DNA from: a virus
Taxonomy: Duplodnaviria > Caudoviricetes
Direction: 5' to 3' (one strand)
Length of the DNA stretch: 64,000 nt
IMG/VR virus record: IMGVR_UViG_3300031416_000352
Location: 6,245-70,244 of that record
Shown: positions 1-64,000 of the stretch, piece after piece
Numbering within the stretch: position 1 is the first letter of the stretch
Layout: each line of letters starts with the position of its first letter
Notes under the pieces: generated by a model
What the model was told of the DNA's origin: nothing
Database searches by the model: none
The model's input: the letters and a program-made list of their open reading frames with translations, nothing else
Translations under genes and position numbers: made by a program

Positions 1-693
1 GTACGCAATGGGCGCATCAGCGGGCTGGGCCTGGGGTGCTGTGCACTTTGCGCGGACAGTCTTTGCCAGCCGCAGGAACGGATCGAGCGACACGCCAAAG
101 GAAAGCGCCTCTTGGTTGGCTGCGTGCGCCAGGTCTTCCAGTTCGCTGTCATCAATTGCGCACACCACCGGCTCGGCCTGCACCGCTGCCAAGTCACCTG
201 CCGAGGAATCCTCGGTAGCTGGAAGGGCTGGGGTGGGGGCAAGGGCGGTACGCAACCCTTCGAGCGGCATCCCTGGCTCTGTCGCTGCATCAAGGACCGC
301 TTCCGCCGCTGATTCAGTGCAATCGGTGCGCCCGGCGAAACCGAGTATCAGCATCGCCAATCCTCGGCGCATCTTGTCCCATTCAGGCACAGCCACTGCT
401 GCGGGCGCTGCCTGTGCTGCCACCGCCTGGGCCCGCTCCAAGGCTGCACGAATCTGGATAGTCGGTCCGTTCGCACCGCCCAGCATTGCCTCTACAGCAT
501 CAAGTCCAGACAGTGCAGCCTTGACTTGCTGTTGGTTTGGTGAGAGGTTTGGAAGCGGGCCAACACCTGTTGCCGCTGTTCCATCAGAGTAAGTGCGAGT
601 GACTACAGCTGCCTCGCCTGATACGGCGCAGTGTTCGCAAATAGCCCCCTCGGCAGTCTTGAGGGGAGCGGAAGAGTTGTTTTCATTGGACAT
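1..693 (-). CDS. Hypothetical phage protein, 3' end truncated by window edge (MSNENNSSAPLKTAEG...)
   Basis: Manual translation: ATG at 693 preceded by GGAG, open for 231 codons to position 1; overlaps the methyltransferase stop; absent from the ORF track because no stop codon lies in the window. Confidence 0.75.
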   Translation of the reverse strand, partial: MSNENNSSAPLKTAEGAICEHCAVSGEAAVVTRTYSDGTAATGVGPLPNLSPNQQQVKAALSGLDAVEAMLGGANGPTIQIRAALERAQAVAAQAAPAAVAVPEWDKMRRGLAMLILGFAGRTDCTESAAEAVLDAATEPGMPLEGLRTALAPTPALPATEDSSAGDLAAVQAEPVVCAIDDSELEDLAHAANQEALSFGVSLDPFLRLAKTVRAKCTAPQAQPADAPIAY

Positions 694-2740
694 GGGATGC
701 TCCATAAATCTGTGCCTCGTGGGCGAAATTGGCACGCACCAGGGCCTCGGCCACCGGTGGGCACACTGAGTTGCCGCACATGCGCACCTGGGCGGTGGTG
801 CTCAGGTCGATCAGCGGCAGGTCCAGGGGGTTGCCCTCCACCTGCTTGCCGTTGCGGAAAAGGAGGGCCGGGTCGGGCACACGCTCAAAGCGGTAATCCC
901 GTGGAAAGCCCTGGGCGCGGAACAGCTCCCGGGGCTTGAGCATGCGCAGCGTGATGTCCACCAGCGCCCACCAGTTGCCCGCGTACCACATGAGCACGAG
1001 GTCGGATGGCTCCGGGAAGTGCTCCGGCAGGTACTTGTGCAGCAGCTCGGCGCACTGGCGCGCCCGGGCGGCCTGGTCATGCGACAGCGTGGAGGCCGGC
1101 ACCTGGGCGACTTGCACCAGGCCCATGCGGGATTTGGTGGGCACCGTGTGCATGGGCACGCTGCAGGCGCTGTCCTGCCCACCTTCGCTGTAATACTTCA
1201 CCAGGTAGGCAGTAATCAGGCGCTGGTTGCTGCCGGCAGCCGTGATGGTAGACATCGGGTCATCGGCCGCACGCCCGTCGCCGTCGTAGAAGCCGCCGTT
1301 GGCCTGCTCTAGGCATGCCGCCGCCAGCGCGCTGGTTGCGCCGCTCGCGGTGACGGTGTTCAGTGGGATCTCCAGGCTGCGGATGCCGTGGCTGAAACGC
1401 TTGGTGCCGTCCTTGCCTTCGCCGTGGCCCATGTCCACCAGGTGCGCTGCCACCATGCCCATCTGGATGCCGGTGCTTGGGCGCTTGGGCGTGCCGCCAG
1501 CGGTCACGGTTGGCAAAGGCGCATCCATGGCGCTGCCCACACTGCCGGTGTTGAACTTGGTGATGTGGGCCATGGCCAGGGCGCTTTTGACGCCACCGGC
1601 CACCACGGTGCCCATGGGCGCCTCGATGTTCTGCACGCGTGGCTCTTGGCCAGCGCGCTCGCCATACCCGATGGTGATCAGATTGGCGCCCACCAGGGCA
1701 TGGTGCGTGCCGCTGGCCGCCACCGTAGACAGCGGCGCATCCACAGAATGGCCCACCAGGTGCTGCTCGGTGGTGCCACGCAGCGGGGCCAGGGTAGGGG
1801 CCACCATCGAGAAGTGGCCACCCTTGACCTGGGCGCAGATGGTGCGCAGCGGCTCGTCGGCGGCCATGGTGCGCTGGTTGCTGCCATTGGCATGCTCATT
1901 TAGGAAAGGCGCGCTTTCGCCGACGATGAACGGGCTGGCGCTGGTGAGCACATGGCGCCACAAGCCCTTCGCCACTCGGCGCATGGTGTTGTCAACCAAG
2001 GCGCGCTTGCGGTCAAACACGCTCTGGGCTGGCAGAGAGAAGTCGATGCACTCGGCTGCCGTGCGCTGCTCGGCCAGCTTGCCCGCCAGCACGCGGCGGT
2101 CGGTAGCTTCGGCGTGGGTCTGCTCGGGCCAGGTGATTGCCAGTCCGTCGCGGCGCGCTACCAAAAATAGGCGCTTTCGTATGGTGGGGGTTCCATGGTC
2201 GCTCGCACGCAGCTCGCGCCAGTCCACTTGGTAACCGTGGGCCTTCAACTGGCGCACGAAGGATTGGAAGGTCTTTCCCTTGCGCGCCGGGTCTGGCCGG
2301 GCTTTGCCATCCTCGCCCACGATCAGCGGGCCCCAGGTCTGGAATTCCTCGACGTTCTCCAGCATCAGCACGCGCGGCTTGCACACCGCCACCCAGCGCA
2401 TGCCCACCCAGGCCAGGCCACGAATGCGCTTGTTCACTGGTGTGCCGCCCTTGGCCTTGGAGAAATGCTTGCAGTCTGGGGACAGCCAGACCAGGGCCAC
2501 CGGCTGGTTGCCCGTCACCTCGGCCGGCTTCACATCCCACACGCTTTCGCACAGGTGCTTGGTGTGCGGGTGGTTGACCGCATGCATGGCAAGGGCCTCG
2601 GGGTCGTGGTTGATGGCGATGTCCACCGGCCGCCGGAAAGCAGCCTCCAGCCCGGTGCTAGTGCCGCCGCCGCCGGCAAAGTTGTCGATGATCAATTCGC
2701 CGGGGAAGGCCAGGGGGAGAGTAAAAGCGTCACGTTTCAT
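683..2740 (-). CDS. C5 DNA cytosine methyltransferase, phage Dcm-like, with a long repeat-containing variable region
   Basis: Motif I DNFAGGGG, catalytic SPDC, MLENVEEF, RKRLF, and C-terminal QVRMCGNSVCP. Confidence 0.95.
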   Translation of the reverse strand: MKRDAFTLPLAFPGELIIDNFAGGGGTSTGLEAAFRRPVDIAINHDPEALAMHAVNHPHTKHLCESVWDVKPAEVTGNQPVALVWLSPDCKHFSKAKGGTPVNKRIRGLAWVGMRWVAVCKPRVLMLENVEEFQTWGPLIVGEDGKARPDPARKGKTFQSFVRQLKAHGYQVDWRELRASDHGTPTIRKRLFLVARRDGLAITWPEQTHAEATDRRVLAGKLAEQRTAAECIDFSLPAQSVFDRKRALVDNTMRRVAKGLWRHVLTSASPFIVGESAPFLNEHANGSNQRTMAADEPLRTICAQVKGGHFSMVAPTLAPLRGTTEQHLVGHSVDAPLSTVAASGTHHALVGANLITIGYGERAGQEPRVQNIEAPMGTVVAGGVKSALAMAHITKFNTGSVGSAMDAPLPTVTAGGTPKRPSTGIQMGMVAAHLVDMGHGEGKDGTKRFSHGIRSLEIPLNTVTASGATSALAAACLEQANGGFYDGDGRAADDPMSTITAAGSNQRLITAYLVKYYSEGGQDSACSVPMHTVPTKSRMGLVQVAQVPASTLSHDQAARARQCAELLHKYLPEHFPEPSDLVLMWYAGNWWALVDITLRMLKPRELFRAQGFPRDYRFERVPDPALLFRNGKQVEGNPLDLPLIDLSTTAQVRMCGNSVCPPVAEALVRANFAHEAQIYGASHVQ

Positions 2741-2751
2741 GGTGCTGGGCG

Positions 2752-2783
2752 AAAAAAAGCCCGCCGTGAGTGCTCAGGGCGGG
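2752..2783 (-). terminator. Intrinsic terminator in early-left operon
   Basis: GC stem (gcccgcc/gggcggg) followed by a U7 tract on the minus strand. Confidence 0.65.
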
Positions 2784-2843
2784 ATGTTGTTGATGTGACA
2801 ATACATGCGAGTTATGCTCGCAAGCCACATCTGAGGGGAATTA

Positions 2844-3539
2844 ATGAGTGAACAGAAGAATGGGTTTCGCCTGCCATTCGGCTTAGATTGTTTTCAAGCA
2901 TTTGTGCTGTTATTGCTGGCAGTGTTGCTCGCTAGTGCGTTCATTCACTTTTTTCTTGACCATATTCTCAGTTGGGTGGAGTCGCATCCGGGGCTGGCTT
3001 CTTGGGTTCAAGCGATTGGTAGCTTACTAGCAATAATTACAGCAATGGGGGGAGTTTGGTGGCAACACCGAAGTGGTAAAGAGGCGCACCTACATCAGAT
3101 TAAAGAAAATAATATTTTAATGGCTGAAATTTGCTTGGAGATGTGTAATGCAGTTCTCTCGGTAATAAGAGATACAGAAATTAAGCCGAAGAAATATGCC
3201 TCTTTAGCAGAAGGACTTATTGCTCAAAGCATGGCTAAAGAACTTCCAATAGAAAACCCTAACTCCGTCGAAAGAGTGCTTGATTTGCAAGAAACAATGC
3301 GTCTCCTTTTGTCAAAAAATTTGCCAATTGAACTAATGAAGTCGATTTTTAGCCTTCAGAAATTATTGGTGCAATATAAAGAATATTTGCTTGGTAGAAA
3401 AGTGGGTGACACTAGTAGCAAGGATATGTACGGTCCTTTAATGAGTAAAACGCAGTACAAGTTAAAAGAATCCACTCGAATAATAGCTGCAGTTAATGGA
3501 ATTATTAAGAATATTGCACAATATAAAGATAACCAGTAG
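2844..3539 (+). CDS. Low-GC moron: hypothetical membrane protein
   Basis: 231-aa ORF with two N-terminal hydrophobic helices, GAGGGG RBS, AT-rich, opposite in orientation to flanking genes. Confidence 0.8.
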   Translation: MSEQKNGFRLPFGLDCFQAFVLLLLAVLLASAFIHFFLDHILSWVESHPGLASWVQAIGSLLAIITAMGGVWWQHRSGKEAHLHQIKENNILMAEICLEMCNAVLSVIRDTEIKPKKYASLAEGLIAQSMAKELPIENPNSVERVLDLQETMRLLLSKNLPIELMKSIFSLQKLLVQYKEYLLGRKVGDTSSKDMYGPLMSKTQYKLKESTRIIAAVNGIIKNIAQYKDNQ

Positions 3540-3658
3540 AGTCAATGCCTGCATGGCAGGCCAAGACGTTCTATAGGTCGCGGAATGCTGGAGCGCCACA
3601 GTTGGCGCAGCGCATAGTTGGTGGTGCTAGCGCTGTTGACTAAAGGGTGCTGGCGCGC

Positions 3659-3856
3659 TCATTCGGCTTCCTCAGAACCGGGGAAGCGCTCAACTCGGCC
3701 ATCTGGGTAGTACAGCCGGCCGCCCACACGGCTGGGTAGGGAGTAGGCGTGCATGCGCCCTGGCAGCATGCCGGGGTTCTGGCGCAGCTCGGCGCCTTGG
3801 TATTCCCAGGCCTGCGGCTTGTGGGGCTTGTCTTCGATGTCGTGTGGATGGCGCAT
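3659..3856 (-). CDS. Small hypothetical phage protein (MRHPHDIEDK...)
   Basis: GAGG RBS before ATG 3856; phage-like codon usage; AYSLPSRVGGRLYYPDGR motif. Confidence 0.6.
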   Translation of the reverse strand: MRHPHDIEDKPHKPQAWEYQGAELRQNPGMLPGRMHAYSLPSRVGGRLYYPDGRVERFPGSEEAE

Positions 3857-3956
3857 GGGTGCCTCGGAAAGCAAAAGACCAGCGCGGGGCTGGCTGGTAG
3901 GTTAGGGGTTGGGGTATCAGCACAGGACGCGGCGCGCCCTCTGGTCATAGCCCATG

Positions 3957-3982
3957 AAAAAGCCCGGCACGGGGCCGGGCTT
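3957..3982 (-). terminator. Intrinsic terminator after the DUF2303 gene
   Basis: agcccggc/gccgggct stem plus U tract on the minus strand. Confidence 0.7.
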
Positions 3983-3999
3983 CGGTAGGGGTGGTGGGA

Positions 4000-4836
4000 T
4001 TAGATGGAGGCTGCGCCGTTGAGCACCTGCAGACCTGTTTCCTTGGCAATGTGGGCGCGCAGCTGCTTCACAGCATCCTCGATCACCTTGTGGGGGCGGA
4101 TCAGCTCCAGCCACATCACCAGGTGGCCGCCGTCCGCGATGCGGTAGCGGAAACGCACGTCCAGGCGGTACTTCTCGCCGTTCTCGAACACCGGCACGCC
4201 GATGGAGAACTGTTCGGGAATGGTCATGGTGCCCTTCACGGCGCTGCCGGCCACGTCCTCGTCGTAGGTGAACTGGGTAGAGCCATCAGTCAGGCGCACG
4301 CTGCTCTTGAAGTTCACCTTCTTGGTGGCTTCGAGGGTGCGGCAGATTTCCAGCAGGGTGGCGCCATCGGGGCTACCGGGCTCGCCGGCGGCCGATTTGA
4401 TGTAGACCACATCGACCATGTTGGATTCCAGGAACTGCGCCATATCCAGCTGGTTGTGCTTCTTGCCATCAATGCCGGTCCAGGCCTTCCACTCGGGCGA
4501 CAGCGGCGCGTCGTACTTGGCGCGATGGTCGCCCCAGCCTGCGCCGTCAGCGTTGTGGTTGAACACAGCGGTGAAGGTGGGCGGGTTGATGGTTGAAAAC
4601 AGGCGGGTGCTGTCGTCGGACTGGTCGTTGACCACGGCGATGAACGATTCGGCATCGTTGAGCGTGGTGGTACCGCGCTTGCGCGTGGGTGCGTCCAGCA
4701 TGCGCTCCAGATCGACCGCGTTGAAGTTGTCGGGGATCAGCACCACGGGGGTGGCGCCGATGAAGCGGGTGGGCTGGTTGCAGGCTGCCAGGGCATCGTT
4801 GGCGGCAACTTCGGTGCGAATTTCATTCAGGTCCAT
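4000..4836 (-). CDS. DUF2303 (YfdQ-like) family phage protein
   Basis: P.RKRGTTTL.DAESFI, W.DHRA.Y...LS.EWKAW, Q..MAQFLE.N and F.IGVPVFENG motifs. Confidence 0.85.
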   Translation of the reverse strand: MDLNEIRTEVAANDALAACNQPTRFIGATPVVLIPDNFNAVDLERMLDAPTRKRGTTTLNDAESFIAVVNDQSDDSTRLFSTINPPTFTAVFNHNADGAGWGDHRAKYDAPLSPEWKAWTGIDGKKHNQLDMAQFLESNMVDVVYIKSAAGEPGSPDGATLLEICRTLEATKKVNFKSSVRLTDGSTQFTYDEDVAGSAVKGTMTIPEQFSIGVPVFENGEKYRLDVRFRYRIADGGHLVMWLELIRPHKVIEDAVKQLRAHIAKETGLQVLNGAASI

Positions 4837-4893
4837 GGGGTACTCCTATGTGGTGGACGGTTGGGAGAAGGGACTGATCCCGGGCGGGCCGGA

Positions 4894-5307
4894 TCAGTGG
4901 ACGGCGCGCAGCGGGGTTGCTGGCGCTTCTTCGGGGGCTTTGCGCAACTCGGACTGCGCGGTAGCTTCCTGGTCTGCGGTGCGCAGGCCATCGAGCGTCT
5001 GCTGGCGCGGGTTTTCGCGCTGCAGGTTGTTGTTGGGCGTGGCGAACATGAGGGTCTTGCCGCGCACCGGCTGGGGCAGCTTGGTTTTCACGTCGGTGTC
5101 CAGCTCGACCTGGCCGGCGTTGCCGCCCTGGGGTTTGAGCTTGATTTTCAAAGTCATTTCACTGACCTTGCCTGTCTCGGTGCTGGCGTGAACCATGTCG
5201 TTGAGGGCGTCGGCCAGATCCTCACGAAGGTCGGGCAGCGCTGCCAAGAAGTCCTCAAAGGACTTGCGATCCACCTTCTTGGTGGGGTTGATAAGTTTCT
5301 GAGCCAT
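4894..5307 (-). CDS. YfdP-like phage protein, usual partner of DUF2303
   Basis: ETGKVSEMTLKIKLKP and TLMFATPNNNLQRENPRQQTL motifs; directly upstream of the yfdQ-like gene. Confidence 0.75.
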   Translation of the reverse strand: MAQKLINPTKKVDRKSFEDFLAALPDLREDLADALNDMVHASTETGKVSEMTLKIKLKPQGGNAGQVELDTDVKTKLPQPVRGKTLMFATPNNNLQRENPRQQTLDGLRTADQEATAQSELRKAPEEAPATPLRAVH

Positions 5308-5319
5308 TCAGGCCTCCAT

Positions 5320-5343
5320 AAAAAATGCCCGCGGTCGCGGGCG
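5320..5343 (-). terminator. Intrinsic terminator
   Basis: gcccgcg/cgcgggc stem plus U tract on the minus strand. Confidence 0.65.
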
Positions 5344-5358
5344 GGTGACGATGTCGGC

Positions 5359-5952
5359 TCAGGTGCGGCCGGCTTCGGGTGGGGGGGACTTTTCGCCGGC
5401 TGCTGCACCACCTGGGCGGTACTGCAGAACGTCGATGGCGGCCTGGGTGTTCATGCTGGAAGCGAGGAGTCGGGCCTTCTGATCCGAATCTGGCGCCGTC
5501 GCTGCCAGCGCTTCCAGTTGGGTGCGCACCGCCGCCATCAGGGTGATGACACGACCGCTGGAGCTGTACACGTCGAAGTTCTGGGCATTCATGCCTGCCG
5601 CCTCGGCGATTTCGCTGGGGATGGGCAGGGTCATGTCAACCACCTTGACATCGCTGGCGCAGTCTGCGCACTCGCAAGGGCCGCTTGGCTTGCTCGAGAC
5701 GCGCATCGGGGATGCTCCCACAGCAGTGGCGGCCGCACGGTCCAGGTCGTGCAGCCCGAATTTTTCCCGGACGAAGTCAGCGATGCTTTCAGCACAAGGA
5801 GCCGCGTTTTGGCTGGGAGCAGCTTTATCCGTGACGGGGGTAGCCGCATCGTCTTTGGATGGGGCTGCTTTGGCGCGCTGGCTGTGCTTGGCTTCCAGCA
5901 CGGCACCCAGGATGGACAGGGCCAGAAGGGAGGAGAGTCGATTGCTGTACAT
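5359..5952 (-). CDS. Hypothetical phage protein
   Basis: 197-aa ORF in early-left operon orientation, with RBS and phage-like codon usage. Confidence 0.65.
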   Translation of the reverse strand: MYSNRLSSLLALSILGAVLEAKHSQRAKAAPSKDDAATPVTDKAAPSQNAAPCAESIADFVREKFGLHDLDRAAATAVGASPMRVSSKPSGPCECADCASDVKVVDMTLPIPSEIAEAAGMNAQNFDVYSSSGRVITLMAAVRTQLEALAATAPDSDQKARLLASSMNTQAAIDVLQYRPGGAAAGEKSPPPEAGRT

Positions 5953-5977
5953 AGTTGGTCTTTCAGGGAAACAGGCG

Positions 5978-6000
5978 AAAAAAACCCGCGCAAAGGCGGG
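5978..6000 (-). terminator. Intrinsic terminator
   Basis: cccgc stem plus U7 tract on the minus strand. Confidence 0.6.
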
Positions 6001-6030
6001 CGGGCGGGTGGGTGGGTGGAGTGGTCGCTA

Positions 6031-6318
6031 TCAGTGGGTCTGATTGGCTTGCTGGTTGTGGTAGCCCTCAAACAAAGGCGAAAGCTGCACGCGGAGGTCA
6101 ATGCCTTCATCCAGAGCTGCGCCGTAGCTGGCGAGCGCTGCTCCAGCGGCGTACAAGCAGCCGTATAGCGCTGTAATGGAGCCGTGCTTTTTGGTGTGCT
6201 CGTTCATCAAGTCGATGATCGGATGCGCAACAGCCTCGATAGCGTGGTTGGCCTCATCGGCCGGGATCTCGTTGGTTTCGCGGTGCACGCCTGGCGGCAG
6301 GGTGGTGTCGTTGTCCAT
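6031..6318 (-). CDS. Hypothetical phage protein
   Basis: 95-aa ORF with AGGA RBS, operon orientation. Confidence 0.65.
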   Translation of the reverse strand: MDNDTTLPPGVHRETNEIPADEANHAIEAVAHPIIDLMNEHTKKHGSITALYGCLYAAGAALASYGAALDEGIDLRVQLSPLFEGYHNQQANQTH

Positions 6319-6349
6319 AACAGTCCTAAAGGGTGGTGGTCGTTGCTAT

Positions 6350-6439
6350 TTAGATCGGGAGGCCGGACATGTAAGCCGCTGCCAACAAAGCGACGGCGGA
6401 AAACATCAGCCAGGCAAAAAGAAATTGAAGGACTTTCAC
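6350..6439 (-). CDS. 29-aa hydrophobic peptide (MKVLQFLFAWLMFSAVALLAAAYMSGLPI)
   Basis: Manual translation; GTG start overlaps the upstream TGA (GTGA coupling); single TM helix; below the ORF-track cutoff. Confidence 0.5.
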   Translation of the reverse strand: MKVLQFLFAWLMFSAVALLAAAYMSGLPI

Positions 6440-6738
6440 AGGCTGCTCTCCTTCATGCACTGCACGGTCTTCTCGTCGATCCACTCGGCATGCATGCCCG
6501 GGCACACCCAGGCACTGGCCGCCGCCTTCTTCAACGCAGGCTCCTTAGGCAGAGCAGGCGCGGGCCAAGCCATGGCCAGCAGCACCAAGAAGGCGATGAC
6601 GCCAACCAGCAGCAGCCATCCCAGAGGAACGATGCCCACGGATGCTGGCGCAAACACGGGGCCAGGCCGGGATGCACCGCGCATGTAGTGGGCTTCCGGG
6701 TCGGAGTTGTAGGGCTCGGTGGGGATGACACGCTGCAT
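6436..6738 (-). CDS. Hypothetical single-pass membrane protein
   Basis: TM segment LGWLLLVGVIAFLVLLAMAW; C-terminal WVCPGMHAEWIDEKTVQC. Confidence 0.65.
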   Translation of the reverse strand: MQRVIPTEPYNSDPEAHYMRGASRPGPVFAPASVGIVPLGWLLLVGVIAFLVLLAMAWPAPALPKEPALKKAAASAWVCPGMHAEWIDEKTVQCMKESSL

Positions 6739-6754
6739 GGGGAGGGCTCCAAAG

Positions 6755-6842
6755 AAAAAAGCCCGCTTTCAAAGCGGGCGAAAGCGCCGACTGGAGGGGC
6801 GCCGTGGTTCTGGCGAAAAAAAAGCCACCGGTGAAGGTGGCT
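6755..6842 (-). terminator. Two tandem intrinsic terminators (6816-6842 and 6755-6779)
   Basis: agccacc/ggtggct stem + U8 and gcccgctt/aagcgggc stem + U6 on the minus strand. Confidence 0.7.
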
Positions 6843-6888
6843 GCAACGCCCGTGGGGTAACGGACGGGAGGGTTTCTATACAAATGTC

Positions 6889-7188
6889 TTAGCCGCAGAA
6901 CTGCCTTTCGCAAGGCACTCCATCGTTATTGCCGTCCATCTTCGTGTTGGGACAGTTGCGCAGGAAGAACGTGGCTTCCTCGCATGAGGTCATCTGAGAG
7001 CAATGAGTTCGGCCATCACATTGAAATTTCGGAGGTGCCGGCGTCTTGCTGCCAACATCTACCTCACGCTCGCGTGGTTCAGATCGGAGCAAATCGGGTG
7101 TGTGTACAGCAGCTGTTCTCTCTTGATAAGAGGTGTACGCCTTCCAAGCCGCTGCAGCGATGAGTAAATAAAGAATGAACCGGAACAA
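6889..7188 (-). CDS. Excalibur Ca-binding domain protein with N-terminal signal/anchor
   Basis: CDGRTHCSQMTSCEEATFFLRNCPNTKMDGNNDGVPCE motif; hydrophobic N-terminus. Confidence 0.9.
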   Translation of the reverse strand: MFRFILYLLIAAAAWKAYTSYQERTAAVHTPDLLRSEPREREVDVGSKTPAPPKFQCDGRTHCSQMTSCEEATFFLRNCPNTKMDGNNDGVPCERQFCG

Positions 7189-7199
7189 TCTTCTCCCCT

Positions 7200-8120
7200 T
7201 TTCCTTTTCAATGGTGTGGGGCTATCGTAACAGACAGATACATGATTCCGGCAATAAGAAGAGACATCAGAGCTGCCGAAAGAATGCACGTCCTGAATCA
7301 CCATCAAGCAAGAACCCTGGATGCCCCGGGCGGGGCGGCAGAGATAGAGACGGGTGGAAGGAACCAGGGCCCTTGCTTGATGGCCCGCAGCCCTACCTGC
7401 TGCGGTACCGAATAAAAAGCCGTTGCCTTGCGGCGTGCCTGGGGAATCGAGAGGGAGGGGTAGGAGGGGTACCCCAGGCGCGGCGGAAACAAATGCGGGG
7501 CGATGGTGCAAGCGGGAGCGACATATCGCCTCGGCCGGTTTGCCTTGCACAGCTCGCCAGCTCCATGACTTCATCCCGTGCTTAGATCACGGTTAGCCCC
7601 TTCTCGGGGGTGTAAGGAATCAGGGCAGTCTTTCCCGCTGTCCGTCCATGCGCACCCCCGCTGTGTAAGGCATGCCATGGACTGCAGTGAGTTACTCGCC
7701 ACCCACTGCTGGGCGCTCCGGCTGAGTAACCATCAAGGAAGCCCCGCATGCGGGCGCCAGTCGCCCACGGGGCTTAGACACGCTGGCTTCCTTGATGGCC
7801 CTCTTGCGAGGACCGGTGTGCCGGGATTCCAACCGGCATGACCGTTGTGGTGGGCCGTCTTCGCCCATCGACTTTTGTTTCTTGGCGTCGCGCCTCATCC
7901 CCGTACATGTCCCAGGGCTGGTACTTAGATGGGCCTTTCCCAGATCCACAGCTCTTACCCGTCCGGTGCGGTGGCTGATTCAGTGGTATGGCGCATGTGG
8001 TCTTTTGTAGCCCGCTGTTTGATCCCACCTGCGGAGGCCCTGGTTTAAGCAGCCGTGCCAGCTGCAAGAACTGGGCGCTGGCTCGATCACCTTGCACCCA
8101 CCGGTCAACTTGAGCCGGTG
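7200..8120 (-). ncRNA. Putative structured non-coding pL leader RNA(s)
   Basis: No convincing ORF; 14-bp perfect inverted repeat (7730-7743/7785-7798) enclosing nested hairpins; several GNRA-capped hairpins on the minus strand; 15-nt motif repeated at 7372 and 7787. Confidence 0.45.
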
Positions 8121-8124
8121 ATGC

Positions 8125-8167
8125 ATATTACTGTTAGGTAATTTATTTTGCAATACCAAATGGTGAT
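8125..8167 (-). promoter_or_regulatory. pL promoter with OL operators
   Basis: -35 TTGCAA (8148-8153), 17-nt spacer, -10 TAATAT (8125-8130); operator-like ATTACT-N4-GGTAAT (8127-8142) and AATACC-N4-GGTGAT (8152-8167) resemble the OR sites. Confidence 0.75.
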
Positions 8168-8184
8168 CTTCTTGGGTGAAGACG

Positions 8185-8210
8185 AAAAAAAACCGCTCAT
8201 CGAGCGGCTT
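8185..8210 (-). terminator. Intrinsic terminator ending the SOS-boxed orphan gene
   Basis: ccgctc/gagcgg stem plus U8 on the minus strand. Confidence 0.75.
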
Positions 8211-8225
8211 GCTTCTCATGGCGTC

Positions 8226-8519
8226 TCAATTGAGACGCACATCGAACCGTGTATCTTCTGTTGGTCTGTAACCACCGAGCGCTAGCTGTGTGGCCTTGGT
8301 CACAGCGTTATGGAATGCCATTGCCTGGCTTTGGGCTTGTGTACTCAGTGGCACATCGCCGTCCTGGGCCGTCTGGTAGGCCTTGTAAGCTTTACTCATA
8401 GAGTCCTGGCTTGAAAACTGCTTCGCGAGGATGGTGGAAAACTTCTGTTCTGCAGCTGCAACGCCTTCAGAAGACATCTTCGTGGGTGCATCGCGGAGGG
8501 TGACATTGATGGCGGACAA
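8226..8519 (-). CDS. Hypothetical 97-aa protein, predicted LexA-regulated
   Basis: AAGGAG RBS; two SOS boxes immediately upstream; own terminator. Confidence 0.75.
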   Translation of the reverse strand: MSAINVTLRDAPTKMSSEGVAAAEQKFSTILAKQFSSQDSMSKAYKAYQTAQDGDVPLSTQAQSQAMAFHNAVTKATQLALGGYRPTEDTRFDVRLN

Positions 8520-8533
8520 GGCTTGCTCCTTTA

Positions 8534-8584
8534 CTGGTTAAAAACACAGTATCTAGGTTATCTAAATACTGTTGTTTTGTACAG
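8534..8584. promoter_or_regulatory. Two LexA (SOS) boxes
   Basis: taCTGgttaaaaacaCAGta (8534-8549) and taCTGttgttttgtaCAGta (8569-8584), both CTG-N10-CAG with AT-rich cores. Confidence 0.85.
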
Positions 8585-8589
8585 TAATT

Positions 8590-8763
8590 TCAACCAAAGA
8601 ACTTTTTCCAGAGCCAGTAGATCGCCCAAATGATGAGGGCTGTGAAGAACAAGTCCCCTATAGAGGCGTCACTTTCGCCCATCGCCTCATCGATACCGTA
8701 CTTGTCAGCCCAGGCGTGTGTCGTTAAAGCGAGATTAAGCAGCAGGGTAGCGAGGATGCGCAT
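8590..8763 (-). CDS. 57-aa exported/membrane protein (MRILATLLLNLALTTHAWA...IIWAIYWLWKKFFG)
   Basis: Manual translation; signal peptide ending AWA plus C-terminal TM helix; below the ORF-track cutoff. Confidence 0.7.
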   Translation of the reverse strand: MRILATLLLNLALTTHAWADKYGIDEAMGESDASIGDLFFTALIIWAIYWLWKKFFG

Positions 8764-8772
8764 GCTCGGCAG

Positions 8773-8895
8773 TCAATGGCAGTGTCGGGTTCCAGTGCGA
8801 CTGTCTACATGACAACCATTCTTGTCCGTGCCGCCCGAATGAGCGAACGTTCCAAAGCTGGCAACAGCCAAAACTAGCGCGAGGATAACCTTCAT
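8773..8895 (-). CDS. 40-aa secreted YHYH-domain-like peptide (MKVILALVLAVASFGTFAHSGGTDKNGCHVDSRTGTRHCH)
   Basis: Manual translation; GGAGG RBS; signal peptide then AHSGGTD.NGCH...TG..HCH motif. Confidence 0.8.
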   Translation of the reverse strand: MKVILALVLAVASFGTFAHSGGTDKNGCHVDSRTGTRHCH

Positions 8896-8932
8896 GAAAA
8901 CCTCCAAATGTTAATGGAGGTTACATTTTGAC

Positions 8933-9658
8933 CTAGCCATGCCTTAAAGTCCACCAGGCCTTCACACGACCGGCCACAGTGACCGTGTCGGCTGCCTTGA
9001 GCAGGTCAATCCGTTCCTCGTCAGGGAACTCTTCCACGTTGTCGCTCTTTAGAATGAGCGTGCCGTCCGACAAGATCAACGCCCGTTTCAGAAGGAAGCG
9101 CCCGTAGACGTCCACCACGTAGATTCCAGGAACGTCGATGGTGCGTTGATTGATGTCGACGAACACGAGGTCCTGATCGTGGATTGTGGGCAGCATGCTC
9201 TGCCCGCAGCCGGTGAGGATCTTGATCCGGTCATAGTCAACGCTGCCAACCTTTTGACGCACCCAACTTTCGAGAACGTCCAAATGACGAACGACGTGCA
9301 TCGGCTCTGCCAATGAGGTCCCCGGTCCCATGGAGGGTGTTGGGGAGAGGTGTTCAAGTCGCACGTAACCGTCAGGAAGCACTTCGCGCCTAGACAAGGG
9401 GATGCTCACCGGTGTAGCTGCAGCCTCATCCCGCGAGTCGAGATACCGTTCTGGCATACCGGTTGATGCCTCAAGGTTGCGCGCCTTCACTCCTCCAAAA
9501 GATTTGTCCTTCAACAAAGCTGAGATCTCCCCCTGGTTCAATCCGTGACGAGCAACGAAAGCAGCCTGCGAACCACCAAAGTGATCATCTATCCAACGTC
9601 GCAGACGGAGTCTGCGATTGGTTGCATCTTGGATTGCTGCGTCTGATCTTGTAGCCAT
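8933..9658 (-). CDS. cI: CI-like prophage repressor (HTH + S24 autopeptidase)
   Basis: HTH SQAAFVARHGLNQGEISALL; S24 motifs GQSMLPTIHDQDLVFVD and FLLKRA; start moved to ATG 9658 because the longer ORF overlaps cro. Confidence 0.93.
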   Translation of the reverse strand: MATRSDAAIQDATNRRLRLRRWIDDHFGGSQAAFVARHGLNQGEISALLKDKSFGGVKARNLEASTGMPERYLDSRDEAAATPVSIPLSRREVLPDGYVRLEHLSPTPSMGPGTSLAEPMHVVRHLDVLESWVRQKVGSVDYDRIKILTGCGQSMLPTIHDQDLVFVDINQRTIDVPGIYVVDVYGRFLLKRALILSDGTLILKSDNVEEFPDEERIDLLKAADTVTVAGRVKAWWTLRHG

Positions 9659-9671
9659 GCACTCATTCTCA

Positions 9672-9729
9672 ATTACTAAGAGGTAAATCACCAAAAGGAG
9701 TTGCTGATGCATTACTAAACAGTAATAAT
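9672..9729. promoter_or_regulatory. OR operators and pR promoter
   Basis: Three 16-bp sites: ATTACTaagaGGTAAA (9672), ATCACCaaaaGGAGTT (9687) and perfect ATTACTaaacAGTAAT (9711); -35 TTGCTG (9701), 17-nt spacer, -10 AATAAT (9724). Confidence 0.7.
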
Positions 9730-9734
9730 GCATC

Positions 9735-9989
9735 ATGGACAAACTCCTCAAGTACCTCAACAGTCTGAGCAAGACTGAACGAAGCGCATACGCCGCCGCG
9801 TGCAAGACGAGCGAGGGCTATTTGCGCAAAGCGATCAGCACTGGCCAACGAATCGGTGAGCGCTTGTGCATCGCTTTGGATCGCGAATCCGCTGGTGCCG
9901 TTCGCTGCGAGGACATCCGGCCCGACGTTGATTGGGCCTACCTGCGCGCGCAGGAACCAGACAACGACAAGGTGGGCACCAATGGGTGA
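9735..9989 (+). CDS. cro: Cro/YdaS-family HTH regulator
   Basis: Divergent from cI; AYAAACKTSEGYLRKAIS HTH and GAVRCEDIRPDVDWAYLR motif. Confidence 0.9.
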   Translation: MDKLLKYLNSLSKTERSAYAAACKTSEGYLRKAISTGQRIGERLCIALDRESAGAVRCEDIRPDVDWAYLRAQEPDNDKVGTNG

Positions 9990-10176
9990 CTCCATCCACA
10001 TCGACACATGTGCAGTGCACACCGGCGGCCGCTGCAACTGCGGCGAATCGCTCGCAGCACTCGTTGATTCCACACCAACACACGCGACCCGCGCCGGGCC
10101 ATCGCGCTCGACGCGCGGTGCGCTGCTGCTTGGCGCTGTCGTGCTGGTGCTCGCTGCAGTCTGGGCCTTCGCATGA
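9982..10176 (+). CDS. Small hypothetical membrane protein
   Basis: ATG overlaps cro end; H..TC...H..G.CNC N-terminus and C-terminal TM helix. Confidence 0.5.
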   Translation: MGDSIHIDTCAVHTGGRCNCGESLAALVDSTPTHATRAGPSRSTRGALLLGAVVLVLAAVWAFA

Positions 10177-10281
10177 ACACCAGCGCCAGCACCAGCCACC
10201 AAGCCGCGCACGCGCCGCGCCAGCGCCTGCCGCGCGCTCACCGAAATTTTGATAACCACTGCTTTTTGAAAGTGTCTTGCC

Positions 10282-10569
10282 ATGGCTGAAGTTTCTCAAG
10301 ACGTGCGTGAAAGCGCACGCAAGATCGAAACCCTTTTGCGCAACGCCCTTGCAGATATGGGCCAGGTCCGGGTCGCAGACAAGATGAACACATCCGAGTC
10401 AACGATTTCGCGCTTGAAGGACAGCAGCATAGAGAACTTTGCTCTCTTTATTGCAGCGCTGAATCTGAACATTGTGGGTAAGGATCAGGTCGTAATCACG
10501 AAATCTGACTTGCAGGCCTTGCGCCACCTTGCCGCGCGCGGCCTGCCCCAGATCGGCGGTGGCGCATGA
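10282..10569 (+). CDS. cII: CII-like transcription regulator
   Basis: ARKIETLLRNAL..GQVRVADKMNTSESTISRLK resembles lambda CII; canonical position after cro. Confidence 0.8.
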   Translation: MAEVSQDVRESARKIETLLRNALADMGQVRVADKMNTSESTISRLKDSSIENFALFIAALNLNIVGKDQVVITKSDLQALRHLAARGLPQIGGGA

Positions 10570-11285
10570 CAGCGATCACCACACCGGTGGCCGTGCCCAC
10601 CATGAGCAGCTGCGAGATAGCTGAGCTCACCGGCAAGCGCCATGCCGACGTGATGCGGGACATTCGCACGATGATGCTGGCGCTGGAGCAAAACGCAGAA
10701 TTGCGTTCTGTCTGTATTTCAAGCACTTACGCCGGCGAGAACGGTCAGGAATACCCCCAGTACCTGCTGGACAAGGACACCAGCCTCACCTTGCTGCTGG
10801 GCTATGACCCTGTGGCCCGCATGAAGGTGGTCAAGCGCTGGCAGGAGCTGGAGGCCCAGCAAGCACCGGCGGTGCCCCAGACGATGGCCCAGGCACTGCG
10901 CCTGGCCGCCGACCAAGCCGAGCAGATCGAGCAGCAGGCAGAGCAGCTGGCGCTGGCCGCGCCCAAGGTTGAATACGTGGATCGCTACGTGGCCGCCAAC
11001 GGCGCCAAGGGGTTTCGCCAGGTGGCGAAGCTGCTGCGCGCCAATGAGCACGAGTTTCGCGCCTGGCTGCAGGACCAGAAGATCATGTACCGCCTGGGCG
11101 GCGAGTGGGTTGCCTACCAGCAGCACATCGATGCCGGCCGCTTCGTTGTCCGCGCTGGTGTCGCCACCCGCAATGAGCACGCATTCAACGCTACTCGCTT
11201 CACCCCCAAGGGTGTGACCTGGGTGGCGGGGGAGTGGGGCAAGCACCTGGCCGCCAAGGCGCAGGGCTGCGAGGTGCACTCATGA
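10566..11285 (+). CDS. Phage antirepressor, Rha N-terminal + KilAC (ANT) C-terminal domains
   Basis: MSSCEIAELTGKRHADVMRDIR; PQTMAQALRLAAD; APKVEYVDRY; FTPKGVTWV. Confidence 0.92.
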   Translation: MTAITTPVAVPTMSSCEIAELTGKRHADVMRDIRTMMLALEQNAELRSVCISSTYAGENGQEYPQYLLDKDTSLTLLLGYDPVARMKVVKRWQELEAQQAPAVPQTMAQALRLAADQAEQIEQQAEQLALAAPKVEYVDRYVAANGAKGFRQVAKLLRANEHEFRAWLQDQKIMYRLGGEWVAYQQHIDAGRFVVRAGVATRNEHAFNATRFTPKGVTWVAGEWGKHLAAKAQGCEVHS

Positions 11286-12304
11286 GCCTGTCGCACTCCC
11301 TGGCAGACGTCGGCCGCGCGCTGGCGTACTACCCCAAGCTGTCCAAGTTCTTTGGCAGCATCAATTCGTCCATCTTCTTCACGCAGCTGCACTACTGGCA
11401 AAGCCGTGTCGACGACGAGAAGGGCGTCTACAAAAGCGCGGAGGAATGGACCGAGGAAACAGGCCTTTCCTACCGCGAGCAGGCCACCGCCCGCTCCAAC
11501 CTGGTCAAGCTGGGCTTCTTGAAAGAGACACACAAGCGCCTGCAGCACCGCATCTATTTCCGTCTGGATCTGGAGGCGGTGGACGTGGCTTTTGAGGCAT
11601 GGACGAAAACGCAATTCCCGAACGACGAAAACGCAATTCGGGAAATGCGGAATGCGCAGTTGGCGGAGAACGAAAACCGCAGTTCGCCGGGTGCGGAAAA
11701 CGCAGTTGGCGGAGCGACAAAAACGCAATCCGTTAATAAAGAAAAGATTACTGCAAAGAGTACTGCAGAGACTACTGCAAAGAGTTATTCGGCCCCACGT
11801 CGCAAGCGACGCGAAGCCGCCCCGAAGGATGAAGCTGCTGCGCCTGCTGCACCGATGGTTATCACGGCGCCGAACGGAACTGTGCACGAAATCCCTGGTG
11901 AGCTGCGCTATCCCGGCGAAGGCACCCGCTCGCACAAGACCTGGATCGCCTACGCGATTGCCTACCACGGCCGGTATGGCAGCTGGCCAATCTGGAACGG
12001 GACCGTGGGCGGCCAAATCGCCAACCTGATCGAGCGCATCGGCATTGAGCTGGCGCCCCGGGTTGCGATCCACTACGTGCGCCGCGTCAACGAGGAGTTC
12101 GTGGTCAAGCAGATGCACCCGGTCAAGCTGCTGCTGGCAGACGCCGAGAAGTGGGCCACTCAGTTCCATACCAACACCACGATGACCGGCACCCGTGCAA
12201 AGCAGGTCGACCAGTCCCAGTCGAACTACGACGCCGCTGCCGAGGCTGTGGCCATCATGCGCGCCAAGCGTGCAGAACGTGAAGCGCGAGGTGCTGCAGC
12301 ATGA
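11282..12304 (+). CDS. Phage replication initiator (O-like)
   Basis: N-terminal winged helix (YKSAEEWTEETGLSYREQATAR), ENA/KTQ-rich repetitive linker typical of the origin region; ATGA coupling to upstream gene. Confidence 0.8.
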   Translation: MSLSHSLADVGRALAYYPKLSKFFGSINSSIFFTQLHYWQSRVDDEKGVYKSAEEWTEETGLSYREQATARSNLVKLGFLKETHKRLQHRIYFRLDLEAVDVAFEAWTKTQFPNDENAIREMRNAQLAENENRSSPGAENAVGGATKTQSVNKEKITAKSTAETTAKSYSAPRRKRREAAPKDEAAAPAAPMVITAPNGTVHEIPGELRYPGEGTRSHKTWIAYAIAYHGRYGSWPIWNGTVGGQIANLIERIGIELAPRVAIHYVRRVNEEFVVKQMHPVKLLLADAEKWATQFHTNTTMTGTRAKQVDQSQSNYDAAAEAVAIMRAKRAEREARGAAA

Positions 12305-13095
12305 GCGATCAGCAGTTCTATGACCAGGACCGCGATGTCTGGCTGATTCAGGAGCTGATCGGCACCGCCGAGCTGCTGGGCCAGCAACTAAGCCCGAACG
12401 CTGCAGCGCTGATGGCCGAAGACCTCATGTGCTTCCCGCAACAGGTACTCAAGCGCGCATTGAGCCGCGTGAGGAACGAGCACACAGGGCGATTGACGCC
12501 CAAAGCGATCCTGGACCGCATCGATGATGCCGTGGGCCGGCCGACAGCCAACGAGGCATGGGCCATTGCGTCGTCGGCGCTGGACGAGCGCGCCACGGTG
12601 GTTTGGACCAACGAAATGATGGATGCATGGAGCGTGGCCCGTCCAGTGGCCCAGGCCGGCGACATGGTGGGTGGCCGCATGGCGTTCATCGCCGCCTACG
12701 AGCGGGTGGTGCGTTTCGCCCGCGAGGCAAAGACGTTGCCCACCGTCTCTGTGTCCATCGGCTGGGACGGCAGCATGCGCGATCCCGCGATCGAGAAGGC
12801 ACTGGCCCTGGGCTACATCACCCCTGAGCACGCAGCCCAGGAAATGTCCGTGGCCCTGCCTGCACCAGTTTTCAACCCAGTCGCCATGCTCACCGGTCGT
12901 GTGGAGGAGGGCAAAGGCGCACGCGAGGCGGCGCCAGAAGTTCGCGCCCGGCTGGCGCAGCTGCGCGATGAGGTGGCCGGCCGTGCTCGCCGCGCTGGCG
13001 CCGCTGAGCGCATGGAGCGCATGCGGGTGGCCCGTTACAAGCGCGAACTGGATGCGCGCGTGCAGCAGCGCCTGGCACAGGAGGGCAAGTCATGA
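12301..13095 (+). CDS. Phage replication accessory protein (putative helicase loader, P-like)
   Basis: LTPKAILDRID..GRPTANEAWA motif; directly follows the initiator. Confidence 0.6.
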   Translation: MSDQQFYDQDRDVWLIQELIGTAELLGQQLSPNAAALMAEDLMCFPQQVLKRALSRVRNEHTGRLTPKAILDRIDDAVGRPTANEAWAIASSALDERATVVWTNEMMDAWSVARPVAQAGDMVGGRMAFIAAYERVVRFAREAKTLPTVSVSIGWDGSMRDPAIEKALALGYITPEHAAQEMSVALPAPVFNPVAMLTGRVEEGKGAREAAPEVRARLAQLRDEVAGRARRAGAAERMERMRVARYKRELDARVQQRLAQEGKS

Positions 13096-13316
13096 CCACG
13101 CTTCCACGCCGCCAGCAGCAGGTGCTGGACTTCATGCGCGCATTCCACGCGGAAAACGACCAGCTGCCGCCAATGCCCGAAATCGCACGCCACTTCGGCT
13201 TTCGCTCGGCAAATTCAGCCGTGTGCCATGCCGCCGCCCTTGAGCGCAAAGGTTTCCTGGAGCGCAACAGCATCGGCAACCTGAGATTCACACGAGACAA
13301 GGCCCCCCAGCCATGA
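13092..13316 (+). CDS. LexA-type DNA-binding domain only protein
   Basis: LPRRQQQVLDFMRAF......PPMPEIARHFGFRSANSAVCHAAALERKGFL matches the LexA N-terminal winged HTH; no peptidase domain. Confidence 0.85.
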   Translation: MTTLPRRQQQVLDFMRAFHAENDQLPPMPEIARHFGFRSANSAVCHAAALERKGFLERNSIGNLRFTRDKAPQP

Positions 13317-13816
13317 GCAAAGAAATAACCTTGAATGAGATCCATGATCGTTGCGACGAGGTGGGTGACTGCTGGATCTGGAAGAACTCGGTCAGCAATG
13401 GCGGCTACCCGACGATGAAGCGGCACGGCGGCCCCTGCCTCTATGTGCGCCGCGTGGTGGCCACGTTGAAGGGCGATGAGCCCAAGCCCCGGCAGCCAGT
13501 CATCACCACTTGCGATGTGAGGCTGTGCTGTAACCCTGAACACGTCAAGACCTCCACCACCAAGAAGGTGGCACGGGCCGCCGCCAAGCGCGGGGCTTTT
13601 TCTTCACTGTCTCGGCGCATGAAGGTGGCCGCTGCCAAGCGGGCCAGCCCGTCGGCCAAGTTGACCATGCAGAAGGCCACCGAAATCCGGCAATCCACCA
13701 AGACCGGCAACGAACTGGCCAAGGAGTACGGCGTGAACCTGAGCGTTATCAAGGGCATCCGCCAAAACCGGATGTGGGTGGATTTTGGTGGCCCCTTTGC
13801 AGGACTTTTCAAATGA
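13313..13816 (+). CDS. HNH-like (His-Me) domain protein with C-terminal HTH
   Basis: CDEVGDCWIW...GGYP...TTCDVRLCCNPEH; C-terminal ELAKEYGVNLSVIKGIR. Confidence 0.65.
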   Translation: MSKEITLNEIHDRCDEVGDCWIWKNSVSNGGYPTMKRHGGPCLYVRRVVATLKGDEPKPRQPVITTCDVRLCCNPEHVKTSTTKKVARAAAKRGAFSSLSRRMKVAAAKRASPSAKLTMQKATEIRQSTKTGNELAKEYGVNLSVIKGIRQNRMWVDFGGPFAGLFK

Positions 13817-14265
13817 TTTTAGGCATAGACCCTGGTGCTGCAACCGGTGTGGCGATCTACAAGGCAGGCAAGCTGGCCGAGTTGCTGACCATTGAGCCGT
13901 ACCAGCTGGAACGCCACCTGCGTGGCTGGGCTTCTGCTGGTGTTGGCCGCGTCGTGTTTGAAGACAGCCGCTTGGAGAAACGACTGTGGAACGCCCGCCA
14001 AAAGGGGGCCTACGGTGCCGCCCTTGCAACGGCGCGCAGCGTGGGCCAGGTGGATGCATGGTGCACGCTGATTACAGCCATTTGCGGTGACATCGGTCTG
14101 CCGGCGCACGGTATCAGCCCCACAGCCAAGGGCGCCAAGGTGGACGCAGATGCCTTCGGCCGTATCTCCGGCTGGACCAAGCGCAGCAACCAGCACGAGC
14201 GTGACGCGGCCATGGTGGCCTGGCAGTACCGCAATGCCACAGCAGTAAAGGCGCCAGGCAAATGA
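13813..14265 (+). CDS. RuvC-like Holliday junction resolvase
   Basis: MILGIDPG, VVFED and HERDAA catalytic motifs. Confidence 0.8.
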   Translation: MILGIDPGAATGVAIYKAGKLAELLTIEPYQLERHLRGWASAGVGRVVFEDSRLEKRLWNARQKGAYGAALATARSVGQVDAWCTLITAICGDIGLPAHGISPTAKGAKVDADAFGRISGWTKRSNQHERDAAMVAWQYRNATAVKAPGK

Positions 14266-14504
14266 CCGAAAACCAGAAAACCATAGCTTGCGCTCTGGCC
14301 GCCTGCACGTTCTTTCCGGGCATCGGCACAAAGCGCTTCGCCGCGGATATGGCGCTGCGTGCCCTGGAGCAGACGCCAGCGCCGTTGACTGCCAAGCAGC
14401 ACCACTACCTGTGCACTGCAGCCATCCGGCACCGCCGCCAAATCACCGCTGCTGTTGTTGAGCTGGCGGAGCTGGAGTTGGCCGGGGAGGGCGACAAACC
14501 ATGA
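14262..14504 (+). CDS. Hypothetical phage protein
   Basis: ATGA-coupled 80-aa ORF; CTFFPGIGTKRFA...LTAKQ..YL. Confidence 0.7.
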   Translation: MTENQKTIACALAACTFFPGIGTKRFAADMALRALEQTPAPLTAKQHHYLCTAAIRHRRQITAAVVELAELELAGEGDKP

Positions 14505-15028
14505 TGCGTAGCTCTCCTATGAAACGCACCGGTTTCAACAGCCGTGCTCCCAGTGTGCCCCTGGTGCTCACCCGTGAGCAGCGCCTGGACGAACGTGCCC
14601 AGCGCGCCCTGCAGGGCGGATTGGCCCAGCCGTTGGCCCGCGTAGCCATGGCGATGTGCACGGCTCCTGTGGCTGCAGTGGTAAAGGAGCAGCCACTGCG
14701 TAGCGAGCCCTACCGCCGGCTGGTGGCAGCCCTGCCATGTGCCTGGTGCAGCATCGCGGGCTACAGCCAGCATGCGCACGAGAACGAGGGCAAGGGTGCC
14801 CGCCTCAAGGTGGATGACCGTCGTGGCATGCCGCTGTGCTGCGACCGGCCGGGCATTGAGGGGTGCCACGCAGCATTCGATCAGTACCGCCTGGTGCCCG
14901 GTGGCCGCCAGGCGCACATCGAGCTGGGCCGGGCCATGTCCCATCGCACACGTAAACAGATCATGGATGCTGGCCATTGGCCGGCTAAGGTGCCCCAGTG
15001 GCAGGAAGGAGGAAGCGATGCAAACTGA
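14501..15028 (+). CDS. DUF968/DUF1364-like Zn-binding nin-region protein
   Basis: RSEPYRRLVAALPCAWC...SQHAH....G...KVDD....PLC......GCH..FD. Confidence 0.75.
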   Translation: MMRSSPMKRTGFNSRAPSVPLVLTREQRLDERAQRALQGGLAQPLARVAMAMCTAPVAAVVKEQPLRSEPYRRLVAALPCAWCSIAGYSQHAHENEGKGARLKVDDRRGMPLCCDRPGIEGCHAAFDQYRLVPGGRQAHIELGRAMSHRTRKQIMDAGHWPAKVPQWQEGGSDAN

Positions 15029-15545
15029 GACGCAGGCCGATACGCCGACCAAGCCAATCCCGAGCACGATACGTGTGCTGGAGGCAGTGCGCGAACTGCG
15101 CGCCAAGGACCAGATCGCCACGCGAGAAACCGTGGCCGAGCTGACGGGGCTCAAGCTGTCGATTGTGGACGACCGCCTGAGCGCGCTGGTGGGCGACGTG
15201 AAGCTCAAGCGCCTGCTGCGGGGCGTCTATGAGCTGGTGGAGGAATACCCGCCGACGCGCAACATCAGCAAGACGATCCTGGACAGCGGCTACATCATGA
15301 TCGAGATTGCCGGCCGCGATGGCGCGCAGGACGTGGTGCTGCACCTGACGCCCAGCGAGGACCGCGCCCTTGCCATGCTGAGCGTGGGCGCCACGGGGCA
15401 AGCCATCCTCATCAACAGCACCAACCAGCACCTGTACCTGGCCACCGAGCTGGCGGCCCGGGTGGAGCGCCTGGAGCGCGAGAACAAGGCCATACGCGCG
15501 CAGCGATCGAACGCCAACCAGCAGCCGCTGGACCTGGAGACATAA
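15018..15545 (+). CDS. Winged-HTH protein upstream of terminase; candidate late-gene activator
   Basis: VLEAVRELRAKDQIATRETVAELTGLKLSIVDDRLSAL HTH and C-terminal coiled coil; GGAGGAAG RBS. Confidence 0.65.
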   Translation: MQTETQADTPTKPIPSTIRVLEAVRELRAKDQIATRETVAELTGLKLSIVDDRLSALVGDVKLKRLLRGVYELVEEYPPTRNISKTILDSGYIMIEIAGRDGAQDVVLHLTPSEDRALAMLSVGATGQAILINSTNQHLYLATELAARVERLERENKAIRAQRSNANQQPLDLET

Positions 15546-15548
15546 ATC

Positions 15549-15914
15549 ATGGATCACCGAGTAGTCATCTACACCAACGACATGGAGCCCATCACTGTGG
15601 TGGAGCTGACATCAGCAGCCCGCGAGCTGCTGATGCAACAGGGCCGTGTTCGCCTGGCAGTGATGCCCCCATTCCCGTCTTTTGACTACGACCCCCACGA
15701 GGCGCCATTCGACTGGCGCAAGTACGAAGTGGAGTTGTTTGTAGAGACGCTGTTGCGCCACGGGAAGGTACACAAGATGGTCTTCACCCACAACGAAGAA
15801 AGCGCGCTGCTGCTGAAAGCGGCATTCCTGCCCGGCCAGTATGGCGAGCTGGGTGAAGTACGCGCCAAGGCGATGGCAGATGGCTTCATAAAGGCGCTGG
15901 GAATGCTGGGCTGA
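15549..15914 (+). CDS. Hypothetical phage protein
   Basis: 121-aa ORF followed by a terminator at about 15936-15960. Confidence 0.7.
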   Translation: MDHRVVIYTNDMEPITVVELTSAARELLMQQGRVRLAVMPPFPSFDYDPHEAPFDWRKYEVELFVETLLRHGKVHKMVFTHNEESALLLKAAFLPGQYGELGEVRAKAMADGFIKALGMLG

Positions 15915-15968
15915 ACGCCCTTACCACCAACTACAGGCCGCCCTCGGGCGGTTTTCTTTCGCGCCCAG

Positions 15969-16012
15969 CATAGGGTTAGACCAAACGTGCGCGCGGGCCA
16001 ACACTGGCGCGC
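15969..16012 (+). promoter_or_regulatory. Late promoter 1 (terS), predicted leaderless
   Basis: CATAGGGTT (15969-15977), 22 nt, AACACT (16000-16005), 7 nt, ATG; no SD. Confidence 0.75.
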
Positions 16013-17029
16013 ATGGCCACATCACCGGCAGGCAAGAAGCCTGCGCCCCGTAAGACCACCAAAAAGCCTGCAGCAGCCGTGAAGAAGCCTGCAGGCAAAG
16101 CCGCGCCTGCGCCCAAGGGTAAAGCGCCGGCACCGAAGGAGACCGCAGCCCGGACGCCAGCCAAGCCCGCTTCCAAGCCTGCGACAAAGCCAGTCCCCAA
16201 GCCGGGAGCTGCTGTGCGGAAGGCCAAGCCAAAGCCCAAGGAACCACCATATTTGGGCTTGACGCCGAAACAACAGCGCTTTGTGGAGGAATACCTGATC
16301 GACCTGAACGGCACTCAGGCGGCCATTCGCGCCGGATACAGCCCGGATACAGCCCGGTTCATCGGGCACGAAAACCTAACAAAACCCTACATTCAGATCG
16401 CCATCGCGGAAGCTCGGAAGGAGCAGCAGAAACGCACTCAAATCACCGCCGACGCCATGCTGCAGCAGGCCTGGCTCATTGCCACCGCTGATGCACGGGA
16501 GCTGATTGAGACTAAGGTTGCTTGCTGTCGTCACTGCTGGGGAGAGAACTTCCGATATCAGCGCACGGTCAGCGAGATGAACCGTGATCGTGGGCAATGG
16601 CTGGAAGCGGGTAAGGACCCCGCAGAGTTCGATGAAATGGGTGGCATCGGTTTCAACCCTCATCTTCCGCCACACTCTGACTGCACTGCATGTGTGGGCG
16701 ATGGTCATGCACGCGAGGTTATCAAGGACACGCGCTATCTGAGTCCGGCCGCAGTGCAACTCTATGCCGGCGTCAAGCGCACGAAGGATGGGTTGCAGGT
16801 GCTGACGCACAGCAAGGAGGCATTTGCCGAAAAGCTGTGGAAGCACCTGGGACTGTACGAGAAGGATAACCAGCAGAAGACCGACCCTCTATCGGCGCTG
16901 CTGCATCGCATTGCCGGCGGCAACGGCAACGGGTTCACGCCCGTGCAGAACGATCCAGAGAGCGACGAGCCCGCCCCTGGTGGTAGCGCCTTCACGCCGC
17001 GCCAGGAGGTGGAAGACGATGGCGACTAA
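16013..17029 (+). CDS. terS: Terminase small subunit with Lys/Ala/Pro-rich N-terminus and Cys4 insert
   Basis: LTPKQQRFVEEYLIDLNGTQAAIRAGYS motif; CRHCWG...CTACVGDG. Confidence 0.93.
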   Translation: MATSPAGKKPAPRKTTKKPAAAVKKPAGKAAPAPKGKAPAPKETAARTPAKPASKPATKPVPKPGAAVRKAKPKPKEPPYLGLTPKQQRFVEEYLIDLNGTQAAIRAGYSPDTARFIGHENLTKPYIQIAIAEARKEQQKRTQITADAMLQQAWLIATADARELIETKVACCRHCWGENFRYQRTVSEMNRDRGQWLEAGKDPAEFDEMGGIGFNPHLPPHSDCTACVGDGHAREVIKDTRYLSPAAVQLYAGVKRTKDGLQVLTHSKEAFAEKLWKHLGLYEKDNQQKTDPLSALLHRIAGGNGNGFTPVQNDPESDEPAPGGSAFTPRQEVEDDGD

Positions 17030-18821
17030 GAGCCGCCGCGCCCTGGTTGCGGCGCGTGTACCTGCCCCTCGTGTTCCAGCAGCTGTGCAGGAGCCTGGCT
17101 GCCTTGACGACGATGAGGCCGTCATTGACGTGGAGCGCGGGCTCGAGCTAGACGACCAACTGGGCTGCAATTGGGCAGCCAAGGGCGCCAAGGGCGCCAA
17201 GCGCGCTAAGCGCGGCCCGCACGTTATCCCTGCCGGGCACCTTCCTGCTGACCCGGGCGAGCTGGAGCGCTGCCTGGCTGATCCTGAATGGCGCCTGTTC
17301 TCCGGCGCGCTTTACCAGATCATCGTCAAGGGTGACGAGACGAAGGACGCGCAGGGCAATGTCATAGACGAGGGCGAGAGCTTTGTGCAGCCCTTCAAGC
17401 CCAACAGGGCGCAGCGCCGCTTCATCAAGCGCCTGTGGCATCGCAACCTGATCCTGAAAGCCCGCCAGCTGGGCTTTACTACCCTGATCGCCATCATGTG
17501 GCTGGATCACGCCATGTGGAACGCCAGCCAGCGCTGCGGGATGATCGCCCAGGACCGCGAGACGGCCGAGGCCATCTTCCGCGACAAGGTTGTGTTTGCC
17601 TACGACCACCTACCCGAAGAGATCCGCGAACGCTTCCCCCTGGCACGCGCCAGCACCAAGGAGCTGGTATTCGCGCACAACAAGAGCAGCCTGCGCGTGG
17701 CCACGTCGGTGCGCGGCGGCACGATCCACCGGCTGCATGTGTCGGAGTTCGGGAAGATATGCGCCAAGTTCCCGGCCAAGGCCGAGGAAGTGGTCACGGG
17801 TTCATTCCAGGCCGTGCCACTGAGCGGCATCATCGTGGTTGAGTCCACGGCCGAGGGCACAGACGGCGAGTTTTACAAGATGTGTCAGCGGGCCATGGCG
17901 CTGGTCACGGGCAAGGCGGTGCTCACACGTGCGCAGTACCGCTTTCACTTCTATGCCTGGTGGCAAGACCCCACCTACACCATGGATCCAGCCGGGGTAT
18001 CCATCGGCGACGAGCTGATCGACTACTTCAACGAGATTGAGCAGCTGATGGGCTGCAAGATCGACGGCGGCCAGCGTGCCTGGTACGCGGAGAAGCAGCG
18101 CAACGACTTCGCGGGCGCCGAGGAACGGATGTGGCGCGAGTACCCAAGCTCGCCGGCCGAGGCCTTCCAGCAGAGCGTGGCGGGCAACTATTTCGCCAAG
18201 GAGCTGATGATCCTCCGCAAGCGCGGCGGCATCACCGACGTGCCAACGCTTGACCTTCCCGTCTACACCTTCTGGGACATCGGCCGCAGCGACGGTACCG
18301 CGATCTGGTTCATGCAGATGCTGGGCCAGGAAGACCGCTTTATCTGGTACTACGAGGGCCACAACGAGGACTTGCGCCACTACGCCCACGAGCTGCAGAA
18401 GCGCGGCTACGTCTACGGCGCGCACTTCCTGCCCCACGACGCCGACCACAAGAAGCTGAGTGACTACAACCGTTCGGTGAAGGAGCAGCTGCAGCTGCTG
18501 CTGCCAGGGCAGACGTTCTTCATCGTGCCGGTAGTGAGCCAGCTGATGACCGGCATCTACGCGACACGCAAGCACATCAAGACGGCTTGGTTTGACCTGG
18601 ACGGCACCAAGCAGGGCATCGAGCGCCTGACCCACTACAAGAAGAAGTGGAGCACCGCCGACTCTCGATACCTGGACGAGACACCAGACAAGAGCAACGG
18701 CTGCAGCGAGGGCGCAGACGCCTTCCGCCAGTACGCGCAGGCCAAGGAGCTGGGCCTGATAGCCAGCGCGGCCAGCACGAGGAACGACTACACCGAGGCC
18801 CCGGACCCGGTTTGCCATTGA
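17019..18821 (+). CDS. terL: Terminase large subunit
   Basis: ILKARQLGFTT Walker A, LHVSEFG Walker B, IVVESTAEG motif III, nuclease WDIG..D and ADAFR. Confidence 0.95.
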   Translation: MATKSRRALVAARVPAPRVPAAVQEPGCLDDDEAVIDVERGLELDDQLGCNWAAKGAKGAKRAKRGPHVIPAGHLPADPGELERCLADPEWRLFSGALYQIIVKGDETKDAQGNVIDEGESFVQPFKPNRAQRRFIKRLWHRNLILKARQLGFTTLIAIMWLDHAMWNASQRCGMIAQDRETAEAIFRDKVVFAYDHLPEEIRERFPLARASTKELVFAHNKSSLRVATSVRGGTIHRLHVSEFGKICAKFPAKAEEVVTGSFQAVPLSGIIVVESTAEGTDGEFYKMCQRAMALVTGKAVLTRAQYRFHFYAWWQDPTYTMDPAGVSIGDELIDYFNEIEQLMGCKIDGGQRAWYAEKQRNDFAGAEERMWREYPSSPAEAFQQSVAGNYFAKELMILRKRGGITDVPTLDLPVYTFWDIGRSDGTAIWFMQMLGQEDRFIWYYEGHNEDLRHYAHELQKRGYVYGAHFLPHDADHKKLSDYNRSVKEQLQLLLPGQTFFIVPVVSQLMTGIYATRKHIKTAWFDLDGTKQGIERLTHYKKKWSTADSRYLDETPDKSNGCSEGADAFRQYAQAKELGLIASAASTRNDYTEAPDPVCH

Positions 18822-18831
18822 GGACCACACC

Positions 18832-21144
18832 ATGCACGACACACAGACCGAACTTGATCCTGTGGACACCCCGGAAGGCCCTCTCACGGTGGCCGAGTAC
18901 CGCGAGATCCACGAGGAAATCGACAACCAGCCCCGCGATTGGCGCCCAGTGGCTGACCGGGAGATGGACTATGCCGAGGGCAACCAGCTCAAGACCGAGC
19001 TGCTGGAGGCGCAGAAGAAACTGGGCATTCCCCCATCCATGGAGAACCTGATCGGCGCGGCGCTCGAAGGCATTCGCGGCCACGAGGAAGCGACCCGCAC
19101 AGACTGGCGCGTGACTGCCAACGGCCAGCCAGGCGGCCAGGACGTGGCCGACGCCATCAGCTTCAAGCTCAACGAGGCAGAGCGCAACGCAAAGGCCGAT
19201 GACGCCTGCAGCAAGGCCTTCTATCCGCAGATCGGGGTGGGGCTGGGCTGGGTGGAGGTGACGAAAGGCGATGACCCATTTGCCTTCCCCTACCAGTGCA
19301 AGGCCGTCAACCGAAACGAGATTCACTGGGACTGGGCTGCGCAGGAGGATGACTTGTCCGATGCGCGGTGGCTGCGCCGTCAGCGCTGGATGCACCCCAG
19401 CCGCCTGGCGCGGGTGTTCCCCGAGCATGCAGAGCTGATCCGCCGATTTGGCAAGGCCGGCACGGGCTGGTGGAGCGAGTACGACGATGTGGGCTACGGA
19501 GGTGGCAGCACGGGTATGAGCCGTGCCTTTGACGTGGCACGCTCCTGGACGCTGGCCGAGGATCGCTGGTACAACCCTTTCAACAAGGAAGTGTGCGCGA
19601 CCGAGCTGTGGTATCGCCGCTGGGTTGATGTGGTGGTGCTCAAGAGCCGCGACGGCCGGGTGGTGGAGTACGACGAGGCGAACCCCGCGCACGTTCACGC
19701 GGTGGCCAATCGCCTGGTGGAGTTCCGGCGCTCCGTGGTGGCGCGGGTGCGCCGCAGCTATTGGCTGGGGCCTCACGTCCTGTTCGACGGCCCGACGCCC
19801 TATGCGCATCGCTTCTTCCCCTATGTGCCGTTCTGGGGCTTCCGCGAGGAAAACACGCGCGTGCCCTTCGGCTACATCCGTAACATGCTCTACCAGCAGG
19901 ACACGCTCAACAGCGGCAACAGCCGGCTGCGCTGGGGCATGAGTGCCTACCGCGTGACGCGCACCAAGGGCGCGGTGGCTATGCCTGACGATGTGTTTCG
20001 CCGCACCATCGGCCGCCTCGATGCCGACATCGTGCTCGACTCTGCCCACATGGCGCAGCCGGGCGCAACCTTCAAGGTGGAGCGCGATTACGAGCTGAAC
20101 GCGCAGCAGCTGGACATGCTGGCCAGCGCGCGCCAGGCCATTGAGCGCGTGAACCCAGCTGCAGCAGGGGCATTCAGCGGCCGGCGCGGCACCGCGACCA
20201 GCGGCGTGCAGGAGCAGACCCAGGTAGACCAGGCAAACCAGAGCCTGGCGCACATGATGGGCAACTTCAAGCGTGGCCGCACCCAGGTGGGCGAGCTGCT
20301 GATGTCGATGATCGTGCAGGACATGGGCAAGGAGGAAACCACGGTGGTGATCGCGGGCGATGCGCTCACGCCAGAGCGCACCATCGTCATCAACCACCCA
20401 GAGGCAGATCCGGTGACGGGCTACCCCTACCTTTCCAATGACCTGCAGCGCACGCGGCTGATGGTGGGCTTGGAGGACGTGCCGAGCAGCCCGACCTATC
20501 GCGGCCAGCAGCTCAACGCTATGAGCGAGGTAGTGAAGGCAATGCCGCCGCAGTTCCAAGCCGTGGTGATGCCGCTGATGGCTTCCCTGATGGACGTGCC
20601 ATTCAAGGACCAGCTGGTGACAGCGCTGCAAAAGGCAGGATCCCAGGAATCGCCCGAGCAGGTGGAGCAGCGCATCAAGCAAGCCGTGGCCCAGGCGCTC
20701 AAGGACGCCGGCAACGAGCTCAAGGCGCGCGAGCTGGACATGAAAGAGCGCAAGACGGACGCGGAAATCAAGCAGATCGTGGCCCAGGCAGTGCAGATCG
20801 GCGTGCAGGCGGCATTCGGCTCGATGCAGGGCGCGGCCCAGGTGGCACAGATGCCGATGATCGCCCCCATCGCCGACGCCATCATGCAGGGCGCGGGCTA
20901 CCAGAAGCCAAGCCCAGGTGGCGACGATCCGAACTTCCCTGTGCCTGCGCAGACGGCGGCCATGAACATCAAGAGCCCATACATCCAGGGCCAGGGGCCA
21001 GAGCTTGCGCCCGAAGCGGAGGCCGAGGCAGGCGCGGTTCCGCCCGTTCGCGAGAACACGAGCCCCAACTTCCCACCCGTGCCGCAAGACCCCGGTACCG
21101 GCCAGACCGGCATCGAGACGGCGGCGCCAGGCGACAACCTGTAG
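18832..21144 (+). CDS. Portal protein (P22/N4-like)
   Basis: 770 aa following terL; W...ADREMDYAEGNQ, GIGLGWVEV-like and FPYVPFWGFRE motifs; C-terminal coiled coil. Confidence 0.88.
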   Translation: MHDTQTELDPVDTPEGPLTVAEYREIHEEIDNQPRDWRPVADREMDYAEGNQLKTELLEAQKKLGIPPSMENLIGAALEGIRGHEEATRTDWRVTANGQPGGQDVADAISFKLNEAERNAKADDACSKAFYPQIGVGLGWVEVTKGDDPFAFPYQCKAVNRNEIHWDWAAQEDDLSDARWLRRQRWMHPSRLARVFPEHAELIRRFGKAGTGWWSEYDDVGYGGGSTGMSRAFDVARSWTLAEDRWYNPFNKEVCATELWYRRWVDVVVLKSRDGRVVEYDEANPAHVHAVANRLVEFRRSVVARVRRSYWLGPHVLFDGPTPYAHRFFPYVPFWGFREENTRVPFGYIRNMLYQQDTLNSGNSRLRWGMSAYRVTRTKGAVAMPDDVFRRTIGRLDADIVLDSAHMAQPGATFKVERDYELNAQQLDMLASARQAIERVNPAAAGAFSGRRGTATSGVQEQTQVDQANQSLAHMMGNFKRGRTQVGELLMSMIVQDMGKEETTVVIAGDALTPERTIVINHPEADPVTGYPYLSNDLQRTRLMVGLEDVPSSPTYRGQQLNAMSEVVKAMPPQFQAVVMPLMASLMDVPFKDQLVTALQKAGSQESPEQVEQRIKQAVAQALKDAGNELKARELDMKERKTDAEIKQIVAQAVQIGVQAAFGSMQGAAQVAQMPMIAPIADAIMQGAGYQKPSPGGDDPNFPVPAQTAAMNIKSPYIQGQGPELAPEAEAEAGAVPPVRENTSPNFPPVPQDPGTGQTGIETAAPGDNL

Positions 21145-21160
21145 CCAGCACCACCCCACC

Positions 21161-21186
21161 AAGCCGCCCACAGAGGCGGCTTTTTT
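21161..21186 (+). terminator. Intrinsic terminator after portal
   Basis: aagccgcc/ggcggctt stem plus T run. Confidence 0.8.
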
Positions 21187-21199
21187 CATGCCCGCCCGG

Positions 21200-21236
21200 C
21201 ATAGGGGTTCAGCATCGCGGCCTTCGCGGGTCGAAT
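21200..21236 (+). promoter_or_regulatory. Late promoter 2
   Basis: CATAGGGGT (21200-21208), 22 nt, TCGAAT; the weakest match of the set. Confidence 0.55.
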
Positions 21237-21298
21237 GGGGCTTCCCCGTCATGGCAAGGGGTTGCGCCGGCAGCCACGGCATCTACTTGGAGAACCAC

Positions 21299-21592
21299 AT
21301 GGCCACCACTCGTTCACGTTTCCTGACCCTCTGTATCGCTTCCCTGGGCTTCATCGCTGCCAGCACCGCCCAGGTGGCCACCGCCAGTTTTACCGCTGTG
21401 CGTGCTGCCTGCTTCTACGTCATGAACGCTGTGACGGACGGCCTGAAGTTGTTCGCGCCAGCTGATCCCATTGGTAAGCCACTGTCCGTAGCGCGCAAGC
21501 AGCTGACCGCCCGCGAGCGGCACGACGTTGGCATGTGGACTTGGCTGCGACCCGTGGTGGCGCGGTATTGGCGCGGTGGCGCGTGGGCTTGA
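21299..21592 (+). CDS. Hypothetical 97-aa protein with hydrophobic N-terminus
   Basis: GGAG RBS; sits in its own promoter-terminator unit between portal and scaffold. Confidence 0.65.
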   Translation: MATTRSRFLTLCIASLGFIAASTAQVATASFTAVRAACFYVMNAVTDGLKLFAPADPIGKPLSVARKQLTARERHDVGMWTWLRPVVARYWRGGAWA

Positions 21593-21618
21593 CCTGTCTC
21601 CCTCTCACACCCTGCAGG

Positions 21619-21640
21619 GCCCGCAACAGCGGGTTTTTTT
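21619..21640 (+). terminator. Intrinsic terminator
   Basis: cccgc/gcggg stem plus T7. Confidence 0.75.
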
Positions 21641-21652
21641 GCGCCCGCCCGG

Positions 21653-21689
21653 TATAGGGCTTAGAGATTTTGTCCTCCGAATCGACAGT
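21653..21689 (+). promoter_or_regulatory. Late promoter 3 (scaffold-capsid operon)
   Basis: TATAGGGCT (21653-21661), 22 nt, GACAGT (21684-21689). Confidence 0.72.
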
Positions 21690-21833
21690 GCCTATCAAGC
21701 CGAGCGCGACAGCGTGACGCGAAGACCGGAGCGCGAAAGCGCTGCGGAATGAATAGCAGATGGCGCAGGCGCTCAGGCGTTCGCACCGGATTGCTGGCCC
21801 CCTGCGGCCACGGCGATATGTGGCGGGACAGTC

Positions 21834-22883
21834 ATGACGACATCAACTCAGGATTTCGATTACTCCAACATCGGCGGCGCTCTGTCGCCGGAGCAGGCGG
21901 CTTTGGCTTTGGCCATGGCCGAGGGCGATACCAGCATCTCGCTGGATAACGGTGGCGCGCCCGCGACCACCACTGCACCGGCCACCACGACCCCAGCTGA
22001 TGGCGATGACAAGGCAGGCAAGCCCGACGCCGCCGACACCAGTACCGACAAGGGTGCGCCCGACACCACGACCGAAGCGGAAGACCCCGCCAAGTCCGTG
22101 GTGCTGGCGCGTGATGGCCGACACACCATCCCCTACGAAACGCTGGTGAAGCACCGCGAGGGCGAGCAGCACTGGAAAGAGCAGGCAGAGCAGGCCCAGC
22201 AGCAGCTGGCAGCCCTGCAGGCCCAGGCTCAAGAGCGGGCAGACGCCGGCAAGGCCCCGACCAAGACCGACAACATGGTTGCCACTGCAGAGGCAGCCAT
22301 CGAAGCGGGCGCGGACGCGGGCCTGTTCGGCGACTTCTCCGAAGAAGCGCTTGCGGCAGGCATTCAGAAGCTGGTCAACCAGCAGGTGGAGGCACAGGTT
22401 CAGGCCCAAGTTGGCAAGGCCCTGGCCCCCCTGCAGGCCAAGCAGCAGAAGGATGCCGCTACCGAGCACTACGAGGCCATCTACAGCAAACACCCAGACG
22501 CGGACTCCATCGCCCAGAGCGTGGAGTTCAAGAACTGGGTGAATGCGCAACCCAGTGTCGTGCGCAACGCCTATTGGGCTCTCTTTGACCCCAAGACCGG
22601 CGGTACCGCCTCCGAAATCGTGGAGGTGTTCGACGCCTTCAAGGGCGCGAATGCATCGAAGCCCACCACCACAGCGGCAGCCGATCCCAAGGCCGCCGCA
22701 AGCGCCGCCGTAGCTGGCGCCAAGACCACACCACCCGCAAGCCTGTCGTCCATTCCTGGTGGACACGCGAGCGGCGCCTCGGTCTTGGACGCCACGGCGG
22801 ATATGTCAGGCCCCGATATGTACGCAGCGACGGAGGGCATGACCCCCGCGCAGCTCGAGGCCTGGCTGAACCGTTCCGTTTAA
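21834..22883 (+). CDS. Capsid scaffolding protein
   Basis: Acidic Ala/Gln-rich coiled-coil protein (IPYETL..HRE) immediately before the major capsid gene. Confidence 0.78.
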   Translation: MTTSTQDFDYSNIGGALSPEQAALALAMAEGDTSISLDNGGAPATTTAPATTTPADGDDKAGKPDAADTSTDKGAPDTTTEAEDPAKSVVLARDGRHTIPYETLVKHREGEQHWKEQAEQAQQQLAALQAQAQERADAGKAPTKTDNMVATAEAAIEAGADAGLFGDFSEEALAAGIQKLVNQQVEAQVQAQVGKALAPLQAKQQKDAATEHYEAIYSKHPDADSIAQSVEFKNWVNAQPSVVRNAYWALFDPKTGGTASEIVEVFDAFKGANASKPTTTAAADPKAAASAAVAGAKTTPPASLSSIPGGHASGASVLDATADMSGPDMYAATEGMTPAQLEAWLNRSV

Positions 22884-22893
22884 GGAGCCAGAC

Positions 22894-24186
22894 GTGACTA
22901 CGAAAACCAACACCCCTCATGGCGCACCAGGCGCGATGATCGAGCAGGCCGTAGGTGTCTTCCACACCTGCAGCCAGCGCAACACCCAGATGCGCCACCT
23001 CACGGGCTCCATGCCCAAGGTGGACTCTGCCGTGGCCGCTGCCAAGGGCCGACAGTCCAAGACCTCGATGCCCATCGTGCGCGCGGACAACCTGACCAAG
23101 AACAAGGGTGACGAAATCACCTTCCACTTGGACAACCCAATCGGCGGCTACCCCATCATGGGCAGCGAGTACGCCGAGGGCAAGGGTATCGGCATGTCCT
23201 ATTCCGAGGACAAGCTGCGTGTGAACCAAGCGCGTTTCCCCATCGACATGGGTAACACCATGACGACGCTGCGCAGCCCGTTCGACCAGCGCCGCATGGC
23301 CCGCCCCAAGGCGCAAAAGCTGATGAACCAGTACCTGGACCAGTCGATCCAGGTCCATTTGGCCGGCGCTCGCGGTTTCCACGATCACAAGATCGAATGG
23401 TCTGTGCCAGTGTCCACGCACCCCAAGTTCGCCGAAATCATGGTGAACAAGGTCAAGGCCCCATCGCGCAACCGCCACCTGGTGGCCGGCGCTGGCGCTG
23501 TGGCCGAGCTGAAGAACAACGCGGGCGAGCTGGTTATCTCGACCACCGACACGCTCAGCATGGATGTGCTGGATTCGGTGCGCCAGTGGGGCGATAGCAT
23601 CCCGCTGCCTCCCCCTCCCGTGGAGTTCGACAACGACCAGGCTGCGACCGATAGCCCGATCCGCGTCTTCCTGGCTTCGCCTGCCCAGTACAGCAGCTTC
23701 TCGACGGACCCGGCATTCCGCGCCTTCCAGGCCAATGCCCAGGCCCGTGCCCGCCTGGCCAAGGATCACCCGCTGTTCCTGGGCGATGCAGGCCTGTGGA
23801 ACGGCATCCTGATCCTGAAGAACCCCAAGCCGATTCGCTTCTACGCTGGCGACGAAATCAAGTATTGCGCCTCCTACGACAGCGAAACGGAATCCGGCGT
23901 GCTGGTGCCCGCATCCTTCACCGACAAGTATGCGGTGGATCGTGGCCTGCTGCTGGGCGGCCAGGCGTTGGCGATGGCCTTCGGCGCTTCGGAACATTCG
24001 GGCATCCCGTTCTTCTGGAGCGAAGAGCCGGGCGACCACGGCGACAAGCTGGAAATGTTGATCGGCGCCATCTGGGGTGCATCCAAGATCCGTTTCCTGG
24101 TGGACCACGGTGACCACAAGGAAATCACCGACCACGGCGTGACCGTTCTGGACACCGCTGTGCCAATCATCAAGCCACGCGGCTGA
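22894..24186 (+). CDS. Major capsid protein, N4-gp56-like (DUF4043) family
   Basis: 430 aa, GTG start with AAGGAG RBS; DLTKNKGDEITF-like, VNQARFPID and G.WNGILI motifs. Confidence 0.85.
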   Translation: MTTKTNTPHGAPGAMIEQAVGVFHTCSQRNTQMRHLTGSMPKVDSAVAAAKGRQSKTSMPIVRADNLTKNKGDEITFHLDNPIGGYPIMGSEYAEGKGIGMSYSEDKLRVNQARFPIDMGNTMTTLRSPFDQRRMARPKAQKLMNQYLDQSIQVHLAGARGFHDHKIEWSVPVSTHPKFAEIMVNKVKAPSRNRHLVAGAGAVAELKNNAGELVISTTDTLSMDVLDSVRQWGDSIPLPPPPVEFDNDQAATDSPIRVFLASPAQYSSFSTDPAFRAFQANAQARARLAKDHPLFLGDAGLWNGILILKNPKPIRFYAGDEIKYCASYDSETESGVLVPASFTDKYAVDRGLLLGGQALAMAFGASEHSGIPFFWSEEPGDHGDKLEMLIGAIWGASKIRFLVDHGDHKEITDHGVTVLDTAVPIIKPRG

Positions 24187-24246
24187 TGGTCCAGGGGCTG
24201 GCTACGGCCGGCCCTGTCTTCTCCCCCTTATTTCTCGGAGGCCATC

Positions 24247-24726
24247 ATGGCAACCATCAAGAAGAAATTCATCGGCGATCAGCAGTTTGGCGGTTTCACG
24301 CCTTACGGAAACCTCACCACCCTGCGCGCCGTTCTGGAAACCAACGCCGCTGGCGCCGTCATCAACTCCGACTCCCAGGCCGCAATCGCTGTGGCTGATG
24401 TGGTGGTCCTGCAGGTGCTGCCCGAGGGCTTCCTGCTCGAGGATGCGCAGGTGATCGTGTCCACGGGCATGACGGCTACCGCTACCGGCTCTCTGGGCTT
24501 CATCTATACCGATGGCGTGAATGACGCTGCTGTGCCCCAGGACCCGGCCTATTTTGGCGCCGGCCTGGATGCCGCTGCAGCTGCACGCCTGCGCACCACC
24601 AGCGCCAAGGCACCAGTGAAACTGCCCAAGGAGGCCTATCTGGTCTGGACGCATGCCGGCGCGGCCAACGCCAAGGTGTCGCGCCTGGATGTGATCGTCC
24701 ACGGCGAGCGCCTCGGCCCACGCTGA
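24247..24726 (+). CDS. Putative capsid decoration/cement protein
   Basis: Beta-rich 159-aa ORF after the capsid gene; GGAGG RBS. Confidence 0.65.
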   Translation: MATIKKKFIGDQQFGGFTPYGNLTTLRAVLETNAAGAVINSDSQAAIAVADVVVLQVLPEGFLLEDAQVIVSTGMTATATGSLGFIYTDGVNDAAVPQDPAYFGAGLDAAAAARLRTTSAKAPVKLPKEAYLVWTHAGAANAKVSRLDVIVHGERLGPR

Positions 24727-24788
24727 TCGCTGACGGCTACGGGGCGGGCTTCGGCCTGCCCTATGCCCATCAACCGCAGGAACCAGTT

Positions 24789-25280
24789 ATGACCACTCCC
24801 CAAGAAGTCGCAGTGACCTATAAGGGCACCGACAACCCCTTCAAGGATCGCATGTACCGCTCAGGCCTGACCTTCACGCCTGGGCAAACGCGCGTTCTGC
24901 CCGAGCTGCTGGCTGCGCGCTTCCTGCGCCACGATGACGTTTTCGAGCGCGCCACCGACGCCATGAACGAGCCGGTGCAGATGACCACCGAGCAGGGAAC
25001 CACGGCAGACCAGCAGACCGCGACCACCACCACGCCCCCCGACCAGAAGCAGGACGACACGCAGGCCCAGCTCGCCGCGGCCAAGAAGTCTGAGGACGAG
25101 CAGCGCCTGCAGGATGACGCACGTTTTGCGCTGATCCAGAGCATTGATGCCATGGACCGCAAAGCGCTCATTGGCTGGGCGGAAGTCAACTACCAGCAGA
25201 AGATTCCGGGCAACTCCAGCCTTGACAAGGCGCGGGACATGGCGCGCGGCTTCATTGACCAGTTCGGCATGCCGGCCTGA
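24789..25280 (+). CDS. Hypothetical head-associated protein
   Basis: 163-aa ORF, RBS, operon context. Confidence 0.7.
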   Translation: MTTPQEVAVTYKGTDNPFKDRMYRSGLTFTPGQTRVLPELLAARFLRHDDVFERATDAMNEPVQMTTEQGTTADQQTATTTTPPDQKQDDTQAQLAAAKKSEDEQRLQDDARFALIQSIDAMDRKALIGWAEVNYQQKIPGNSSLDKARDMARGFIDQFGMPA

Positions 25281-25281
25281 T

Positions 25282-25950
25282 ATGCAATTGCGCGAACTGA
25301 TCCGTAAATTTCGTGTGCTTGCCACGGACACGCAGCAGCCGTATCTGTGGGAAGACCCGGATGTGACCGACTGGCTCAACGAGGGCCAGGATGAAGCGTG
25401 CAAGCGCGGCCGGCTGCTGCGCGAGGAAGTTTTGCCGGGCATGTGCCAGATAGCACTGGAGCCGGGCAAGCATACCTACCCCCTGCACGAGAAGGCTTAC
25501 GAGATCATCCATCTGCAGATCCGGCCGGGCTCTGGCAGCGCGCCACGACACATTGCCCTGAAAAGCCGCGAATGGCTGGATGCGGAATGTCCGCGCTGGC
25601 GCGAAGATCCCAATCCAGCATGCATCGCTATCCAGGACGAGCGTTCCTTGCGCTTGGTGGGGATGGTGGAGGCGGGTGATCGGCTGGAGCTGGAGGTCTA
25701 TCGCCTACCGCTCAATCCGATGGCCTGCCCAACCGATGCACCGGAGATCCACGAGGGCAGCCAAGCAAAGCTGATTGAGTGGGCACTTCACAAGGCATAC
25801 AGCATCCCAGACTCCGACACCATCGACCTACAGCGCTCTGCAGCAGCTGAGGCGAACTTCACGGCGCACTTCGGGCTACCGGTGGACAGTGACATGCGCC
25901 GCGCCTCACGAATCGACGTTGCGCACCACACGCAGCTCTATCTCGCCTGA
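25282..25950 (+). CDS. Head-tail adaptor/completion protein
   Basis: YLWEDPDVTDWLNEGQDEACKR and LIEWALHKAYS..D.D motifs typical of podovirus adaptors. Confidence 0.75.
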   Translation: MQLRELIRKFRVLATDTQQPYLWEDPDVTDWLNEGQDEACKRGRLLREEVLPGMCQIALEPGKHTYPLHEKAYEIIHLQIRPGSGSAPRHIALKSREWLDAECPRWREDPNPACIAIQDERSLRLVGMVEAGDRLELEVYRLPLNPMACPTDAPEIHEGSQAKLIEWALHKAYSIPDSDTIDLQRSAAAEANFTAHFGLPVDSDMRRASRIDVAHHTQLYLA

Positions 25951-25955
25951 CCCGG

Positions 25956-26016
25956 TATAGGGTTAGCCAGTCTGCGCCAGCACGGGAAAACTGCCTGGAA
26001 CGAACATTCCAGGAGT
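25956..26016 (+). promoter_or_regulatory. Late promoter 4 with leader hairpin overlapping the SD
   Basis: TATAGGGTT (25956-25964), 22 nt, AAAACT (25987-25992); cctggaa/ttccagg hairpin overlaps AGGAG. Confidence 0.75.
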
Positions 26017-26022
26017 GCCCAA

Positions 26023-26820
26023 ATGGCCATCACCACCAGCTATCCCAAGGGCATGGAGCGCTTGCTCCAGGGCTCCATCAACTTCGCAACCGACACAATA
26101 AAGGTTGCGCTTGTAACTGACGCTTATACCTACAGCGCTGCTCATGAGTTCGTCTCGCAGCTCGGGACGCGCGTGGGCGACGACATCACCCTGGTCAATA
26201 AATCGATCACGGGCGGGGCCTTTGACGCCGATGACGCAGAGACCGCGCCGCTGGTGCCGGGCAGCACCATCAAGGCTATCGTCATCTACAAGGACACGGG
26301 CAACCCCAGCACTTCGCCGCTGCTGCTGTACCGCGACAACGTGACTGGCTTCCCTCTGGCGACCAACGGCGGCGCGGTCAAGCTGCCATGGGACAACGGG
26401 CCGCTCCGTATCGCTGCACTGCTGGCCCCGTTCTTCCCCGCAGGCGGTGAGCTGGTACTGGGCGCCGGGGTGAATTTCCTCGCCGATGATCTGAAGGTCA
26501 CGCTGCTGCCGGCCTCGTTTGATTCCAGTGGCACCTATCGCTTCCTGGCGGACGTGGGCACCACGCTGGGCACTGCCCAAGCCTTGACCGGCCGCACCAT
26601 CACCGGCGGTGTGTTCAATGCCGACGACGTGGAATTCGGGGCTGTGTCGAGCGGCTCGCCAGGCTCGGTGCTGCTCTACAAGGACACGGGGGTGCCAGAG
26701 ACCTCGCCCGTGCTCCAGCGCATCACCCAGGTGGCAGGCTTCCCATTTGCAGCCAACGGCGGCGGCTTCACGCTTCGCTGGTCTGATGGCGCACTCAAGA
26801 TTTTCAGCCTGATCCCGTAA
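26023..26820 (+). CDS. Virion structural protein made of two tandem ~130-aa homologous domains
   Basis: Both halves share ITGG.F.ADD, YKDTG.P.TSP.L and GFP.A.NGG...L.W..G. Confidence 0.75.
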   Translation: MAITTSYPKGMERLLQGSINFATDTIKVALVTDAYTYSAAHEFVSQLGTRVGDDITLVNKSITGGAFDADDAETAPLVPGSTIKAIVIYKDTGNPSTSPLLLYRDNVTGFPLATNGGAVKLPWDNGPLRIAALLAPFFPAGGELVLGAGVNFLADDLKVTLLPASFDSSGTYRFLADVGTTLGTAQALTGRTITGGVFNADDVEFGAVSSGSPGSVLLYKDTGVPETSPVLQRITQVAGFPFAANGGGFTLRWSDGALKIFSLIP

Positions 26821-26829
26821 GGAGGCGCC

Positions 26830-27921
26830 ATGGCAATTGACGCCTTCTCCAACAACGCATCCGGCGCCATCACTGTGGCGCTGGGGAGCGAGGACACGGT
26901 TATCACGCTGCCAGACGACGGCAGCGCAGACCGTTTCGCTGATCTCTCGCAGGGACTCATGCAGCGCGCAACCCTGTCCAATCCAGCTGTTCCTGGCCAA
27001 ATCGAGATCGTCTACATCACCGCCAAGGATGGCTTCAACTTCACGGTGAAGCGCAATCAGGAGGACACCTTTGCAGCCGTTGATTGGCCCGCGGGCACCA
27101 CGCTTGACGCGCGGGTTACGGCCGGCATGCTGGGACGATTTCTGCGTGCTGACGACAAAGGGGTCTTCAAGACCACGGGCGGCGAGGGTGGTGCAGGTGG
27201 AACCAGCTTCCTCGTCAACACCAAGGTGGAGCGGGACTCGCGTGTGGTGCAACTGGCTGGAGTGCAAATGCTGCACCGGCCCGGCGCCGCGCTGACCACT
27301 ACCTTCTCTGCTGGCCGCTATTCCCAAGACATGAACATGTCGGTGGAGTCCGTGGGCGGCTCCTGCTTTGTGGAGCTGGGTGACAACATCGAAACCTGGC
27401 AGGCCGGGCAGACCTACTCAGGTCGGGTCATTGTGGCACCCCCCACTGCGACGGGTTTCAACTACCTCTTTGAACCTCTGGATCCGCAGTTCCAGTACAC
27501 CCGCAGCGCCGAAGACCCTGGATTTGATGACTCGGGCTATGCCATCGAGGCGTACAACCCTGACAGCAGCGGGGAGGGTGAGCCAGTTCTGACGGGCCAA
27601 TGGCTGCCGCTCACGATTCCCCTGGCCGTAGAGCTGAACCTGCCCAGTGTTGCGGCCGGCGTAGCGCTGACCGAGGTGGGCTTTATCTGCTACGAATACG
27701 ACGCTACCACGGCGCCAGTGATCTCGATTGGTCTTGAGGCGGATGGCGACCTTGTGAGCGCGCAGGCGCTCTCTGGCATCTCTGGCGAGAAGCAAATCCA
27801 GCGCTTTGCCGTCACGCATATCGGGGCCTTGGCCGGCAAGATCATGTTCAAGGTGGACACGCCCGCCACCGGGCGGTTCTATGGCCGCTTCTACTGGCGC
27901 GGGATGGTCTTTGACCAGTGA
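26830..27921 (+). CDS. Putative tail protein
   Basis: N-terminal FSNNA...VKRNQEDT....WPAGT....RVTAG domain common in phage tail proteins. Confidence 0.7.
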   Translation: MAIDAFSNNASGAITVALGSEDTVITLPDDGSADRFADLSQGLMQRATLSNPAVPGQIEIVYITAKDGFNFTVKRNQEDTFAAVDWPAGTTLDARVTAGMLGRFLRADDKGVFKTTGGEGGAGGTSFLVNTKVERDSRVVQLAGVQMLHRPGAALTTTFSAGRYSQDMNMSVESVGGSCFVELGDNIETWQAGQTYSGRVIVAPPTATGFNYLFEPLDPQFQYTRSAEDPGFDDSGYAIEAYNPDSSGEGEPVLTGQWLPLTIPLAVELNLPSVAAGVALTEVGFICYEYDATTAPVISIGLEADGDLVSAQALSGISGEKQIQRFAVTHIGALAGKIMFKVDTPATGRFYGRFYWRGMVFDQ

Positions 27922-27928
27922 TTGAGCC

Positions 27929-28615
27929 ATGAGCTACCCCCTTATCAACGGCGCCGCGATCAACGCAGACAGCGCAGCAGAGAACACCATCCCGGGGCTG
28001 TTGCTGTGCGCGGCCGGTGTACCCCTGGCGGTGTTCAAGTTCGATGTCGCAGGCTCCATGGTTTGGGGCTTTGGGGCACTGGCGGCCAAGATCGGCGAGG
28101 ACGTTGAGCTCTACCTGCCGGGCCTCAGCCTGGTGCAGAGCCCTTGGCACAGCGCGGAAGCCAGCCAGCCACCGGCCAGCACGGCATTCTCTGTGTCGGG
28201 CTCTCGCGCGCTGGCCATCGGCGCCATGCGTGCTGTGCCCGGCAGCTTGGAAGGCCAGGCGCAAGGCGCCGTGGTCCTGGGGTGCGGCGCGCTGGCGGCC
28301 GAGCCTGTGGGATTTGCGGCCGGCGCCAAGGTCTTGGGGCTGGGTGAAGTTTCCGCTTTGCGCATCGGCACGGTGCAGTCAGCGCGCGTGCTCGGTATGG
28401 GCGGCGTGTCGGTGGTCAGCTCTGTGGTCATCCCCGGCGTGTCGCTATGCCGGGCCGGGCCCGTCGCCGCGACACTCGCCGGCATGGATGGCCAGGTTGA
28501 GGGCTCGCAGGTGCTTGGGTTTGGTGGGCTGACGGTGTCCTATGCCTTCCGCTTGGGCCAGTCTTTGGCGCTAGGCATCGGGGCAATGCGGGTCGAAAGG
28601 GATAGCGAATGCTGA
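27929..28615 (+). CDS. Hypothetical virion protein, Gly/Ala/Val-rich
   Basis: YPLINGAAIN N-terminus; operon context. Confidence 0.65.
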   Translation: MSYPLINGAAINADSAAENTIPGLLLCAAGVPLAVFKFDVAGSMVWGFGALAAKIGEDVELYLPGLSLVQSPWHSAEASQPPASTAFSVSGSRALAIGAMRAVPGSLEGQAQGAVVLGCGALAAEPVGFAAGAKVLGLGEVSALRIGTVQSARVLGMGGVSVVSSVVIPGVSLCRAGPVAATLAGMDGQVEGSQVLGFGGLTVSYAFRLGQSLALGIGAMRVERDSEC

Positions 28616-29775
28616 CATTTGAATCGTTCACCGGCATCAACAATGTGCAGCCAGCGCATCGGCTGTCGGGCAGCGACCTGCTGGCGGCCGAGAACGTGGA
28701 CATCGGGCTGACGGGCGAGATTACCCGCCGCGGCGGTCTGGCCCTGGTGGACGAGCGCTGCCACAAGAACCTGCACCAAGCTGCCAGCTTCATGCTGGCT
28801 ACCGTAGGCCCGGTGCTGACTGCCATCCACCCCGATGGCGCGCGGCATGTGATCCATCCGGCCATGGGTTCGGACCGGGTCTGGTACTGCGACCTGCCCG
28901 ACGGCCGCGTGACCTACAGCAACGGCCTGATCCAGGGCGTGACGGATGGCCTGGCTGGGCGCGAGCGCAGCGTGCCTGCGCCACAGGGCCTTGGCGCCCC
29001 GGATCTGGGCTTTGGCCAACTGCACCCAGGCAACTACCGATACCACCTGAGCTACGTGCGCCTGGCCGATCATCTGGAGGGGCCTGCCATCAGCTCGGAG
29101 CCCATCACCATCGCCCAAGGCGGCCTGCACCTCGACGCACTGCCGGTACTCGATGGCCACGCGATCAATGTCTACCTGAGCGGCAAGGACGGGGAGGGCG
29201 CCTACTTGGCTGGCACGACCACCGATGCCAGCTTCCAGTACGCGGGCACCAACGCGGCCCTGGTGCTGCCCTGCCGCACGCTGGGCGCGCAGAGCTTCCC
29301 GGTGGGCACGATCACGGCCTTCTGGCGTGGCCGCGTCCTGGTGGCCCAGGGCAATGTGCTGTGGGCGAGCCGCCCCAATGCTCCGCACCTGAGCGACTGG
29401 CGCGACTTCAAGCAGCTGGCCGGCAAGATCACCGCCATTCAGCCCGTGGATGACGGCGTCTACGTGGGCACCGATCAGGACCTGCTGTACCTGGGCGGCA
29501 CCACCTGGGATGGGCTGGTGTACCAGCCGACCAAGCGCGGGCCGGTGGTGCTGGGCTCTGGCGTGTCGGTGCGCGGCGATAAGGTCAAGTTCGGCGATGG
29601 GGCGGGCTCTGGCATGGCCATGCTGTGCATAGCCGGCGGAGAGATGGTGGCCGGCTTCAACCAGGGCCAGACCACCAGCCTCACGGCCAACCGCTACAAA
29701 ACCGATGTGCAGGAGGTCTGCGCCACCTTTCGCGAGGTGGACGGCATCCCGCAGTACCTGGCGATTCCGCAATGA
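28609..29775 (+). CDS. Tail stabilisation/nozzle-like protein
   Basis: FTGINNV...L.AAENVDI...G.ITRRGG N-terminus; beta-rich. Confidence 0.72.
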   Translation: MLTFESFTGINNVQPAHRLSGSDLLAAENVDIGLTGEITRRGGLALVDERCHKNLHQAASFMLATVGPVLTAIHPDGARHVIHPAMGSDRVWYCDLPDGRVTYSNGLIQGVTDGLAGRERSVPAPQGLGAPDLGFGQLHPGNYRYHLSYVRLADHLEGPAISSEPITIAQGGLHLDALPVLDGHAINVYLSGKDGEGAYLAGTTTDASFQYAGTNAALVLPCRTLGAQSFPVGTITAFWRGRVLVAQGNVLWASRPNAPHLSDWRDFKQLAGKITAIQPVDDGVYVGTDQDLLYLGGTTWDGLVYQPTKRGPVVLGSGVSVRGDKVKFGDGAGSGMAMLCIAGGEMVAGFNQGQTTSLTANRYKTDVQEVCATFREVDGIPQYLAIPQ

Positions 29776-32159
29776 GCCTGTGGAACCCCTACGCATTCAC
29801 CCCCACTGGAGCTCGCGCCTCGGTGTCGGCGCCGCCCGCGCTGCGCGTCATCGGCGGCCGGGCATCGGGTGAACAGATGGGGATGGCCCAGGCTGCCTTT
29901 GCCAAGTTCTGCGGCCGCAGCCGGGTTTCCTTCTGGCAAAACCCCAACGAGCAGGGCATGCTGCCGGACGGCTCCCGCTACAAGATCATGGTGGTGGGCA
30001 ACAGCACGGTGATGACGATCTGGCCCGTGAATGCCCAGAGCAAGCCGCCAGGCAGGATGGGCATCATGCTCACCACCAAGGTGAACGACAGCTACATCAG
30101 CAAGCTGTTTACCCCAGGTGGAGAATTCGACAAGCCTGACGGGACCTGGGAGGTGACCGACCTGCAGGCAGGCAGCCGCGATGGGGTCTATGTCACTTCA
30201 AGTTTCGGCGGCAAGTTTCCCGCATGGGCCCAGAACCGCACCTTCGCGACGCCAACCAAGCTCAGCTATATCACGAGTTACGGTGGTTATGGCAACCGCC
30301 GCTTTATCCAAGCCTACCCCCAGCTCGACGGCGCGCCGGTGGCACTGCTTGACAGCCGCACGCTACTGACGCTGGTGCGCTCGCGCGGTGGACTGGAACT
30401 GCACCGCCTGACGATGCTCAAACCCGGCGAACTGTTCCCCCCCAGCGAGAACCCATATGCACTGGATCCGGTCGAGCAAACCTTCGACATCAAGCTCCAC
30501 CAGAACCTAGTCATTGGCGACATGGCCGAAAGCGTCCCTTTCGCCGAAGACTTTTGCATCAGCAAGGACGGCAGCCGCGTGCTGGCGGTGTACCAGGGCG
30601 AGGGCACGGTGATCGTGCCTGGGGTGCCAGAGAACGGACAGATTGTTCGATGGGCCGCGCCGAATGCGCCGCAGCTCGGGGCAGAGCTCAATTCTGACGG
30701 CAGGGCCGTGTATGGCTACACCGATGGGGGCTTCAATGACCGGCCCAGGGATCGTTGGGTGCAGGCTCGCGAAGCCAATTACCGAGTTGCTGAATACCGC
30801 ATGCAGGGCGGGAGCCTCTCCCGCACGGAGCTTGTGTTTAATCAAACCGGCGCATTTGTCGATGTCGAGCCTATTGCGGACTGGCGCATCAATTTCTTCG
30901 GCTCGGCCCCAAGCACTGAATACAACATCGGGCCCAATCTCTGGGGAAACACGCTCTCGCGTAATCAGCCAGTCTGGTCCAACCGCTCAGCCCCAATGGT
31001 GGTGATCACAAACCGAGAGTACCTCGGGGATGACGCCAACGGCAATCCCATGTACCGCACTACCTGGAAAGGTGCAGGGCCCGTGTCTGCAACGGAGGAA
31101 TCCAGTTGGAAGGGTAAGAATGTTCTGCTGAACTACTTCGCCGGTAACGAGCGGGTGGTCCTGGTGGTCGAGTCGGAGGGGCGCTATTCATTGACCGCCA
31201 GCGGAAACTTCGATGAGACGGCTGACATCTGGACGGATTCGTCCAGGAACAATGCCAGCAAGGAGCACAACGATGGCGGGACTATCTCTCGCTCTAGCAC
31301 CTCGTACGTGACGCTCAACAGCGGGGAGAAATTCCAGCTCATAGAGCAGGTGGTCTCTGAGAGCGGGTCTTTTACCTCGCGCCAGGTGAATGCAGAGCAC
31401 ACCAACCAGGCGGAATTGTGGGTGGACAACTGGACAACCTCGGATGTGTCCTATTCAGCAAAGCTGCTGTCCAGAGGCATCTACGTGTATGACCCATCGC
31501 TCTATCTACTGGTCTACACGGAGGGCACGGCTGAGCATTCTGGCGGGTTTGCTTATGACGCTCATACATGGACACACAACAAAGGCGCACTGCGTGACAA
31601 CGGGACAGATTCCTCCCTGTCCAACAACTGCCCCTTGCCCGATCCAAAATTCAGCTTGGTTATCCGCTTTGGCAATACGAAGCTCACTTTTCCAATCCAG
31701 CTGAGGACCGATGACGCCATTGCTCGAAAGCGTGCACGCCTGTCATGGGGCGTGACCTGCGGCGTGGAGCCGGAGTGGCAGCTACCTGCAAAAGGGTTGA
31801 TCACTATCAACAGTGGCCGGACCTTTGGCACGCCCCCTGGTTTTCGGGAGAACGGCCAGCAATGGGGGGTGAACGAAGGGCGCGTGGTCAATTCGACCTA
31901 CGCCTTTTTCGAGACCATCCCCCGCTGCGTTCCCTTGGGATGCTCCATGCCCACCATCGAGGTGTACTACGCCAAAGACCCGTGGACAGGTGCCGCGCTG
32001 CTGCTCATCAAACCCTACCAGATAGTCGGCGGCATTTCTGTGAATCTCACGGTAGACGAGCCCATGGCCTTCGCCATTGATCGCCAGGGGGTCAAGCGGC
32101 TATCTGCCATCGATGCCAGCGTGCTGGTCAACCAAACCACGAACATCAACCCAGAATGA
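29772..32159 (+). CDS. Large tail protein, putative receptor-binding or nozzle protein with divergent body
   Basis: 795 aa from ATG 29772; N-terminal LRVIGG...GMLPDG domain; aromatic/Ser/Thr/Asn-rich lower-GC remainder. Confidence 0.7.
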   Translation: MSLWNPYAFTPTGARASVSAPPALRVIGGRASGEQMGMAQAAFAKFCGRSRVSFWQNPNEQGMLPDGSRYKIMVVGNSTVMTIWPVNAQSKPPGRMGIMLTTKVNDSYISKLFTPGGEFDKPDGTWEVTDLQAGSRDGVYVTSSFGGKFPAWAQNRTFATPTKLSYITSYGGYGNRRFIQAYPQLDGAPVALLDSRTLLTLVRSRGGLELHRLTMLKPGELFPPSENPYALDPVEQTFDIKLHQNLVIGDMAESVPFAEDFCISKDGSRVLAVYQGEGTVIVPGVPENGQIVRWAAPNAPQLGAELNSDGRAVYGYTDGGFNDRPRDRWVQAREANYRVAEYRMQGGSLSRTELVFNQTGAFVDVEPIADWRINFFGSAPSTEYNIGPNLWGNTLSRNQPVWSNRSAPMVVITNREYLGDDANGNPMYRTTWKGAGPVSATEESSWKGKNVLLNYFAGNERVVLVVESEGRYSLTASGNFDETADIWTDSSRNNASKEHNDGGTISRSSTSYVTLNSGEKFQLIEQVVSESGSFTSRQVNAEHTNQAELWVDNWTTSDVSYSAKLLSRGIYVYDPSLYLLVYTEGTAEHSGGFAYDAHTWTHNKGALRDNGTDSSLSNNCPLPDPKFSLVIRFGNTKLTFPIQLRTDDAIARKRARLSWGVTCGVEPEWQLPAKGLITINSGRTFGTPPGFRENGQQWGVNEGRVVNSTYAFFETIPRCVPLGCSMPTIEVYYAKDPWTGAALLLIKPYQIVGGISVNLTVDEPMAFAIDRQGVKRLSAIDASVLVNQTTNINPE

Positions 32160-32596
32160 ACGCCATTGTCCTCAACACCCTCACCGGGGCCGTGAGCGAG
32201 TACACCCGCCACGAGTTCCAAAGCATCACACCTACCCATGCGGGCGCGGCCACCGGCCTGTACGCCTTGGGCGGCGACCTGGACGTTGACCTGCCGATCG
32301 TGGCCATCATCCGGCTGCCGGCCACCCTGCGTGAGTCCACCCTTAAAAAGCGCATCGATATGGCCTACCTGTCTATGCGCGGGGAGGGCTGCGCGCAGTT
32401 CAGCGTGCTGGGCCCCGATGACTTCCCCTGGGACTACCAGTTTCCCCTGCGCAGCAGCGGGCAGACCCGGTGCCAGGTGGGCAAGGGCATCCGCGAGAAC
32501 TACCTGGGCTTTGCGCTCAGCAACCCCGCCGGCCAGGCTTTCACCCTCGATCGCATCGAGATCCTGACCCTCGAATCCAAAACACGGAGAGTTTGA
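32156..32596 (+). CDS. Hypothetical tail protein
   Basis: MNAIVLNTLTGAVSEY...RCQVGKGIRENY; ATGA-coupled. Confidence 0.72.
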   Translation: MNAIVLNTLTGAVSEYTRHEFQSITPTHAGAATGLYALGGDLDVDLPIVAIIRLPATLRESTLKKRIDMAYLSMRGEGCAQFSVLGPDDFPWDYQFPLRSSGQTRCQVGKGIRENYLGFALSNPAGQAFTLDRIEILTLESKTRRV

Positions 32597-32597
32597 T

Positions 32598-34409
32598 ATG
32601 GCAACCGATGTCAACGGCCCAGCCGAAATAGTCAAGGACAAATACCTGCAGTCCCTCACTTTTGCCGACAAGGCTTTTAAGCAGGTAGACAACTTCAGTA
32701 ATGAGCTGGGCAAGAGCACCTACCAACCAGCGCAGATCAGCGTGCAGTGGGCCACGCTTGCCGCGCCCAATCTTCCGGCCATTCCTGATGTTCCAGACCT
32801 GCCAGCCTTAGAGCTGCAGCTGCCCGCTGACATGCCCGCAGCATTCAACGGCAGCATGCGCGATGTCGCATTCAGTGACTTTGGGGTCGCGGCGCCGACG
32901 CTGAACTTTGGTGTGGCGCCAACGCTCACCATAGGCCAGGCGCCAAGCTTGCCGCAGATGCGCGAGGTGGCGCTGCCGGATGCGCCAGAGGTGACCATGC
33001 CGGAGCTTCCCCAGCTGCTGACCCTCACCACGCACACCTTTGGTGGCGTGAACCTGCATGAGGATTGGCTCGACAAGCTCGACGAAATCCCCGCGCTGTC
33101 GGTGCTGCAGCCAGCGCCCATGAAACACACGCCTGGGCAAAAGTATGCTTCCCAGCTGCTGGACGGCCTCAAGGCAACACTGACGGCCCGCATCAACGGC
33201 GGCACTGGCCTTTCGCCAGCGGTGGAGCAGCAGATCTGGGACCGCGCACGCGACCGGGAAACCTACCTGGCGCTGGCCCGGGAGCAGGAAGTGCAACGCA
33301 GTGCCGAGGCCCTGGGCTTCCCTTTGCCAGGTGGAGTGATGGCCGGCCAACTGGCCGATGCCCGCCGCGAATACCACGACAAGCTCTCAGGCCTGAGCCG
33401 CGACGTGTCGATCAAGCAGGCCGAGTTGGAGCAGCAAAACCTGCGTGACAGCATCCAGTCCGCGCTGCAGCTGGAATCGGCTCTCATGGACCAGCACTAC
33501 AAGTGGGAAATGCTGGTATTCGAGTCCTCCAAGGCAGCGGCAGACAATGCCATCGCCATCCACAACGCCTCGTTGGAGCACTTCAAGGCTCTGCTGGCCG
33601 GCTACCAGGCCTACGCCTCTGCCTACGACACGGTGATCCGGGCTGAGATGTCGAAGGTGGAGGTGTTCAAGCAGCTTCTCCAGGCCGAGCAGGTCAAGGC
33701 TGACATCAACAAGAGCCTGGTGGATCGCTACAAGGCCGAGATCGAAGGAACTATGGCGTCCGTCGAAATCTACAAGGCCCGGGTGGGTGCAGCCCAGACC
33801 CTGGTGGAGCTGGAGCGCACGCACATCCAGGCCGGTGGCGAGCAGATCAAGGCCTTTGTGGCCGGGGTCAACGCTGAGCAGTCCAAGGTCGAGTTGCACA
33901 AGGCGCAGATCAGCGCCGAGGCCACCAAGGTGGATGCCTATGGCCGGATGGTTCAGGCCTACAGTGCTCGCGTGGGCGCCCAGGCCGAGCGCGCCCGGGT
34001 GGAAGTGGCACGCTTTCAGGCGCTCATCTCGGCCAAGGGGCTGGAGTGGGATGGTTGGAAAGCCCGCCTGTCGGCCGCATCGGCCCAGGTGGAAGCAGCG
34101 GCCCGAGCATCCTCTGTACTCATGGATGGATATCGTGCAGGCGCCTATGCCTCCGAGGCACAGGCCAACTCGCTGATGTACCGCTGGCAATCTGACATCA
34201 AACAGTACGAGGCAGGCAAAGAGCTGACGTTCCGGGTTCAAAAAGCCAATAGTGACGCTATCACTCACGCCAATGATGCGCGGATCGAGATCAACAAGGT
34301 ACAACTCGCCACCAGCACGCAACAAGTTGCATCTGCATGGAGCATGGTATCTGCCACGGCGCAGATCTCCGCGAGCTCGCAGGACACCTACAGCCACCAG
34401 GTGAATTGA
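32598..34409 (+). CDS. Virion protein with long coiled-coil C-terminal half
   Basis: 603 aa; Pro-rich N-terminus and helical A/E/Q-rich C-terminus. Confidence 0.75.
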   Translation: MATDVNGPAEIVKDKYLQSLTFADKAFKQVDNFSNELGKSTYQPAQISVQWATLAAPNLPAIPDVPDLPALELQLPADMPAAFNGSMRDVAFSDFGVAAPTLNFGVAPTLTIGQAPSLPQMREVALPDAPEVTMPELPQLLTLTTHTFGGVNLHEDWLDKLDEIPALSVLQPAPMKHTPGQKYASQLLDGLKATLTARINGGTGLSPAVEQQIWDRARDRETYLALAREQEVQRSAEALGFPLPGGVMAGQLADARREYHDKLSGLSRDVSIKQAELEQQNLRDSIQSALQLESALMDQHYKWEMLVFESSKAAADNAIAIHNASLEHFKALLAGYQAYASAYDTVIRAEMSKVEVFKQLLQAEQVKADINKSLVDRYKAEIEGTMASVEIYKARVGAAQTLVELERTHIQAGGEQIKAFVAGVNAEQSKVELHKAQISAEATKVDAYGRMVQAYSARVGAQAERARVEVARFQALISAKGLEWDGWKARLSAASAQVEAAARASSVLMDGYRAGAYASEAQANSLMYRWQSDIKQYEAGKELTFRVQKANSDAITHANDARIEINKVQLATSTQQVASAWSMVSATAQISASSQDTYSHQVN

Positions 34410-34418
34410 CGTACCCCG

Positions 34419-34461
34419 TATAGGGTTCGACGTTCATGGCCGGGCGCTTGACACTGCATGC
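34419..34461 (+). promoter_or_regulatory. Late promoter 5, predicted leaderless
   Basis: TATAGGGTT (34419-34427), 22 nt, GACACT (34450-34455), 6 nt, ATG; no SD. Confidence 0.78.
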
Positions 34462-34908
34462 ATGACAGCCCCGGCACACCTTTGCTACACGATCTACCAG
34501 GGAGCGACGTTCCGGCGTCGCTTCCGGTGGTGCACCGCGCCATATCCCACCAAGCTCCTCAACGGCAAGCTGGTGCATGCGCAGACCGGCCGGCCTGTTC
34601 CCGACACTGATCTGGTGCCGGTGGACCTGACGGGCTGCACGGCCCGCACGCAGCTGCGCTCGGACGTGCTTGCGCCTGACGTGTTGCTGGAGCTCACCAC
34701 CGAGAACGGCCGGATCGACCTGTCTCTGGGTGATGGGCACATTGCTTTTTTCCTGGACGCCGCGACTACCGCTGGCTTGCCTTATGGCGAGTCTCCGCCC
34801 ACGCGCTGGCGCACTGCCGTTGGCCAACTGGAGGTGGTGCACCCTAATGGCGATGTGACGCGCGCGGCCGAGATCTCCTGGAGCCTGAATCCTGAGGGCA
34901 CGCGATGA
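34462..34908 (+). CDS. Tail fibre adaptor-like protein (BppU-like)
   Basis: IYQGATF...PVDLTGCTARTQLR...LLELTTENGRI motif. Confidence 0.75.
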   Translation: MTAPAHLCYTIYQGATFRRRFRWCTAPYPTKLLNGKLVHAQTGRPVPDTDLVPVDLTGCTARTQLRSDVLAPDVLLELTTENGRIDLSLGDGHIAFFLDAATTAGLPYGESPPTRWRTAVGQLEVVHPNGDVTRAAEISWSLNPEGTR

Positions 34909-35411
34909 ACTGCGAAAGCCCTGTTTTGTTCGACCTGCTTCCCGGCGGCATCCTGGTGACGCCCGAGCAAAGCCATGTGGTGGTGGACCGGGAAGAAGTC
35001 ACCCATGTGGTGATCGCACCTGGCGAGCAGGGGCCCCCAGGGCCTGCTGGCCCGCCCGGTGGAGGTGGCGATCAATACGTGACGCGCACCGCTGGCCAGA
35101 CCATCAGCGCCAACCGCGTGCTGTATGACCGGGCAGGCCTTGTGTATCCACTGGGCCAGACGGATGGCGACAACATTTTCGCCATCTTGGGGCTGTCCGT
35201 GTCGGCCGGCCAGACAGGTGCACAGATTTCTGTACAGCGCAGCGGCACGGTGAGCGACTCGGGCTGGTCCTGGGCATATGGCCGTGTGTACCTGGGCTCC
35301 AACGGGCAACTGACCCAAACCCCGCCTTCCAGCGGCTTTTCTGTGCTGATCGGCTTTGCAGCCACTGCGACCAGCATCAATCTTTCAATCAACGATCCAA
35401 TCGAGGTGTGA
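34905..35411 (+). CDS. Hypothetical tail-associated protein with short collagen-like motif
   Basis: GEQGPPGPAGPPG; C-terminal YLGSNGQLTQTPP...LIGFAATATSI. Confidence 0.7.
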   Translation: MNCESPVLFDLLPGGILVTPEQSHVVVDREEVTHVVIAPGEQGPPGPAGPPGGGGDQYVTRTAGQTISANRVLYDRAGLVYPLGQTDGDNIFAILGLSVSAGQTGAQISVQRSGTVSDSGWSWAYGRVYLGSNGQLTQTPPSSGFSVLIGFAATATSINLSINDPIEV

Positions 35412-35412
35412 T

Positions 35413-35931
35413 ATGCCACAAGGTTTTTTGGCCCTGGTGGGCGGCAAGGTAAAACAGATTTTTGGCATCGCCACTTCGGCGGGTGCTGCAGACGCGGGCA
35501 AGTACCCGGTGCTGGACAGCGCGGGCAAGATCGACATGAGCATGATGCCCGCTGGCATCGGTGCCAACACGAAGATCGCGCCGGCTTTCGAGGCCTTGGG
35601 CACTGGCAAGTTCGTGAACCTGTTTTCTGATGCGGGCACCCTCAAGGCGCGCCTGGCTGACAACTCCAACAACCGGCCGGCCCACGGGTTTGTGCTGGCA
35701 GCAGTGGCCTCGGCCGCGAATGCGACCATCTTCCCGCTGGATGTGGCCAACACTGCGCTGACCGGACTCACCTTGGGCAACGACTACTGGCTGGGCACGG
35801 CAGGCGATGTGACCCTGACCCCGCTGGACGCCACTGATGTCGGCAACGTGAACAAGGTCAACCAGATGCTGGGCACGGCCATGAGCGCGACTGAGCTGCG
35901 CACTGACGACTACGGCTTCCAGATTCTGTAA
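35413..35931 (+). CDS. Hypothetical tail-associated protein
   Basis: SAGAADAGK...LDSAGKIDMSMMP and AHGFVLAAV motifs. Confidence 0.72.
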   Translation: MPQGFLALVGGKVKQIFGIATSAGAADAGKYPVLDSAGKIDMSMMPAGIGANTKIAPAFEALGTGKFVNLFSDAGTLKARLADNSNNRPAHGFVLAAVASAANATIFPLDVANTALTGLTLGNDYWLGTAGDVTLTPLDATDVGNVNKVNQMLGTAMSATELRTDDYGFQIL

Positions 35932-35936
35932 AGCAC

Positions 35937-36665
35937 ATGGGCATCCGTAAGCCACTCGTCCTCAACGGGGGAATCCCGAGGCAGCTGCCTGCCGGGGATG
36001 CCGTCGTGGCGCCGACTCGGCTGGTGCCAGTGCGCATGGCCGACGGCGTGACGGTGCGGGAGGTGGCGGTGAGCAGCGCGGGTCCAGCCATGGTTGTCTT
36101 TGCCAATGGCACCAGCGCGGAAGTGGCGGCGGCCAATGCAGCCGTTTGGCTGCTGACGCAGGATCCAGCCCCGCCTGATCCGGTGGACCTATCCGGCAAG
36201 CTGGATGTGGATTTCAGCGGGCTCGCGGATGGCGTCGCTCCACAGGTGTCCGACCTCTGGCCGGTGCGCCGGGGCTCGTCTACCTTCAAGCTGTCGGTGC
36301 AGGCGCTGCTGACCTGGCTGCTAGGCTCGGCCCGGAACTGGCTGGGCGTGCAGACCTTCTCTGCAGGTGCAGTGCTGGGTGAGCAGTCACTGGTCATCAA
36401 GTCCAAGACGATAGATACCACGCTGACCAGCAGCACTGTTGGTGTTGACCTTGTTGTCCATGGCTTGGTTCAGGCAGACATTCTGAGCGTTCAAGGCATG
36501 GTTTTTTCCACTGCTGGGCATTGGATCGGCGTGAACAGCATCTATGCCGATTCTCAATGGGCATTCAGCGTAAGCGCGACGAATCTTCGAGCCGCAGTAA
36601 CAGCCTCCGCCAGCGCAGCTGTCTCCGGGCGCCCGGCGCGTTTCCATATTTGGTACAAGGGATGA
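35937..36665 (+). CDS. Short tail fibre-like protein
   Basis: MGIRKPLVLNGG N-terminus; lower-GC beta-rich C-terminal tip. Confidence 0.65.
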   Translation: MGIRKPLVLNGGIPRQLPAGDAVVAPTRLVPVRMADGVTVREVAVSSAGPAMVVFANGTSAEVAAANAAVWLLTQDPAPPDPVDLSGKLDVDFSGLADGVAPQVSDLWPVRRGSSTFKLSVQALLTWLLGSARNWLGVQTFSAGAVLGEQSLVIKSKTIDTTLTSSTVGVDLVVHGLVQADILSVQGMVFSTAGHWIGVNSIYADSQWAFSVSATNLRAAVTASASAAVSGRPARFHIWYKG

Positions 36666-36668
36666 TCT

Positions 36669-37217
36669 ATGACTACACCCCTTAAAGCGGTAGCAGCCGG
36701 CGGCAATAGCGCAGAGCTGCGTGAATGGGTTACTGGGGATTTACTGCCCGTGACTATGGGCGGCACTGGCGGCACGACGGCGGCCGCAGCGCGATCCAAC
36801 TTGGGGCTCGGTGCGGCTGCTGTTGCAGCGATCTTGGGCACAGTGTCGCAGTCTGGCGGCGTGCCAACGGGTGCAATCATCCAGCGTGGAAGCAATGCGA
36901 ATGGCGAGTTTGTGCGCTATGCAGATGGAACGCTTATCTGCTGGCACCGGTGGAATGTTGGAGGCTCATCAATAAACGTGGGCGCATTAACAAATGCTTT
37001 GGTTGGTTATTGGGCGTATCCATCCGCATTCGCCAATGCAAACACCATCTCGGCATATGGCAATTCGTCATTTGATGGCGGCGAAAACTTTGCATGTCGT
37101 GTGTTTTGCGGAGCATCTGAGGCAAGTGTTCAGATCCAGAACATCACCAACGCTTCTAGAACTGCAGCATTCGCAAGCACTGGAATTTACCTCTTTGCGA
37201 TTGGCAGGTGGTTCTAA
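36669..37217 (+). CDS. Short tail fibre protein (knob/gp53-like C-terminus)
   Basis: ARSNLGLG, GTVSQSGGVPTGAIIQRGSNANGEFVRYADGTLICW, AIGRW motifs. Confidence 0.8.
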   Translation: MTTPLKAVAAGGNSAELREWVTGDLLPVTMGGTGGTTAAAARSNLGLGAAAVAAILGTVSQSGGVPTGAIIQRGSNANGEFVRYADGTLICWHRWNVGGSSINVGALTNALVGYWAYPSAFANANTISAYGNSSFDGGENFACRVFCGASEASVQIQNITNASRTAAFASTGIYLFAIGRWF

Positions 37218-37525
37218 TGAAAATCAATCTCTCACCCCAGGTCCGCCCTGAGGCCATTGAAGTGCTCAAGGCTGGTGACAAGCTCACGGTCAACGGAGAG
37301 CTGTTCGACTTCACCCCGCTGGCCGAGGGCGCGGTTCTGCCAGCGGCTGCCGTGAACTGCGAATTCATCATCGGCGACGTGCGCCGCGAAGGTGGCGAGC
37401 TGCAGCTGACCCTGCTACTGCCAATCGCCTGGGACGCGCCTGAGAGCTGCGCCTTCCCTGAGCCGATCCTCAACCCAGCAGATGGCCGCGTGCCCCTGCC
37501 TACCGACGAGGTGCCCAATGCCTAA
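37217..37525 (+). CDS. Tail fibre assembly-associated protein
   Basis: MKINLSPQ...NGELFDF..L.EGAVLP...GELQLTLLLP motif that typically follows such fibres. Confidence 0.75.
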   Translation: MKINLSPQVRPEAIEVLKAGDKLTVNGELFDFTPLAEGAVLPAAAVNCEFIIGDVRREGGELQLTLLLPIAWDAPESCAFPEPILNPADGRVPLPTDEVPNA

Positions 37526-37838
37526 TATCGACTGGGGCCAACTCAAGACGGCCGAGCAGATTGCCGAAGAGGACCGCCGTGCGCGCGTGCCTGCCGAGAT
37601 CAGCCGCGCACAGGGCAGGGCGATCCTGGGGCTACAGGGCCTCACACAGGGCGTTCTCGACTACATGGCTGGGATCACCAACGATCAAGAGGCGATGTGG
37701 GCCGATCTGGCGTGGAACCACACCAGCACCTGGCGCCGCTTCGACTCGCCGTTTCTGACCAAGGCCGCAGCTGCGCTTGGTCTGAGTGACGATGCTCTGG
37801 ATGAGATGTTCATCGCTGCTGCGCAGATCGTTATCTAA
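37518..37838 (+). CDS. Tail fibre assembly-associated protein
   Basis: MPNIDWGQLKT...VP.EISRAQGR...ALGLSD..LDEMFIAA. Confidence 0.72.
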   Translation: MPNIDWGQLKTAEQIAEEDRRARVPAEISRAQGRAILGLQGLTQGVLDYMAGITNDQEAMWADLAWNHTSTWRRFDSPFLTKAAAALGLSDDALDEMFIAAAQIVI

Positions 37839-37845
37839 AACCGCA

Positions 37846-37888
37846 CATAGGATTTTGAGGCCATGACCTGGTTCAACAAAATCCTTGC
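37846..37888 (+). promoter_or_regulatory. Late promoter 6, predicted leaderless
   Basis: CATAGGATT (37846-37854), 22 nt, CAAAAT (37877-37882), 6 nt, ATG. Confidence 0.65.
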
Positions 37889-40006
37889 ATGAGCAAACAA
37901 GGAGCAAGCATGCGAGGCTTCCAACCGGCCAAGGGCAAGGCCAAAACTTTTGCCAACGGAGGTCCTGTGCGTGGCCCCGGTACCGGTACTTCTGACGAGG
38001 TGACGGACACCGTGCCCAATGGCACCTACATCATGCCAGCCGACAGCACCCAAGCCGTGGGTGAGCAGCAGCTGGCGGCCATGGGTGGCGCGCCGCGTGG
38101 GTTTGCGCCGGCCAACGCCGCACCTCAAGGTGACGGCGTCCCCGTGCAACTGAGCAATGGCGAGTTCAAGCTGCCACCCGAGCAGGTGCATGCCATTGGC
38201 GTGCAGGCGCTTGATCAGATGAAGAACGCGACTCACGCCCCCGTGGCTGCGCGGGGCTTCCCTGCAGGTGCTGTAGGTGCGCCACAGCGGCCGGAGCCAC
38301 CACTGTTCTTCGCGGACGGCGGCCTGGTGGATGACGAAAATCGCCGACCGAACAGCTTTGGCGATGCGGCCGCCACGGTTTCCACCCCTGGCACTACGCT
38401 GGTGACCACCCCGGCGACTGCACCTGCACCTGCACCTGCACCTGCACCTGCACCTGCACCTGCACCTGCACCTGCACCTGCACCTGCAGCTGTGCCCAGT
38501 GCTGCTTCCACGCCGATCAACATCTTCCCCGGTAACCGCCTGCAGGGCGACAGCGGTGCCACTGGTGCGCCATCTCCGGCCATCACCCCCGCTGCTGCAA
38601 CCCCAGCTGCCATGGCTCCTCCAACCGCCACCCCCGTGCTTGACCCTCAGGTGCGAGCAGACAGAGCAGCAATCGGCTCTGCCTGGGACACTGTCAAGGA
38701 TGTGAGCAATGATGCCGGCCGCGCCATCGCGGATGTGGCCTCTTTGGTGCCGCGCGGGCTGGTCGGGGCCTATGACAGTGCTGTGGTGCGACCAATGCGC
38801 GCTGCAGGGCTCGATGCGGCATACCTAAGCCCCAAGCTTGTGCCCGATGGTGTCGATCCTTCAAGCATGACGCCGTTCACCGACCAGAAGCGTATGCAGC
38901 AGGCCGCTGCAGCAACTGTGGCTCCTGGCCAGCAGCCGCTGCCCACCGGCGTCAACCCATCGACCGCTGGTGCAGGGCGAGGAGCAGTTAATCCGCCGTT
39001 GGCTGCCCCGATTGCTCCAGCGGTATCGACTGTTGGTCTTCCTCCAGCAGCTGCCCCTGCACCCGCAGAGCCACCCGCCAACCAAGTTATGCCGGGTGTG
39101 TATCGCACGGGAAACAGCTATGGTGATTCTCCCGAGGCGGCCCGGGCTGGTGCTCAGCCGCGCGGGTTGCCTTCCGCTCAAAACATGGCAGCTGCTGATG
39201 CTATGTCACAGCGGCAGGTAGATTCCGCCTTGCAGGCACCCCGTGGCTTTGCTCCGGGCGTGCCTCAGTTCGCCGCGCCCCAGGTCTCCACCAGCGCGAA
39301 TGACTGGGAGACCCGGAACAACCTGCGCAACCTGGAAGTTTCTGCGAGTTCGATCACCAACAACGGTGGGCGCTTCGATCCTCGCCGTGGACGCAACACT
39401 GGACCGTCCCCGGCTCAGGCGGCCTACACGGATGCGCTGCGTGCCGACCTGACAGCTCGCGGCCTCCAGCCCAGCTTGGACAACTCCACCAACCAGATCA
39501 ATGCAGGCCTGCAGCGCGAGGAAATGCAGCAGGCGGGCAGCAATCAGCGCAACGCCGCAGACAACGCCGCGCGCGCCGCTGAATTCACCAACCGTGGGTT
39601 TGTTGACAGAAGCCGTCTCGCGCTGGAGCAGGACCGCCAGGCCACCGATAGCAAGGTCCGCGGGTTCGAGATCCGTGCGGGTGAGCGGCAAGAGCGCCTG
39701 CAGCAGCAATATGCGGCCGCCAAAACGCCGCAAGAGCGAGAAGCCATCGCCAAGCAGATCCGCGACCTGGCCGGCAAGCCCGACCAGTCACCCTGGCGCG
39801 TTCAGGTGACACCATCCGTCAAGAACGTGGATGGCAGCACCAGTGAAGGCAGTGTGATTCGTTACAACGACCAGACGGGGGCTGTCGAAAAGGTGGATCT
39901 GAGTGGCGGAACAGCTATGCCTTCAGGAATGGTCAAGCAGGTTGGTACTGCTGATGGAAAGCCTGTTTACGAGGATGCTCACGGGAAGAGGTTCGTTGCA
40001 GGATAA
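37889..40006 (+). CDS. Internal virion (ejection) protein, Pro/Ala-rich
   Basis: 705 aa; N-terminal FANGGPVRGPGTGTSDEV...LSNGEF motif; low-complexity middle; helical C-terminus. Confidence 0.75.
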   Translation: MSKQGASMRGFQPAKGKAKTFANGGPVRGPGTGTSDEVTDTVPNGTYIMPADSTQAVGEQQLAAMGGAPRGFAPANAAPQGDGVPVQLSNGEFKLPPEQVHAIGVQALDQMKNATHAPVAARGFPAGAVGAPQRPEPPLFFADGGLVDDENRRPNSFGDAAATVSTPGTTLVTTPATAPAPAPAPAPAPAPAPAPAPAPAAVPSAASTPINIFPGNRLQGDSGATGAPSPAITPAAATPAAMAPPTATPVLDPQVRADRAAIGSAWDTVKDVSNDAGRAIADVASLVPRGLVGAYDSAVVRPMRAAGLDAAYLSPKLVPDGVDPSSMTPFTDQKRMQQAAAATVAPGQQPLPTGVNPSTAGAGRGAVNPPLAAPIAPAVSTVGLPPAAAPAPAEPPANQVMPGVYRTGNSYGDSPEAARAGAQPRGLPSAQNMAAADAMSQRQVDSALQAPRGFAPGVPQFAAPQVSTSANDWETRNNLRNLEVSASSITNNGGRFDPRRGRNTGPSPAQAAYTDALRADLTARGLQPSLDNSTNQINAGLQREEMQQAGSNQRNAADNAARAAEFTNRGFVDRSRLALEQDRQATDSKVRGFEIRAGERQERLQQQYAAAKTPQEREAIAKQIRDLAGKPDQSPWRVQVTPSVKNVDGSTSEGSVIRYNDQTGAVEKVDLSGGTAMPSGMVKQVGTADGKPVYEDAHGKRFVAG
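38420..38488 (+). repeat. (GCACCT)11 hexanucleotide tandem repeat encoding (AP)11
   Basis: Direct reading of 11 perfect units plus GCA. Confidence 0.97.
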
Positions 40007-40510
40007 CTATTTGTCACTGTCTAACTTGCCATCGAACGGTTTTAGATTCGCAGGTGGGGTGATCCATTGCGAATCCGAATGCGTAGATTTGCCCTGACCT
40101 TCAACAAGGTTCCCACCGAAACGGTCGCGCTCAGGTTGTGCGGCCGTTTGAGGCTGTGGCGATACAACGGACGGCACCTTCACCGGCGCAACAACCATTC
40201 CCACCAGCAGCACCGCCCCCGCCAGCATTGAAAGTAGGGCGGCCAGCTTTGCCAGCCCGGCCCATAGGATGTGACCCGTGTACTTGTTGGCGGCGCGCCA
40301 GATCCCCACATTGACGATCACCACATACACACAGAAGGCGGCACCGATGAGCACCGCAGGCGTGCTGCCGGGGCTGCACAGCCCCACGGGAGCAAGAACC
40401 AGGATGCTCCCCAGCACCCCGAATCCCCAGTAGGTCAAGGGCAGTCCGAACTGCCCGCGCCAAAGCTTTTCTAGTGTGTTCATACACAGTATTCTGAAGC
40501 ATGTTGCCAT
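40007..40510 (-). CDS. Hypothetical membrane protein (moron, convergent)
   Basis: LEKLWRGQFGLPLTYWGFG and GIWRAANKY motifs, three to four hydrophobic segments. Confidence 0.75.
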   Translation of the reverse strand: MATCFRILCMNTLEKLWRGQFGLPLTYWGFGVLGSILVLAPVGLCSPGSTPAVLIGAAFCVYVVIVNVGIWRAANKYTGHILWAGLAKLAALLSMLAGAVLLVGMVVAPVKVPSVVSPQPQTAAQPERDRFGGNLVEGQGKSTHSDSQWITPPANLKPFDGKLDSDK

Positions 40511-40632
40511 GATGGAATTCGTTCACCTATTGTGGTTTTTGGGGTGAACCACCATAGTCCTTTGACTGTTATGCTGATCGTGCAGTGCAAGACTGATCGC
40601 AAAAGTTGAGCCGGTCAGGTTGCTGTTGAGAA

Positions 40633-40655
40633 CTTGCTAGCATATATCTAGCAAG
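40633..40655. promoter_or_regulatory. Palindromic operator-like site
   Basis: CTTGCTAG-N7-CTAGCAAG perfect inverted repeat upstream of the DprA-like gene. Confidence 0.45.
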
Positions 40656-40736
40656 CTCTCCCCATCTTAGAGGGGCTCGGGCAGCGTAAAACAATAGAGC
40701 AATCGTGGCTGGAAGCCATCTTCAAAACGTGAGATA

Positions 40737-40752
40737 CTGTGTTTTTATCCAG
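40737..40752. promoter_or_regulatory. LexA (SOS) box upstream of the DprA-PRTase cassette
   Basis: taCTGtgtttttatcCAGtg, directly before the GGAG RBS and ATG 40766. Confidence 0.8.
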
Positions 40753-40765
40753 TGGAGCTACAAAC

Positions 40766-41701
40766 ATGCATGACATGCATTCTGAACTGCCGTTTGCGCC
40801 AGATGCGGATGCTGCACGTCATGAGTGGAGGCTCATCTTCAAGTGCAAGCCGGTTGACGTCCACACCGAACTAGGTGCTTACGAGTACCTGTGGCTACAG
40901 AGCAAGACATCGGTCAAGCGGATGGCAGAGTTGTTCAATGACAACCCAAATGCATTGCCCTCTGACCTTGTTGATTTCGATATTGCGGTGGATACAGCTA
41001 ACCAAGTAGTCGCCCATTTCACAGAGAAGGGCTTGGAGGAATTTGGTGTGCGAGTGCATGGGGCCGACGAATACCCAGATAGTTTGCGGGATGCTGTTGA
41101 GCCTATTGAAATGCTTTACTATCAGGGCGATTGGGAGTTGGTAGAGTCACCAAAGCGTGTGGCAGTTGTGGGCACGCGCAATATTTCACCAGAAGGCGCG
41201 GCACGTACGCGTAAATTAGTTAAAGCTCTTGTGGAGCATGATTTCACGGTTGTATCAGGTTTGGCTAAAGGTGTAGACACTGTTGCTCACCGTACTGCCA
41301 TTGAGTGCGGTGGCAGGACTATTGCTGTTATCGGTACACCACTAACAGAAGTGTATCCACGGGAAAATCAAGATCTTCAGCGTGAAATTGCTTCTAAGCA
41401 TCTTGTTATCAGTCAGGTGCCTGTTCTGAAATATCTACAGCAAGATTATAGAATGAACAGATTATTTTTTCCTGAGCGCAATAAGACGATGTCTGCTTTG
41501 ACCAATGCGACAATTATTGTCGAGGCTGGCGAGACATCAGGAACATTGATTCAAGCAACTGCAGCCTTGAAGCAAAACCGAAAACTTTTCATTTTGGAAA
41601 GTAATTTCCATAATCCTAACATTTCTTGGCCTGCAAAGTTTGAGAAGCTTGGTGCAATTCGCGTTCGCGACTTTGATGACATTGTAATAAATTTGAACTA
41701 A
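40766..41701 (+). CDS. DprA/SMF-family protein, ShosA-like antitoxin of a ShosTA-type defence system
   Basis: VAVVGTR, VVSGLAKGVDTVAH, IAVIGT, FFPERNKTMSAL...IIVEAG..SGTL motifs; lacks the C-terminal domain of competence DprA; low GC. Confidence 0.88.
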   Translation: MHDMHSELPFAPDADAARHEWRLIFKCKPVDVHTELGAYEYLWLQSKTSVKRMAELFNDNPNALPSDLVDFDIAVDTANQVVAHFTEKGLEEFGVRVHGADEYPDSLRDAVEPIEMLYYQGDWELVESPKRVAVVGTRNISPEGAARTRKLVKALVEHDFTVVSGLAKGVDTVAHRTAIECGGRTIAVIGTPLTEVYPRENQDLQREIASKHLVISQVPVLKYLQQDYRMNRLFFPERNKTMSALTNATIIVEAGETSGTLIQATAALKQNRKLFILESNFHNPNISWPAKFEKLGAIRVRDFDDIVINLN

Positions 41702-41702
41702 T

Positions 41703-42392
41703 ATGCGAATGCAAATTGTTGGTGAAATAGAGCGGCGACAGCACTATCATCTAAATGCACAGCATGTGTGTTATTTCTTTGGCGAATACACGCCTCATGA
41801 GTACACAGAAGGTCGCAGAGCTAGTTTTTCTGAGACTAATCAGCATATTAGCAACCTCAAGAAGAGCATGACTCGCAAGGGGATGCATGATTGGCACTAT
41901 AAGGCTAACGCAATTGATATTGCAGGAAAGCGGCTTTTTGATGCAATAAACTGGGAGACGGCAGTTAAAGACGCTACATTTATACCCGTGCCACCATCCA
42001 AAATTAGAACCGATGCAGCATATGATGATCGGATGCTAAAGGTTCTTCAGCGTCTCAATAGTCGTCTCCCTTTTGAACTTGACATAAGGGATATGTTGAT
42101 TTCAGATGGCAGCCTTAATGCAAGTCATGAGAACAATGGCAGAGCTACACCTGAAGAAATTTCAAAATCAATTTCTTTCGACGAAGCGCTGGCGGGAAAG
42201 CTTCCGGCACCAAAATACTTGTTTGTGCTAGATGATGTTTTAACAACTGGATCGCACTTCGTGGGCATATCACAGTTGTTGTCCCAGAGGTTTCCAGGGG
42301 TACCTATCGTCGGGTGTTTTGTAGCAAGGACTGTTAGACCTGAAACAGATTTCAGTGCAATATTTGACGATTCCCCAGATATAGATTTTTAA
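41703..42392 (+). CDS. Phosphoribosyltransferase (ComF-like), ShosT-like toxin
   Basis: FIPVPPS and PRPP-binding VLDDVLTTGSHF motif; abuts the DprA-like gene; low GC. Confidence 0.85.
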   Translation: MRMQIVGEIERRQHYHLNAQHVCYFFGEYTPHEYTEGRRASFSETNQHISNLKKSMTRKGMHDWHYKANAIDIAGKRLFDAINWETAVKDATFIPVPPSKIRTDAAYDDRMLKVLQRLNSRLPFELDIRDMLISDGSLNASHENNGRATPEEISKSISFDEALAGKLPAPKYLFVLDDVLTTGSHFVGISQLLSQRFPGVPIVGCFVARTVRPETDFSAIFDDSPDIDF

Positions 42393-42451
42393 TTTTTGTT
42401 CGCAGTTCTTTATACCGTTTAGTTCACGTATGGTTGGTGCTTACTCCCCGG

Positions 42452-42494
42452 TATAGGGCTTAGCCATCCCCCACCCAGGGAGCAGAGTGGGGGG
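42452..42494 (+). promoter_or_regulatory. Late promoter 7 (giant protein), predicted leaderless
   Basis: TATAGGGCT (42452-42460), 22 nt, CAGAGT (42483-42488), 6 nt, ATG. Confidence 0.72.
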
Positions 42495-45400
42495 ATGGCA
42501 AACGAATCCCTTAAGCCCTTCGCGGGCGAGCTCGATACCACTCAGTCCATCAAAGCGAAGGGGCTGCAGCCCTTCAAGGGCGTACTTGATGGTGATGAAG
42601 AAAAACGGTCGACAGGCGAAGCCTTCAAGGACGTGGGGCTCGGTCTGGCCCAGGGCGCGGCTGGCCTAGTCAAATCCGCTGGCGATGCCTACGGCCTTGT
42701 CACCGGTGACATGGACAACACCGTGTCGAAAACGGCTGGCGGCTGGCAGGAATCGCTGGACAAGGAAAAGTCCGCCGGCTTCCAAGCGCGCGCGGCGCGG
42801 CGCAAGGAGAACATCGACGCGCAAGACTCAACCCTGGGCAAGGCATGGACGGCGGTAAAGGACACGGTAACCGATCCAGCGCTGGCGCTGGATACCGTGG
42901 CTACGAACGTTTCGACGCTGATCCCTGGTGCATTGGCTGGCCGGGCTGTGGCGGCAGCCCGGATGGCGCAAGCTGCGCGTGTAGGCCTCACCGGCGAGGC
43001 CGCTGCTGCAGCTGCAACCCAGGCCGGCAAAGCCGGTACCGCTGCTGCTCTGGGCACCGGTGCGGCTCAGCAGGCAACGGATGTTTCCGCCCAGGCATAC
43101 GAAGACAACACCAAGAAGGATGAAGCCATCTGGGATGCCAACCCAGAATTCCAGGCCGCGCTGGCCGCCAACGGTGGTGATCGCGCGAAAGCCAAGCATG
43201 ACCTGTCGTTGGACGCAGCGCGCGCAGCCTTCCTGCCTGCAGCTGGCATTTCGCTGGCGGCCAACGCTGTGCCCGGCGGCGCGATGTTGGAAAAGGCCCT
43301 GGTGGGCGGTGCTGCCCGCGAGGTGGCCAAGGAGGGCGCAAAGCTCGCCGTTCCGAAGGCCATCGCCAAGACGGCGCTGGGCGAGGCCACCGGTGAAGCC
43401 ATCGAAGAGGGTGGTGGGCAATATGCCGCTAACGTGGCGGCCCAGCAATACATCGACCCGAACCAGGATCTGATGAATGGGGTGGGCGAGAACGCTGGCT
43501 TGGGCGCTGCCGGCGGCCTGCTCATGGGCGCTGCTGGTGGTGCGTTCCACGGCCACCGGCCAGCACCAGGTAGCCAGCAGGAACAGCAAAATGCCTTGGA
43601 TGCTGCCAACCAGGCAGCGGCCGATGCTCTGGAGGGTTCGCCTTCGGCGCTTGAGGCCCAGCAGTGGAGCACCGCCCCTGGCGCAGCGCCTGATGGCGCG
43701 CCTGACCAAACACAGGCCGCCAGCCCGTTGTATGACCCTCGCATTGACGGCATGAGCACCAGCCCGGGCGCCGCGCAGGCGCAGGGCAATGAAGTGGAAT
43801 TCACCCGCGACTTTGATACGGCTGGGCTTGCGCTGGCTCCTGATGCGCCTGCTGGTGCGCCAGCAGCACCAGGTCCAGACGCTGCCGCAGATCTGGCTCA
43901 GGTGCTCGACCAGCGCACGCCAGCGCAACGCATGGGCCTGGATGAAAACGCCGGCACCATGTCTGCAGCTGCCGTGCTGGCCGTAAATTCCGGCGCCGCA
44001 GGTCAACTGCAGGCGGCATCTGCTGCCGCTGCCGCACAGCAGCAGGACGCCAAAGCGCAGGAGCCGGCGGCCAAGACTACCTCTGCCGCACCAGCATCAG
44101 CAGTGGACGCCGATGGCCACAGCTTTGACGATGCGCGCATGCCGGAGCTGGCCCCCGAGGAATTCACCGCCCGCCAGCGCAAGCTCAACCAAGAGCTGTC
44201 GGTTGCGATGAACAACAACGACCGGCCAGCACTGTCCCGGATCGGCGATGCCAAGCGTGAACTTTTCAACGGCAGCCGTTCGACTGCGGACCTCATGGCT
44301 GACTACAACGCCGCCGAGGGCAGCCGTGAGGCGACGGCCAAGCACGAGCAGCGCGGCATCCGCGACGAGCTGGGAAAGCGCGGTCTGGTGGTCGAGCGCC
44401 AGGTGCAGAACGACAGCGGCGAGGTGCGCTTCACGGCCAAGCCCATCACCCAGAACACCCAGCAGGCGCCAGAGCCCGGCGTCTACGCCACCTACGAGGA
44501 CGCCCGTAAGGCGCGTGGCGAGCAAAACGCACGCGGCACGAGCGTGAAGGTGATTCCCAGCCCGGTAGAGGGCGGTTTCATCCTGGCGGCCAAGGGCACC
44601 CCCGAATACGTCGTTGGCGAGAAATACGCCGAGCAGCGGCGCAAGCAGGATTCAGCCGCAAACCGCCAGAAGATGGCCGAGAGCAATGCCAAGTACAAGG
44701 CTGCTGCGGACCTGGCCAAACAGCTCAAGGCAGAGCGGGAGGGTGCCCAGAGCGCCCAGGCCGCCGCCGCGTCCACCATCAATCGAGTTCAAACCACAGG
44801 AGAAACTGCCAATGGCATTGAAGCCGATCAAGCCCAGCAAGCGGGCCCGCAACGCATCGCGCCAACTGGCGATGGCGGAAGCATCGCTACAGAAAACGCT
44901 GGACCGGGCGCGCGAGCGCCGCGAATTGTTGCAAAAGGCCGGGCTGCAGCCGGGCCAGTTGACGGCGCGGGCAGTGGCCAGCCTGCACAAGGCCTGACCG
45001 ATGGCTCCACCACGACTGCGAACCCTGGAGCGAAAGCATCGCCAGCGCCAAGCCCGCAAGCTCAAGCGCAAGAGCCAGCACAGCAGCGCGCCCAGCAGCT
45101 CGATGATGCCGGCGCCGCCTGGGCCCGCATGCCCGCCGCTGAGCGTCAGGGCGTTGCCGCCCGGCTGGATGGTGTAAAGCCGGTCATCGCTAAGAACCTT
45201 CCCAAAAGTCAATGGAAGAACCTGAATGGCGACCTGCAACGCAAGATCGCCGATGCCATTGCGCCAGCACCAGTAAGCTCTAACGCCCCGATGCAGGCAC
45301 CAGAACCAGCTGGTGCACCTGCTGGCCCCGTGCAACCTGATGCCCAGGCGAGCGCCGCGAGCGAACCTGCACCGACGGCCGAGAGCGCAGCGGTGGCGTC

Positions 45401-48400
45401 TGCGGCCCACGAAGCAGCCACCAGCCAGCAAAACGACTTGCCCGCGCCCACTGAGGCACAGCTGGACGCAGGTAACTATCGCAAAGGTCATGTCCGCATC
45501 AACGGCCTCGACATCAGCATCGAGAACCCCGCAGGCAGCAAGCGCCGCCCCGAGTGGCCCGCGCTGAAAAACCACTACGGCTACCTCAAGGGCACCGTGG
45601 GCGCGGACAAGGATCATGTGGACGTGTTCCTGACCGACCGGGCCAGCGACTCCAGCCTGCCGGTGTTCGTGGTCGACCAGGTGAACCGCGACGGCACCTT
45701 TGACGAGCACAAGGTGGTGCTGGGCGCGGCCAATGAGGCTGATGCGCGCCAAGCCTACCTGGACAACTATGCCAAGGGCTGGACGGGGCTGGGAGCCATC
45801 ACCGAGATGACCCAAGACGAGTTCAAGGCCTGGGCCCGCGATCCTTCCAAGACCAAAGTGCCAGCCGGTAAACCGGGAGGAAGATCTGCTGATTCAAATT
45901 CCGAACAGAACGCCTCAAAGATCACCAGTGAGTTCCCACTTAAAGAGGCCGCAAGCAGTTACTCTGGCATCTCGCATAGTGGCACCAGCCGTGCAAAAGC
46001 CGATGCAGCCGAATTTGATGCGTACCTGGATAAGGCGCGCAAGGAAGGCGAAGCTGTAGCAAGATCCGAAGCCCAGAAGGCAGCCGTGGACGCGGCCGTC
46101 GATGCTCTAAGAGCCGACTATCTTGCGCAATACCGCCGGCTTATGGGCGTGCGTGCAGACACCTACAGCGGTTTCGTGGCCGGGCGCTCCGGCCTCAATA
46201 GCAAGCAGGCAGACAAACGCAACAGTGCATATGACCGCGCCATTGATACCTTTGTAGGTTGGCAGAAGGCGAACCAAGACCGGGCGCGTCAATCTGCGCT
46301 GGATGCGCGCACCGAAGCGGAAAAGACCGCAGACAGGCAGGCTGCAAAACAGGCCCTTGCCGACAAGGCGAAGCGCAAAGAGGACGGCAACCTCGGTCTG
46401 ATGCGCAAGATACTGTCCTGGAACAAGGATGGCGATCCTGTGGCCGTTAGCAAGACGGCCAACTTGGCAGGCGTGAATCTGGGACGAGACGGTTATCCCA
46501 GCAGCATCAAGCTGGTACCCACAGATGGAACGACGCTTACCGATAACAAGTTTGACTTAGCAGCGCTGTTTCGCACCAAAGGAATGACTGTTCCGGACTC
46601 CAAGAAGCGAGTGCGTGATTTGGTGGATGCTGTTCGCGCAGAAGACGCGAATACACCGGAGGTCGACTCATCGACCAAGCTGGACCAAACAAGTACGGCC
46701 GCCTTCAAGCGCTGGTTCGGCGACAGCAAGGTGGTGGACGCCGATGGCAAGCCGCTGGTGATGTACCACGGCACCAGCGGAAGCCAGAATGGGGAGGCCT
46801 TCACCTCGTTCGATGTCTACGCATCCAACTATGGCCTCATGGGCATGGGTGGCTATTTCACTGCTGACCCGGCGGTGGCTAGTAGCTACACGGCGAAAGG
46901 GAAGGGCGACACGCCGTCTGTGTATCCCGTGTACCTGTCCATCAAGAAGCCTTTGGACATGGATGCTCCAGCGGATGTGGCCGCCTGGAAAAAGCAGTTT
47001 CCCGATGCGGAAAGCTACCACGAGAGCGGCACCTCAAACGAATCTTGGTACAGAGCTGCAGAAGAATCTGTCCAGGAGAAGGGCCTGCCTCGTTGGGAGG
47101 GTGCAGAGGTGATGCAGGACAGCCTGCGCGCCATGGGCTTTGACGGTATCACCCATATTGGCGGCGGGCGGGTGAAGACGGACGGTGTCCAGCACCGTGT
47201 GTTCATCGCGTTTGAGCCGGAGCAGATCAAGAGCGCCACCGGCAACAGCGGCGCATTCGACGCGGCCGATCCCAATATCACGGCCTTCGGCACGCGCGAA
47301 GCCCGCGCCGGCACGCCCACCGACCGCGCACTGATGGACATGGTTCGGGAGGGCAAGCCAGCCCAGGACCTGCTGCAGTTGATCTCTGGCACCTCGAAAA
47401 GCCGGTTCAACAAGCAAGTAGCGCGCCTGCTGATGAAGGCCAAGGTGTCGCCCACCGTTGCGCTGGAGGCCGGCGCGCTGGGTGGGGATGGCAATTTCAC
47501 CTTCCTGGCCCGGTACCGCCGCAGCACTGACACCATCGGGCTGACTGCTGGTGCTCAGGCCCAGGCCGAGCAGATTCTGCTGCACGAGATGATTCATGCG
47601 GCTACGCTGAAAGCGCTCGACCGCAAGGGCGTGGCTTCCGTGCAGATGCGCAAGCTCTATGAGCACGTCAAGAAGCAGGGCGGCGCCAATGGCACCTACG
47701 GCATGAAGAACGTGGGCGAGTTTGTGGCAGAAGCGTTCACCAATCCCGAGTTCCAGCGCCAGCTCAAACAGATGAGCGCGCCGCAGGGCAATGTGCTCAA
47801 GAGCGCCTGGGACTCTCTGGTGCGCATCCTGCACACCATCTTGGGCCTGCCGGTGGACTCCACCAACGCGCTGTCGCAGGCGCTGACCCTGGGGGTTGAG
47901 GTGATGCGCGAGAACGTGGCGCTGCGCCGCCGCCAGGAAGGCTCAGTTGCGGCCAAAAAGCCCGAAGTACGCTACCGCACCGAGAACACAGGCCAATCCA
48001 ACCAGGCCGAGGGCAAGCCGTTTACGGTTGCGCAGGCCGAGGCGATTGTTCAGGGATTGCGTAAAGGCGCCCCGTTCCTCAAGGGTGTCCAGGTCGTTGC
48101 CGACCCCTCCCAAGTCCCCGAGATCGCGCGCGACTGGGACCCGAGCATCCAGGCCATTCCAAAGGGTGCCACGCTTAGCACCGGCGAAGTCTATATCTTT
48201 GCCGGCGGTCATTCCTCCAAGCTCGACCTCATCCAAACCGTTTTTCATGAGCTATTCCATTCTGGCGTGCTCCGCCTGGGTGACGGGAACGTGCATTACA
48301 ACACGATGGTTCAGATGGCGAAATCTGACCCGCGCGTGGAGCACGGGGCCAGGGCTTGGCGAGAAACCGAGGTGGGCCGAGCTCAGATGGACGCAATCCG

Positions 48401-51400
48401 AGAAGCAAACCCAGGCAGAAGCGACAACTGGGTCAAGCAGCTGCATTATGCGGTGTCGGTTGAGGAATCGCTGGCGGAAATCTCGGAAGACCTGACCCGT
48501 AATCGAATGGTGGGCACAAAGCGCACTGTGCTGGTTCGCCGCTTGTCTGCGGCGCTGTCCCGCATTGCAGACTCCCTTGGCTTCCATGGGCTGGCCGCGC
48601 ATATTCGCTCTCTGAACCTGACCCAGACCGAGCGCTTTGTGCTCAACACCATCAGCATGGCCTCGCCTGGGAACACAACCCCGTTCAATGGCCCTGCAAA
48701 TGGTCCTGCTGTTCGGTACCGCGCAACCGCCACAGTCAAAAATGACGGCCTGGGGGCTGCAGCGACCGCCATCAAGGATGGCGCAATGGCCTATGTGCAC
48801 GACGCCATGAACCAGGCGCCGGGCACCGTGCACTGGTGGCACAAGACCGTGGGCACCATGAACAACCTGGCCGAGCGCAACCCTGCTTTCAAACCGGTGT
48901 TTGAAGCCGCCCAGCAGTTTACCGACGACGTTTCGAGCTTGGCGAACGACGTGGCCAACCAGGCCCCGCGCCTGATTCCGCGACTGGAAAGCCTGGGTGA
49001 CCTCAAATTCTGGGGCAAGGATGCCCGCAAGCCCATCAGCGGCGAGGACAACACCGCAATCGCCAAGCCGCTTTTCGAGGGCACGCTGATGTGGACCCGT
49101 GACATCCACGGCAAGCCCATCACCGTGGATGCGTTGGAAAAGGAGACGGACACCTGGGACACCAGCACCAAGGAGCACTACCTGATCGCCACCAAGGAGC
49201 TGACCGCCCCCCAGGCGCGGGCCTGGCAGGGGCTGCCGCTGGCCCAGTATGAAAAGCTGGTGACCGACGCATTCAAGAACAAGGTGCTCAAACCCGGCAT
49301 TCGCTGGACGGACGCCGAGCTGCGCAGCATGTTCAAGCTGAGCGACGGCCAGCTGAGCCTGTTCAAGGAGGCGCGCTCCACCATCGACGCCAGCATCGAC
49401 ACGACGGCGCGGGCCGACATGATGCGCATGATCGGCGAGGAATACCGCGACATGCGCGAAGCGGTGATGGAGGCTCCAACGCTGGATGACGCGCTCACCC
49501 TGGTGACCCGCACCTTGCAGGATGAAGCCAAAGCCAACCCAGATAGCAGCGAACGCCTCATGGCGCTGCACAACTCGGTGGTGGCCGGTGCGACTAAGGC
49601 ACGCGATCTGATCGCCAAGGGGTATGCGCCTCTGTCCCGCTTTGGCAGCCACACCGTGGATGTGCTGGACGCAAAGGGCGAGCGGCTGTATTTCGGGCTC
49701 TTCGAGACTGCCCGGGAGGCAGACGCCATGCAGGCCAACATGGCCGAGGTCTATAAGGGTGAGCCCGGCGTTCAGATTGGGCGCGGCACTTTGTCCAAGG
49801 AGGAATACAAGCTGTTTGCTGGTGTGACCCCTGAAAGCCTGGAGGCCTTCGGCACCATGCTGGGCCTGGACACGGAAGGCAACGAAGCCAAGGACGCGGC
49901 ATTCCAGGAATACATCCGCCGCACCAAAAACAACCATTCGGCCCTCAAACGCCTGATCCACCGCAAGGGCATCGCCGGTTACAGCCAGGACGTGGGCCGC
50001 GTGCTGGCGTCCTTCGTCTACAGCAATGCACGCCAGGGTGCTGGCGCATTGAACGCGGGCATCATGGAGAAGGCGATCCAGGAGATCCCCAAGCAGCAGG
50101 GCCAGCTGCGGGACGTGGCCATGGGCTTGCGCTCCTATATCCAGGACCCCCAGGAGGAAGGCCAGGCCGTGCGCGGCTTCCTGTTTGCCCAGTACCTGGG
50201 GGGCTCCGTGGCCTCGGCCGTGGTCAACATGCTGCAGCCGGTGCAAATCACCTTCCCATGGCTCAGCCAGTACGGTGGGGTCAAGCAGGCTGGCGCGCAG
50301 CTCACCCGGGCATTCAAGGACATGGCCACGGTGGGCAAGACCTACGAGCCGGACTTGGCGAAAGCCTTGAAGCGGGCAGAGGACGAGGGCACGGTCAGCC
50401 CGCAGGAAATCCACCAGCTGATGGCGCAGGCCCGGGGCGAGGCCAGCCTGCGCGCTGGCGACGGCACCGCGCTGGGTAACGCTCGGGCAACTGCCAGCAA
50501 CGCCTGGCGCCGCACGGTGGTGGCCTGGGGGCAGCCGTTCGCCTGGGCCGAGCAGCTCAACCGCCGCTCTACCTTCATTGCGGCCTACCGGATCGCCGTG
50601 GCCGAGAAGATGGCCGACCCCGACGCTTTTGCGGCCAAAGCCGTAAAAGAAACACAATTTCAATATAGTAAGTCAAATAAAATGCGCTGGGGCCGAGGCG
50701 CCATCGGCGGAACGCTGATGACTTTCAAGTCCTACTCGGTGAGCTACCTGGAGCTGATGGGCCGTATGTGGAACGCCGGTACGCCCGGCTCGCAGCAGCG
50801 CGCGGAGTCCCGCAAGGCACTGGTGCTGATGGTGGCCATGCTGGCGCTGATGGGCGGCGCCGGTGGCCTGCCGTTCGTCGAGGACGTCGAGGATCTGGTC
50901 AACGGCCTCATGAACAAGATGGGCTACAACTGGGACAGCAAGCAAGCGCGCAAGCAGTTTCTGCAGCAGGTGATCGGCCAGGCTGGCGCCGAGTTCATCA
51001 ACAGCGGTATCTCGGGCCTGCCAGGCATGCCCATCGACGTGGCCGGCCGCCTGGGTATGGGTAACCTGATTCCTGGTACCGGCTTGGTCGGTCCACAGAC
51101 TGACAAGAGCCGAGATCTGCTGGAGCTTGTGGGGCCAGCTGGTGATTTTGCGAAACGCATCTTCAATGCCGCTGGCATGGCCCTGGGCGGTTCCGTCGGT
51201 AGCGCAGCTCTGGAGGCGTCTCCCGGCGCTGTGCGTAATGCGGTCAAGGGTGTCGATATGGCCACCAGCGGCATGTACAAGGACGGCCGGGGCTACAAGG
51301 TCATCGACACGAACCTGGGTGAGGCGCTGTCCAAGTTCATCGGTTTCCAGCCCCGTGCGGTGGCCGATGTGCAGGAGGCCAATGGCGCGATGCAGAAAAG

Positions 51401-51680
51401 CCGCGCCTTCTACACCCAGCAGAGCGCCGACATCAAGGCGCAGTGGGCGGACGCGCTTTTCCGCAAGGACGAGGCAGCGCTGGAGAGCGTGCGCGAGCGT
51501 CTGGCCAGCTGGAATCGAAAGAACCCTGACATGCCTATCGTGGTGCAGATGCCCCAGATCTGGAAGAAGGTCCGTGAAATGGGCAAGGATAAGCAGCAGC
51601 GGATCGCCGACACCGCGCCAAAGGCCCTGCGTCAGCAGATGCGGGAAATGGCGCGGGAAGCAGGGGGCGCCCCGGTATAG
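42495..51680 (+). CDS. 3061-aa polyvalent internal virion protein (InPase, ART-PolyVal, two zincin-like peptidase motifs, PLxRFG)
   Basis: GNYRKGHV...IENP.GS.R...HYGY...GADKDHVDVF; FKRWFGDSKVVDADGKPLVMYHGT...GFDGI...EQIKSATGN; LLHEMIH and FHELFH; GYAPLSRFG. Confidence 0.88.
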   Translation: MANESLKPFAGELDTTQSIKAKGLQPFKGVLDGDEEKRSTGEAFKDVGLGLAQGAAGLVKSAGDAYGLVTGDMDNTVSKTAGGWQESLDKEKSAGFQARAARRKENIDAQDSTLGKAWTAVKDTVTDPALALDTVATNVSTLIPGALAGRAVAAARMAQAARVGLTGEAAAAAATQAGKAGTAAALGTGAAQQATDVSAQAYEDNTKKDEAIWDANPEFQAALAANGGDRAKAKHDLSLDAARAAFLPAAGISLAANAVPGGAMLEKALVGGAAREVAKEGAKLAVPKAIAKTALGEATGEAIEEGGGQYAANVAAQQYIDPNQDLMNGVGENAGLGAAGGLLMGAAGGAFHGHRPAPGSQQEQQNALDAANQAAADALEGSPSALEAQQWSTAPGAAPDGAPDQTQAASPLYDPRIDGMSTSPGAAQAQGNEVEFTRDFDTAGLALAPDAPAGAPAAPGPDAAADLAQVLDQRTPAQRMGLDENAGTMSAAAVLAVNSGAAGQLQAASAAAAAQQQDAKAQEPAAKTTSAAPASAVDADGHSFDDARMPELAPEEFTARQRKLNQELSVAMNNNDRPALSRIGDAKRELFNGSRSTADLMADYNAAEGSREATAKHEQRGIRDELGKRGLVVERQVQNDSGEVRFTAKPITQNTQQAPEPGVYATYEDARKARGEQNARGTSVKVIPSPVEGGFILAAKGTPEYVVGEKYAEQRRKQDSAANRQKMAESNAKYKAAADLAKQLKAEREGAQSAQAAAASTINRVQTTGETANGIEADQAQQAGPQRIAPTGDGGSIATENAGPGARAPRIVAKGRAAAGPVDGAGSGQPAQGLTDGSTTTANPGAKASPAPSPQAQAQEPAQQRAQQLDDAGAAWARMPAAERQGVAARLDGVKPVIAKNLPKSQWKNLNGDLQRKIADAIAPAPVSSNAPMQAPEPAGAPAGPVQPDAQASAASEPAPTAESAAVASAAHEAATSQQNDLPAPTEAQLDAGNYRKGHVRINGLDISIENPAGSKRRPEWPALKNHYGYLKGTVGADKDHVDVFLTDRASDSSLPVFVVDQVNRDGTFDEHKVVLGAANEADARQAYLDNYAKGWTGLGAITEMTQDEFKAWARDPSKTKVPAGKPGGRSADSNSEQNASKITSEFPLKEAASSYSGISHSGTSRAKADAAEFDAYLDKARKEGEAVARSEAQKAAVDAAVDALRADYLAQYRRLMGVRADTYSGFVAGRSGLNSKQADKRNSAYDRAIDTFVGWQKANQDRARQSALDARTEAEKTADRQAAKQALADKAKRKEDGNLGLMRKILSWNKDGDPVAVSKTANLAGVNLGRDGYPSSIKLVPTDGTTLTDNKFDLAALFRTKGMTVPDSKKRVRDLVDAVRAEDANTPEVDSSTKLDQTSTAAFKRWFGDSKVVDADGKPLVMYHGTSGSQNGEAFTSFDVYASNYGLMGMGGYFTADPAVASSYTAKGKGDTPSVYPVYLSIKKPLDMDAPADVAAWKKQFPDAESYHESGTSNESWYRAAEESVQEKGLPRWEGAEVMQDSLRAMGFDGITHIGGGRVKTDGVQHRVFIAFEPEQIKSATGNSGAFDAADPNITAFGTREARAGTPTDRALMDMVREGKPAQDLLQLISGTSKSRFNKQVARLLMKAKVSPTVALEAGALGGDGNFTFLARYRRSTDTIGLTAGAQAQAEQILLHEMIHAATLKALDRKGVASVQMRKLYEHVKKQGGANGTYGMKNVGEFVAEAFTNPEFQRQLKQMSAPQGNVLKSAWDSLVRILHTILGLPVDSTNALSQALTLGVEVMRENVALRRRQEGSVAAKKPEVRYRTENTGQSNQAEGKPFTVAQAEAIVQGLRKGAPFLKGVQVVADPSQVPEIARDWDPSIQAIPKGATLSTGEVYIFAGGHSSKLDLIQTVFHELFHSGVLRLGDGNVHYNTMVQMAKSDPRVEHGARAWRETEVGRAQMDAIREANPGRSDNWVKQLHYAVSVEESLAEISEDLTRNRMVGTKRTVLVRRLSAALSRIADSLGFHGLAAHIRSLNLTQTERFVLNTISMASPGNTTPFNGPANGPAVRYRATATVKNDGLGAAATAIKDGAMAYVHDAMNQAPGTVHWWHKTVGTMNNLAERNPAFKPVFEAAQQFTDDVSSLANDVANQAPRLIPRLESLGDLKFWGKDARKPISGEDNTAIAKPLFEGTLMWTRDIHGKPITVDALEKETDTWDTSTKEHYLIATKELTAPQARAWQGLPLAQYEKLVTDAFKNKVLKPGIRWTDAELRSMFKLSDGQLSLFKEARSTIDASIDTTARADMMRMIGEEYRDMREAVMEAPTLDDALTLVTRTLQDEAKANPDSSERLMALHNSVVAGATKARDLIAKGYAPLSRFGSHTVDVLDAKGERLYFGLFETAREADAMQANMAEVYKGEPGVQIGRGTLSKEEYKLFAGVTPESLEAFGTMLGLDTEGNEAKDAAFQEYIRRTKNNHSALKRLIHRKGIAGYSQDVGRVLASFVYSNARQGAGALNAGIMEKAIQEIPKQQGQLRDVAMGLRSYIQDPQEEGQAVRGFLFAQYLGGSVASAVVNMLQPVQITFPWLSQYGGVKQAGAQLTRAFKDMATVGKTYEPDLAKALKRAEDEGTVSPQEIHQLMAQARGEASLRAGDGTALGNARATASNAWRRTVVAWGQPFAWAEQLNRRSTFIAAYRIAVAEKMADPDAFAAKAVKETQFQYSKSNKMRWGRGAIGGTLMTFKSYSVSYLELMGRMWNAGTPGSQQRAESRKALVLMVAMLALMGGAGGLPFVEDVEDLVNGLMNKMGYNWDSKQARKQFLQQVIGQAGAEFINSGISGLPGMPIDVAGRLGMGNLIPGTGLVGPQTDKSRDLLELVGPAGDFAKRIFNAAGMALGGSVGSAALEASPGAVRNAVKGVDMATSGMYKDGRGYKVIDTNLGEALSKFIGFQPRAVADVQEANGAMQKSRAFYTQQSADIKAQWADALFRKDEAALESVRERLASWNRKNPDMPIVVQMPQIWKKVREMGKDKQQRIADTAPKALRQQMREMAREAGGAPV

Positions 51681-51718
51681 GGTTCGACGGCAGAGGGCTG
51701 GCCCGAGAACATCGGGCC
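51676..51718 (+). promoter_or_regulatory. Late promoter 8 (lysis), predicted leaderless; box overlaps the stop codon of the giant gene
   Basis: TATAGGGTT (51676-51684), 22 nt, GAACAT (51707-51712), 6 nt, ATG; no SD. Confidence 0.78.
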
Positions 51719-52015
51719 ATGAAAAAAGCTCTCGCCGTCTTCCTTGCCGCCATAGGGGTTAACCGTCACCTCAGTGCGGAGCAGCGCCAGGACGTTGCCA
51801 ATGCGGCCTTCCACGTCACACCTGGGGCGGCGGCGACTGGCGTTTCCAAGGTCTGGGGCCTGCCGCTGAGCGAATGGGTGATGGTGGCCTCGATCCTGCT
51901 TATTGCCCTGCAGGCCGTCTATCTAATCTGGAAGTGGCGCCGCGACTACCGGCGTGACCTTGCGCGCCGCGCCCTGGGCAAGCTGGCCGAAGAAACTGTG
52001 CGGGGTGACCTGTGA
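51719..52015 (+). CDS. Holin
   Basis: GLPLSEWVMVASILLIALQAVYLIWKWRR TM segment with basic C-terminus; precedes the endolysin. Confidence 0.75.
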   Translation: MKKALAVFLAAIGVNRHLSAEQRQDVANAAFHVTPGAAATGVSKVWGLPLSEWVMVASILLIALQAVYLIWKWRRDYRRDLARRALGKLAEETVRGDL

Positions 52016-52629
52016 GCAGCCGGGCCAAAGTCTGGGGAAGCCTGACAGCGCTTATCACCGCAGTGGTGGTGGGCGTGCTGGGCACTGAAGGCGGCCACGT
52101 CAATGACCCCAACGACGCAGGCGGCGAGACGAACCACGGCATCACCATAGCAGTGGCGCGCGACCACGGCTACACCGGCCCTATGGCGAGCATGCCGGTG
52201 GAGAAGGCCATCGACATCTACGCCGATTCGTACATCAAGGGGCCGAAGTTTGACCAGGTGCTGGCGCTGTCGCCGGCGGTGGGCACCAAGCTGACCGATA
52301 TCGGGGTGAACGCCGGGCCAGGCCGCGCCGCGCGCTGGCTGCAGCAGTCCCTCAACGACCTGAGTCGTGGCGGCCGTGACTTCACCATGGTGGCCGTGGA
52401 TGGCGACATTGGTGCCCGCACGCTGGCCGCCTATGCCGCGCTGGAAAAGCGCCGGGGCCGCGTCAAGGCCTGCGAGCTGACGATCAAGCTGCTCGATGGC
52501 TACCAGGCCGCCCACTATTCAGCTCTTGCCAAGAGCGCCTCCAATGCCAGCTTCATGGTGGGTTGGATCGACAACCGCATCGGCAACGTCCCGCTGGACC
52601 GTTGCGCCGAGACGGTGAGGCCAGCATGA
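52012..52629 (+). CDS. Endolysin, glycoside hydrolase family 108 + PG-binding domain, possible SAR N-terminus
   Basis: EGGHVNDPNDAGGETNHGIT catalytic motif; VDGDIGARTL; F..GW...RI. Confidence 0.93.
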   Translation: MSSRAKVWGSLTALITAVVVGVLGTEGGHVNDPNDAGGETNHGITIAVARDHGYTGPMASMPVEKAIDIYADSYIKGPKFDQVLALSPAVGTKLTDIGVNAGPGRAARWLQQSLNDLSRGGRDFTMVAVDGDIGARTLAAYAALEKRRGRVKACELTIKLLDGYQAAHYSALAKSASNASFMVGWIDNRIGNVPLDRCAETVRPA

Positions 52630-53117
52630 ACATCATGGCCTTCATCCAGCGTTGGGCGGTCGTAGCACTGATCGTTGCGGCGCTGATTGCGTGTCTCAAG
52701 ATGAAGCAGCTTGAGACGGAGCTGATGGAAGCGCGCCTGGATGCTGCCAGCAAGCAGCTTGATCTCTCACTGGCGCAGCGTGCGGCTGATGCGCGTGTAG
52801 CCAAGGCCAGCGCCAATGCGGCCGCCAAATTCCAAGGAGCCCTGAATGCATCCCTCAAACGTGAGGCGCTGCAGCGCCTGGAGCTTGATGGTCTGCGCCG
52901 TGTCAATGACGGCCTGCGCGACCAAAACGCCGATGCCGCCCGCCGACTTGCCGCTGCTCCCCCCGCCGCCGTCCTTGAGTACGCCACTGCCCTCGGAGTC
53001 GTATTTGAAGACTGCCGCGCAGCGTATGGCGACTTGGCAGCAAAGGCTGCAGGCCACGCAAGTGATGTCGTCACCGCCCACGACGCCTGGCCCAGCTTCA
53101 CCCCAGTGAAGGAATAG
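52626..53117 (+). CDS. Rz: i-spanin (Rz-like)
   Basis: N-terminal TM helix followed by coiled coil; follows the endolysin. Confidence 0.8.
   Translation: MNIMAFIQRWAVVALIVAALIACLKMKQLETELMEARLDAASKQLDLSLAQRAADARVAKASANAAAKFQGALNASLKREALQRLELDGLRRVNDGLRDQNADAARRLAAAPPAAVLEYATALGVVFEDCRAAYGDLAAKAAGHASDVVTAHDAWPSFTPVKE
52846..53109 (+). CDS. Rz1: o-spanin lipoprotein (Rz1-like), embedded in Rz
   Basis: GGAG RBS; lipobox SMTA-C; Pro-rich; alternative frame inside Rz. Confidence 0.75.
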   Translation: MHPSNVRRCSAWSLMVCAVSMTACATKTPMPPADLPLLPPPPSLSTPLPSESYLKTAAQRMATWQQRLQATQVMSSPPTTPGPASPQ

Positions 53118-53120
53118 GGC

Positions 53121-53405
53121 ATGGCCGCACAACGCCCACTGCCCCTCTACACGTCCCGCAGCACAGTGCGGGCGCTCAAGATCAAAGCCGTCACCTACAG
53201 CCGCGAGCCCTTGGAGGGCGTGCCGCGCGGCGAAGCCCTTATCACGCCAGCCGACGCGCGCTATGCACCCTTCTGGGTCAATGAGCCCTGGGCCATGAAG
53301 AACCGCCCCGAGGCTGGTGGCTACTACGTGGTTCACACGGACGGCCACCAATCGTTTTCACCCGCCAACGCATTTGAGAGCGGCTACAGCCGCTTGGAGG
53401 ATTGA
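53121..53405 (+). CDS. Conserved phage protein (GGYYVV..DG..SFSP...FE.GY domain); candidate anti-defence protein
   Basis: Motif recalled from small phage proteins and N-termini of DUF2829/Tad2-like proteins; not database-checked. Confidence 0.65.
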   Translation: MAAQRPLPLYTSRSTVRALKIKAVTYSREPLEGVPRGEALITPADARYAPFWVNEPWAMKNRPEAGGYYVVHTDGHQSFSPANAFESGYSRLED

Positions 53406-53812
53406 CCATGCCCACTACTACCGCACGCTACTTCGCCCACGCCCACCTGCCGCCAAAGCTGCAGGCCGTGGCTGCGCCCGTGGCCGTCTTGGCCGACAAC
53501 CTTGAGCAGCTGCTGCCCGATGGCCCAGAAAAGAGCGCCGGAATGCGCAAGCTGCTGGAGGCCAAGGATTGCTTTGTCCGCGTGGCCCTGGACATGCCCG
53601 AGCCGCAGGCCAGCACCGTGCCCGCGCATCAACAGCGCGTGCTCGATGAAAAGCAGGATCTGGATACCCGCATTGCCAAGCTGGGCGAGTTCATCAAAAG
53701 CAATCCTCTGTTCACCACCGTGGACCCTGAAGAACAAGCGCGCCTGCGCCGCCAACTGGACGTGATGCACGAGCTGGCCGCGATCCTGGCTGATCGCATC
53801 GACCATTTCTAA
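53402..53812 (+). CDS. Two-domain protein: helical hairpin (possibly Acb2/Tad1-like) + crAss001_48-like domain
   Basis: YFAHAHLPPKLQ...LPDGPEKSAGMRKLLEAKDCFVR and HQQRVLDEKQDLDTRIAKLGEFI...LRRQLDVM...ILADRI. Confidence 0.7.
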   Translation: MTMPTTTARYFAHAHLPPKLQAVAAPVAVLADNLEQLLPDGPEKSAGMRKLLEAKDCFVRVALDMPEPQASTVPAHQQRVLDEKQDLDTRIAKLGEFIKSNPLFTTVDPEEQARLRRQLDVMHELAAILADRIDHF

Positions 53813-53858
53813 GCCACCCGGCCCGCACCGGCCGGCAGCCGGAGTTTTTGGAGAAACG

Positions 53859-54983
53859 ATGACTTTCCTGAAAAAACATTGGCAACTCGCTGTCCCTGTG
53901 GCAATGATCGCCTTTCTGATCTTCTTCGGCTGGCGCGTGATTAGCCAGCATGCCCGAGTCATTGATCTGGGGCTGTTCATTCTGCTGGGCGTGGGGATCC
54001 TTTTGATTCCAGTGACCGACCTGGCTGGGCAGATCCTGAGCAAGCTCAAGGAGCAGGCCACGGCCGTGACGAACGAGACGACCATGGCTGTCGCTTCGGT
54101 GTCGTCGCCGAGCCCGCGAACACACCGGCAAGAGCTTGAGCTGGCAATGGTCGGGCGCATGGGCGATTTGCCGCTTTATGACCCAGCCCTGGAGGGCAAG
54201 CACGTCAAGACGATGCTGGATTCCTTGCTGGCGAAGGACGGCCCACCCATGCCATCGCCAGACGAACAGGTGGCTGAACGCGCATTGCGCCAGGTGCTAT
54301 CTGTCGTTCAGAGCTACCTGCCTCCTGATGGCATCAGCATTGACGACGCTATGAGCAAAATCATCGCTCTTGTTGACCCTTTTCCCATTGGCAGCAACGC
54401 AGCAGAGTTGCAGGCTGCGCCGGTTGACGGGATTGTGAAAAGCCGCGCCGATCTGCACAAGTGCCTGATCCACGGCGTAGCGGCGTGCCCTTGCCACAAG
54501 GAAAGCAACTATCTGCTGCGCAGCGCGGGCTACCCGGCAGACCTGCTGGGTACGTCGCCCCAGCCCGGCGCCAGCACCATTGCGCTGCAGGTGGTCGATC
54601 CTGGCCCCGACGCCCTGGAGCGCGAGATTCAAGCCAAGGGCCTGACCGCGCCGCGCGTGACCAAGGAAGACATCGAGGCTGAGATTACGCACGAGCACTA
54701 TTTCACTGCGGAGCAGGGCGCGCGCCATCCTGATGCGCACAACCCGCGTGACCATGGCGACGTGCAGCCTTGCCTGGCGCACCTCACGTTTTGCGTGCTG
54801 GTGCTCAAAAACGGCTTCCGCGTCACGGGCGAGTCGGCCTGCGTGAGCTCCGAGAACTTTGATGCCCAGATCGGCCGCGACTATGCTCGCGCCAACGCCA
54901 TCGAGAAGATGTGGCTCCTGCTGGGCTTCCGTTTAGCAGACAAGGTGCATTCTGACTTGGACACACCTGCTGAGCGCGGATAA
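53859..54983 (+). CDS. Membrane-anchored fusion protein with C-terminal N4 gp49/Sf6 gp66 (Acb4-like) domain
   Basis: Two N-terminal TM helices; C-terminal AKGLTAPRVT...LTFCVLVLKNGFRVTGESACVSSENFDAQIGR..AR.NAIEKMW.LLGF.L. Confidence 0.8.
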   Translation: MTFLKKHWQLAVPVAMIAFLIFFGWRVISQHARVIDLGLFILLGVGILLIPVTDLAGQILSKLKEQATAVTNETTMAVASVSSPSPRTHRQELELAMVGRMGDLPLYDPALEGKHVKTMLDSLLAKDGPPMPSPDEQVAERALRQVLSVVQSYLPPDGISIDDAMSKIIALVDPFPIGSNAAELQAAPVDGIVKSRADLHKCLIHGVAACPCHKESNYLLRSAGYPADLLGTSPQPGASTIALQVVDPGPDALEREIQAKGLTAPRVTKEDIEAEITHEHYFTAEQGARHPDAHNPRDHGDVQPCLAHLTFCVLVLKNGFRVTGESACVSSENFDAQIGRDYARANAIEKMWLLLGFRLADKVHSDLDTPAERG

Positions 54984-55007
54984 AACCATCAGCAGCCCAA
55001 CAGCTAA

Positions 55008-55038
55008 TCCACCCGTAAATTCCGGGTGGATTTTTTCA
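55008..55038 (+). terminator. Intrinsic terminator ending the lysis/post-lysis transcript
   Basis: atccacccg/cgggtggat stem plus T run. Confidence 0.75.
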
Positions 55039-55195
55039 TTGGCGTTCAGCAGTTGTCATTCATGAAGAGTGAGCTTGCGGCTAACGAAGCTGCGTTATGA
55101 TTGTTTCAAATTGAAGCAATTCGATTTTAAACACTCGTGCGCTTAGCGCGTGCTCCAGATGGCGCTATTTATTGATTTCAAGAAGGGGTAAAACA

Positions 55196-55444
55196 ATGGA
55201 AGTTTGGATCAAATCTCTGGAAGTGGAGATGCAAGTAAAAAAAAATGGTATCGAGTTGGAGGTTAGAAGCGCGGATGGCAAAGACCAGCTTGGCGACTGC
55301 TACGCTACCATGACCGGTCTAGTCTGGTGTCAAGGGCGCACCAAAAAAGAAAATGGGGTGAAAATTACTTGGCAGCAATTCATTGCTATCTGCAATTCCG
55401 AGGAGTCTTTGAAAGCGGCTGTCAAAGCGGCAAAAGCCGTTTAA
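55196..55444 (+). CDS. Low-GC hypothetical protein (82 aa)
   Basis: AAGGGG RBS, AT-rich upstream promoter-like region. Confidence 0.7.
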   Translation: MEVWIKSLEVEMQVKKNGIELEVRSADGKDQLGDCYATMTGLVWCQGRTKKENGVKITWQQFIAICNSEESLKAAVKAAKAV

Positions 55445-55460
55445 ACCGATTCCAATCTGA

Positions 55461-55589
55461 GCACTTCGCAACTGGAATGTCTTCGGTGCGGGCGGTGTAG
55501 CGGATCGTCCTGCGTTCCTGCTTCATCCCCCACCGCTCATTACCACCATCCAATCCAGCTGCTGCTAAATGCATTGTTTCGCGACCGAA
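55461..55589 (-). pseudogene. Relic 3' end of a second umuC gene (DUF4113-like tail)
   Basis: Manual translation FGRETMHLAAAGLDGGNERWGMKQERRTIRYTARTEDIPVAKC aligns with the intact UmuC end [12 protein letters not shown]...[24 protein letters not shown]. Confidence 0.8.
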
Positions 55590-55622
55590 GTTCGAGATGA
55601 GGAACGAAAGGATGGGGCTAGG

Positions 55623-55898
55623 ATGACTGAAGAAGAACGACTCGCATATCTGCTTCGCATTGAACAGGAGGGGCAGAATTCCTTCCGTTCAGGTCTGCCC
55701 ATGGAGAAGCGCTACCCCTATGACTCGCCTGAGTTCAACGCCTTTGAAGCTGGCTGGCGCAAGGGTTTTCGAATCGCAGACGCTGGACAGCAATCGTTGA
55801 TACCAAACTGGGCGACGGACTCCTACGAGCCGTACAAGCCGCCAGTGAAATTTAATTCCTATGCCGAGGCCAAAGGAAAGCCGCAGCCGGACGATTGA
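55623..55898 (+). CDS. Rmf/CrpP-fold-like small protein
   Basis: EGQNSFRSG.....YPYDSPEFNAFEAGWRKG resembles the G..A...G.....PY.....W..GW signature. Confidence 0.55.
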   Translation: MTEEERLAYLLRIEQEGQNSFRSGLPMEKRYPYDSPEFNAFEAGWRKGFRIADAGQQSLIPNWATDSYEPYKPPVKFNSYAEAKGKPQPDD

Positions 55899-55970
55899 TG
55901 CCCAAGCCACGCGAGCTCGCGCACGCAAGTTCGCCAATCTCGACAAATTCCAATGACCACATCACAGCGT

Positions 55971-56138
55971 TCAGAAAGGGACGTCAGGCTCCAAGCTCCG
56001 GTAGAGGCGTCGGAGTTCAGCGGGAGTCATGGGGGGCGGTGGCGTGACCTGCCGCAGCTTTATGTGCGCCTCATGTTGATCCTGAGGCGGTAGCTTATCA
56101 GGCGGGCATGTCCAAAAATCAAACTGCTGGCTCTGCAT
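55971..56138 (-). CDS. Small hypothetical protein downstream of umuC
   Basis: AAGG RBS; ATG next to the umuC stop; 55 aa. Confidence 0.55.
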   Translation of the reverse strand: MQSQQFDFWTCPPDKLPPQDQHEAHIKLRQVTPPPPMTPAELRRLYRSLEPDVPF

Positions 56139-56139
56139 A

Positions 56140-57441
56140 TCAGCACCTTGCAATGGGGATTTCGTCGATGTTGGTGGTGTAGCGGGGCGTGCGCCGCTCC
56201 TGGCGCATGCGCCATCCAGCTTCGTCTTGCGAGGCAAAGCCTGTGCTGGCAACGTGCACCGTGCCTTTGCCGAAGCGGCCGTTCACCCGATCCATGGCCT
56301 CCATGAGGCGGCTTTGATCCCGGCCAACGTCTGCGGCGGCGAGCAGGTCGTGCTGCTCATGGCGGCTTTCGGCAAGGTCCATCAGCATCACGCCGGCCTT
56401 GGCCAGGCGAAACCCAGGCTGGTAGATAGAGTGCATGCCGCCCAGCGCGGCGCGCACCAGGGCTTTTGTGTCGGAGGTGGGGGGAACGAGTTGGGTGGTT
56501 GTCTGCCCGTAGAACCTGGGCCCTGGCCGGAAGGGTGAGGTATGGGCGAAGACCTGCAGGGCGCCGGCGCGCAGATCCTGCTTGCGCAGCTTCTCGGCCG
56601 CCCGCGTGGCGAACTCGCTGACGGCTTCGAGCAGGGGCTCGAGCTCGTTGATGCCGTGGCCAAAGCTGCGCGTGCACGCAATCTGCTTCTTGGGCGGCGG
56701 TGCCAGTTCCATCGGAATGCAGCTGATGCCCTGCAGCTCGCGGACGGTGCGCTCGAGCACGACACCCCAGTTGCTGCGCACCATGGGGCCCGGCATGCGG
56801 GAGACATCGAGGGCGGTAACAATCCCGCGCTCTGCCAGTTGCAAAGCGATCCGCCGGCCGATACCCCAGACATCGCCGGCCATGGTCCGGCGCAGCACAT
56901 CCTCGCGCATGGCCGCGGGCATCTCCTGCCAATTGCAGACCCGGGCCAGCTCGGCCGGGTAGCTGCCGGGCTTGCGCTCTGAGTCTTTGGCCACATGGTT
57001 GCAGAGCTTGGCCAGGGTCTTGGTGGGGGCCAGGCCTATGCAGCAGGGTATACCGACCCATTGCAGGATGCGCGCGCGCACGGCCCATGCACGGCGGTTC
57101 AGATCGCGCACGCCGGCCAGGTCGCCAATGAAGGATTCGTCAATGGAGTAGATTTCCTGCCGGGGCCCCAGGCCGGCGGCCAGCGTCATCATGCGGTCGC
57201 TCATGTCGCCGTACAGCTCGAAGTTGGCCGACAGGCACACTAAACCCTTGAGCTCGACCAGGTGCTGTAGCTGGAAGAAGGGCTGGCCCATCTTGACGCC
57301 CAAGGCTTTGGCCTCATCCGATCGGGCGATGGCACAGCCGTCGTTGTTGCTGAGCACCACCACCGGCAGGCCCTGCAGGCTCGGCCGGAATACCCGCTCA
57401 CAGCTCACATAAAAGTTGTTGCCGTCGATGAGTGCATACAT
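56140..57441 (-). CDS. umuC: Y-family DNA polymerase V subunit UmuC
   Basis: [27 protein letters not shown] and DUF4113 C-terminus. Confidence 0.96.
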
Positions 57442-57448
57442 GGCTGCC

Positions 57449-57886
57449 TCACGCGAAGATCTTGATGCAGCTGGTGACCACGCCCCAGATCTCCAGGCTC
57501 TGGCCTTCCTTGGGCGTGATGTCGGGGTAGGTGGGGTTGCCGGCCTTGAGCTTGACCATGCCTGCAGCCTTGAACAGCTTCTTGACCGTGAACTCCCCCT
57601 CGATGACGGCCACGACTATGCACCCGTGGCGGGCCTGCAGCGCCCGGTCGACCGCGACCAGGTCGCCATCATCAATGCCGAACTCGCGCATGGACGGCCC
57701 TGCCACGCGCAGCAGGTAGGTAGCCTGCGGGTGCTTAACGAGCAGGGCGCCTATGTCCAGCCGGGTGACGGCAAAGTCCTCAGCTGGCGAGGGGAAGCCC
57801 GCGCGCACAGACCCTTCGGCCCGCAGAATCGAGAGCGGGGCAGCTGACACCAGGATTGGTGTGTTGGGGTGTAGAATACTGTGCAT
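57449..57886 (-). CDS. umuD: DNA polymerase V subunit UmuD (S24)
   Basis: AGFPSPAED cleavage site, GPSM serine and FTVKKL lysine. Confidence 0.95.
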
Positions 57887-57894
57887 ACATACAG
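57879..57894. promoter_or_regulatory. LexA (SOS) box overlapping the umuD start
   Basis: taCTGtgcatacataCAGta, near consensus. Confidence 0.9.
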
Positions 57895-57960
57895 TATACC
57901 CAGGCGCCGCGTGTAAGGCCAGAATAGGCTAATTTCGCCTAACTTAGCGTCTTCATTTTT

Positions 57961-58011
57961 GGTCTACGGGATGGCCTACAGGTGGTTATTGATGTATGTA
58001 AGTGATTGATT
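57961..58011. promoter_or_regulatory. att arm: tandem arm-type-like repeats and IHF site
   Basis: GGTCTACGGG (57961) / GGCCTACAGG (57973) direct repeats; 57999-58011 reverse complement AATCAATCACTTA fits WATCAANNNNTTR. Confidence 0.6.
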
Positions 58012-58017
58012 TATAAG

Positions 58018-58407
58018 CTATCTAGGCAGACTCCGTTTCCGCCAAGAATCAAACCCCTGAGTGTTCGCATTCAGGGGTTTTTCTTCGTTCTGGATTCCTA
58101 CCATTGCTCGCAAGTCGGCGTCGGGCATTGCCAGGTAGGTCCTAAAGCCATCAGCGGCTCTCTTTTCGTCATTCTTCTCGGATTGCTCTAGCTCATCCGC
58201 CATGGCTTCCATGTATGCGCGTGTTGGGTCCTGGCCTGCGATCACACGAAGCGTCCCTCGCATCCTCCAGTTTGCTGCTCTTGTCCCTGCCTTCATCTGC
58301 GAGATGTGGCTCTTGGGGATTTCAAGTATTTCCGCAAGCCTGGTCTGACTTCCCACGACTCCTGCAGCTTTCTCGATTAGGAAATTTAATCGCTCATCTG
58401 TTGCCAT
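58018..58407 (-). CDS. Inovirus repressor (XRE-like HTH) whose 3' end crosses the att core
   Basis: LIEKAAGVVGSQTRLAEILEIPKSHISQMKAG HTH; AAGGAG RBS before ATG 58407. Confidence 0.85.
   Translation of the reverse strand: MATDERLNFLIEKAAGVVGSQTRLAEILEIPKSHISQMKAGTRAANWRMRGTLRVIAGQDPTRAYMEAMADELEQSEKNDEKRAADGFRTYLAMPDADLRAMVGIQNEEKPLNANTQGFDSWRKRSLPR
58031..58044 (+). other. att core: 3' end of a tRNA-Ser-type gene (CTCCGTTTCCGCCA)
   Basis: Parses as end of T-stem CTC + acceptor strand CGTTTCC + G73 discriminator + CCA; followed by a terminator and preceded by IHF/arm sites; the rest of the tRNA is absent here. Confidence 0.7.
58051..58084 (+). terminator. Terminator downstream of the tRNA 3' fragment, inside the inovirus repressor ORF
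   Basis: aaacccctga/tcaggggttt stem plus T run. Confidence 0.75.
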
Positions 58408-58436
58408 TTTTGGTAACTCCTTGTACATTTCAGTTG

Positions 58437-58463
58437 CCTAATTTGGTAACTTACCAATTTAGG
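58437..58463. promoter_or_regulatory. Inovirus operator palindrome between divergent promoters
   Basis: cctaatttggtaa-c-ttaccaatttagg near-perfect inverted repeat; TTGGTAAC also repeated at about 58410. Confidence 0.7.
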
Positions 58464-58595
58464 TAATTTTCTCACACCTAGCCCGGCCAGCGTGCAGTGA
58501 TCAACAGCCCGGCCTACAGCCAGAAGCAGGGCAGGGGTGAGGCTTGTAACTGGGGTCTTTCATTTCACGCTCACCCCAAGCGTTTGGAGAAGTAA

Positions 58596-58916
58596 ATGTC
58601 CGAAGAAATCAAGCTGCCGTCGTTCATCCAAATCTTTGGCCTGCAGCCAGTGCAAAACGGCACTAGCAAGACTGGCCGCGCCTACAGCATCCAGAAGGCA
58701 AGTTGCCAGCTCCTGGATGAAGAAGGCGTTCAAATGCAAGTGGCCATCTTGCGCTTGCCCGCTGCCGATGTGGGCAACATCAAGCCCGGCATCTACCGCC
58801 CTGCTTTTGGCCTGCGCATCGACTACCAAAACAATGAGGTAGCTCCGGTGCTGCTCAGCCTGACGCCGATGCCTACTCGCCAGTCCCCCGCTGCGGCTGC
58901 CGCTGCTAAGTCCTGA
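58596..58916 (+). CDS. Inovirus ssDNA-binding protein (pV-like)
   Basis: GTSKTGRAYSIQKASCQL...KPGIYRPAFGL OB-fold signature; GGAG RBS. Confidence 0.8.
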   Translation: MSEEIKLPSFIQIFGLQPVQNGTSKTGRAYSIQKASCQLLDEEGVQMQVAILRLPAADVGNIKPGIYRPAFGLRIDYQNNEVAPVLLSLTPMPTRQSPAAAAAAKS

Positions 58917-58924
58917 GCTGGGCC

Positions 58925-59245
58925 ATGAAACATGTCCTCGTCTGGCCTTCTGAAATCGGTCCGTGCCGCCTTGAAGTCTCCGAGCGGTTCTTTGCTGCTC
59001 GTGCTCGCGTGGACCTTCATTGTGAGCATGGCGATAAGGTTCTACGTTACCCCCCTCCAGCCTGGACCCGAGTGGTGGAGCGGCGTGCGGAAAGAAGCTT
59101 GCTGGTTGATTGGTTCGTGGGTTTTTCTGTCCTTTTCACTATGGCTTTTGCGCTGGCTGTGGCCTGCTGGGGAATCGCGCAGTGGTACGGAACTGTGCTC
59201 GATGTGCAGGTGCCCGCGTTGTCGCAAACAAAGCTCCTCGTCTGA
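58925..59245 (+). CDS. Hypothetical inovirus membrane protein
   Basis: 106 aa with C-terminal TM segment; operon context. Confidence 0.55.
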   Translation: MKHVLVWPSEIGPCRLEVSERFFAARARVDLHCEHGDKVLRYPPPAWTRVVERRAERSLLVDWFVGFSVLFTMAFALAVACWGIAQWYGTVLDVQVPALSQTKLLV

Positions 59246-59247
59246 CC

Positions 59248-59451
59248 ATGGCTCAGCAAGTAATCGTCTGTGACCAAGCCTGCACGATCACTGTGCAGCA
59301 CGAAATTACGACTCCACTGCTGGACTTAGACCCGGCAGCTGGGGCAGCAATCGCGGGTGCCGTCCTCGCGGTGTGGGCAGTCGGGTTTGCCTTTCGGGCA
59401 TTCATCCAGACGCTCAAAACTAATGACGGATCAACTAATGAAAGTGAGTGA
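59248..59451 (+). CDS. Minor coat protein (pVII-like)
   Basis: VCDQACTITVQHEI...GAAIAGAVLAVWAVGFAFRA single TM helix, before the major coat gene. Confidence 0.7.
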   Translation: MAQQVIVCDQACTITVQHEITTPLLDLDPAAGAAIAGAVLAVWAVGFAFRAFIQTLKTNDGSTNESE

Positions 59452-59454
59452 GAT

Positions 59455-59688
59455 ATGAACAAGTTCGCAATCGCCCGTCTGGGTCAAAAAGCAAAGCTGG
59501 CCGCTCTGGCCGCAACCGCTGGTGCACTGACCGTCGCCCAGCCTGCCATGGCAGAAGCTATCGACGTCGCTGCCGTCGTGTCTGACGTCAAGGGCCAGAT
59601 CGCTGCTGTGGTGTTGCTGGGCGGCGCTGTGCTGCTGGTGTACGCCGCTGTCAAGGCGTTCAAGTGGGTTCGCGGCGCAATGTCCTAA
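59455..59688 (+). CDS. Major coat protein (pVIII-like)
   Basis: Signal peptide ending PAMA; amphipathic segment, TM helix and basic C-terminus VKAFKWVRGAM. Confidence 0.9.
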   Translation: MNKFAIARLGQKAKLAALAATAGALTVAQPAMAEAIDVAAVVSDVKGQIAAVVLLGGAVLLVYAAVKAFKWVRGAMS

Positions 59689-59771
59689 GCCTGGCCTGCA
59701 CAGTCCCCAGACCGGCCGGCTGGGGCCTTTGCAAAAGCGCATGCAAGGTGCGTTTCTTCAAAGGGGTTCAT

Positions 59772-59831
59772 ATGGGCTTGTTCGTCATCGTTGCGGTACT
59801 GGGGGCAGCATGGCTCATCTTTACCGCCTAA
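59772..59831 (+). CDS. 19-aa hydrophobic peptide (MGLFVIVAVLGAAWLIFTA), pIX-like
   Basis: Manual translation; AAGGGG RBS; overlaps the pIII start. Confidence 0.6.
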   Translation: MGLFVIVAVLGAAWLIFTA

Positions 59832-61201
59832 TCGTGGTCTTCTTCTGCCTGCTTCCTTCTGCGTTTGCAACTACCGTCGCAATGGATAGTTGGTCGACGG
59901 GTTGGGAAGATTCGGGCAAGTCTATAAGTGTGGGTAAGGCTTGGCTTTCTACCTATAGGCCGCAAGTCATCGGCGTCAATTCTTGGGTCTCTGATACCGC
60001 TACTGTTGGTGGTCGTGCGGTAGAAAAAGCTACCTTTGACCTTTGCCCAAAGCAATACCCAAATTTCAACGTGTTGAAGCGTATCTGTTACGACACTCTT
60101 TCCTGTCCTGAGGGCTTCAAGGACGTCAATGGTGAGTGCAAGCCAAAGGGCTGCGCTGAGGGTACTCATGAGGAAGGCGGCATGTGTGTTCCTGATAAAT
60201 GTCCTGAGGGGCAAATATTAGACGCAGGCATATGCATACCTGACCCTGATCTTTGTCCTGATGGAAAGAAAAAGGTCAATGGCAAATGCGAAGAAAAAAA
60301 GTGCAAACGTGACTCACCTTATACCGTTGGCTATGCGGTTAATACACCCACGGCGATGTGCGAAGCTGGCTGCGAATACACGACGGGCAAGCCTATTGCA
60401 CGCTCCTGCAGCGATGGGCAAAACGGTACGCCTGCTGGCTGCTTTGTGACCTTCTACGCGACTGGCAACACATGCCAAGGCCCTGGCCCTACAAAGCCTG
60501 GGGAAGGTCCTGGCGGTGGCAAGCCAGGTGAAGGTAGCAATCCTGGCGGCGGTGGTACTGGTGGTGGTACGGGCGGCGGTACTGGCGGTGGTACTGGCGG
60601 TGGCACAGGTGGTAGCACAGGTGGTGGTACTGGCGGCGGTACCGGTGGTGGCACGGGCGGCGGTACTGGCGGTACTGGTGGTACTGGTGGTACTGGTGGT
60701 ACTGGTGGTACTGGTGGTACTGGTGGCACCGGTGGAAGTGATTCCGGCAGCAGCGGCGACAAGGAAAACGAAGGCGACTTCTGCAAGCAAAACCCCAAGC
60801 TCGATATCTGCTCCAAGGGCGCATTTGGCGGTACTTGCTCGGCGGGCTTCAAGTGTGAAGGTGATGCCCTGCAATGCGCGGTTGCGCGTGAGCAGCACAT
60901 TCGCAACTGCCAGTTGTTTGAGACGCCCAGCGATGAGTCGAACCTCTACGGCAATGAAAAAGGCAAGACGGGCAACCAGACCGAAGGCCTGCCCGGTAAC
61001 GAGCTGCTGAACATGTCGGGCCGTATCGACACCACTGATTCGCTCGGTGGCGGTAGCTGCATTCAAGACTTGGCGCTTACCGTTGCTAATTCGTCCGTAA
61101 CGATTCCTATGTCAAGGGTGTGCCCGTACCTGGGCATGCTCGGCAATATCTTGGTAGCCATAGCGATGCTGCTGGCTATGCGCATCTTGTTCAAGGGGTA
61201 A
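59810..61201 (+). CDS. Attachment protein pIII-like
   Basis: Signal peptide, Cys-rich repeats, Gly/Thr linker, virulence-factor-TspB-like C-terminus and C-terminal TM anchor. Confidence 0.88.
   Translation: MAHLYRLIVVFFCLLPSAFATTVAMDSWSTGWEDSGKSISVGKAWLSTYRPQVIGVNSWVSDTATVGGRAVEKATFDLCPKQYPNFNVLKRICYDTLSCPEGFKDVNGECKPKGCAEGTHEEGGMCVPDKCPEGQILDAGICIPDPDLCPDGKKKVNGKCEEKKCKRDSPYTVGYAVNTPTAMCEAGCEYTTGKPIARSCSDGQNGTPAGCFVTFYATGNTCQGPGPTKPGEGPGGGKPGEGSNPGGGGTGGGTGGGTGGGTGGGTGGSTGGGTGGGTGGGTGGGTGGTGGTGGTGGTGGTGGTGGTGGSDSGSSGDKENEGDFCKQNPKLDICSKGAFGGTCSAGFKCEGDALQCAVAREQHIRNCQLFETPSDESNLYGNEKGKTGNQTEGLPGNELLNMSGRIDTTDSLGGGSCIQDLALTVANSSVTIPMSRVCPYLGMLGNILVAIAMLLAMRILFKG
60547..60735 (+). repeat. GGTG/GGT-encoding tandem repeats (Gly-Thr linker of pIII)
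   Basis: Repeated ggcggcggtact-type 12-mers, then a run of ggtggtact 9-mers. Confidence 0.9.
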
Positions 61202-61204
61202 GCC

Positions 61205-61504
61205 ATGCCTTTAATCATTGCCGCGATCGGCGGCATGCTGATCAATCTGGTGGGCACAATGGTGGGCCGCGTGCTGATTGCGCTCGGTATTAGCGTCATC
61301 ACCTATTCGGGTCTGTCCGTCACGCTCGATTGGATGAAAACGCAAGCTGTGTCTGCGCTGGGCGGCCTGCCCTCCGAAGTCATCGGCATGCTGTCGACCA
61401 TGAAAGTCGGTGTGGCTATCAGCATCGTGACGTCTGCCCTACTAGCTCGCCAAGTGCTTAACGGTTTGACCGGCGACACCATGAAAAAGTGGGTCGGTAA
61501 ATGA
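61205..61504 (+). CDS. Minor coat pVI-like (DUF2523)
   Basis: Hydrophobic 99 aa, VGRVLIALGISVITYSG motif, between pIII and Zot. Confidence 0.85.
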   Translation: MPLIIAAIGGMLINLVGTMVGRVLIALGISVITYSGLSVTLDWMKTQAVSALGGLPSEVIGMLSTMKVGVAISIVTSALLARQVLNGLTGDTMKKWVGK

Positions 61505-62616
61505 TCTATTTGACCACTGGCGGCAATGGCGCGGGCAAGACGCTGTTTACGCTGAAAGATGTGCGTGATCAGCAGCTGAAAGAAAACCGGCCCGTCTACT
61601 TCCACGGCTTCACGGCCAATCAAATCCTGCTGGACTGGGGCTGGAAAGAGTTTGATCCGAAGAAGTGGCAAGACCTGCCTGACGGCTCGGTGTGCGTGTT
61701 CGATGAATGCCAGAACGAATTCCCGGCAAAGATACAGGGCGAGTTGCCTGACTACATCAACGCTGTAGCGCAGTTCCGTCGCAAGCGCGGCTTTGACTTC
61801 TGGATGATTACGCCGCATCCGTCGCTGATTCATGTGAACGTTCGGCGCTTGATTGAATCGCCTAGTTGGCACCGGCATTTCAAGCGCAGCTTTGGCGCGG
61901 ATATGGTCTCGGAATTGCGCTTCAACCATGCGGAGATGAGTTGCGAAAAGCCCAATGCGGGCAAGAGCGGCCAGGTCAGCATGCGTGCTTATCCAAAGGA
62001 GGTCTACGACTGGTACAAGTCGGCGTCGTTGCATACCGGCAAGCGCAAGCTGCCTAAGCAACTGTGGATCTTCCTGGCGTGCATCGTCGTCATTCCGGTG
62101 CTGATCTACTTTGTGTGGCAACACTTCTTGAACATGGGCAAGGTCGCCACAGACCCAGCAGCAAAGCCTGGAGAGGCCATGCAAGCAACCGCTGCCGGTG
62201 GCGCACCAGCCAGCAAGCACATGACCATTACTGAATACCTGGAGACGCGCAAACCTCGCATAGCTGATTTGCCGCATACCGCGCCTATGTATGACGAGGT
62301 GACTAAGCCAGTAACTGCGCCTTACCCGGCTGCATGCGTTCAAGACGCCAAGCGCTGCCTTTGCTACACGCAGCAAGGCACGCTCATGCGCACCTCAGGC
62401 GAGACCTGTCAGCAGATCGTGAAATACGGCTACTTCATGGATTGGGATGATGGCCGGAACAAGCAAGGGGCTGCGCAGCCAGCAATCCAGAAGCCGCAGC
62501 AACAGCAGCCCAGCTATCGCCCGCAGCCGGTCTATGACCCAGCGCCTGAGCTGGTGGGGTTTGAGGAGCGCATGGCCGCGCGCAATGCAACAGTGGTGTC
62601 AAGCCTCAAGCGCTGA
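61501..62616 (+). CDS. zot: Zot-like assembly ATPase (pI)
   Basis: N-terminal Walker A GGNGAGKT, Walker B VFDECQ, RKRGFDFWMITP, TM helix at about residue 190. Confidence 0.93.
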   Translation: MIYLTTGGNGAGKTLFTLKDVRDQQLKENRPVYFHGFTANQILLDWGWKEFDPKKWQDLPDGSVCVFDECQNEFPAKIQGELPDYINAVAQFRRKRGFDFWMITPHPSLIHVNVRRLIESPSWHRHFKRSFGADMVSELRFNHAEMSCEKPNAGKSGQVSMRAYPKEVYDWYKSASLHTGKRKLPKQLWIFLACIVVIPVLIYFVWQHFLNMGKVATDPAAKPGEAMQATAAGGAPASKHMTITEYLETRKPRIADLPHTAPMYDEVTKPVTAPYPAACVQDAKRCLCYTQQGTLMRTSGETCQQIVKYGYFMDWDDGRNKQGAAQPAIQKPQQQQPSYRPQPVYDPAPELVGFEERMAARNATVVSSLKR

Positions 62617-62639
62617 GCGCGTTTATCTGGAGACAAACA

Positions 62640-62850
62640 GGGGCCCCAGGAGCGGAGACCTTGTGTCGTAGTGGTGGGGTCGGGGTATGGGGTGACAAAC
62701 CCCATGTCGAGGTTGGTTCTATCTCGTGCCGTTCGAAGTGGTCAGGGGATGGAGCTAAGGGGGGGTTCAGCCGTCCCGCGGATGCGGAGCACGCGGGGCG
62801 GCGAAGCCGCCCTAGATTTATCTCTCTGACACTTTAGAACATACGGGTAG
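62640..62850 (+). other. Putative inovirus intergenic region (replication origin/packaging hairpins)
   Basis: Non-coding, hairpins atggggt/accccat and gggcggc-gaa-gccgccc followed by AT-rich TAGATTTATCTCTCTGACACT, directly upstream of Rep. Confidence 0.5.
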
Positions 62851-62921
62851 AAACCAAAGAAAAAGGGCCTGAACCGCGTCAACAGTTCAAGCCCTTGGAT
62901 GCCAATGCATTAGGAGTGCAT

Positions 62922-63782
62922 ATGACGTTGAGAATTATCGATGGTACGGCGTACGAGCGCAAGCGCTTGGACAATCAGTTCAAGGTCAAAACGACTGACC
63001 TTGGCAATGGTCACCAAGAGACGGTTATCACCCAAGGATGGGAATGGGTCGAGCGCTCGGATATGACCCCCTTCGCTATCCAGATGGCTGCGGAATGCAT
63101 AGAGAAGAACCGCAACGATCCCAAGGCCATAGAAGAGCGTGAAGCCCTCAACAAAGAACGCTCCGCCAAGCGGGCAAAAAAGGCCGTCAGGCAGCTTTGC
63201 AAGGTCGCTGGTGCCGACACCCTTATGACCCTCGTTTATCGCTCAAATCAGCAGGATTTGGCCCTCTGCAAAAAACATCTGAAAGAGTTCGTCCGTCGGG
63301 TCAAGCGGGTGATTCCTGATTTCGTTGCCATTGCGGCTTTTGAGCAGCAAGAACGCGGGGCCTGGCACGTGCACATGGCCTGTCGGCGCATTGCTACGGT
63401 GTTGCCTGGTGCCGATGGCATACGCATGAAAAGCTTCAACGTGTTGCGCGCCATATGGCGTTCGGTGACGAATGAACACGGGGGCAATGTCGATGTGTCT
63501 CGCCGCAAGCAAACAAGTCAGCGCAGTGCAGCTCGCATAGCGAACTACATCAGCAAATACATCATGAAAGCGTTTGAGCTGGGGGAGAAGCACTCGAACC
63601 GGTGGACGAAGTTCGGTGATGTGACCTTGCCGCAGTCCAAGCAACTGGGCGACTTCTCAACGATGCAAGAGGCTGTGGCCATGGTCCTTGGCCGCCAGCC
63701 TGAGGGGACAGAAATCGTGAACTGCTATCTCAGCCGTTGGCAAGACGTGTTCTATTTCGTGGTAGAAAAAAGTTCTGCCTAG
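62922..63782 (+). CDS. Rolling-circle replication initiator (HUH endonuclease)
   Basis: TLVY motif 1, ERGAWHVHMA (HUH) and NYISKY catalytic Tyr; AGGAG RBS before ATG 62922. Confidence 0.9.
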   Translation: MTLRIIDGTAYERKRLDNQFKVKTTDLGNGHQETVITQGWEWVERSDMTPFAIQMAAECIEKNRNDPKAIEEREALNKERSAKRAKKAVRQLCKVAGADTLMTLVYRSNQQDLALCKKHLKEFVRRVKRVIPDFVAIAAFEQQERGAWHVHMACRRIATVLPGADGIRMKSFNVLRAIWRSVTNEHGGNVDVSRRKQTSQRSAARIANYISKYIMKAFELGEKHSNRWTKFGDVTLPQSKQLGDFSTMQEAVAMVLGRQPEGTEIVNCYLSRWQDVFYFVVEKSSA

Positions 63783-64000
63783 CGCTCTTGGTGTTCGCCT
63801 TCAATTTTGACAAGAGCCCACTTGTATCCGATTGGTGCCATTGGCTGGGTGGTTGTGCTGTTGCGTAATTTCGACTCGTTTATGCCGTCCCGAATGGCGT
63901 TTTTCATCAAGATGTAAGAGAGATAGATGAGCGCTCCTGTGGCAACTATCAGAACTAGAAGCTCAATGATCCAAGCGTTTGGGTACGTGACGAAGTACAT
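63779..64000 (-). CDS. Low-GC membrane protein (inovirus cargo), possibly 5'-truncated by window edge
   Basis: TM helix IIELLVLIVATGALIYLSYIL; convergent with Rep. Confidence 0.6.
   Translation of the reverse strand: MYFVTYPNAWIIELLVLIVATGALIYLSYILMKNAIRDGINESKLRNSTTTQPMAPIGYKWALVKIEGEHQER

Follow-up and report, generated by a model that had tools for sequence, protein, structure and literature searches.

The 64,000-nt window analyzed here (the whole stretch, taken from the Caudoviricetes record IMGVR_UViG_3300031416_000352) carries a short box that recurs ahead of several genes, each time followed by a hexamer, and raises the question of whether the two form a class of late promoters, some of them fused directly to start codons. 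All eight boxes named in the original prediction (15969, 21200, 21653, 25956, 34419, 37846, 42452, and 51676) are present, and in all eight the hexamer starts at the box start +31 (the "22 nt" given originally was measured from the 3' edge of the 9-nt box). The consensus YATAGGRBT occurs 11 times in the window against 1.73 expected, a count reached in 0 of 100 shuffles, and 8 of the 11 matches are intergenic and on the + strand. When sites were scored with a position weight matrix (PWM) built exclusively from relatives' sites, for which the shuffle null reached a maximum of 13.1 bits, six of them (34419, 25956, 51676, 15969, 21653, and 42452) scored 22 to 39 bits. Site 21200 is borderline at 12.1 bits and has orthologous copies in three related loci (L028, L029, and L043), and site 37846, in which GGA replaces GGG and the upstream CCC is absent, is indistinguishable from chance at 0.9 bits. 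The window holds, in sum, six strong sites, one moderate site, and one doubtful site. The box as first defined (YATAGG...) proved too narrow: relatives use CTAGGG, TGTAGGG, and even TAAGG, and what stays invariant is a core of TAGGG(T/C)T with CCC upstream, with CCC-N4-TAGGGTT as the core form.

Relatives' sites were selected on the box alone, yielding 107 distinct sites from about 85 related phage loci. An nAnnnT hexamer lies at +31 from the box start in 83 of the 107 and at +32 in 10, no other offset accounting for more than 4, and minus-strand box matches, serving as a control, have the hexamer in 1 of 35 cases; both motif and spacing, for which the original prediction had proposed such a comparison, are conserved. 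At the terS promoter, the box, the hexamer, and the position of the ATG are kept in more than 50 relatives with a terS identity of 55 to 80%, and the 22-nt stretch separating box from hexamer varies freely from one relative to the next. Five whole related proviruses carry 4 to 7 such sites each, on the late strand. Judged from the sequences, dozens of related phages, Pseudomonas phage F116 among them, retain this layout.

If the hexamer is numbered as a -10 element (-12 to -7, with A-11 and T-7 imposed by site selection), the profile shows A-9 (70 of 92 sites), G-14 (60/92), and CA at -1/+1. Directly after the box, it shows T-35, G-33 (62/92), A or G at -32, and C-31 (65/92), which amounts to a TTGAC-like element with a 17-bp spacer, and the conserved box itself sits just upstream, at -48 to -36. 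The promoters had been described as "-35-less," a description that fails because this TTGAC-like element, usually TcGAC in form, stands 17 bp before the hexamer. A -10 element carrying A-11 and T-7 stands at a constant distance from an upstream site, and, on the same numbering, the CCC-N6-GGG of the box spans -48 to -37 with its center at -42.5, close to the position (about -41.5) of activator sites that adjoin or overlap the -35 region. Sigma-70 consensus promoters are missing from the 15- to 35-kb interval (0 found versus 3.4 expected).

Three unrelated kinds of element begin at nearly the same distance from the hexamer. The start codons of terS, the giant injected protein, the holin, and other genes begin 6 to 8 nt after it (an ATG stands at +43 to +45 from the box start in 45 of the 107 relatives' sites), and at 17 orthologous capsid-operon sites, a conserved AAGC block starts after a variable 6 to 8 nt. 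In eight relatives' loci, it is the mature 5' end of an initiator-type tRNA-Met that lies 6 to 8 nt downstream, the gap being only 5 nt at three tRNA sites. These tRNAs begin with CGCGG, end with CCGCA-ACCA, and combine a C1 x A72 mismatch with the anticodon CAT, as expected for tRNA(fMet) from sequence; the three G:C pairs of the anticodon stem (29-31:39-41), in GGG[CTCATAA]CCC, were read in four of the eight loci (L031, L034, L037, and L045), and the L041 tRNA, as called by ARAGORN, has an A at position 1. Since three unrelated elements start 6 to 8 nt after the hexamer, transcription would start there, implying leaderless mRNAs, and since the hexamer is equally conserved at leaderless, Shine-Dalgarno (SD)-led, and tRNA sites, it is to be read as a signal for transcription rather than for translation. 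A promoter-fused initiator tRNA would also suggest a concrete reason for some phages to carry tRNA(fMet).

Within the window, the ATG had been placed 6 to 7 nt after the hexamer at five genes, a distance that we recover at all five, and all five had been taken for leaderless. Four of these (16013, 34462, 42495, and 51719) stand; the fifth, the 37889 gene, almost certainly has its real start at ATG 37910, which is preceded by AAGGAG, and would hence be SD-led (its orthologue in G002 starts MRGFQPA directly after GAAGGAGG). No alternative SD-led start was found at the other four. The general lack of an SD also noted originally is seen at 16013, 34462, and 51719, which have no better downstream start either, and mostly at 42495, where AGGGAG lies 11 to 16 nt upstream; for comparison, an SD motif precedes 24 of 30 ordinary genes of the window. 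The mRNAs of terS, gene 34462, the giant injected protein, and the holin are predicted to be leaderless, with their 5' end on the A of the ATG (Table 1).

Table 1. Candidate promoters and associated features of the window
Feature	Position	Strand	PWM (bits)	Box	Hexamer	Remarks
Candidate late activator, 175 aa	15018..15545	+				Last regulatory gene before terS
Intrinsic terminator-like hairpin and T-run	15936..15960	+				GGCCGCCCTCGGGCGG then TTTTCTTTC, read from sequence
P1 (terS), leaderless candidate	15964..16012	+	29.7	15969-77	AACACT, 16000-05	CCC 15964-66; -35-like TAGAC; ATG 16013 at predicted +1; hairpin of -12 kcal/mol
Intrinsic terminator 3' of portal gene, just upstream of P2	21161..21190	+				8-pair stem, then TTTTTCATGCC
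P2	21195..21243	+	12.1, borderline	21200-08 (CATAGGGGT)	TCGAAT, 21231-36	
P3 (scaffold/major capsid operon)	21648..21696	+	23.3	21653-61 (TATAGGGCT)	GACAGT, 21684-89	AAGC block at orthologous sites; predicted +1 at 21697 (A of conserved AAGC); leader of ~137 nt to ATG 21834
P4	25951..25999	+	33.0	25956-64	AAAACT, 25987-92	Gene at 26023 SD-led (AGGAG)
P5, leaderless candidate	34414..34461	+	38.6, top in window	34419-27	GACACT, 34450-55	-35-like TCGAC; ATG 34462 at predicted +1
P6, doubtful weak member	37846..37909	+	0.9		CAAAAT, 37877-82	CATAGGATT
P7 (3061-aa DarB-like injected protein), leaderless candidate	42447..42494	+	22.0	42452-60	CAGAGT, 42483-88	ATG 42495 at predicted +1
P8 (holin and lysis cassette), leaderless candidate	51671..51718	+	32.4	51676-84, overlapping stop of giant gene	GAACAT, 51707-12	ATG 51719 at predicted +1

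The hairpin directly upstream of the terS promoter appears to end the preceding early/middle transcription unit. P2 would drive a short unit, either a 113-aa ORF from 21251 or an RNA, with a predicted leader of about 7 nt. P5 has no SD, no alternative start, and no hairpin, and at P8 the hexamer lies in the loop of a hairpin (GGCCCG/CGGGCC; -13.6 kcal/mol, z -3.5). The P7 layout is also found 5' of the 2630- to 4764-aa orthologues in G001 to G005, and that of P8 is repeated at the holin sites of G001, G002, G003, and G005.

The protein encoded at 15018 to 15545 is likely the late activator acting on the box, a candidacy that rests on co-occurrence and on its predicted fold. Regulator and box are both present in 62 loci and both absent from 23, with 15 discordant, and the regulator occupies the same place upstream of terS in phage F116 as well. 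Its three clades track the box variants (n = 3 clades only). The protein matches phrog_8117 (unknown function), and a search for Pfam and NCBIfam families at E <= 1 returned nothing beyond noise, with no assignment to the Mu Mor/C, P2 Ogr, or RinA/ArpU families. An AF2 model (pLDDT 82) predicts an N-terminal winged helix-turn-helix (wHTH), a small beta domain, and a long C-terminal helix, and the modeled wHTH superposes on the DNA-binding domains of DtxR, IdeR, and GntR with an rmsd of 1.3 to 1.5 A over about 61 residues. Neither an RNA polymerase nor a sigma factor was found with PHROGs, Pfam, and NCBIfam in the whole 70-kb record (the window and the remaining 6.3 kb).

We therefore favor, as the probable explanation, activator-dependent late promoters read by the sigma-70-type RNA polymerase of the host, some of them fused to start codons. 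The activator-dependent, ATG-coupled promoter class originally proposed gains strong comparative support in this form, shorn of its "-35-less" character, its narrow box, and its fifth leaderless site. The upstream box, which runs from about -48 to -35 (CCC-N4-TAGGGTT), contains an inverted repeat (CCC-N6-GGG) centered near -42.5, a class-II-like position, and at most sites a -35-like TcGAC at -35 to -31 would precede a weak -10 (nAnAnT) by exactly 17 bp. The winged-helix protein, probably a coiled-coil dimer, would bind the box and recruit or stabilize the polymerase late in infection, with transcription starting 7 to 8 nt after the hexamer. For terS, gene 34462, the giant injected protein, and the holin, the start nucleotide would be the A of the ATG, and these four mRNAs, lacking both a leader and an SD, would be translated by the leaderless pathway; P2, P3, P4, and perhaps the site at 37846 would be the same promoter with ordinary leaders. 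Several points count against this explanation. The modal gap between hexamer and ATG is 7 nt, one above the Escherichia coli mode, and the gap shrinks to 5 nt at three tRNA sites; leaderless translation is generally inefficient in Proteobacteria; many leaderless sites have the hexamer inside a GC-rich hairpin, for which a simple promoter model gives no reason; the tracking of box variants by the regulator involves three clades only; and the box core TAGGGT equals the experimentally supported -10 of the Thermus phage Lalka27a, so that the box could itself be a -10.

This last arrangement, which we regard as unlikely, would have the box serve as the -10 (TAGGGT read as TAnnnT), with transcription starting about 7 nt after it and a leader of about 30 nt that has no SD and holds the hexamer in a hairpin loop ending at the AUG. 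It would make the hairpin a real mRNA feature, and it has a precedent in the 16 late promoters of Lalka27a, which share a conserved TAGGGT -10 with starts mapped 6 nt downstream (bioRxiv 10.64898/2026.04.20.719267). T and A at box positions 3 and 4 are indeed invariant and T occupies position 8 in 65 of the 107 sites, but 25 of the 83 hexamer-positive sites (30%), including the capsid-operon TAGGGC[TAG], lack T at the would-be -7, the invariant GGG falls where a sigma-70 -10 is read least, neither a -35 nor an extended -10 lies upstream, and an SD-less AUG against a GC-rich stem would translate poorly. Left unexplained are the placement of the ATG, the tRNA 5' end, and the leader block 6 to 8 nt after the hexamer and the retention of the hexamer at SD-led and tRNA sites. 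With TAGGGT 41 nt upstream of the ATG and the final T missing from 30% of functional-looking sites, we do not assign these sites to the Lalka27a promoter type. The hairpin could alternatively mark RNA processing, with long polycistronic RNAs being cut at its 3' base to release AUG-start mRNAs and the tRNA, and with box and hexamer as processing or protein-binding signals. It does end 0 to 1 nt before the ATG at many sites, and its complementarity is site specific (mean best stem, 4.94 versus 3.94 +/- 0.15 with permuted partners, reached in 0 of 2,000). We nevertheless hold processing to be distinctly improbable, as the geometry is unchanged at tRNA sites, capsid-operon sites, and P5 (34419), all of which lack the hairpin; a box 22 nt upstream, rigid spacing, and a -10-like A/T signature are promoter geometry; and P1 and P2 each directly follow a terminator, which speaks for separate units.

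Marginally less probable again is lambdoid-style antitermination, in which the box would combine a promoter with a Q-binding element and the hexamer would be a sigma-dependent promoter-proximal pause at which the antiterminator loads. Hexamers such as AACACT and AAGACT resemble the -10-like pause element of lambda pR', and the regulator gene, situated immediately ahead of the late genes, takes the position of Q. Against this, no Q-family protein was found, there are eight modules per genome and not one, and no terminator follows the modules because an ORF starts at once; the fixed position of ATG and tRNA is also left unexplained, and we do not place the sites in this class. Lowest in probability are promoters of a T7-type (single-subunit) or virion RNA polymerase, for which TATAGGG would be the initiation region and its first G would be +1. 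TATAGGG resembles -4 to +3 of T7/SP6/K11 promoters, and the giant protein weakly matches the virion RNA polymerase PHROG phrog_2206 (E = 8.5e-11), but this match covers only the N-terminal, nonpolymerase part, the CTAGGG, TGTAGGG, and TAAGG of relatives break TATA, and an injected polymerase would serve early and not late genes. With no RNA polymerase gene anywhere in the 70-kb record, this class is effectively refuted.

Beyond host-read, activator-dependent promoters, a more speculative joint reading, possible though rather doubtful as a whole, is that one lineage of proteobacterial temperate podoviruses (F116-like and Comamonas-type, Bcep22-related) possesses a late-expression system dedicated to leaderless mRNAs, in which four features are linked. 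Its late promoters might be joined directly to the start codons of genes for packaging, injection, and lysis and be switched on by a new family of winged-helix activators. The hairpin at the -10 might silence those start codons on read-through transcripts, and the proteins would therefore be made only from activator-dependent starts. Some members might add a leaderless, promoter-fused initiator tRNA(fMet), boosting late leaderless translation.

For the annotation of this large prophage group, the layout gives a simple rule by which late promoters and genuine start codons can be recognized, and it corrects the starts of F116 terS and of the 37889 gene of the window (to 37910). If the regulator acts as proposed, a new late-activator family (PHROG 8117) would be defined along with its DNA site, and phage F116 in Pseudomonas aeruginosa offers a tractable model for direct testing. 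The arrangement had been thought undescribed for this phage group, which appears correct, as we found no literature on it for Bcep22-like or F116-like phages.

Like F116 (Hollowayvirus) and Bcep22/BcepIL02 (Lessievirus), the phage has a related virion module, terL, and portal and a giant DarB-like protein. In F116, the gene immediately 5' of terS encodes a homologue of the regulator, p37, and there are variant boxes (TGTAAGG/TGTAGGG) with hexamers, the holin being SD-led, whereas BcepIL02 and phage USP_25 have neither box nor regulator. As with Mu C/Mor, P2 Ogr, and staphylococcal RinA upstream of terS (PMC3152322), the gene of a small phage DNA-binding protein sits just before the late genes, and a repeated site at or overlapping the -35 region accompanies weak core elements at several late units, as in class II activation by the Mu, P2, and RinA proteins. 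Unlike these, the regulator has a predicted architecture of its own (wHTH, beta domain, and coiled coil). To our knowledge, the promoters of Mu, P2, and RinA have not been described as systematically fused to start codons. Lambda PRM-cI is activated from a site near -42 that touches sigma region 4, and its mRNA starts with the AUG; it serves a single lysogeny-maintenance gene, whereas here there is a multipromoter late regulon for packaging, injection, and lysis.

Leaderless mRNAs are rare in Beta- and Gammaproteobacteria. The general strategy is already known from the Thermus phages phiYS40 and Lalka27a, which produce leaderless middle and late transcripts (PMC3594737; bioRxiv 10.64898/2026.04.20.719267), phiYS40 tilting host initiation toward leaderless translation, with IF2 up and IF3 down (PMC3594737). 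The predicted likeness extends to host polymerase, a phage-specific promoter class, and a start codon at the mRNA 5' end, and TAGGGT is common to both systems, although in Lalka27a it serves as the -10, with the start 6 nt away, whereas here it lies far upstream of the ATG, with a separate nAnAnT at -10. In this lineage, only some late units would be leaderless. Deinococcus-Thermus hosts, moreover, use leaderless mRNAs routinely, unlike the hosts here, which are Beta- and Gammaproteobacteria; if the starts map as predicted, leaderless late expression would be extended from Thermus phages to the temperate phages of these bacteria.

The late promoters in the window, each comprising a 9-nt box (YATAGGRBT) and a -10-like downstream hexamer (nAnnnT), form a family that is real and widely conserved. 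All eight boxes and all eight hexamers of the original prediction are present where it placed them, and its spacing of 22 nt counts from the end of the box, such that the hexamer starts at +31 relative to the box start. The box motif has 11 matches in the window where 1.73 are expected, a count not reached in any of 100 shuffles. Against circularity, a position weight matrix (PWM) was trained on relatives' sites only; with a null maximum of 13.1 bits, six window sites score 22 to 39 bits, site 21200 scores 12.1 bits and has orthologous copies in relatives, and site 37846, at 0.9 bits, is indistinguishable from chance. Box matches at 6708 and, within a gene, at 51751 lack a hexamer and were rejected as chance matches.

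The window covers most of a 70.2-kb IMG/VR provirus, a temperate podovirus whose kin are the Burkholderia phages Bcep22 and BcepIL02 and the F116-type phages of Pseudomonas. Among named host genomes, the closest is that of an uncultured Comamonas (the single named match in a contig search with the regulator, a 175-aa winged-helix protein and candidate late activator), and the regulator is present in 14 of 301 genomes sampled from that host's family. DprA-like and other non-virion genes break the string of late genes between those for the ejection and giant proteins, and late transcription would restart directly after this block, at P7 (box 42452), the promoter of the giant gene. Beyond the lysis and anti-defense genes lies a UmuC/ImpB-type Y-family polymerase gene (IMS, IMS_C, DUF4113), which belongs either to the prophage, as cargo, or to flanking host DNA.

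Coordinates of features in the window and in related viral loci (L numbers)
Feature	Record	Position	Detail
Regulator gene	window	15018-15545 (+)	last regulatory gene before terS
Hairpin, terS	window	15990-16012
terS	window	16013
terL	window	about 16.9 kb
Portal	window	18832
P2 short unit	window	21195-21650	bracketed by two terminator-like T-runs
113-aa ORF	window	21251-21592	within P2 unit
Capsid-operon leader	window	21697-21833	about 137 nt; also at orthologous sites
Major head protein	window	22894
Non-virion gene block	window	40007-42392
Hairpin, giant gene	window	42470-42494
DarB-like injected protein	window	42495-51680	3061 aa
Hairpin, holin	window	51696-51718
Holin	window	51719
Endolysin	window	52012
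Y-family polymerase gene	window	56140-57441 (-)
tRNA-Met(CAT)	L031	3506-3582
tRNA-Met(CAT)	L034	3801-3875
tRNA-Met(CAT)	L037	2704-2780
tRNA-Met(CAT)	L041	5017-5093
tRNA-Met(CAT)	L045	5244-5319
tRNA-Met(CAT)	L046	754-830
tRNA-Met(CAT)	L057	5159-5234
tRNA-Met(CAT)	L065	3162-3238
F116 terS promoter	L127 (F116)	4727-4780; F116 record about 22726-22779	CCCCC-TGTAAGGTT ... ACAATT ccgggtc ATG

A terS search yielded 80 related viral loci, more than 50 of which repeat the layout found upstream of terS in the window: from 5' to 3', a C-rich run, a TAGGGTT core, (c/a)gac, about 15 variable bases, AACACT, AAGACT or GACACT, 6 to 8 bases, and ATGGC. Where relatives at first seemed to lack a box, CTAGGGTT or TGTAGGGTT stands in its place, which widens the invariant core to CCC-N4-TAGGG(T/C)T; the box as first defined was too narrow. 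Five whole related proviruses carry 4 to 7 promoter sites per genome on the late-gene strand, at which an ATG at +43 to +45 opens terS, the gene for the giant protein (2630 to 4764 aa), the holin gene, and other ORFs. When 107 distinct sites were picked by the box alone, ignoring the hexamer, nAnnnT occurred at +31 in 83, at +32 in 10, and at any other offset in at most 4, versus 1 of 35 minus-strand box matches; an ATG lies at +43 to +45 in 45 of the 107. Searches of two distant relatives, BcepIL02 and Pseudomonas phage USP_25, found no box.

A position-specific profile of 92 sites, with the hexamer set at -12 to -7, has CCC at -48 to -46 (84 to 91 sites), T at -43 (68), TAGGG at -41 to -37, T at -36 (65) and -35 (80), G at -33 (62), C at -31 (65), G at -14 (60), A at -9 (70), and a C-A preference at -1/+1; A at -11 and T at -7 are imposed by how the sites were selected. 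The TcGAC at -35 to -31 is a TTGAC-like -35 element with a 17-bp spacer, and the original view of these promoters as "-35-less" is therefore wrong for most sites. An inverted repeat, CCC-N6-GGG, is centered near -42.5 (CCCTATAGGG, in some relatives, is a perfect palindrome), a position that, judged from sequence, is class-II-like and fit for a dimeric activator.

Three unrelated kinds of downstream element start about 6 to 8 nt past the hexamer: start codons (45/107 sites), tRNA 5' ends, and a conserved AAGC... block that follows a variable 6 to 8 nt at 17 capsid-operon promoters. The hexamer is conserved equally before leaderless ORFs, ORFs led by a Shine-Dalgarno (SD) motif, and tRNA, and is therefore a transcription signal, not a translation signal; its reading as an SD substitute was rejected on the same grounds. 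At leaderless-type sites, the predicted +1 is the A of the ATG.

Leaderless mRNAs had been predicted for five genes, and for four key late genes (starting at 16013, 34462, 42495, and 51719) the sequence makes them very probable. No alternative SD-led start was found for any of the four; three of them lack an SD motif, which is present in 24 of 30 ordinary window genes, and 42495 has AGGGAG 11 to 16 nt upstream. Homologues of terS align from residue 1. The fifth case, 37889, falls away as a weak site before an SD-led gene: ATG 37910 is preceded by the SD AAGGAG, the orthologue in one related provirus (G002) starts MRGFQPA after GAAGGAGG, making 37910 the most likely start of the 705-aa ejection/internal virion protein.

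The hexamer of leaderless-type sites lies inside a GC-rich inverted repeat whose end is 0 to 1 nt before the ATG, both at three window sites and at about 34 of 50 such sites in relatives; none occurs at 34419 or at non-leaderless and tRNA sites. The mean best stem is 4.94, versus 3.94 +/- 0.15 with permuted partners (reached in 0 of 2000 permutations), which indicates site-specific complementarity, and the mean MFE is -10.7 kcal/mol versus -5.0 at non-leaderless sites. Within the window, the hairpins of holin (-13.6, z -3.5) and terS (-12) are clear and that of the giant gene is weak; a tally of wobble pairs, meant to tell an RNA hairpin from a DNA one, is sparse at 3 G.T/T.G versus 4 C.C. With +1 at the ATG, only read-through RNA, or the DNA itself, could form the hairpin. 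We favor, as a guess, a role for it in silencing the AUG of read-through transcripts, in which case the proteins of leaderless genes would be made only via activator-dependent starts.

In eight related proviruses, an initiator-type tRNA-Met(CAT) has its mature 5' end 5 to 9 nt past a late-promoter hexamer and would therefore be transcribed nearly or entirely without a 5' leader; the phage of the window itself encodes no tRNA. These tRNAs start with CGCGG and finish with CCGCA-ACCA, so that, as in initiator tRNA, C1 x A72 is a mismatch (the L041 tRNA has A at position 1 in the ARAGORN call), and a GGG/CCC anticodon stem is read in four of the eight. Leaderless translation is strongly and selectively enhanced by extra initiator tRNA (PMC9031893), so it is plausible that the promoter-fused tRNA(fMet) aids leaderless translation in these relatives.

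Terminators lie directly upstream of P1 (the terS promoter; this one read from the sequence) and P2 (box 21200), and the 15-35 kb region contains no consensus sigma-70 promoter versus 3.4 expected, an arrangement more in line with several activator-dependent units than with one antiterminated transcript. The 113-aa ORF of the P2 unit has no family match and is found in the closest relative only. The unit also holds a conserved block, TCCCCGTC(A/C)TGGCAAGG; because one relative (L029) has CTG where ATG is expected, the unit might yield a small RNA and no protein. The leader starting AAGCnnnnCGCGCGAGCG...GCGAAG is conserved ahead of the scaffold/capsid operon among many relatives, and it could act as a regulatory 5' UTR; an Rfam scan of the window, this leader included, found no known RNA family. 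BcepIL02 (gp49) and F116 (p47) encode a CsrA-like RNA-binding regulator within the virion gene block, which could bear on posttranscriptional late-gene control.

The record encodes no RNA polymerase, sigma factor, or Q protein, and the regulator is probably a new activator of this promoter family. It matches PHROG 8117 (function not assigned there) and no family in Pfam or NCBIfam, and a protein atlas gave nothing beyond unnamed clusters and a label of AbiEi_4 at 11%. In its AlphaFold2 model (pLDDT 82), a winged helix-turn-helix (wHTH) is accompanied by a small beta domain and by a C-terminal helix of 44 residues. Against the PDB, Foldseek matched the wHTH alone, which superposes on the DNA-binding domains of DtxR/IdeR/GntR at 1.3 to 1.5 A rmsd, with E values of only ~1e-2. 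Regulator and box are both present in 62 loci, both absent from 23, and discordant in 15, which are mostly truncated or have variant boxes; regulator clades appear to track box variants, which is suggestive only, there being just three clades. Pseudomonas phages F116, H66, PA8, and JBD90 encode homologues of 41 to 46% identity. In F116, the homologue (p37) lies directly upstream of terS, and the boxes, CCCCC-TGTAAGG(T/A)T and TGTAGGGTT, each have hexamers; the annotated CTG start of its terS is probably wrong, as the box and hexamer promoter runs up to an in-frame ATG that lies 74 nt before the CTG.

A T7-type promoter reading was rejected, there being no polymerase gene. The main rival holds that the box is itself the -10 element (TAGGGT), followed by an mRNA leader of about 30 nt. 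The core of the box is the same as the -10 of 16 late promoters of Thermus phage Lalka27a, which have mapped starts 6 nt downstream and mostly leaderless transcripts (bioRxiv 10.64898/2026.04.20.719267). However, the final T is missing in 25 of 83 hexamer-positive sites, among them the conserved capsid-operon promoter, and the invariant GGG sits where sigma-70 reads a -10 least. This reading would also leave unexplained both the start of three kinds of element right past the hexamer and the retention of the hexamer at tRNA and SD-led sites, and we consider it improbable.

We found no literature that deals with the late promoters of phages like Bcep22 or F116. The family is a variant of already known kinds; in phage phiYS40, most middle and late mRNAs are leaderless, and the host IF2/IF3 balance is shifted (reviewed in PMC3594737).

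Follow-up and report, generated by a model that had tools for sequence, protein, structure and literature searches.

Can a mobile element that sits beside an integrated filamentous phage write the end of that phage's regulator, and does the phage respond when the element leaves? The locus that raises this question contains an inovirus gene for an HTH regulator, a putative repressor, whose reading frame runs through an att core and into the attachment arm of an adjoining tailed prophage. An initial annotation of this DNA postulated that the episomal, tRNA-adjacent, and tandem-prophage states each give the regulator a different tail, and that excision of the tailed prophage could thereby alter regulator stability, a genetic switch between two phages. 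The stretch of DNA that we analyzed, hereafter the window, is 64,000 nt long and corresponds to positions 6245 to 70244 of a 70,244-nt IMG/VR provirus record that probably comes from a phyllosphere metagenome.

A P22-like tailed prophage fills the window to about position 58030 (its portal gene lies at 18832-21144), and the inovirus occupies 58018 to the window end. The features that bear on the question are as follows.

56140-57441, minus strand: umuC of the tailed prophage, one of its last genes before the arm
57449-57886, minus strand: umuD (Peptidase_S24) of the tailed prophage, also among the last genes before the arm
57897-58030, no strand assigned: att arm (P arm) belonging to the P22-like tailed prophage; its arm-type repeats, GGTCTAC and GATGGCCTACAG, are at 57961-57981
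58018-58030, minus strand: neighbor-supplied ORF end (third base of a Ser codon, then L-P-R-stop); relatives have tRNA T-arm sequence there
58018-58428, minus strand: inovirus HTH regulator, putative repressor, 136 aa (phrog_638 transcriptional regulator, E 2e-7, residues 15-85)
58032-58044, plus strand: att core TCCGTTTCCGCCA, the tRNA-Ser(GCT) acceptor 3' strand plus CCA; its antisense reads W-R-K-R plus the first base of the tail
58051-58080, plus strand: intrinsic terminator hairpin in the tRNA direction, inside the regulator ORF, where it encodes KPLNANTQGF
58397-58468, no strand assigned: candidate operators within the divergent promoter region, namely, a 22-nt repeat in three copies plus a palindrome of 33 nt (58434-58466)
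58596-58916, plus strand: inovirus ssDNA-binding protein
59455-59688, plus strand: inovirus coat protein
59729-61201, plus strand: inovirus g3p-like protein
61205-61504, plus strand: inovirus g6p-like protein
61501-62616, plus strand: inovirus Zot/pI
62895-63782, plus strand: inovirus rolling-circle Rep
63779-64000, minus strand: inovirus 73-aa membrane ORF, its start codon formed by the final triplet of the record

The confirmed inovirus gene set comprises Zot/pI, the rolling-circle Rep, the ssDNA-binding protein, and coat proteins. Both ends of the IMG/VR record are start codons, that of the 73-aa ORF at one end and, at record position 1, the ATG of a P4-type tyrosine integrase gene (domains Arm-DNA-bind_3, Phage_int_M, and Phage_integrase) at the other. 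Because the record was cut at gene boundaries, the tRNA, the inovirus recombinase gene, and the right att site are absent from it, and no tRNA was found in the window or in record positions 1 to 6400. A DNA search of the phage collection returned no match. The umuDC genes and the inovirus regulator share a strand, so any transcript of the regulator gene that reads through would cross umuDC in sense orientation. A LexA-type box, CTGT-N8-ACAG (57879-57894, within 57877-57896), overlaps the umuD start codon. The g3p-like protein has a long Gly/Thr-rich linker, with 12-nt tandem repeats (GGTGGTGGTACT-like) at window positions 60500-60736.

The regulator ORF ends in ...EEKPLNANTQGFDSWRKRSLPR*. Within this C terminus, W-R-K-R is encoded by TGG CGG AAA CGG, the reverse complement of 58033-58044, and S-L-P-R-stop is encoded by AGT CTG CCT AGA TAG, the reverse complement of 58018-58032. 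The ORF therefore does run antisense through the hairpin and core and take its last codons from the DNA to the left, just as the initial annotation had it. A better ribosome-binding site precedes Met8 (58407), which is likely the start of the protein. AlphaFold predicts a helical fold for residues 10 to 110 (pLDDT about 90), and residues 114 to 136 have a pLDDT below 50. The best fold matches in a Foldseek comparison with the PDB were the lambda cI N-terminal domain, 434 Cro, and XRE proteins; all are HTH regulators, and since their E-values were weak (best 0.09), we used them as an indication of fold only, one in which the predicted regulator resembles a lambda-cI/Cro-like HTH protein with weak scores. 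Dulem virus 61 was the sole match to the regulator in a tblastn search of 50,697 phage records.

Between the regulator and ssDNA-binding protein genes, a 22-nt repeat, TCnGTTGCC...TTTGGTAACT, occurs in three copies alongside the near-perfect 33-nt palindrome. No cro gene was identified in this divergent control region (58397-58468), where the operators are candidates only.

The core of the inovirus in the window, TGGCGGAAACGGA, is 12 to 13 nt long and identical to the 3' end of tRNA-Ser(GCT); TGGCGGAAACGG is the complement of the tRNA acceptor 3' strand plus CCA. The 12-mer is present once in the window. We identify it as a recombination core by comparison, namely, its identity to the tRNA-Ser(GCT) 3' end and the direct repeats around related prophages, and not by chance statistics; in at least 10 genomes the 12-mer is directly repeated 7 to 9 kb apart around related inovirus prophages. 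The earlier designation of this site as an att core is confirmed by both comparisons. Positions 58031-58032 (CT) are also common to tRNA-Ser, so neighbor-specific DNA starts at 58030 and the first tail codon differs in its third base only (AGT versus AGG). In runs X2, X6, and X7, related inoviruses show T-arm sequence of the tRNA directly left of 58031, which defines the segment in common as CT plus the 12-mer.

The hairpin at 58051-58080 has a folding energy of -26 to -27 kcal/mol (z about -3.8; range, -3.7 to -3.8) and passes a terminator scan on the plus strand only, that is, in the tRNA direction. The notion of a terminator within the regulator ORF thus stands as far as the hairpin goes, but the terminator call does not extend to the strand of the regulator. 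A hairpin occupies the same place in all 26 distinct relatives, built from at least six unrelated stems and always with its T-run in the tRNA direction, and the native sequence 3' of the tRNA bears a similar hairpin. These observations indicate that its main role is to serve as a tRNA terminator once the phage has integrated; in the episome, it is probably a terminator for the recombinase gene as well. Changes in the stem are compensatory and alter the encoded residues (P/F versus A/L), which argues for selection on the hairpin and not on the peptide.

A close relative on a JGI contig (L067) shows 93% identity at the DNA level and 98% in Rep. Its right-hand core and the host hairpin that follows (5904-5954) are 100% identical over 51 nt to window positions 58032-58082, so the prophage would be flanked by a direct repeat of about 55 nt that extends beyond the 13-nt core. 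The equivalent flanking repeat in Variovorax is about 27 nt. Host sequence capture or gene conversion could account for the repeat of about 55 nt. We considered the hairpin to be purely phage DNA and dropped this idea because of the identity with the host hairpin; the copy in the window may be of phage or host origin.

Relatives with the same design were found in 17 Comamonadaceae genomes (from Delftia, Comamonas, Variovorax, Acidovorax, Ottowia, Simplicispira, Alicycliphilus, and Polaromonas) and in 18 IMG/VR records. In all 17 genomes, a homologous ORF converges on a tRNA-Ser gene and enters it antisense; the gene is tRNA-Ser(GCT) in 14 cases and tRNA-Ser(TGA) in 3. A second copy of the core lies 7 to 9 kb off, at the far end of the inovirus prophage, in 10 of the 17, and three IMG/VR records are trimmed exactly at the core repeats. 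Next to the distal core copy is a gene for a resolvase-type serine recombinase (196 to 233 aa; PF00239) that converges with the regulator gene; in L067 it lies at 5302-5892 (196 aa; PF00239, E 4e-42).

We took the right end of the window's inovirus from this close relative, in which the same 73-aa ORF is followed by the 196-aa recombinase, a 12-nt spacer, the core, the hairpin, and host DNA with glmM. Projected onto the window, the L067 recombinase gene and right-hand core would map about 0.65 kb past its end. When 401 Comamonadaceae genomes were searched at the DNA level, no relative exceeded about 85% identity. Dulem virus 61 (L066; PP511899.1), a circular 6.8-kb inovirus reported from lemur saliva, is a member of the family; it encodes a regulator 53% identical to that of the window with the recombinase adjacent, and its host is probably a Comamonadaceae-type betaproteobacterium. 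In a Polaromonas contig (L036), the same regulator 3' ends stand before core copies at 129 and 8961, 8.8 kb apart, beside tRNA-Ser. This arrangement indicates a tandem inovirus array and shows an attP-type junction in chromosomes too.

The recombination unit resembles that of the Ralstonia phages phiRSM1, phiRSM3, and phiRs551, which encode a small serine recombinase that is resolvase/invertase-like and have a 13-nt attP core, TGGCGGAGAGGGT, equal to the tRNA-Ser 3' end; their attP lies between recombinase and repressor genes of the same orientation, and the repressor is reported to be unchanged by integration (PMC3816273, PMC5608472). The window's phage is likewise an inovirus of a family with a small serine recombinase (seen in L067, L005, and L013), an HTH gene beside attP, and a core that equals the tRNA-Ser 3' end and is repeated at both prophage ends. 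It differs in having convergent genes, a core within the regulator ORF, and a stop codon supplied by the flank. The hosts also differ (Comamonadaceae, with tRNA-Ser(GCT) or tRNA-Ser(TGA) as the target), and tblastn among the 50,697 phage records detected no similarity between the regulator and those phages.

The DNA on the left of the core had been assigned to the arm of the tailed prophage, and we reached the same assignment from its repeats. The motif GATGGCCTACAG at window positions 57970-57981 is also found just 5' of the int start codons in two other loci (L057 and L060), and a contig from the source sample joins it directly to the integrase ATG of the record; arm-type repeats are thus present at both ends of the tailed prophage, including upstream of its P4-type integrase gene. 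Among the 401 Comamonadaceae genomes, no copy of the arm was found except in G346, whose arm is 75% alike to that of the window. In other Comamonadaceae, integrases 50 to 61% identical to that of the record lie downstream of tRNA-Ser genes at a distance of about 190 nt, from which we infer that the tRNA, outside the record, is just upstream of the integrase gene of the tailed prophage.

Two unrelated elements would then occupy the 3' end of one tRNA-Ser(GCT) gene in tandem, as in other integrative elements. What is particular to the window, compared with other tandem tRNA arrays, is that the arm of one element provides a gene in the other with coding sequence and a stop codon. Another family member, in L019, has a regulator ORF that enters an arm that begins AGTCC and precedes an integrase of the same family; the ORF gains a 15-aa tail. 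Tails that begin with Ser, read from AGT as in the window, occur in the protein homologues P0006, P0008, P0009, P0011, and P0015. Judging from these sequences, tandem occupancy of the tRNA-Ser end recurs in L019 and probably in several other homologues. P4-type integrase elements at the same tRNA-Ser core in L019 (8213-9577) and G346 (G346:C1:3049492-3050887; L065) have the integrase gene at the tRNA-distal junction, which mirrors the arrangement that we infer for the window.

How does the C terminus of the regulator depend on the junction? Sixteen protein homologues, whose junction states were read from the protein tails alone, are alike up to WRKR and then diverge. By combining the window with tRNA-Ser(GCT) from L057 and the right end from L067, we reconstructed three forms of the window's regulator: 136 aa ending in SLPR in the window, 138 aa ending in RDSNPR beside the tRNA, and 173 aa at the episomal attP. 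The RDSNPR form is actually present in P0001 (95% identical). The initial annotation's central observation, that integration rewrites the C terminus, is upheld by natural relatives that show all three junction states with different tails, and translation of the attP and postexcision junctions gives the alternative C termini that it had anticipated.

The episomal tail of the window's phage, MLPTLNLALTPIIFGLRNAVYSTLRYRFGNPILQRQTLIGV, is 41 residues long and is the codon-aligned antisense of the recombinase C terminus, stopping at a rare CTA codon of the recombinase, which is the behavior expected of a shadow reading frame. Tails beside other integrase elements are 2 to 15 residues long; those found in relatives include SR, SPT, SPLK, SPPESNF, and the 15 aa of L019. 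Exceptions to the general pattern are L031, which stops before the core, and L023 and P0002, which read the core in another frame.

Reconstructed attP and tandem junctions (from L005, L013, L018, L023-L037, and L067) add 27 to 55 codons in 13 of 14 cases and none in Dulem virus 61, in whose circular genome a TGA directly follows the core. A single base change in the 3- to 15-nt spacer would close the episomal ORF, yet it is open in those 13. The phase in use gives the longest possible tail in 11 of the 14 attP reconstructions, and in 13 of the 14 the recombinase stop codon is separated from the core by a spacer whose length is a multiple of 3 (3, 9, 12, 15, or 87 nt). In L023, a 13-nt spacer and a 1-nt deletion before the core that shifts the regulator frame together restore the phase across attP. 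Only an episomal or tandem arrangement links these spacer and regulator-frame changes of L023. The terminal residues of episomal tails are hydrophobic (16 of 17), whereas those of integrated tails are polar. We considered conservation of the attP phase as proof that the tail is translated and dropped it, since descent and the recombinase frame can yield the same phase and L023 is long in all three frames.

We think it probable that the locus is the end of a phiRSM-like prophage and that the disordered, junction-dependent tail of its regulator is a neutral by-product. The window would contain the regulator-side end of an inovirus prophage integrated at the tRNA-Ser(GCT) 3' end by a small resolvase-type serine recombinase. 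In this inovirus family, the attP region is extremely compact, with the HTH regulator and recombinase genes converging on the core; the hairpin would give the tRNA a new terminator after integration, and hairpin and core sit within the last 20 or so codons of the regulator. Because the regulator ORF lacks a stop codon of its own, it is ended by whatever DNA follows the core. With the P22-like prophage and its P4-type tyrosine integrase between the tRNA and the inovirus, it ends in SLPR; next to the tRNA, it would end in RDSNPR; and in the episome, it would continue for about 41 more residues, antisense to the recombinase gene. The folded part of the regulator would end near residue 110, the disordered tail may be a product of genome compaction, and the exchange of SLPR for RDSNPR would have no regulatory effect.

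The anatomy of the locus, its core, and the dependence of the tail on the junction can be read directly from the DNA. By sequence, the only large change of tail, which may have an effect, is the one between the episomal and integrated forms. Against neutrality, the 13 open episomal tails among 14, the phase kept across attP, and the hydrophobic versus polar ends fit a selected, translated tail. Common descent, codon bias, and antisense hydropathy would also give these open-tail, phase, and hydropathy results by default.

Another explanation, which we find doubtful, is that integration exchanges one regulator isoform for another. The episomal tail of 27 to 55 aa with a hydrophobic end would destabilize or inactivate the regulator, and integration would supply a short polar tail and with it a stable, active form. 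The open tail in 13 of 14 reconstructions, a phase across attP that is kept even through one compensated shift, the hydrophobic versus polar C-terminal pentapeptides, and the predicted disorder of the regulator C terminus are all consistent with this idea. Parsell, Silber, and Sauer reportedly found in 1990 that nonpolar C termini promote proteolysis in E. coli. On the other side, the antisense of a charged recombinase C terminus in a GC-rich genome gives exactly such a tail by default, the length and sequence of the tail are unconserved (0 to 55 aa), and the circular form of Dulem virus 61 is tailless. Conservation of phase can come by descent and is partly enforced by the recombinase reading frame, and the recombinase gene is convergent and not cotranscribed with the regulator.

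There are two precedents for integration-dependent isoforms. In phiRSS0, the HTH regulator ORF13 has attP (dif) in its 3' end, and a stop codon made by integration shortens it from 156 to 130 aa (PMC3816273); a functional difference between the forms was hypothesized in the same review, which cites the result as unpublished. The window's regulator is similar in that integration shortens the C terminus of an HTH protein, from 173 to 136 or 138 aa, a pattern that is family-wide. Unlike phiRSS0, which uses host XerCD at dif, the window's family uses a tRNA-Ser end and a phage serine recombinase, and tblastn of the 50,697 phage records, a collection that may not include phiRSS0, found no sequence similarity between that phage and the regulator. 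In the mycobacteriophages BPs, Brujita, and Charlie, the repressor frame contains attP and the viral and prophage C termini differ, the proven case of integration-dependent immunity; the tyrosine integrase is cotranscribed downstream of rep, degradation tags are proven for both proteins, and the repressor loses about a quarter (PMC3694055). The analogy with BPs that had been drawn for the window is sound for the position of attP within the regulator reading frame, here at its extreme 3' end, but it fails for the integrase type and the gene order. The window's phage is an ssDNA filamentous phage with a convergent serine recombinase, and only a tail predicted to be disordered changes. The family joins a phiRSM recombination unit to an attP placed much as in ORF13 or BPs, and we found no description of such a regulator/attP arrangement for Comamonadaceae inoviruses in the literature.

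In its fullest form, the isoform explanation would have the Comamonadaceae inovirus family make two regulators by integration, the episomal one being lost to proteolysis or inactivated through its hydrophobic-ended 27- to 55-aa tail, so that integration fixes lysogeny. This would be an independently evolved immunity in ssDNA filamentous phages, with a tail that other elements at the tRNA end could edit. We consider this broader proposal unlikely.

It is improbable that the tail is irrelevant in every state because regulator transcripts end at the hairpin, with nonstop messages handled by tmRNA and the junction codons rarely or never translated. All relatives do have a strong hairpin directly upstream of the core, and on the strand of the regulator a short run rich in T comes after the hairpin (in the window, TTTGATTCTT). 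The regulator strand nevertheless fails the terminator scan, whereas the hairpin has a strong T-run when read in the direction of the tRNA.

A switch between the two phages, in which excision of the tailed prophage turns SLPR into RDSNPR and thereby alters regulator stability and inovirus production, is in our estimation very unlikely. The conversion itself follows from the anatomy; P0001 ends in RDSNPR, relatives in X2 and X6 adjoin the tRNA, and tandem occupancy recurs in L019 and the homologues with Ser-first tails. Yet this claim of the initial annotation lacks support: SLPR and RDSNPR are both short, polar, and -PR ended within a predicted disordered segment, many tails of this sort are tolerated across the family, and no known degradation signal is visible in the regulator tails. 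Least credible is an assembly chimera, in which two strains of the metagenome were joined across the core-plus-hairpin repeat of roughly 55 nt that the assembly of tailed prophage and inovirus spans; the phyllosphere source, short-k contigs of the source run that break at 58040-58061, and the other left and right contexts of the repeat in the same sample would allow it, but the repeat is shorter than a read and than the large k of usual assemblers, depths are similar (69 versus 55 to 66), and the same type of tandem junction occurs independently in L019 and several homologues.

The junction-dependent C terminus is real and family-wide, and the action of a switch between two phages is without support. 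Even if the tails are neutral, the window is a clear natural case of one mobile element giving coding sequence to a gene of another, and gene callers will report different "proteins" for one phage regulator, depending on the junction. The tRNA-Ser(GCT) gene of Comamonadaceae is also documented here as a landing site common to inoviruses and elements with P4-type integrases. If the exchange of tails does have an effect, it would offer a simple account of how such inoviruses sense integration, and integration-dependent immunity would extend beyond actinobacteriophages that use tyrosine integrases to filamentous phages that use serine recombinases.
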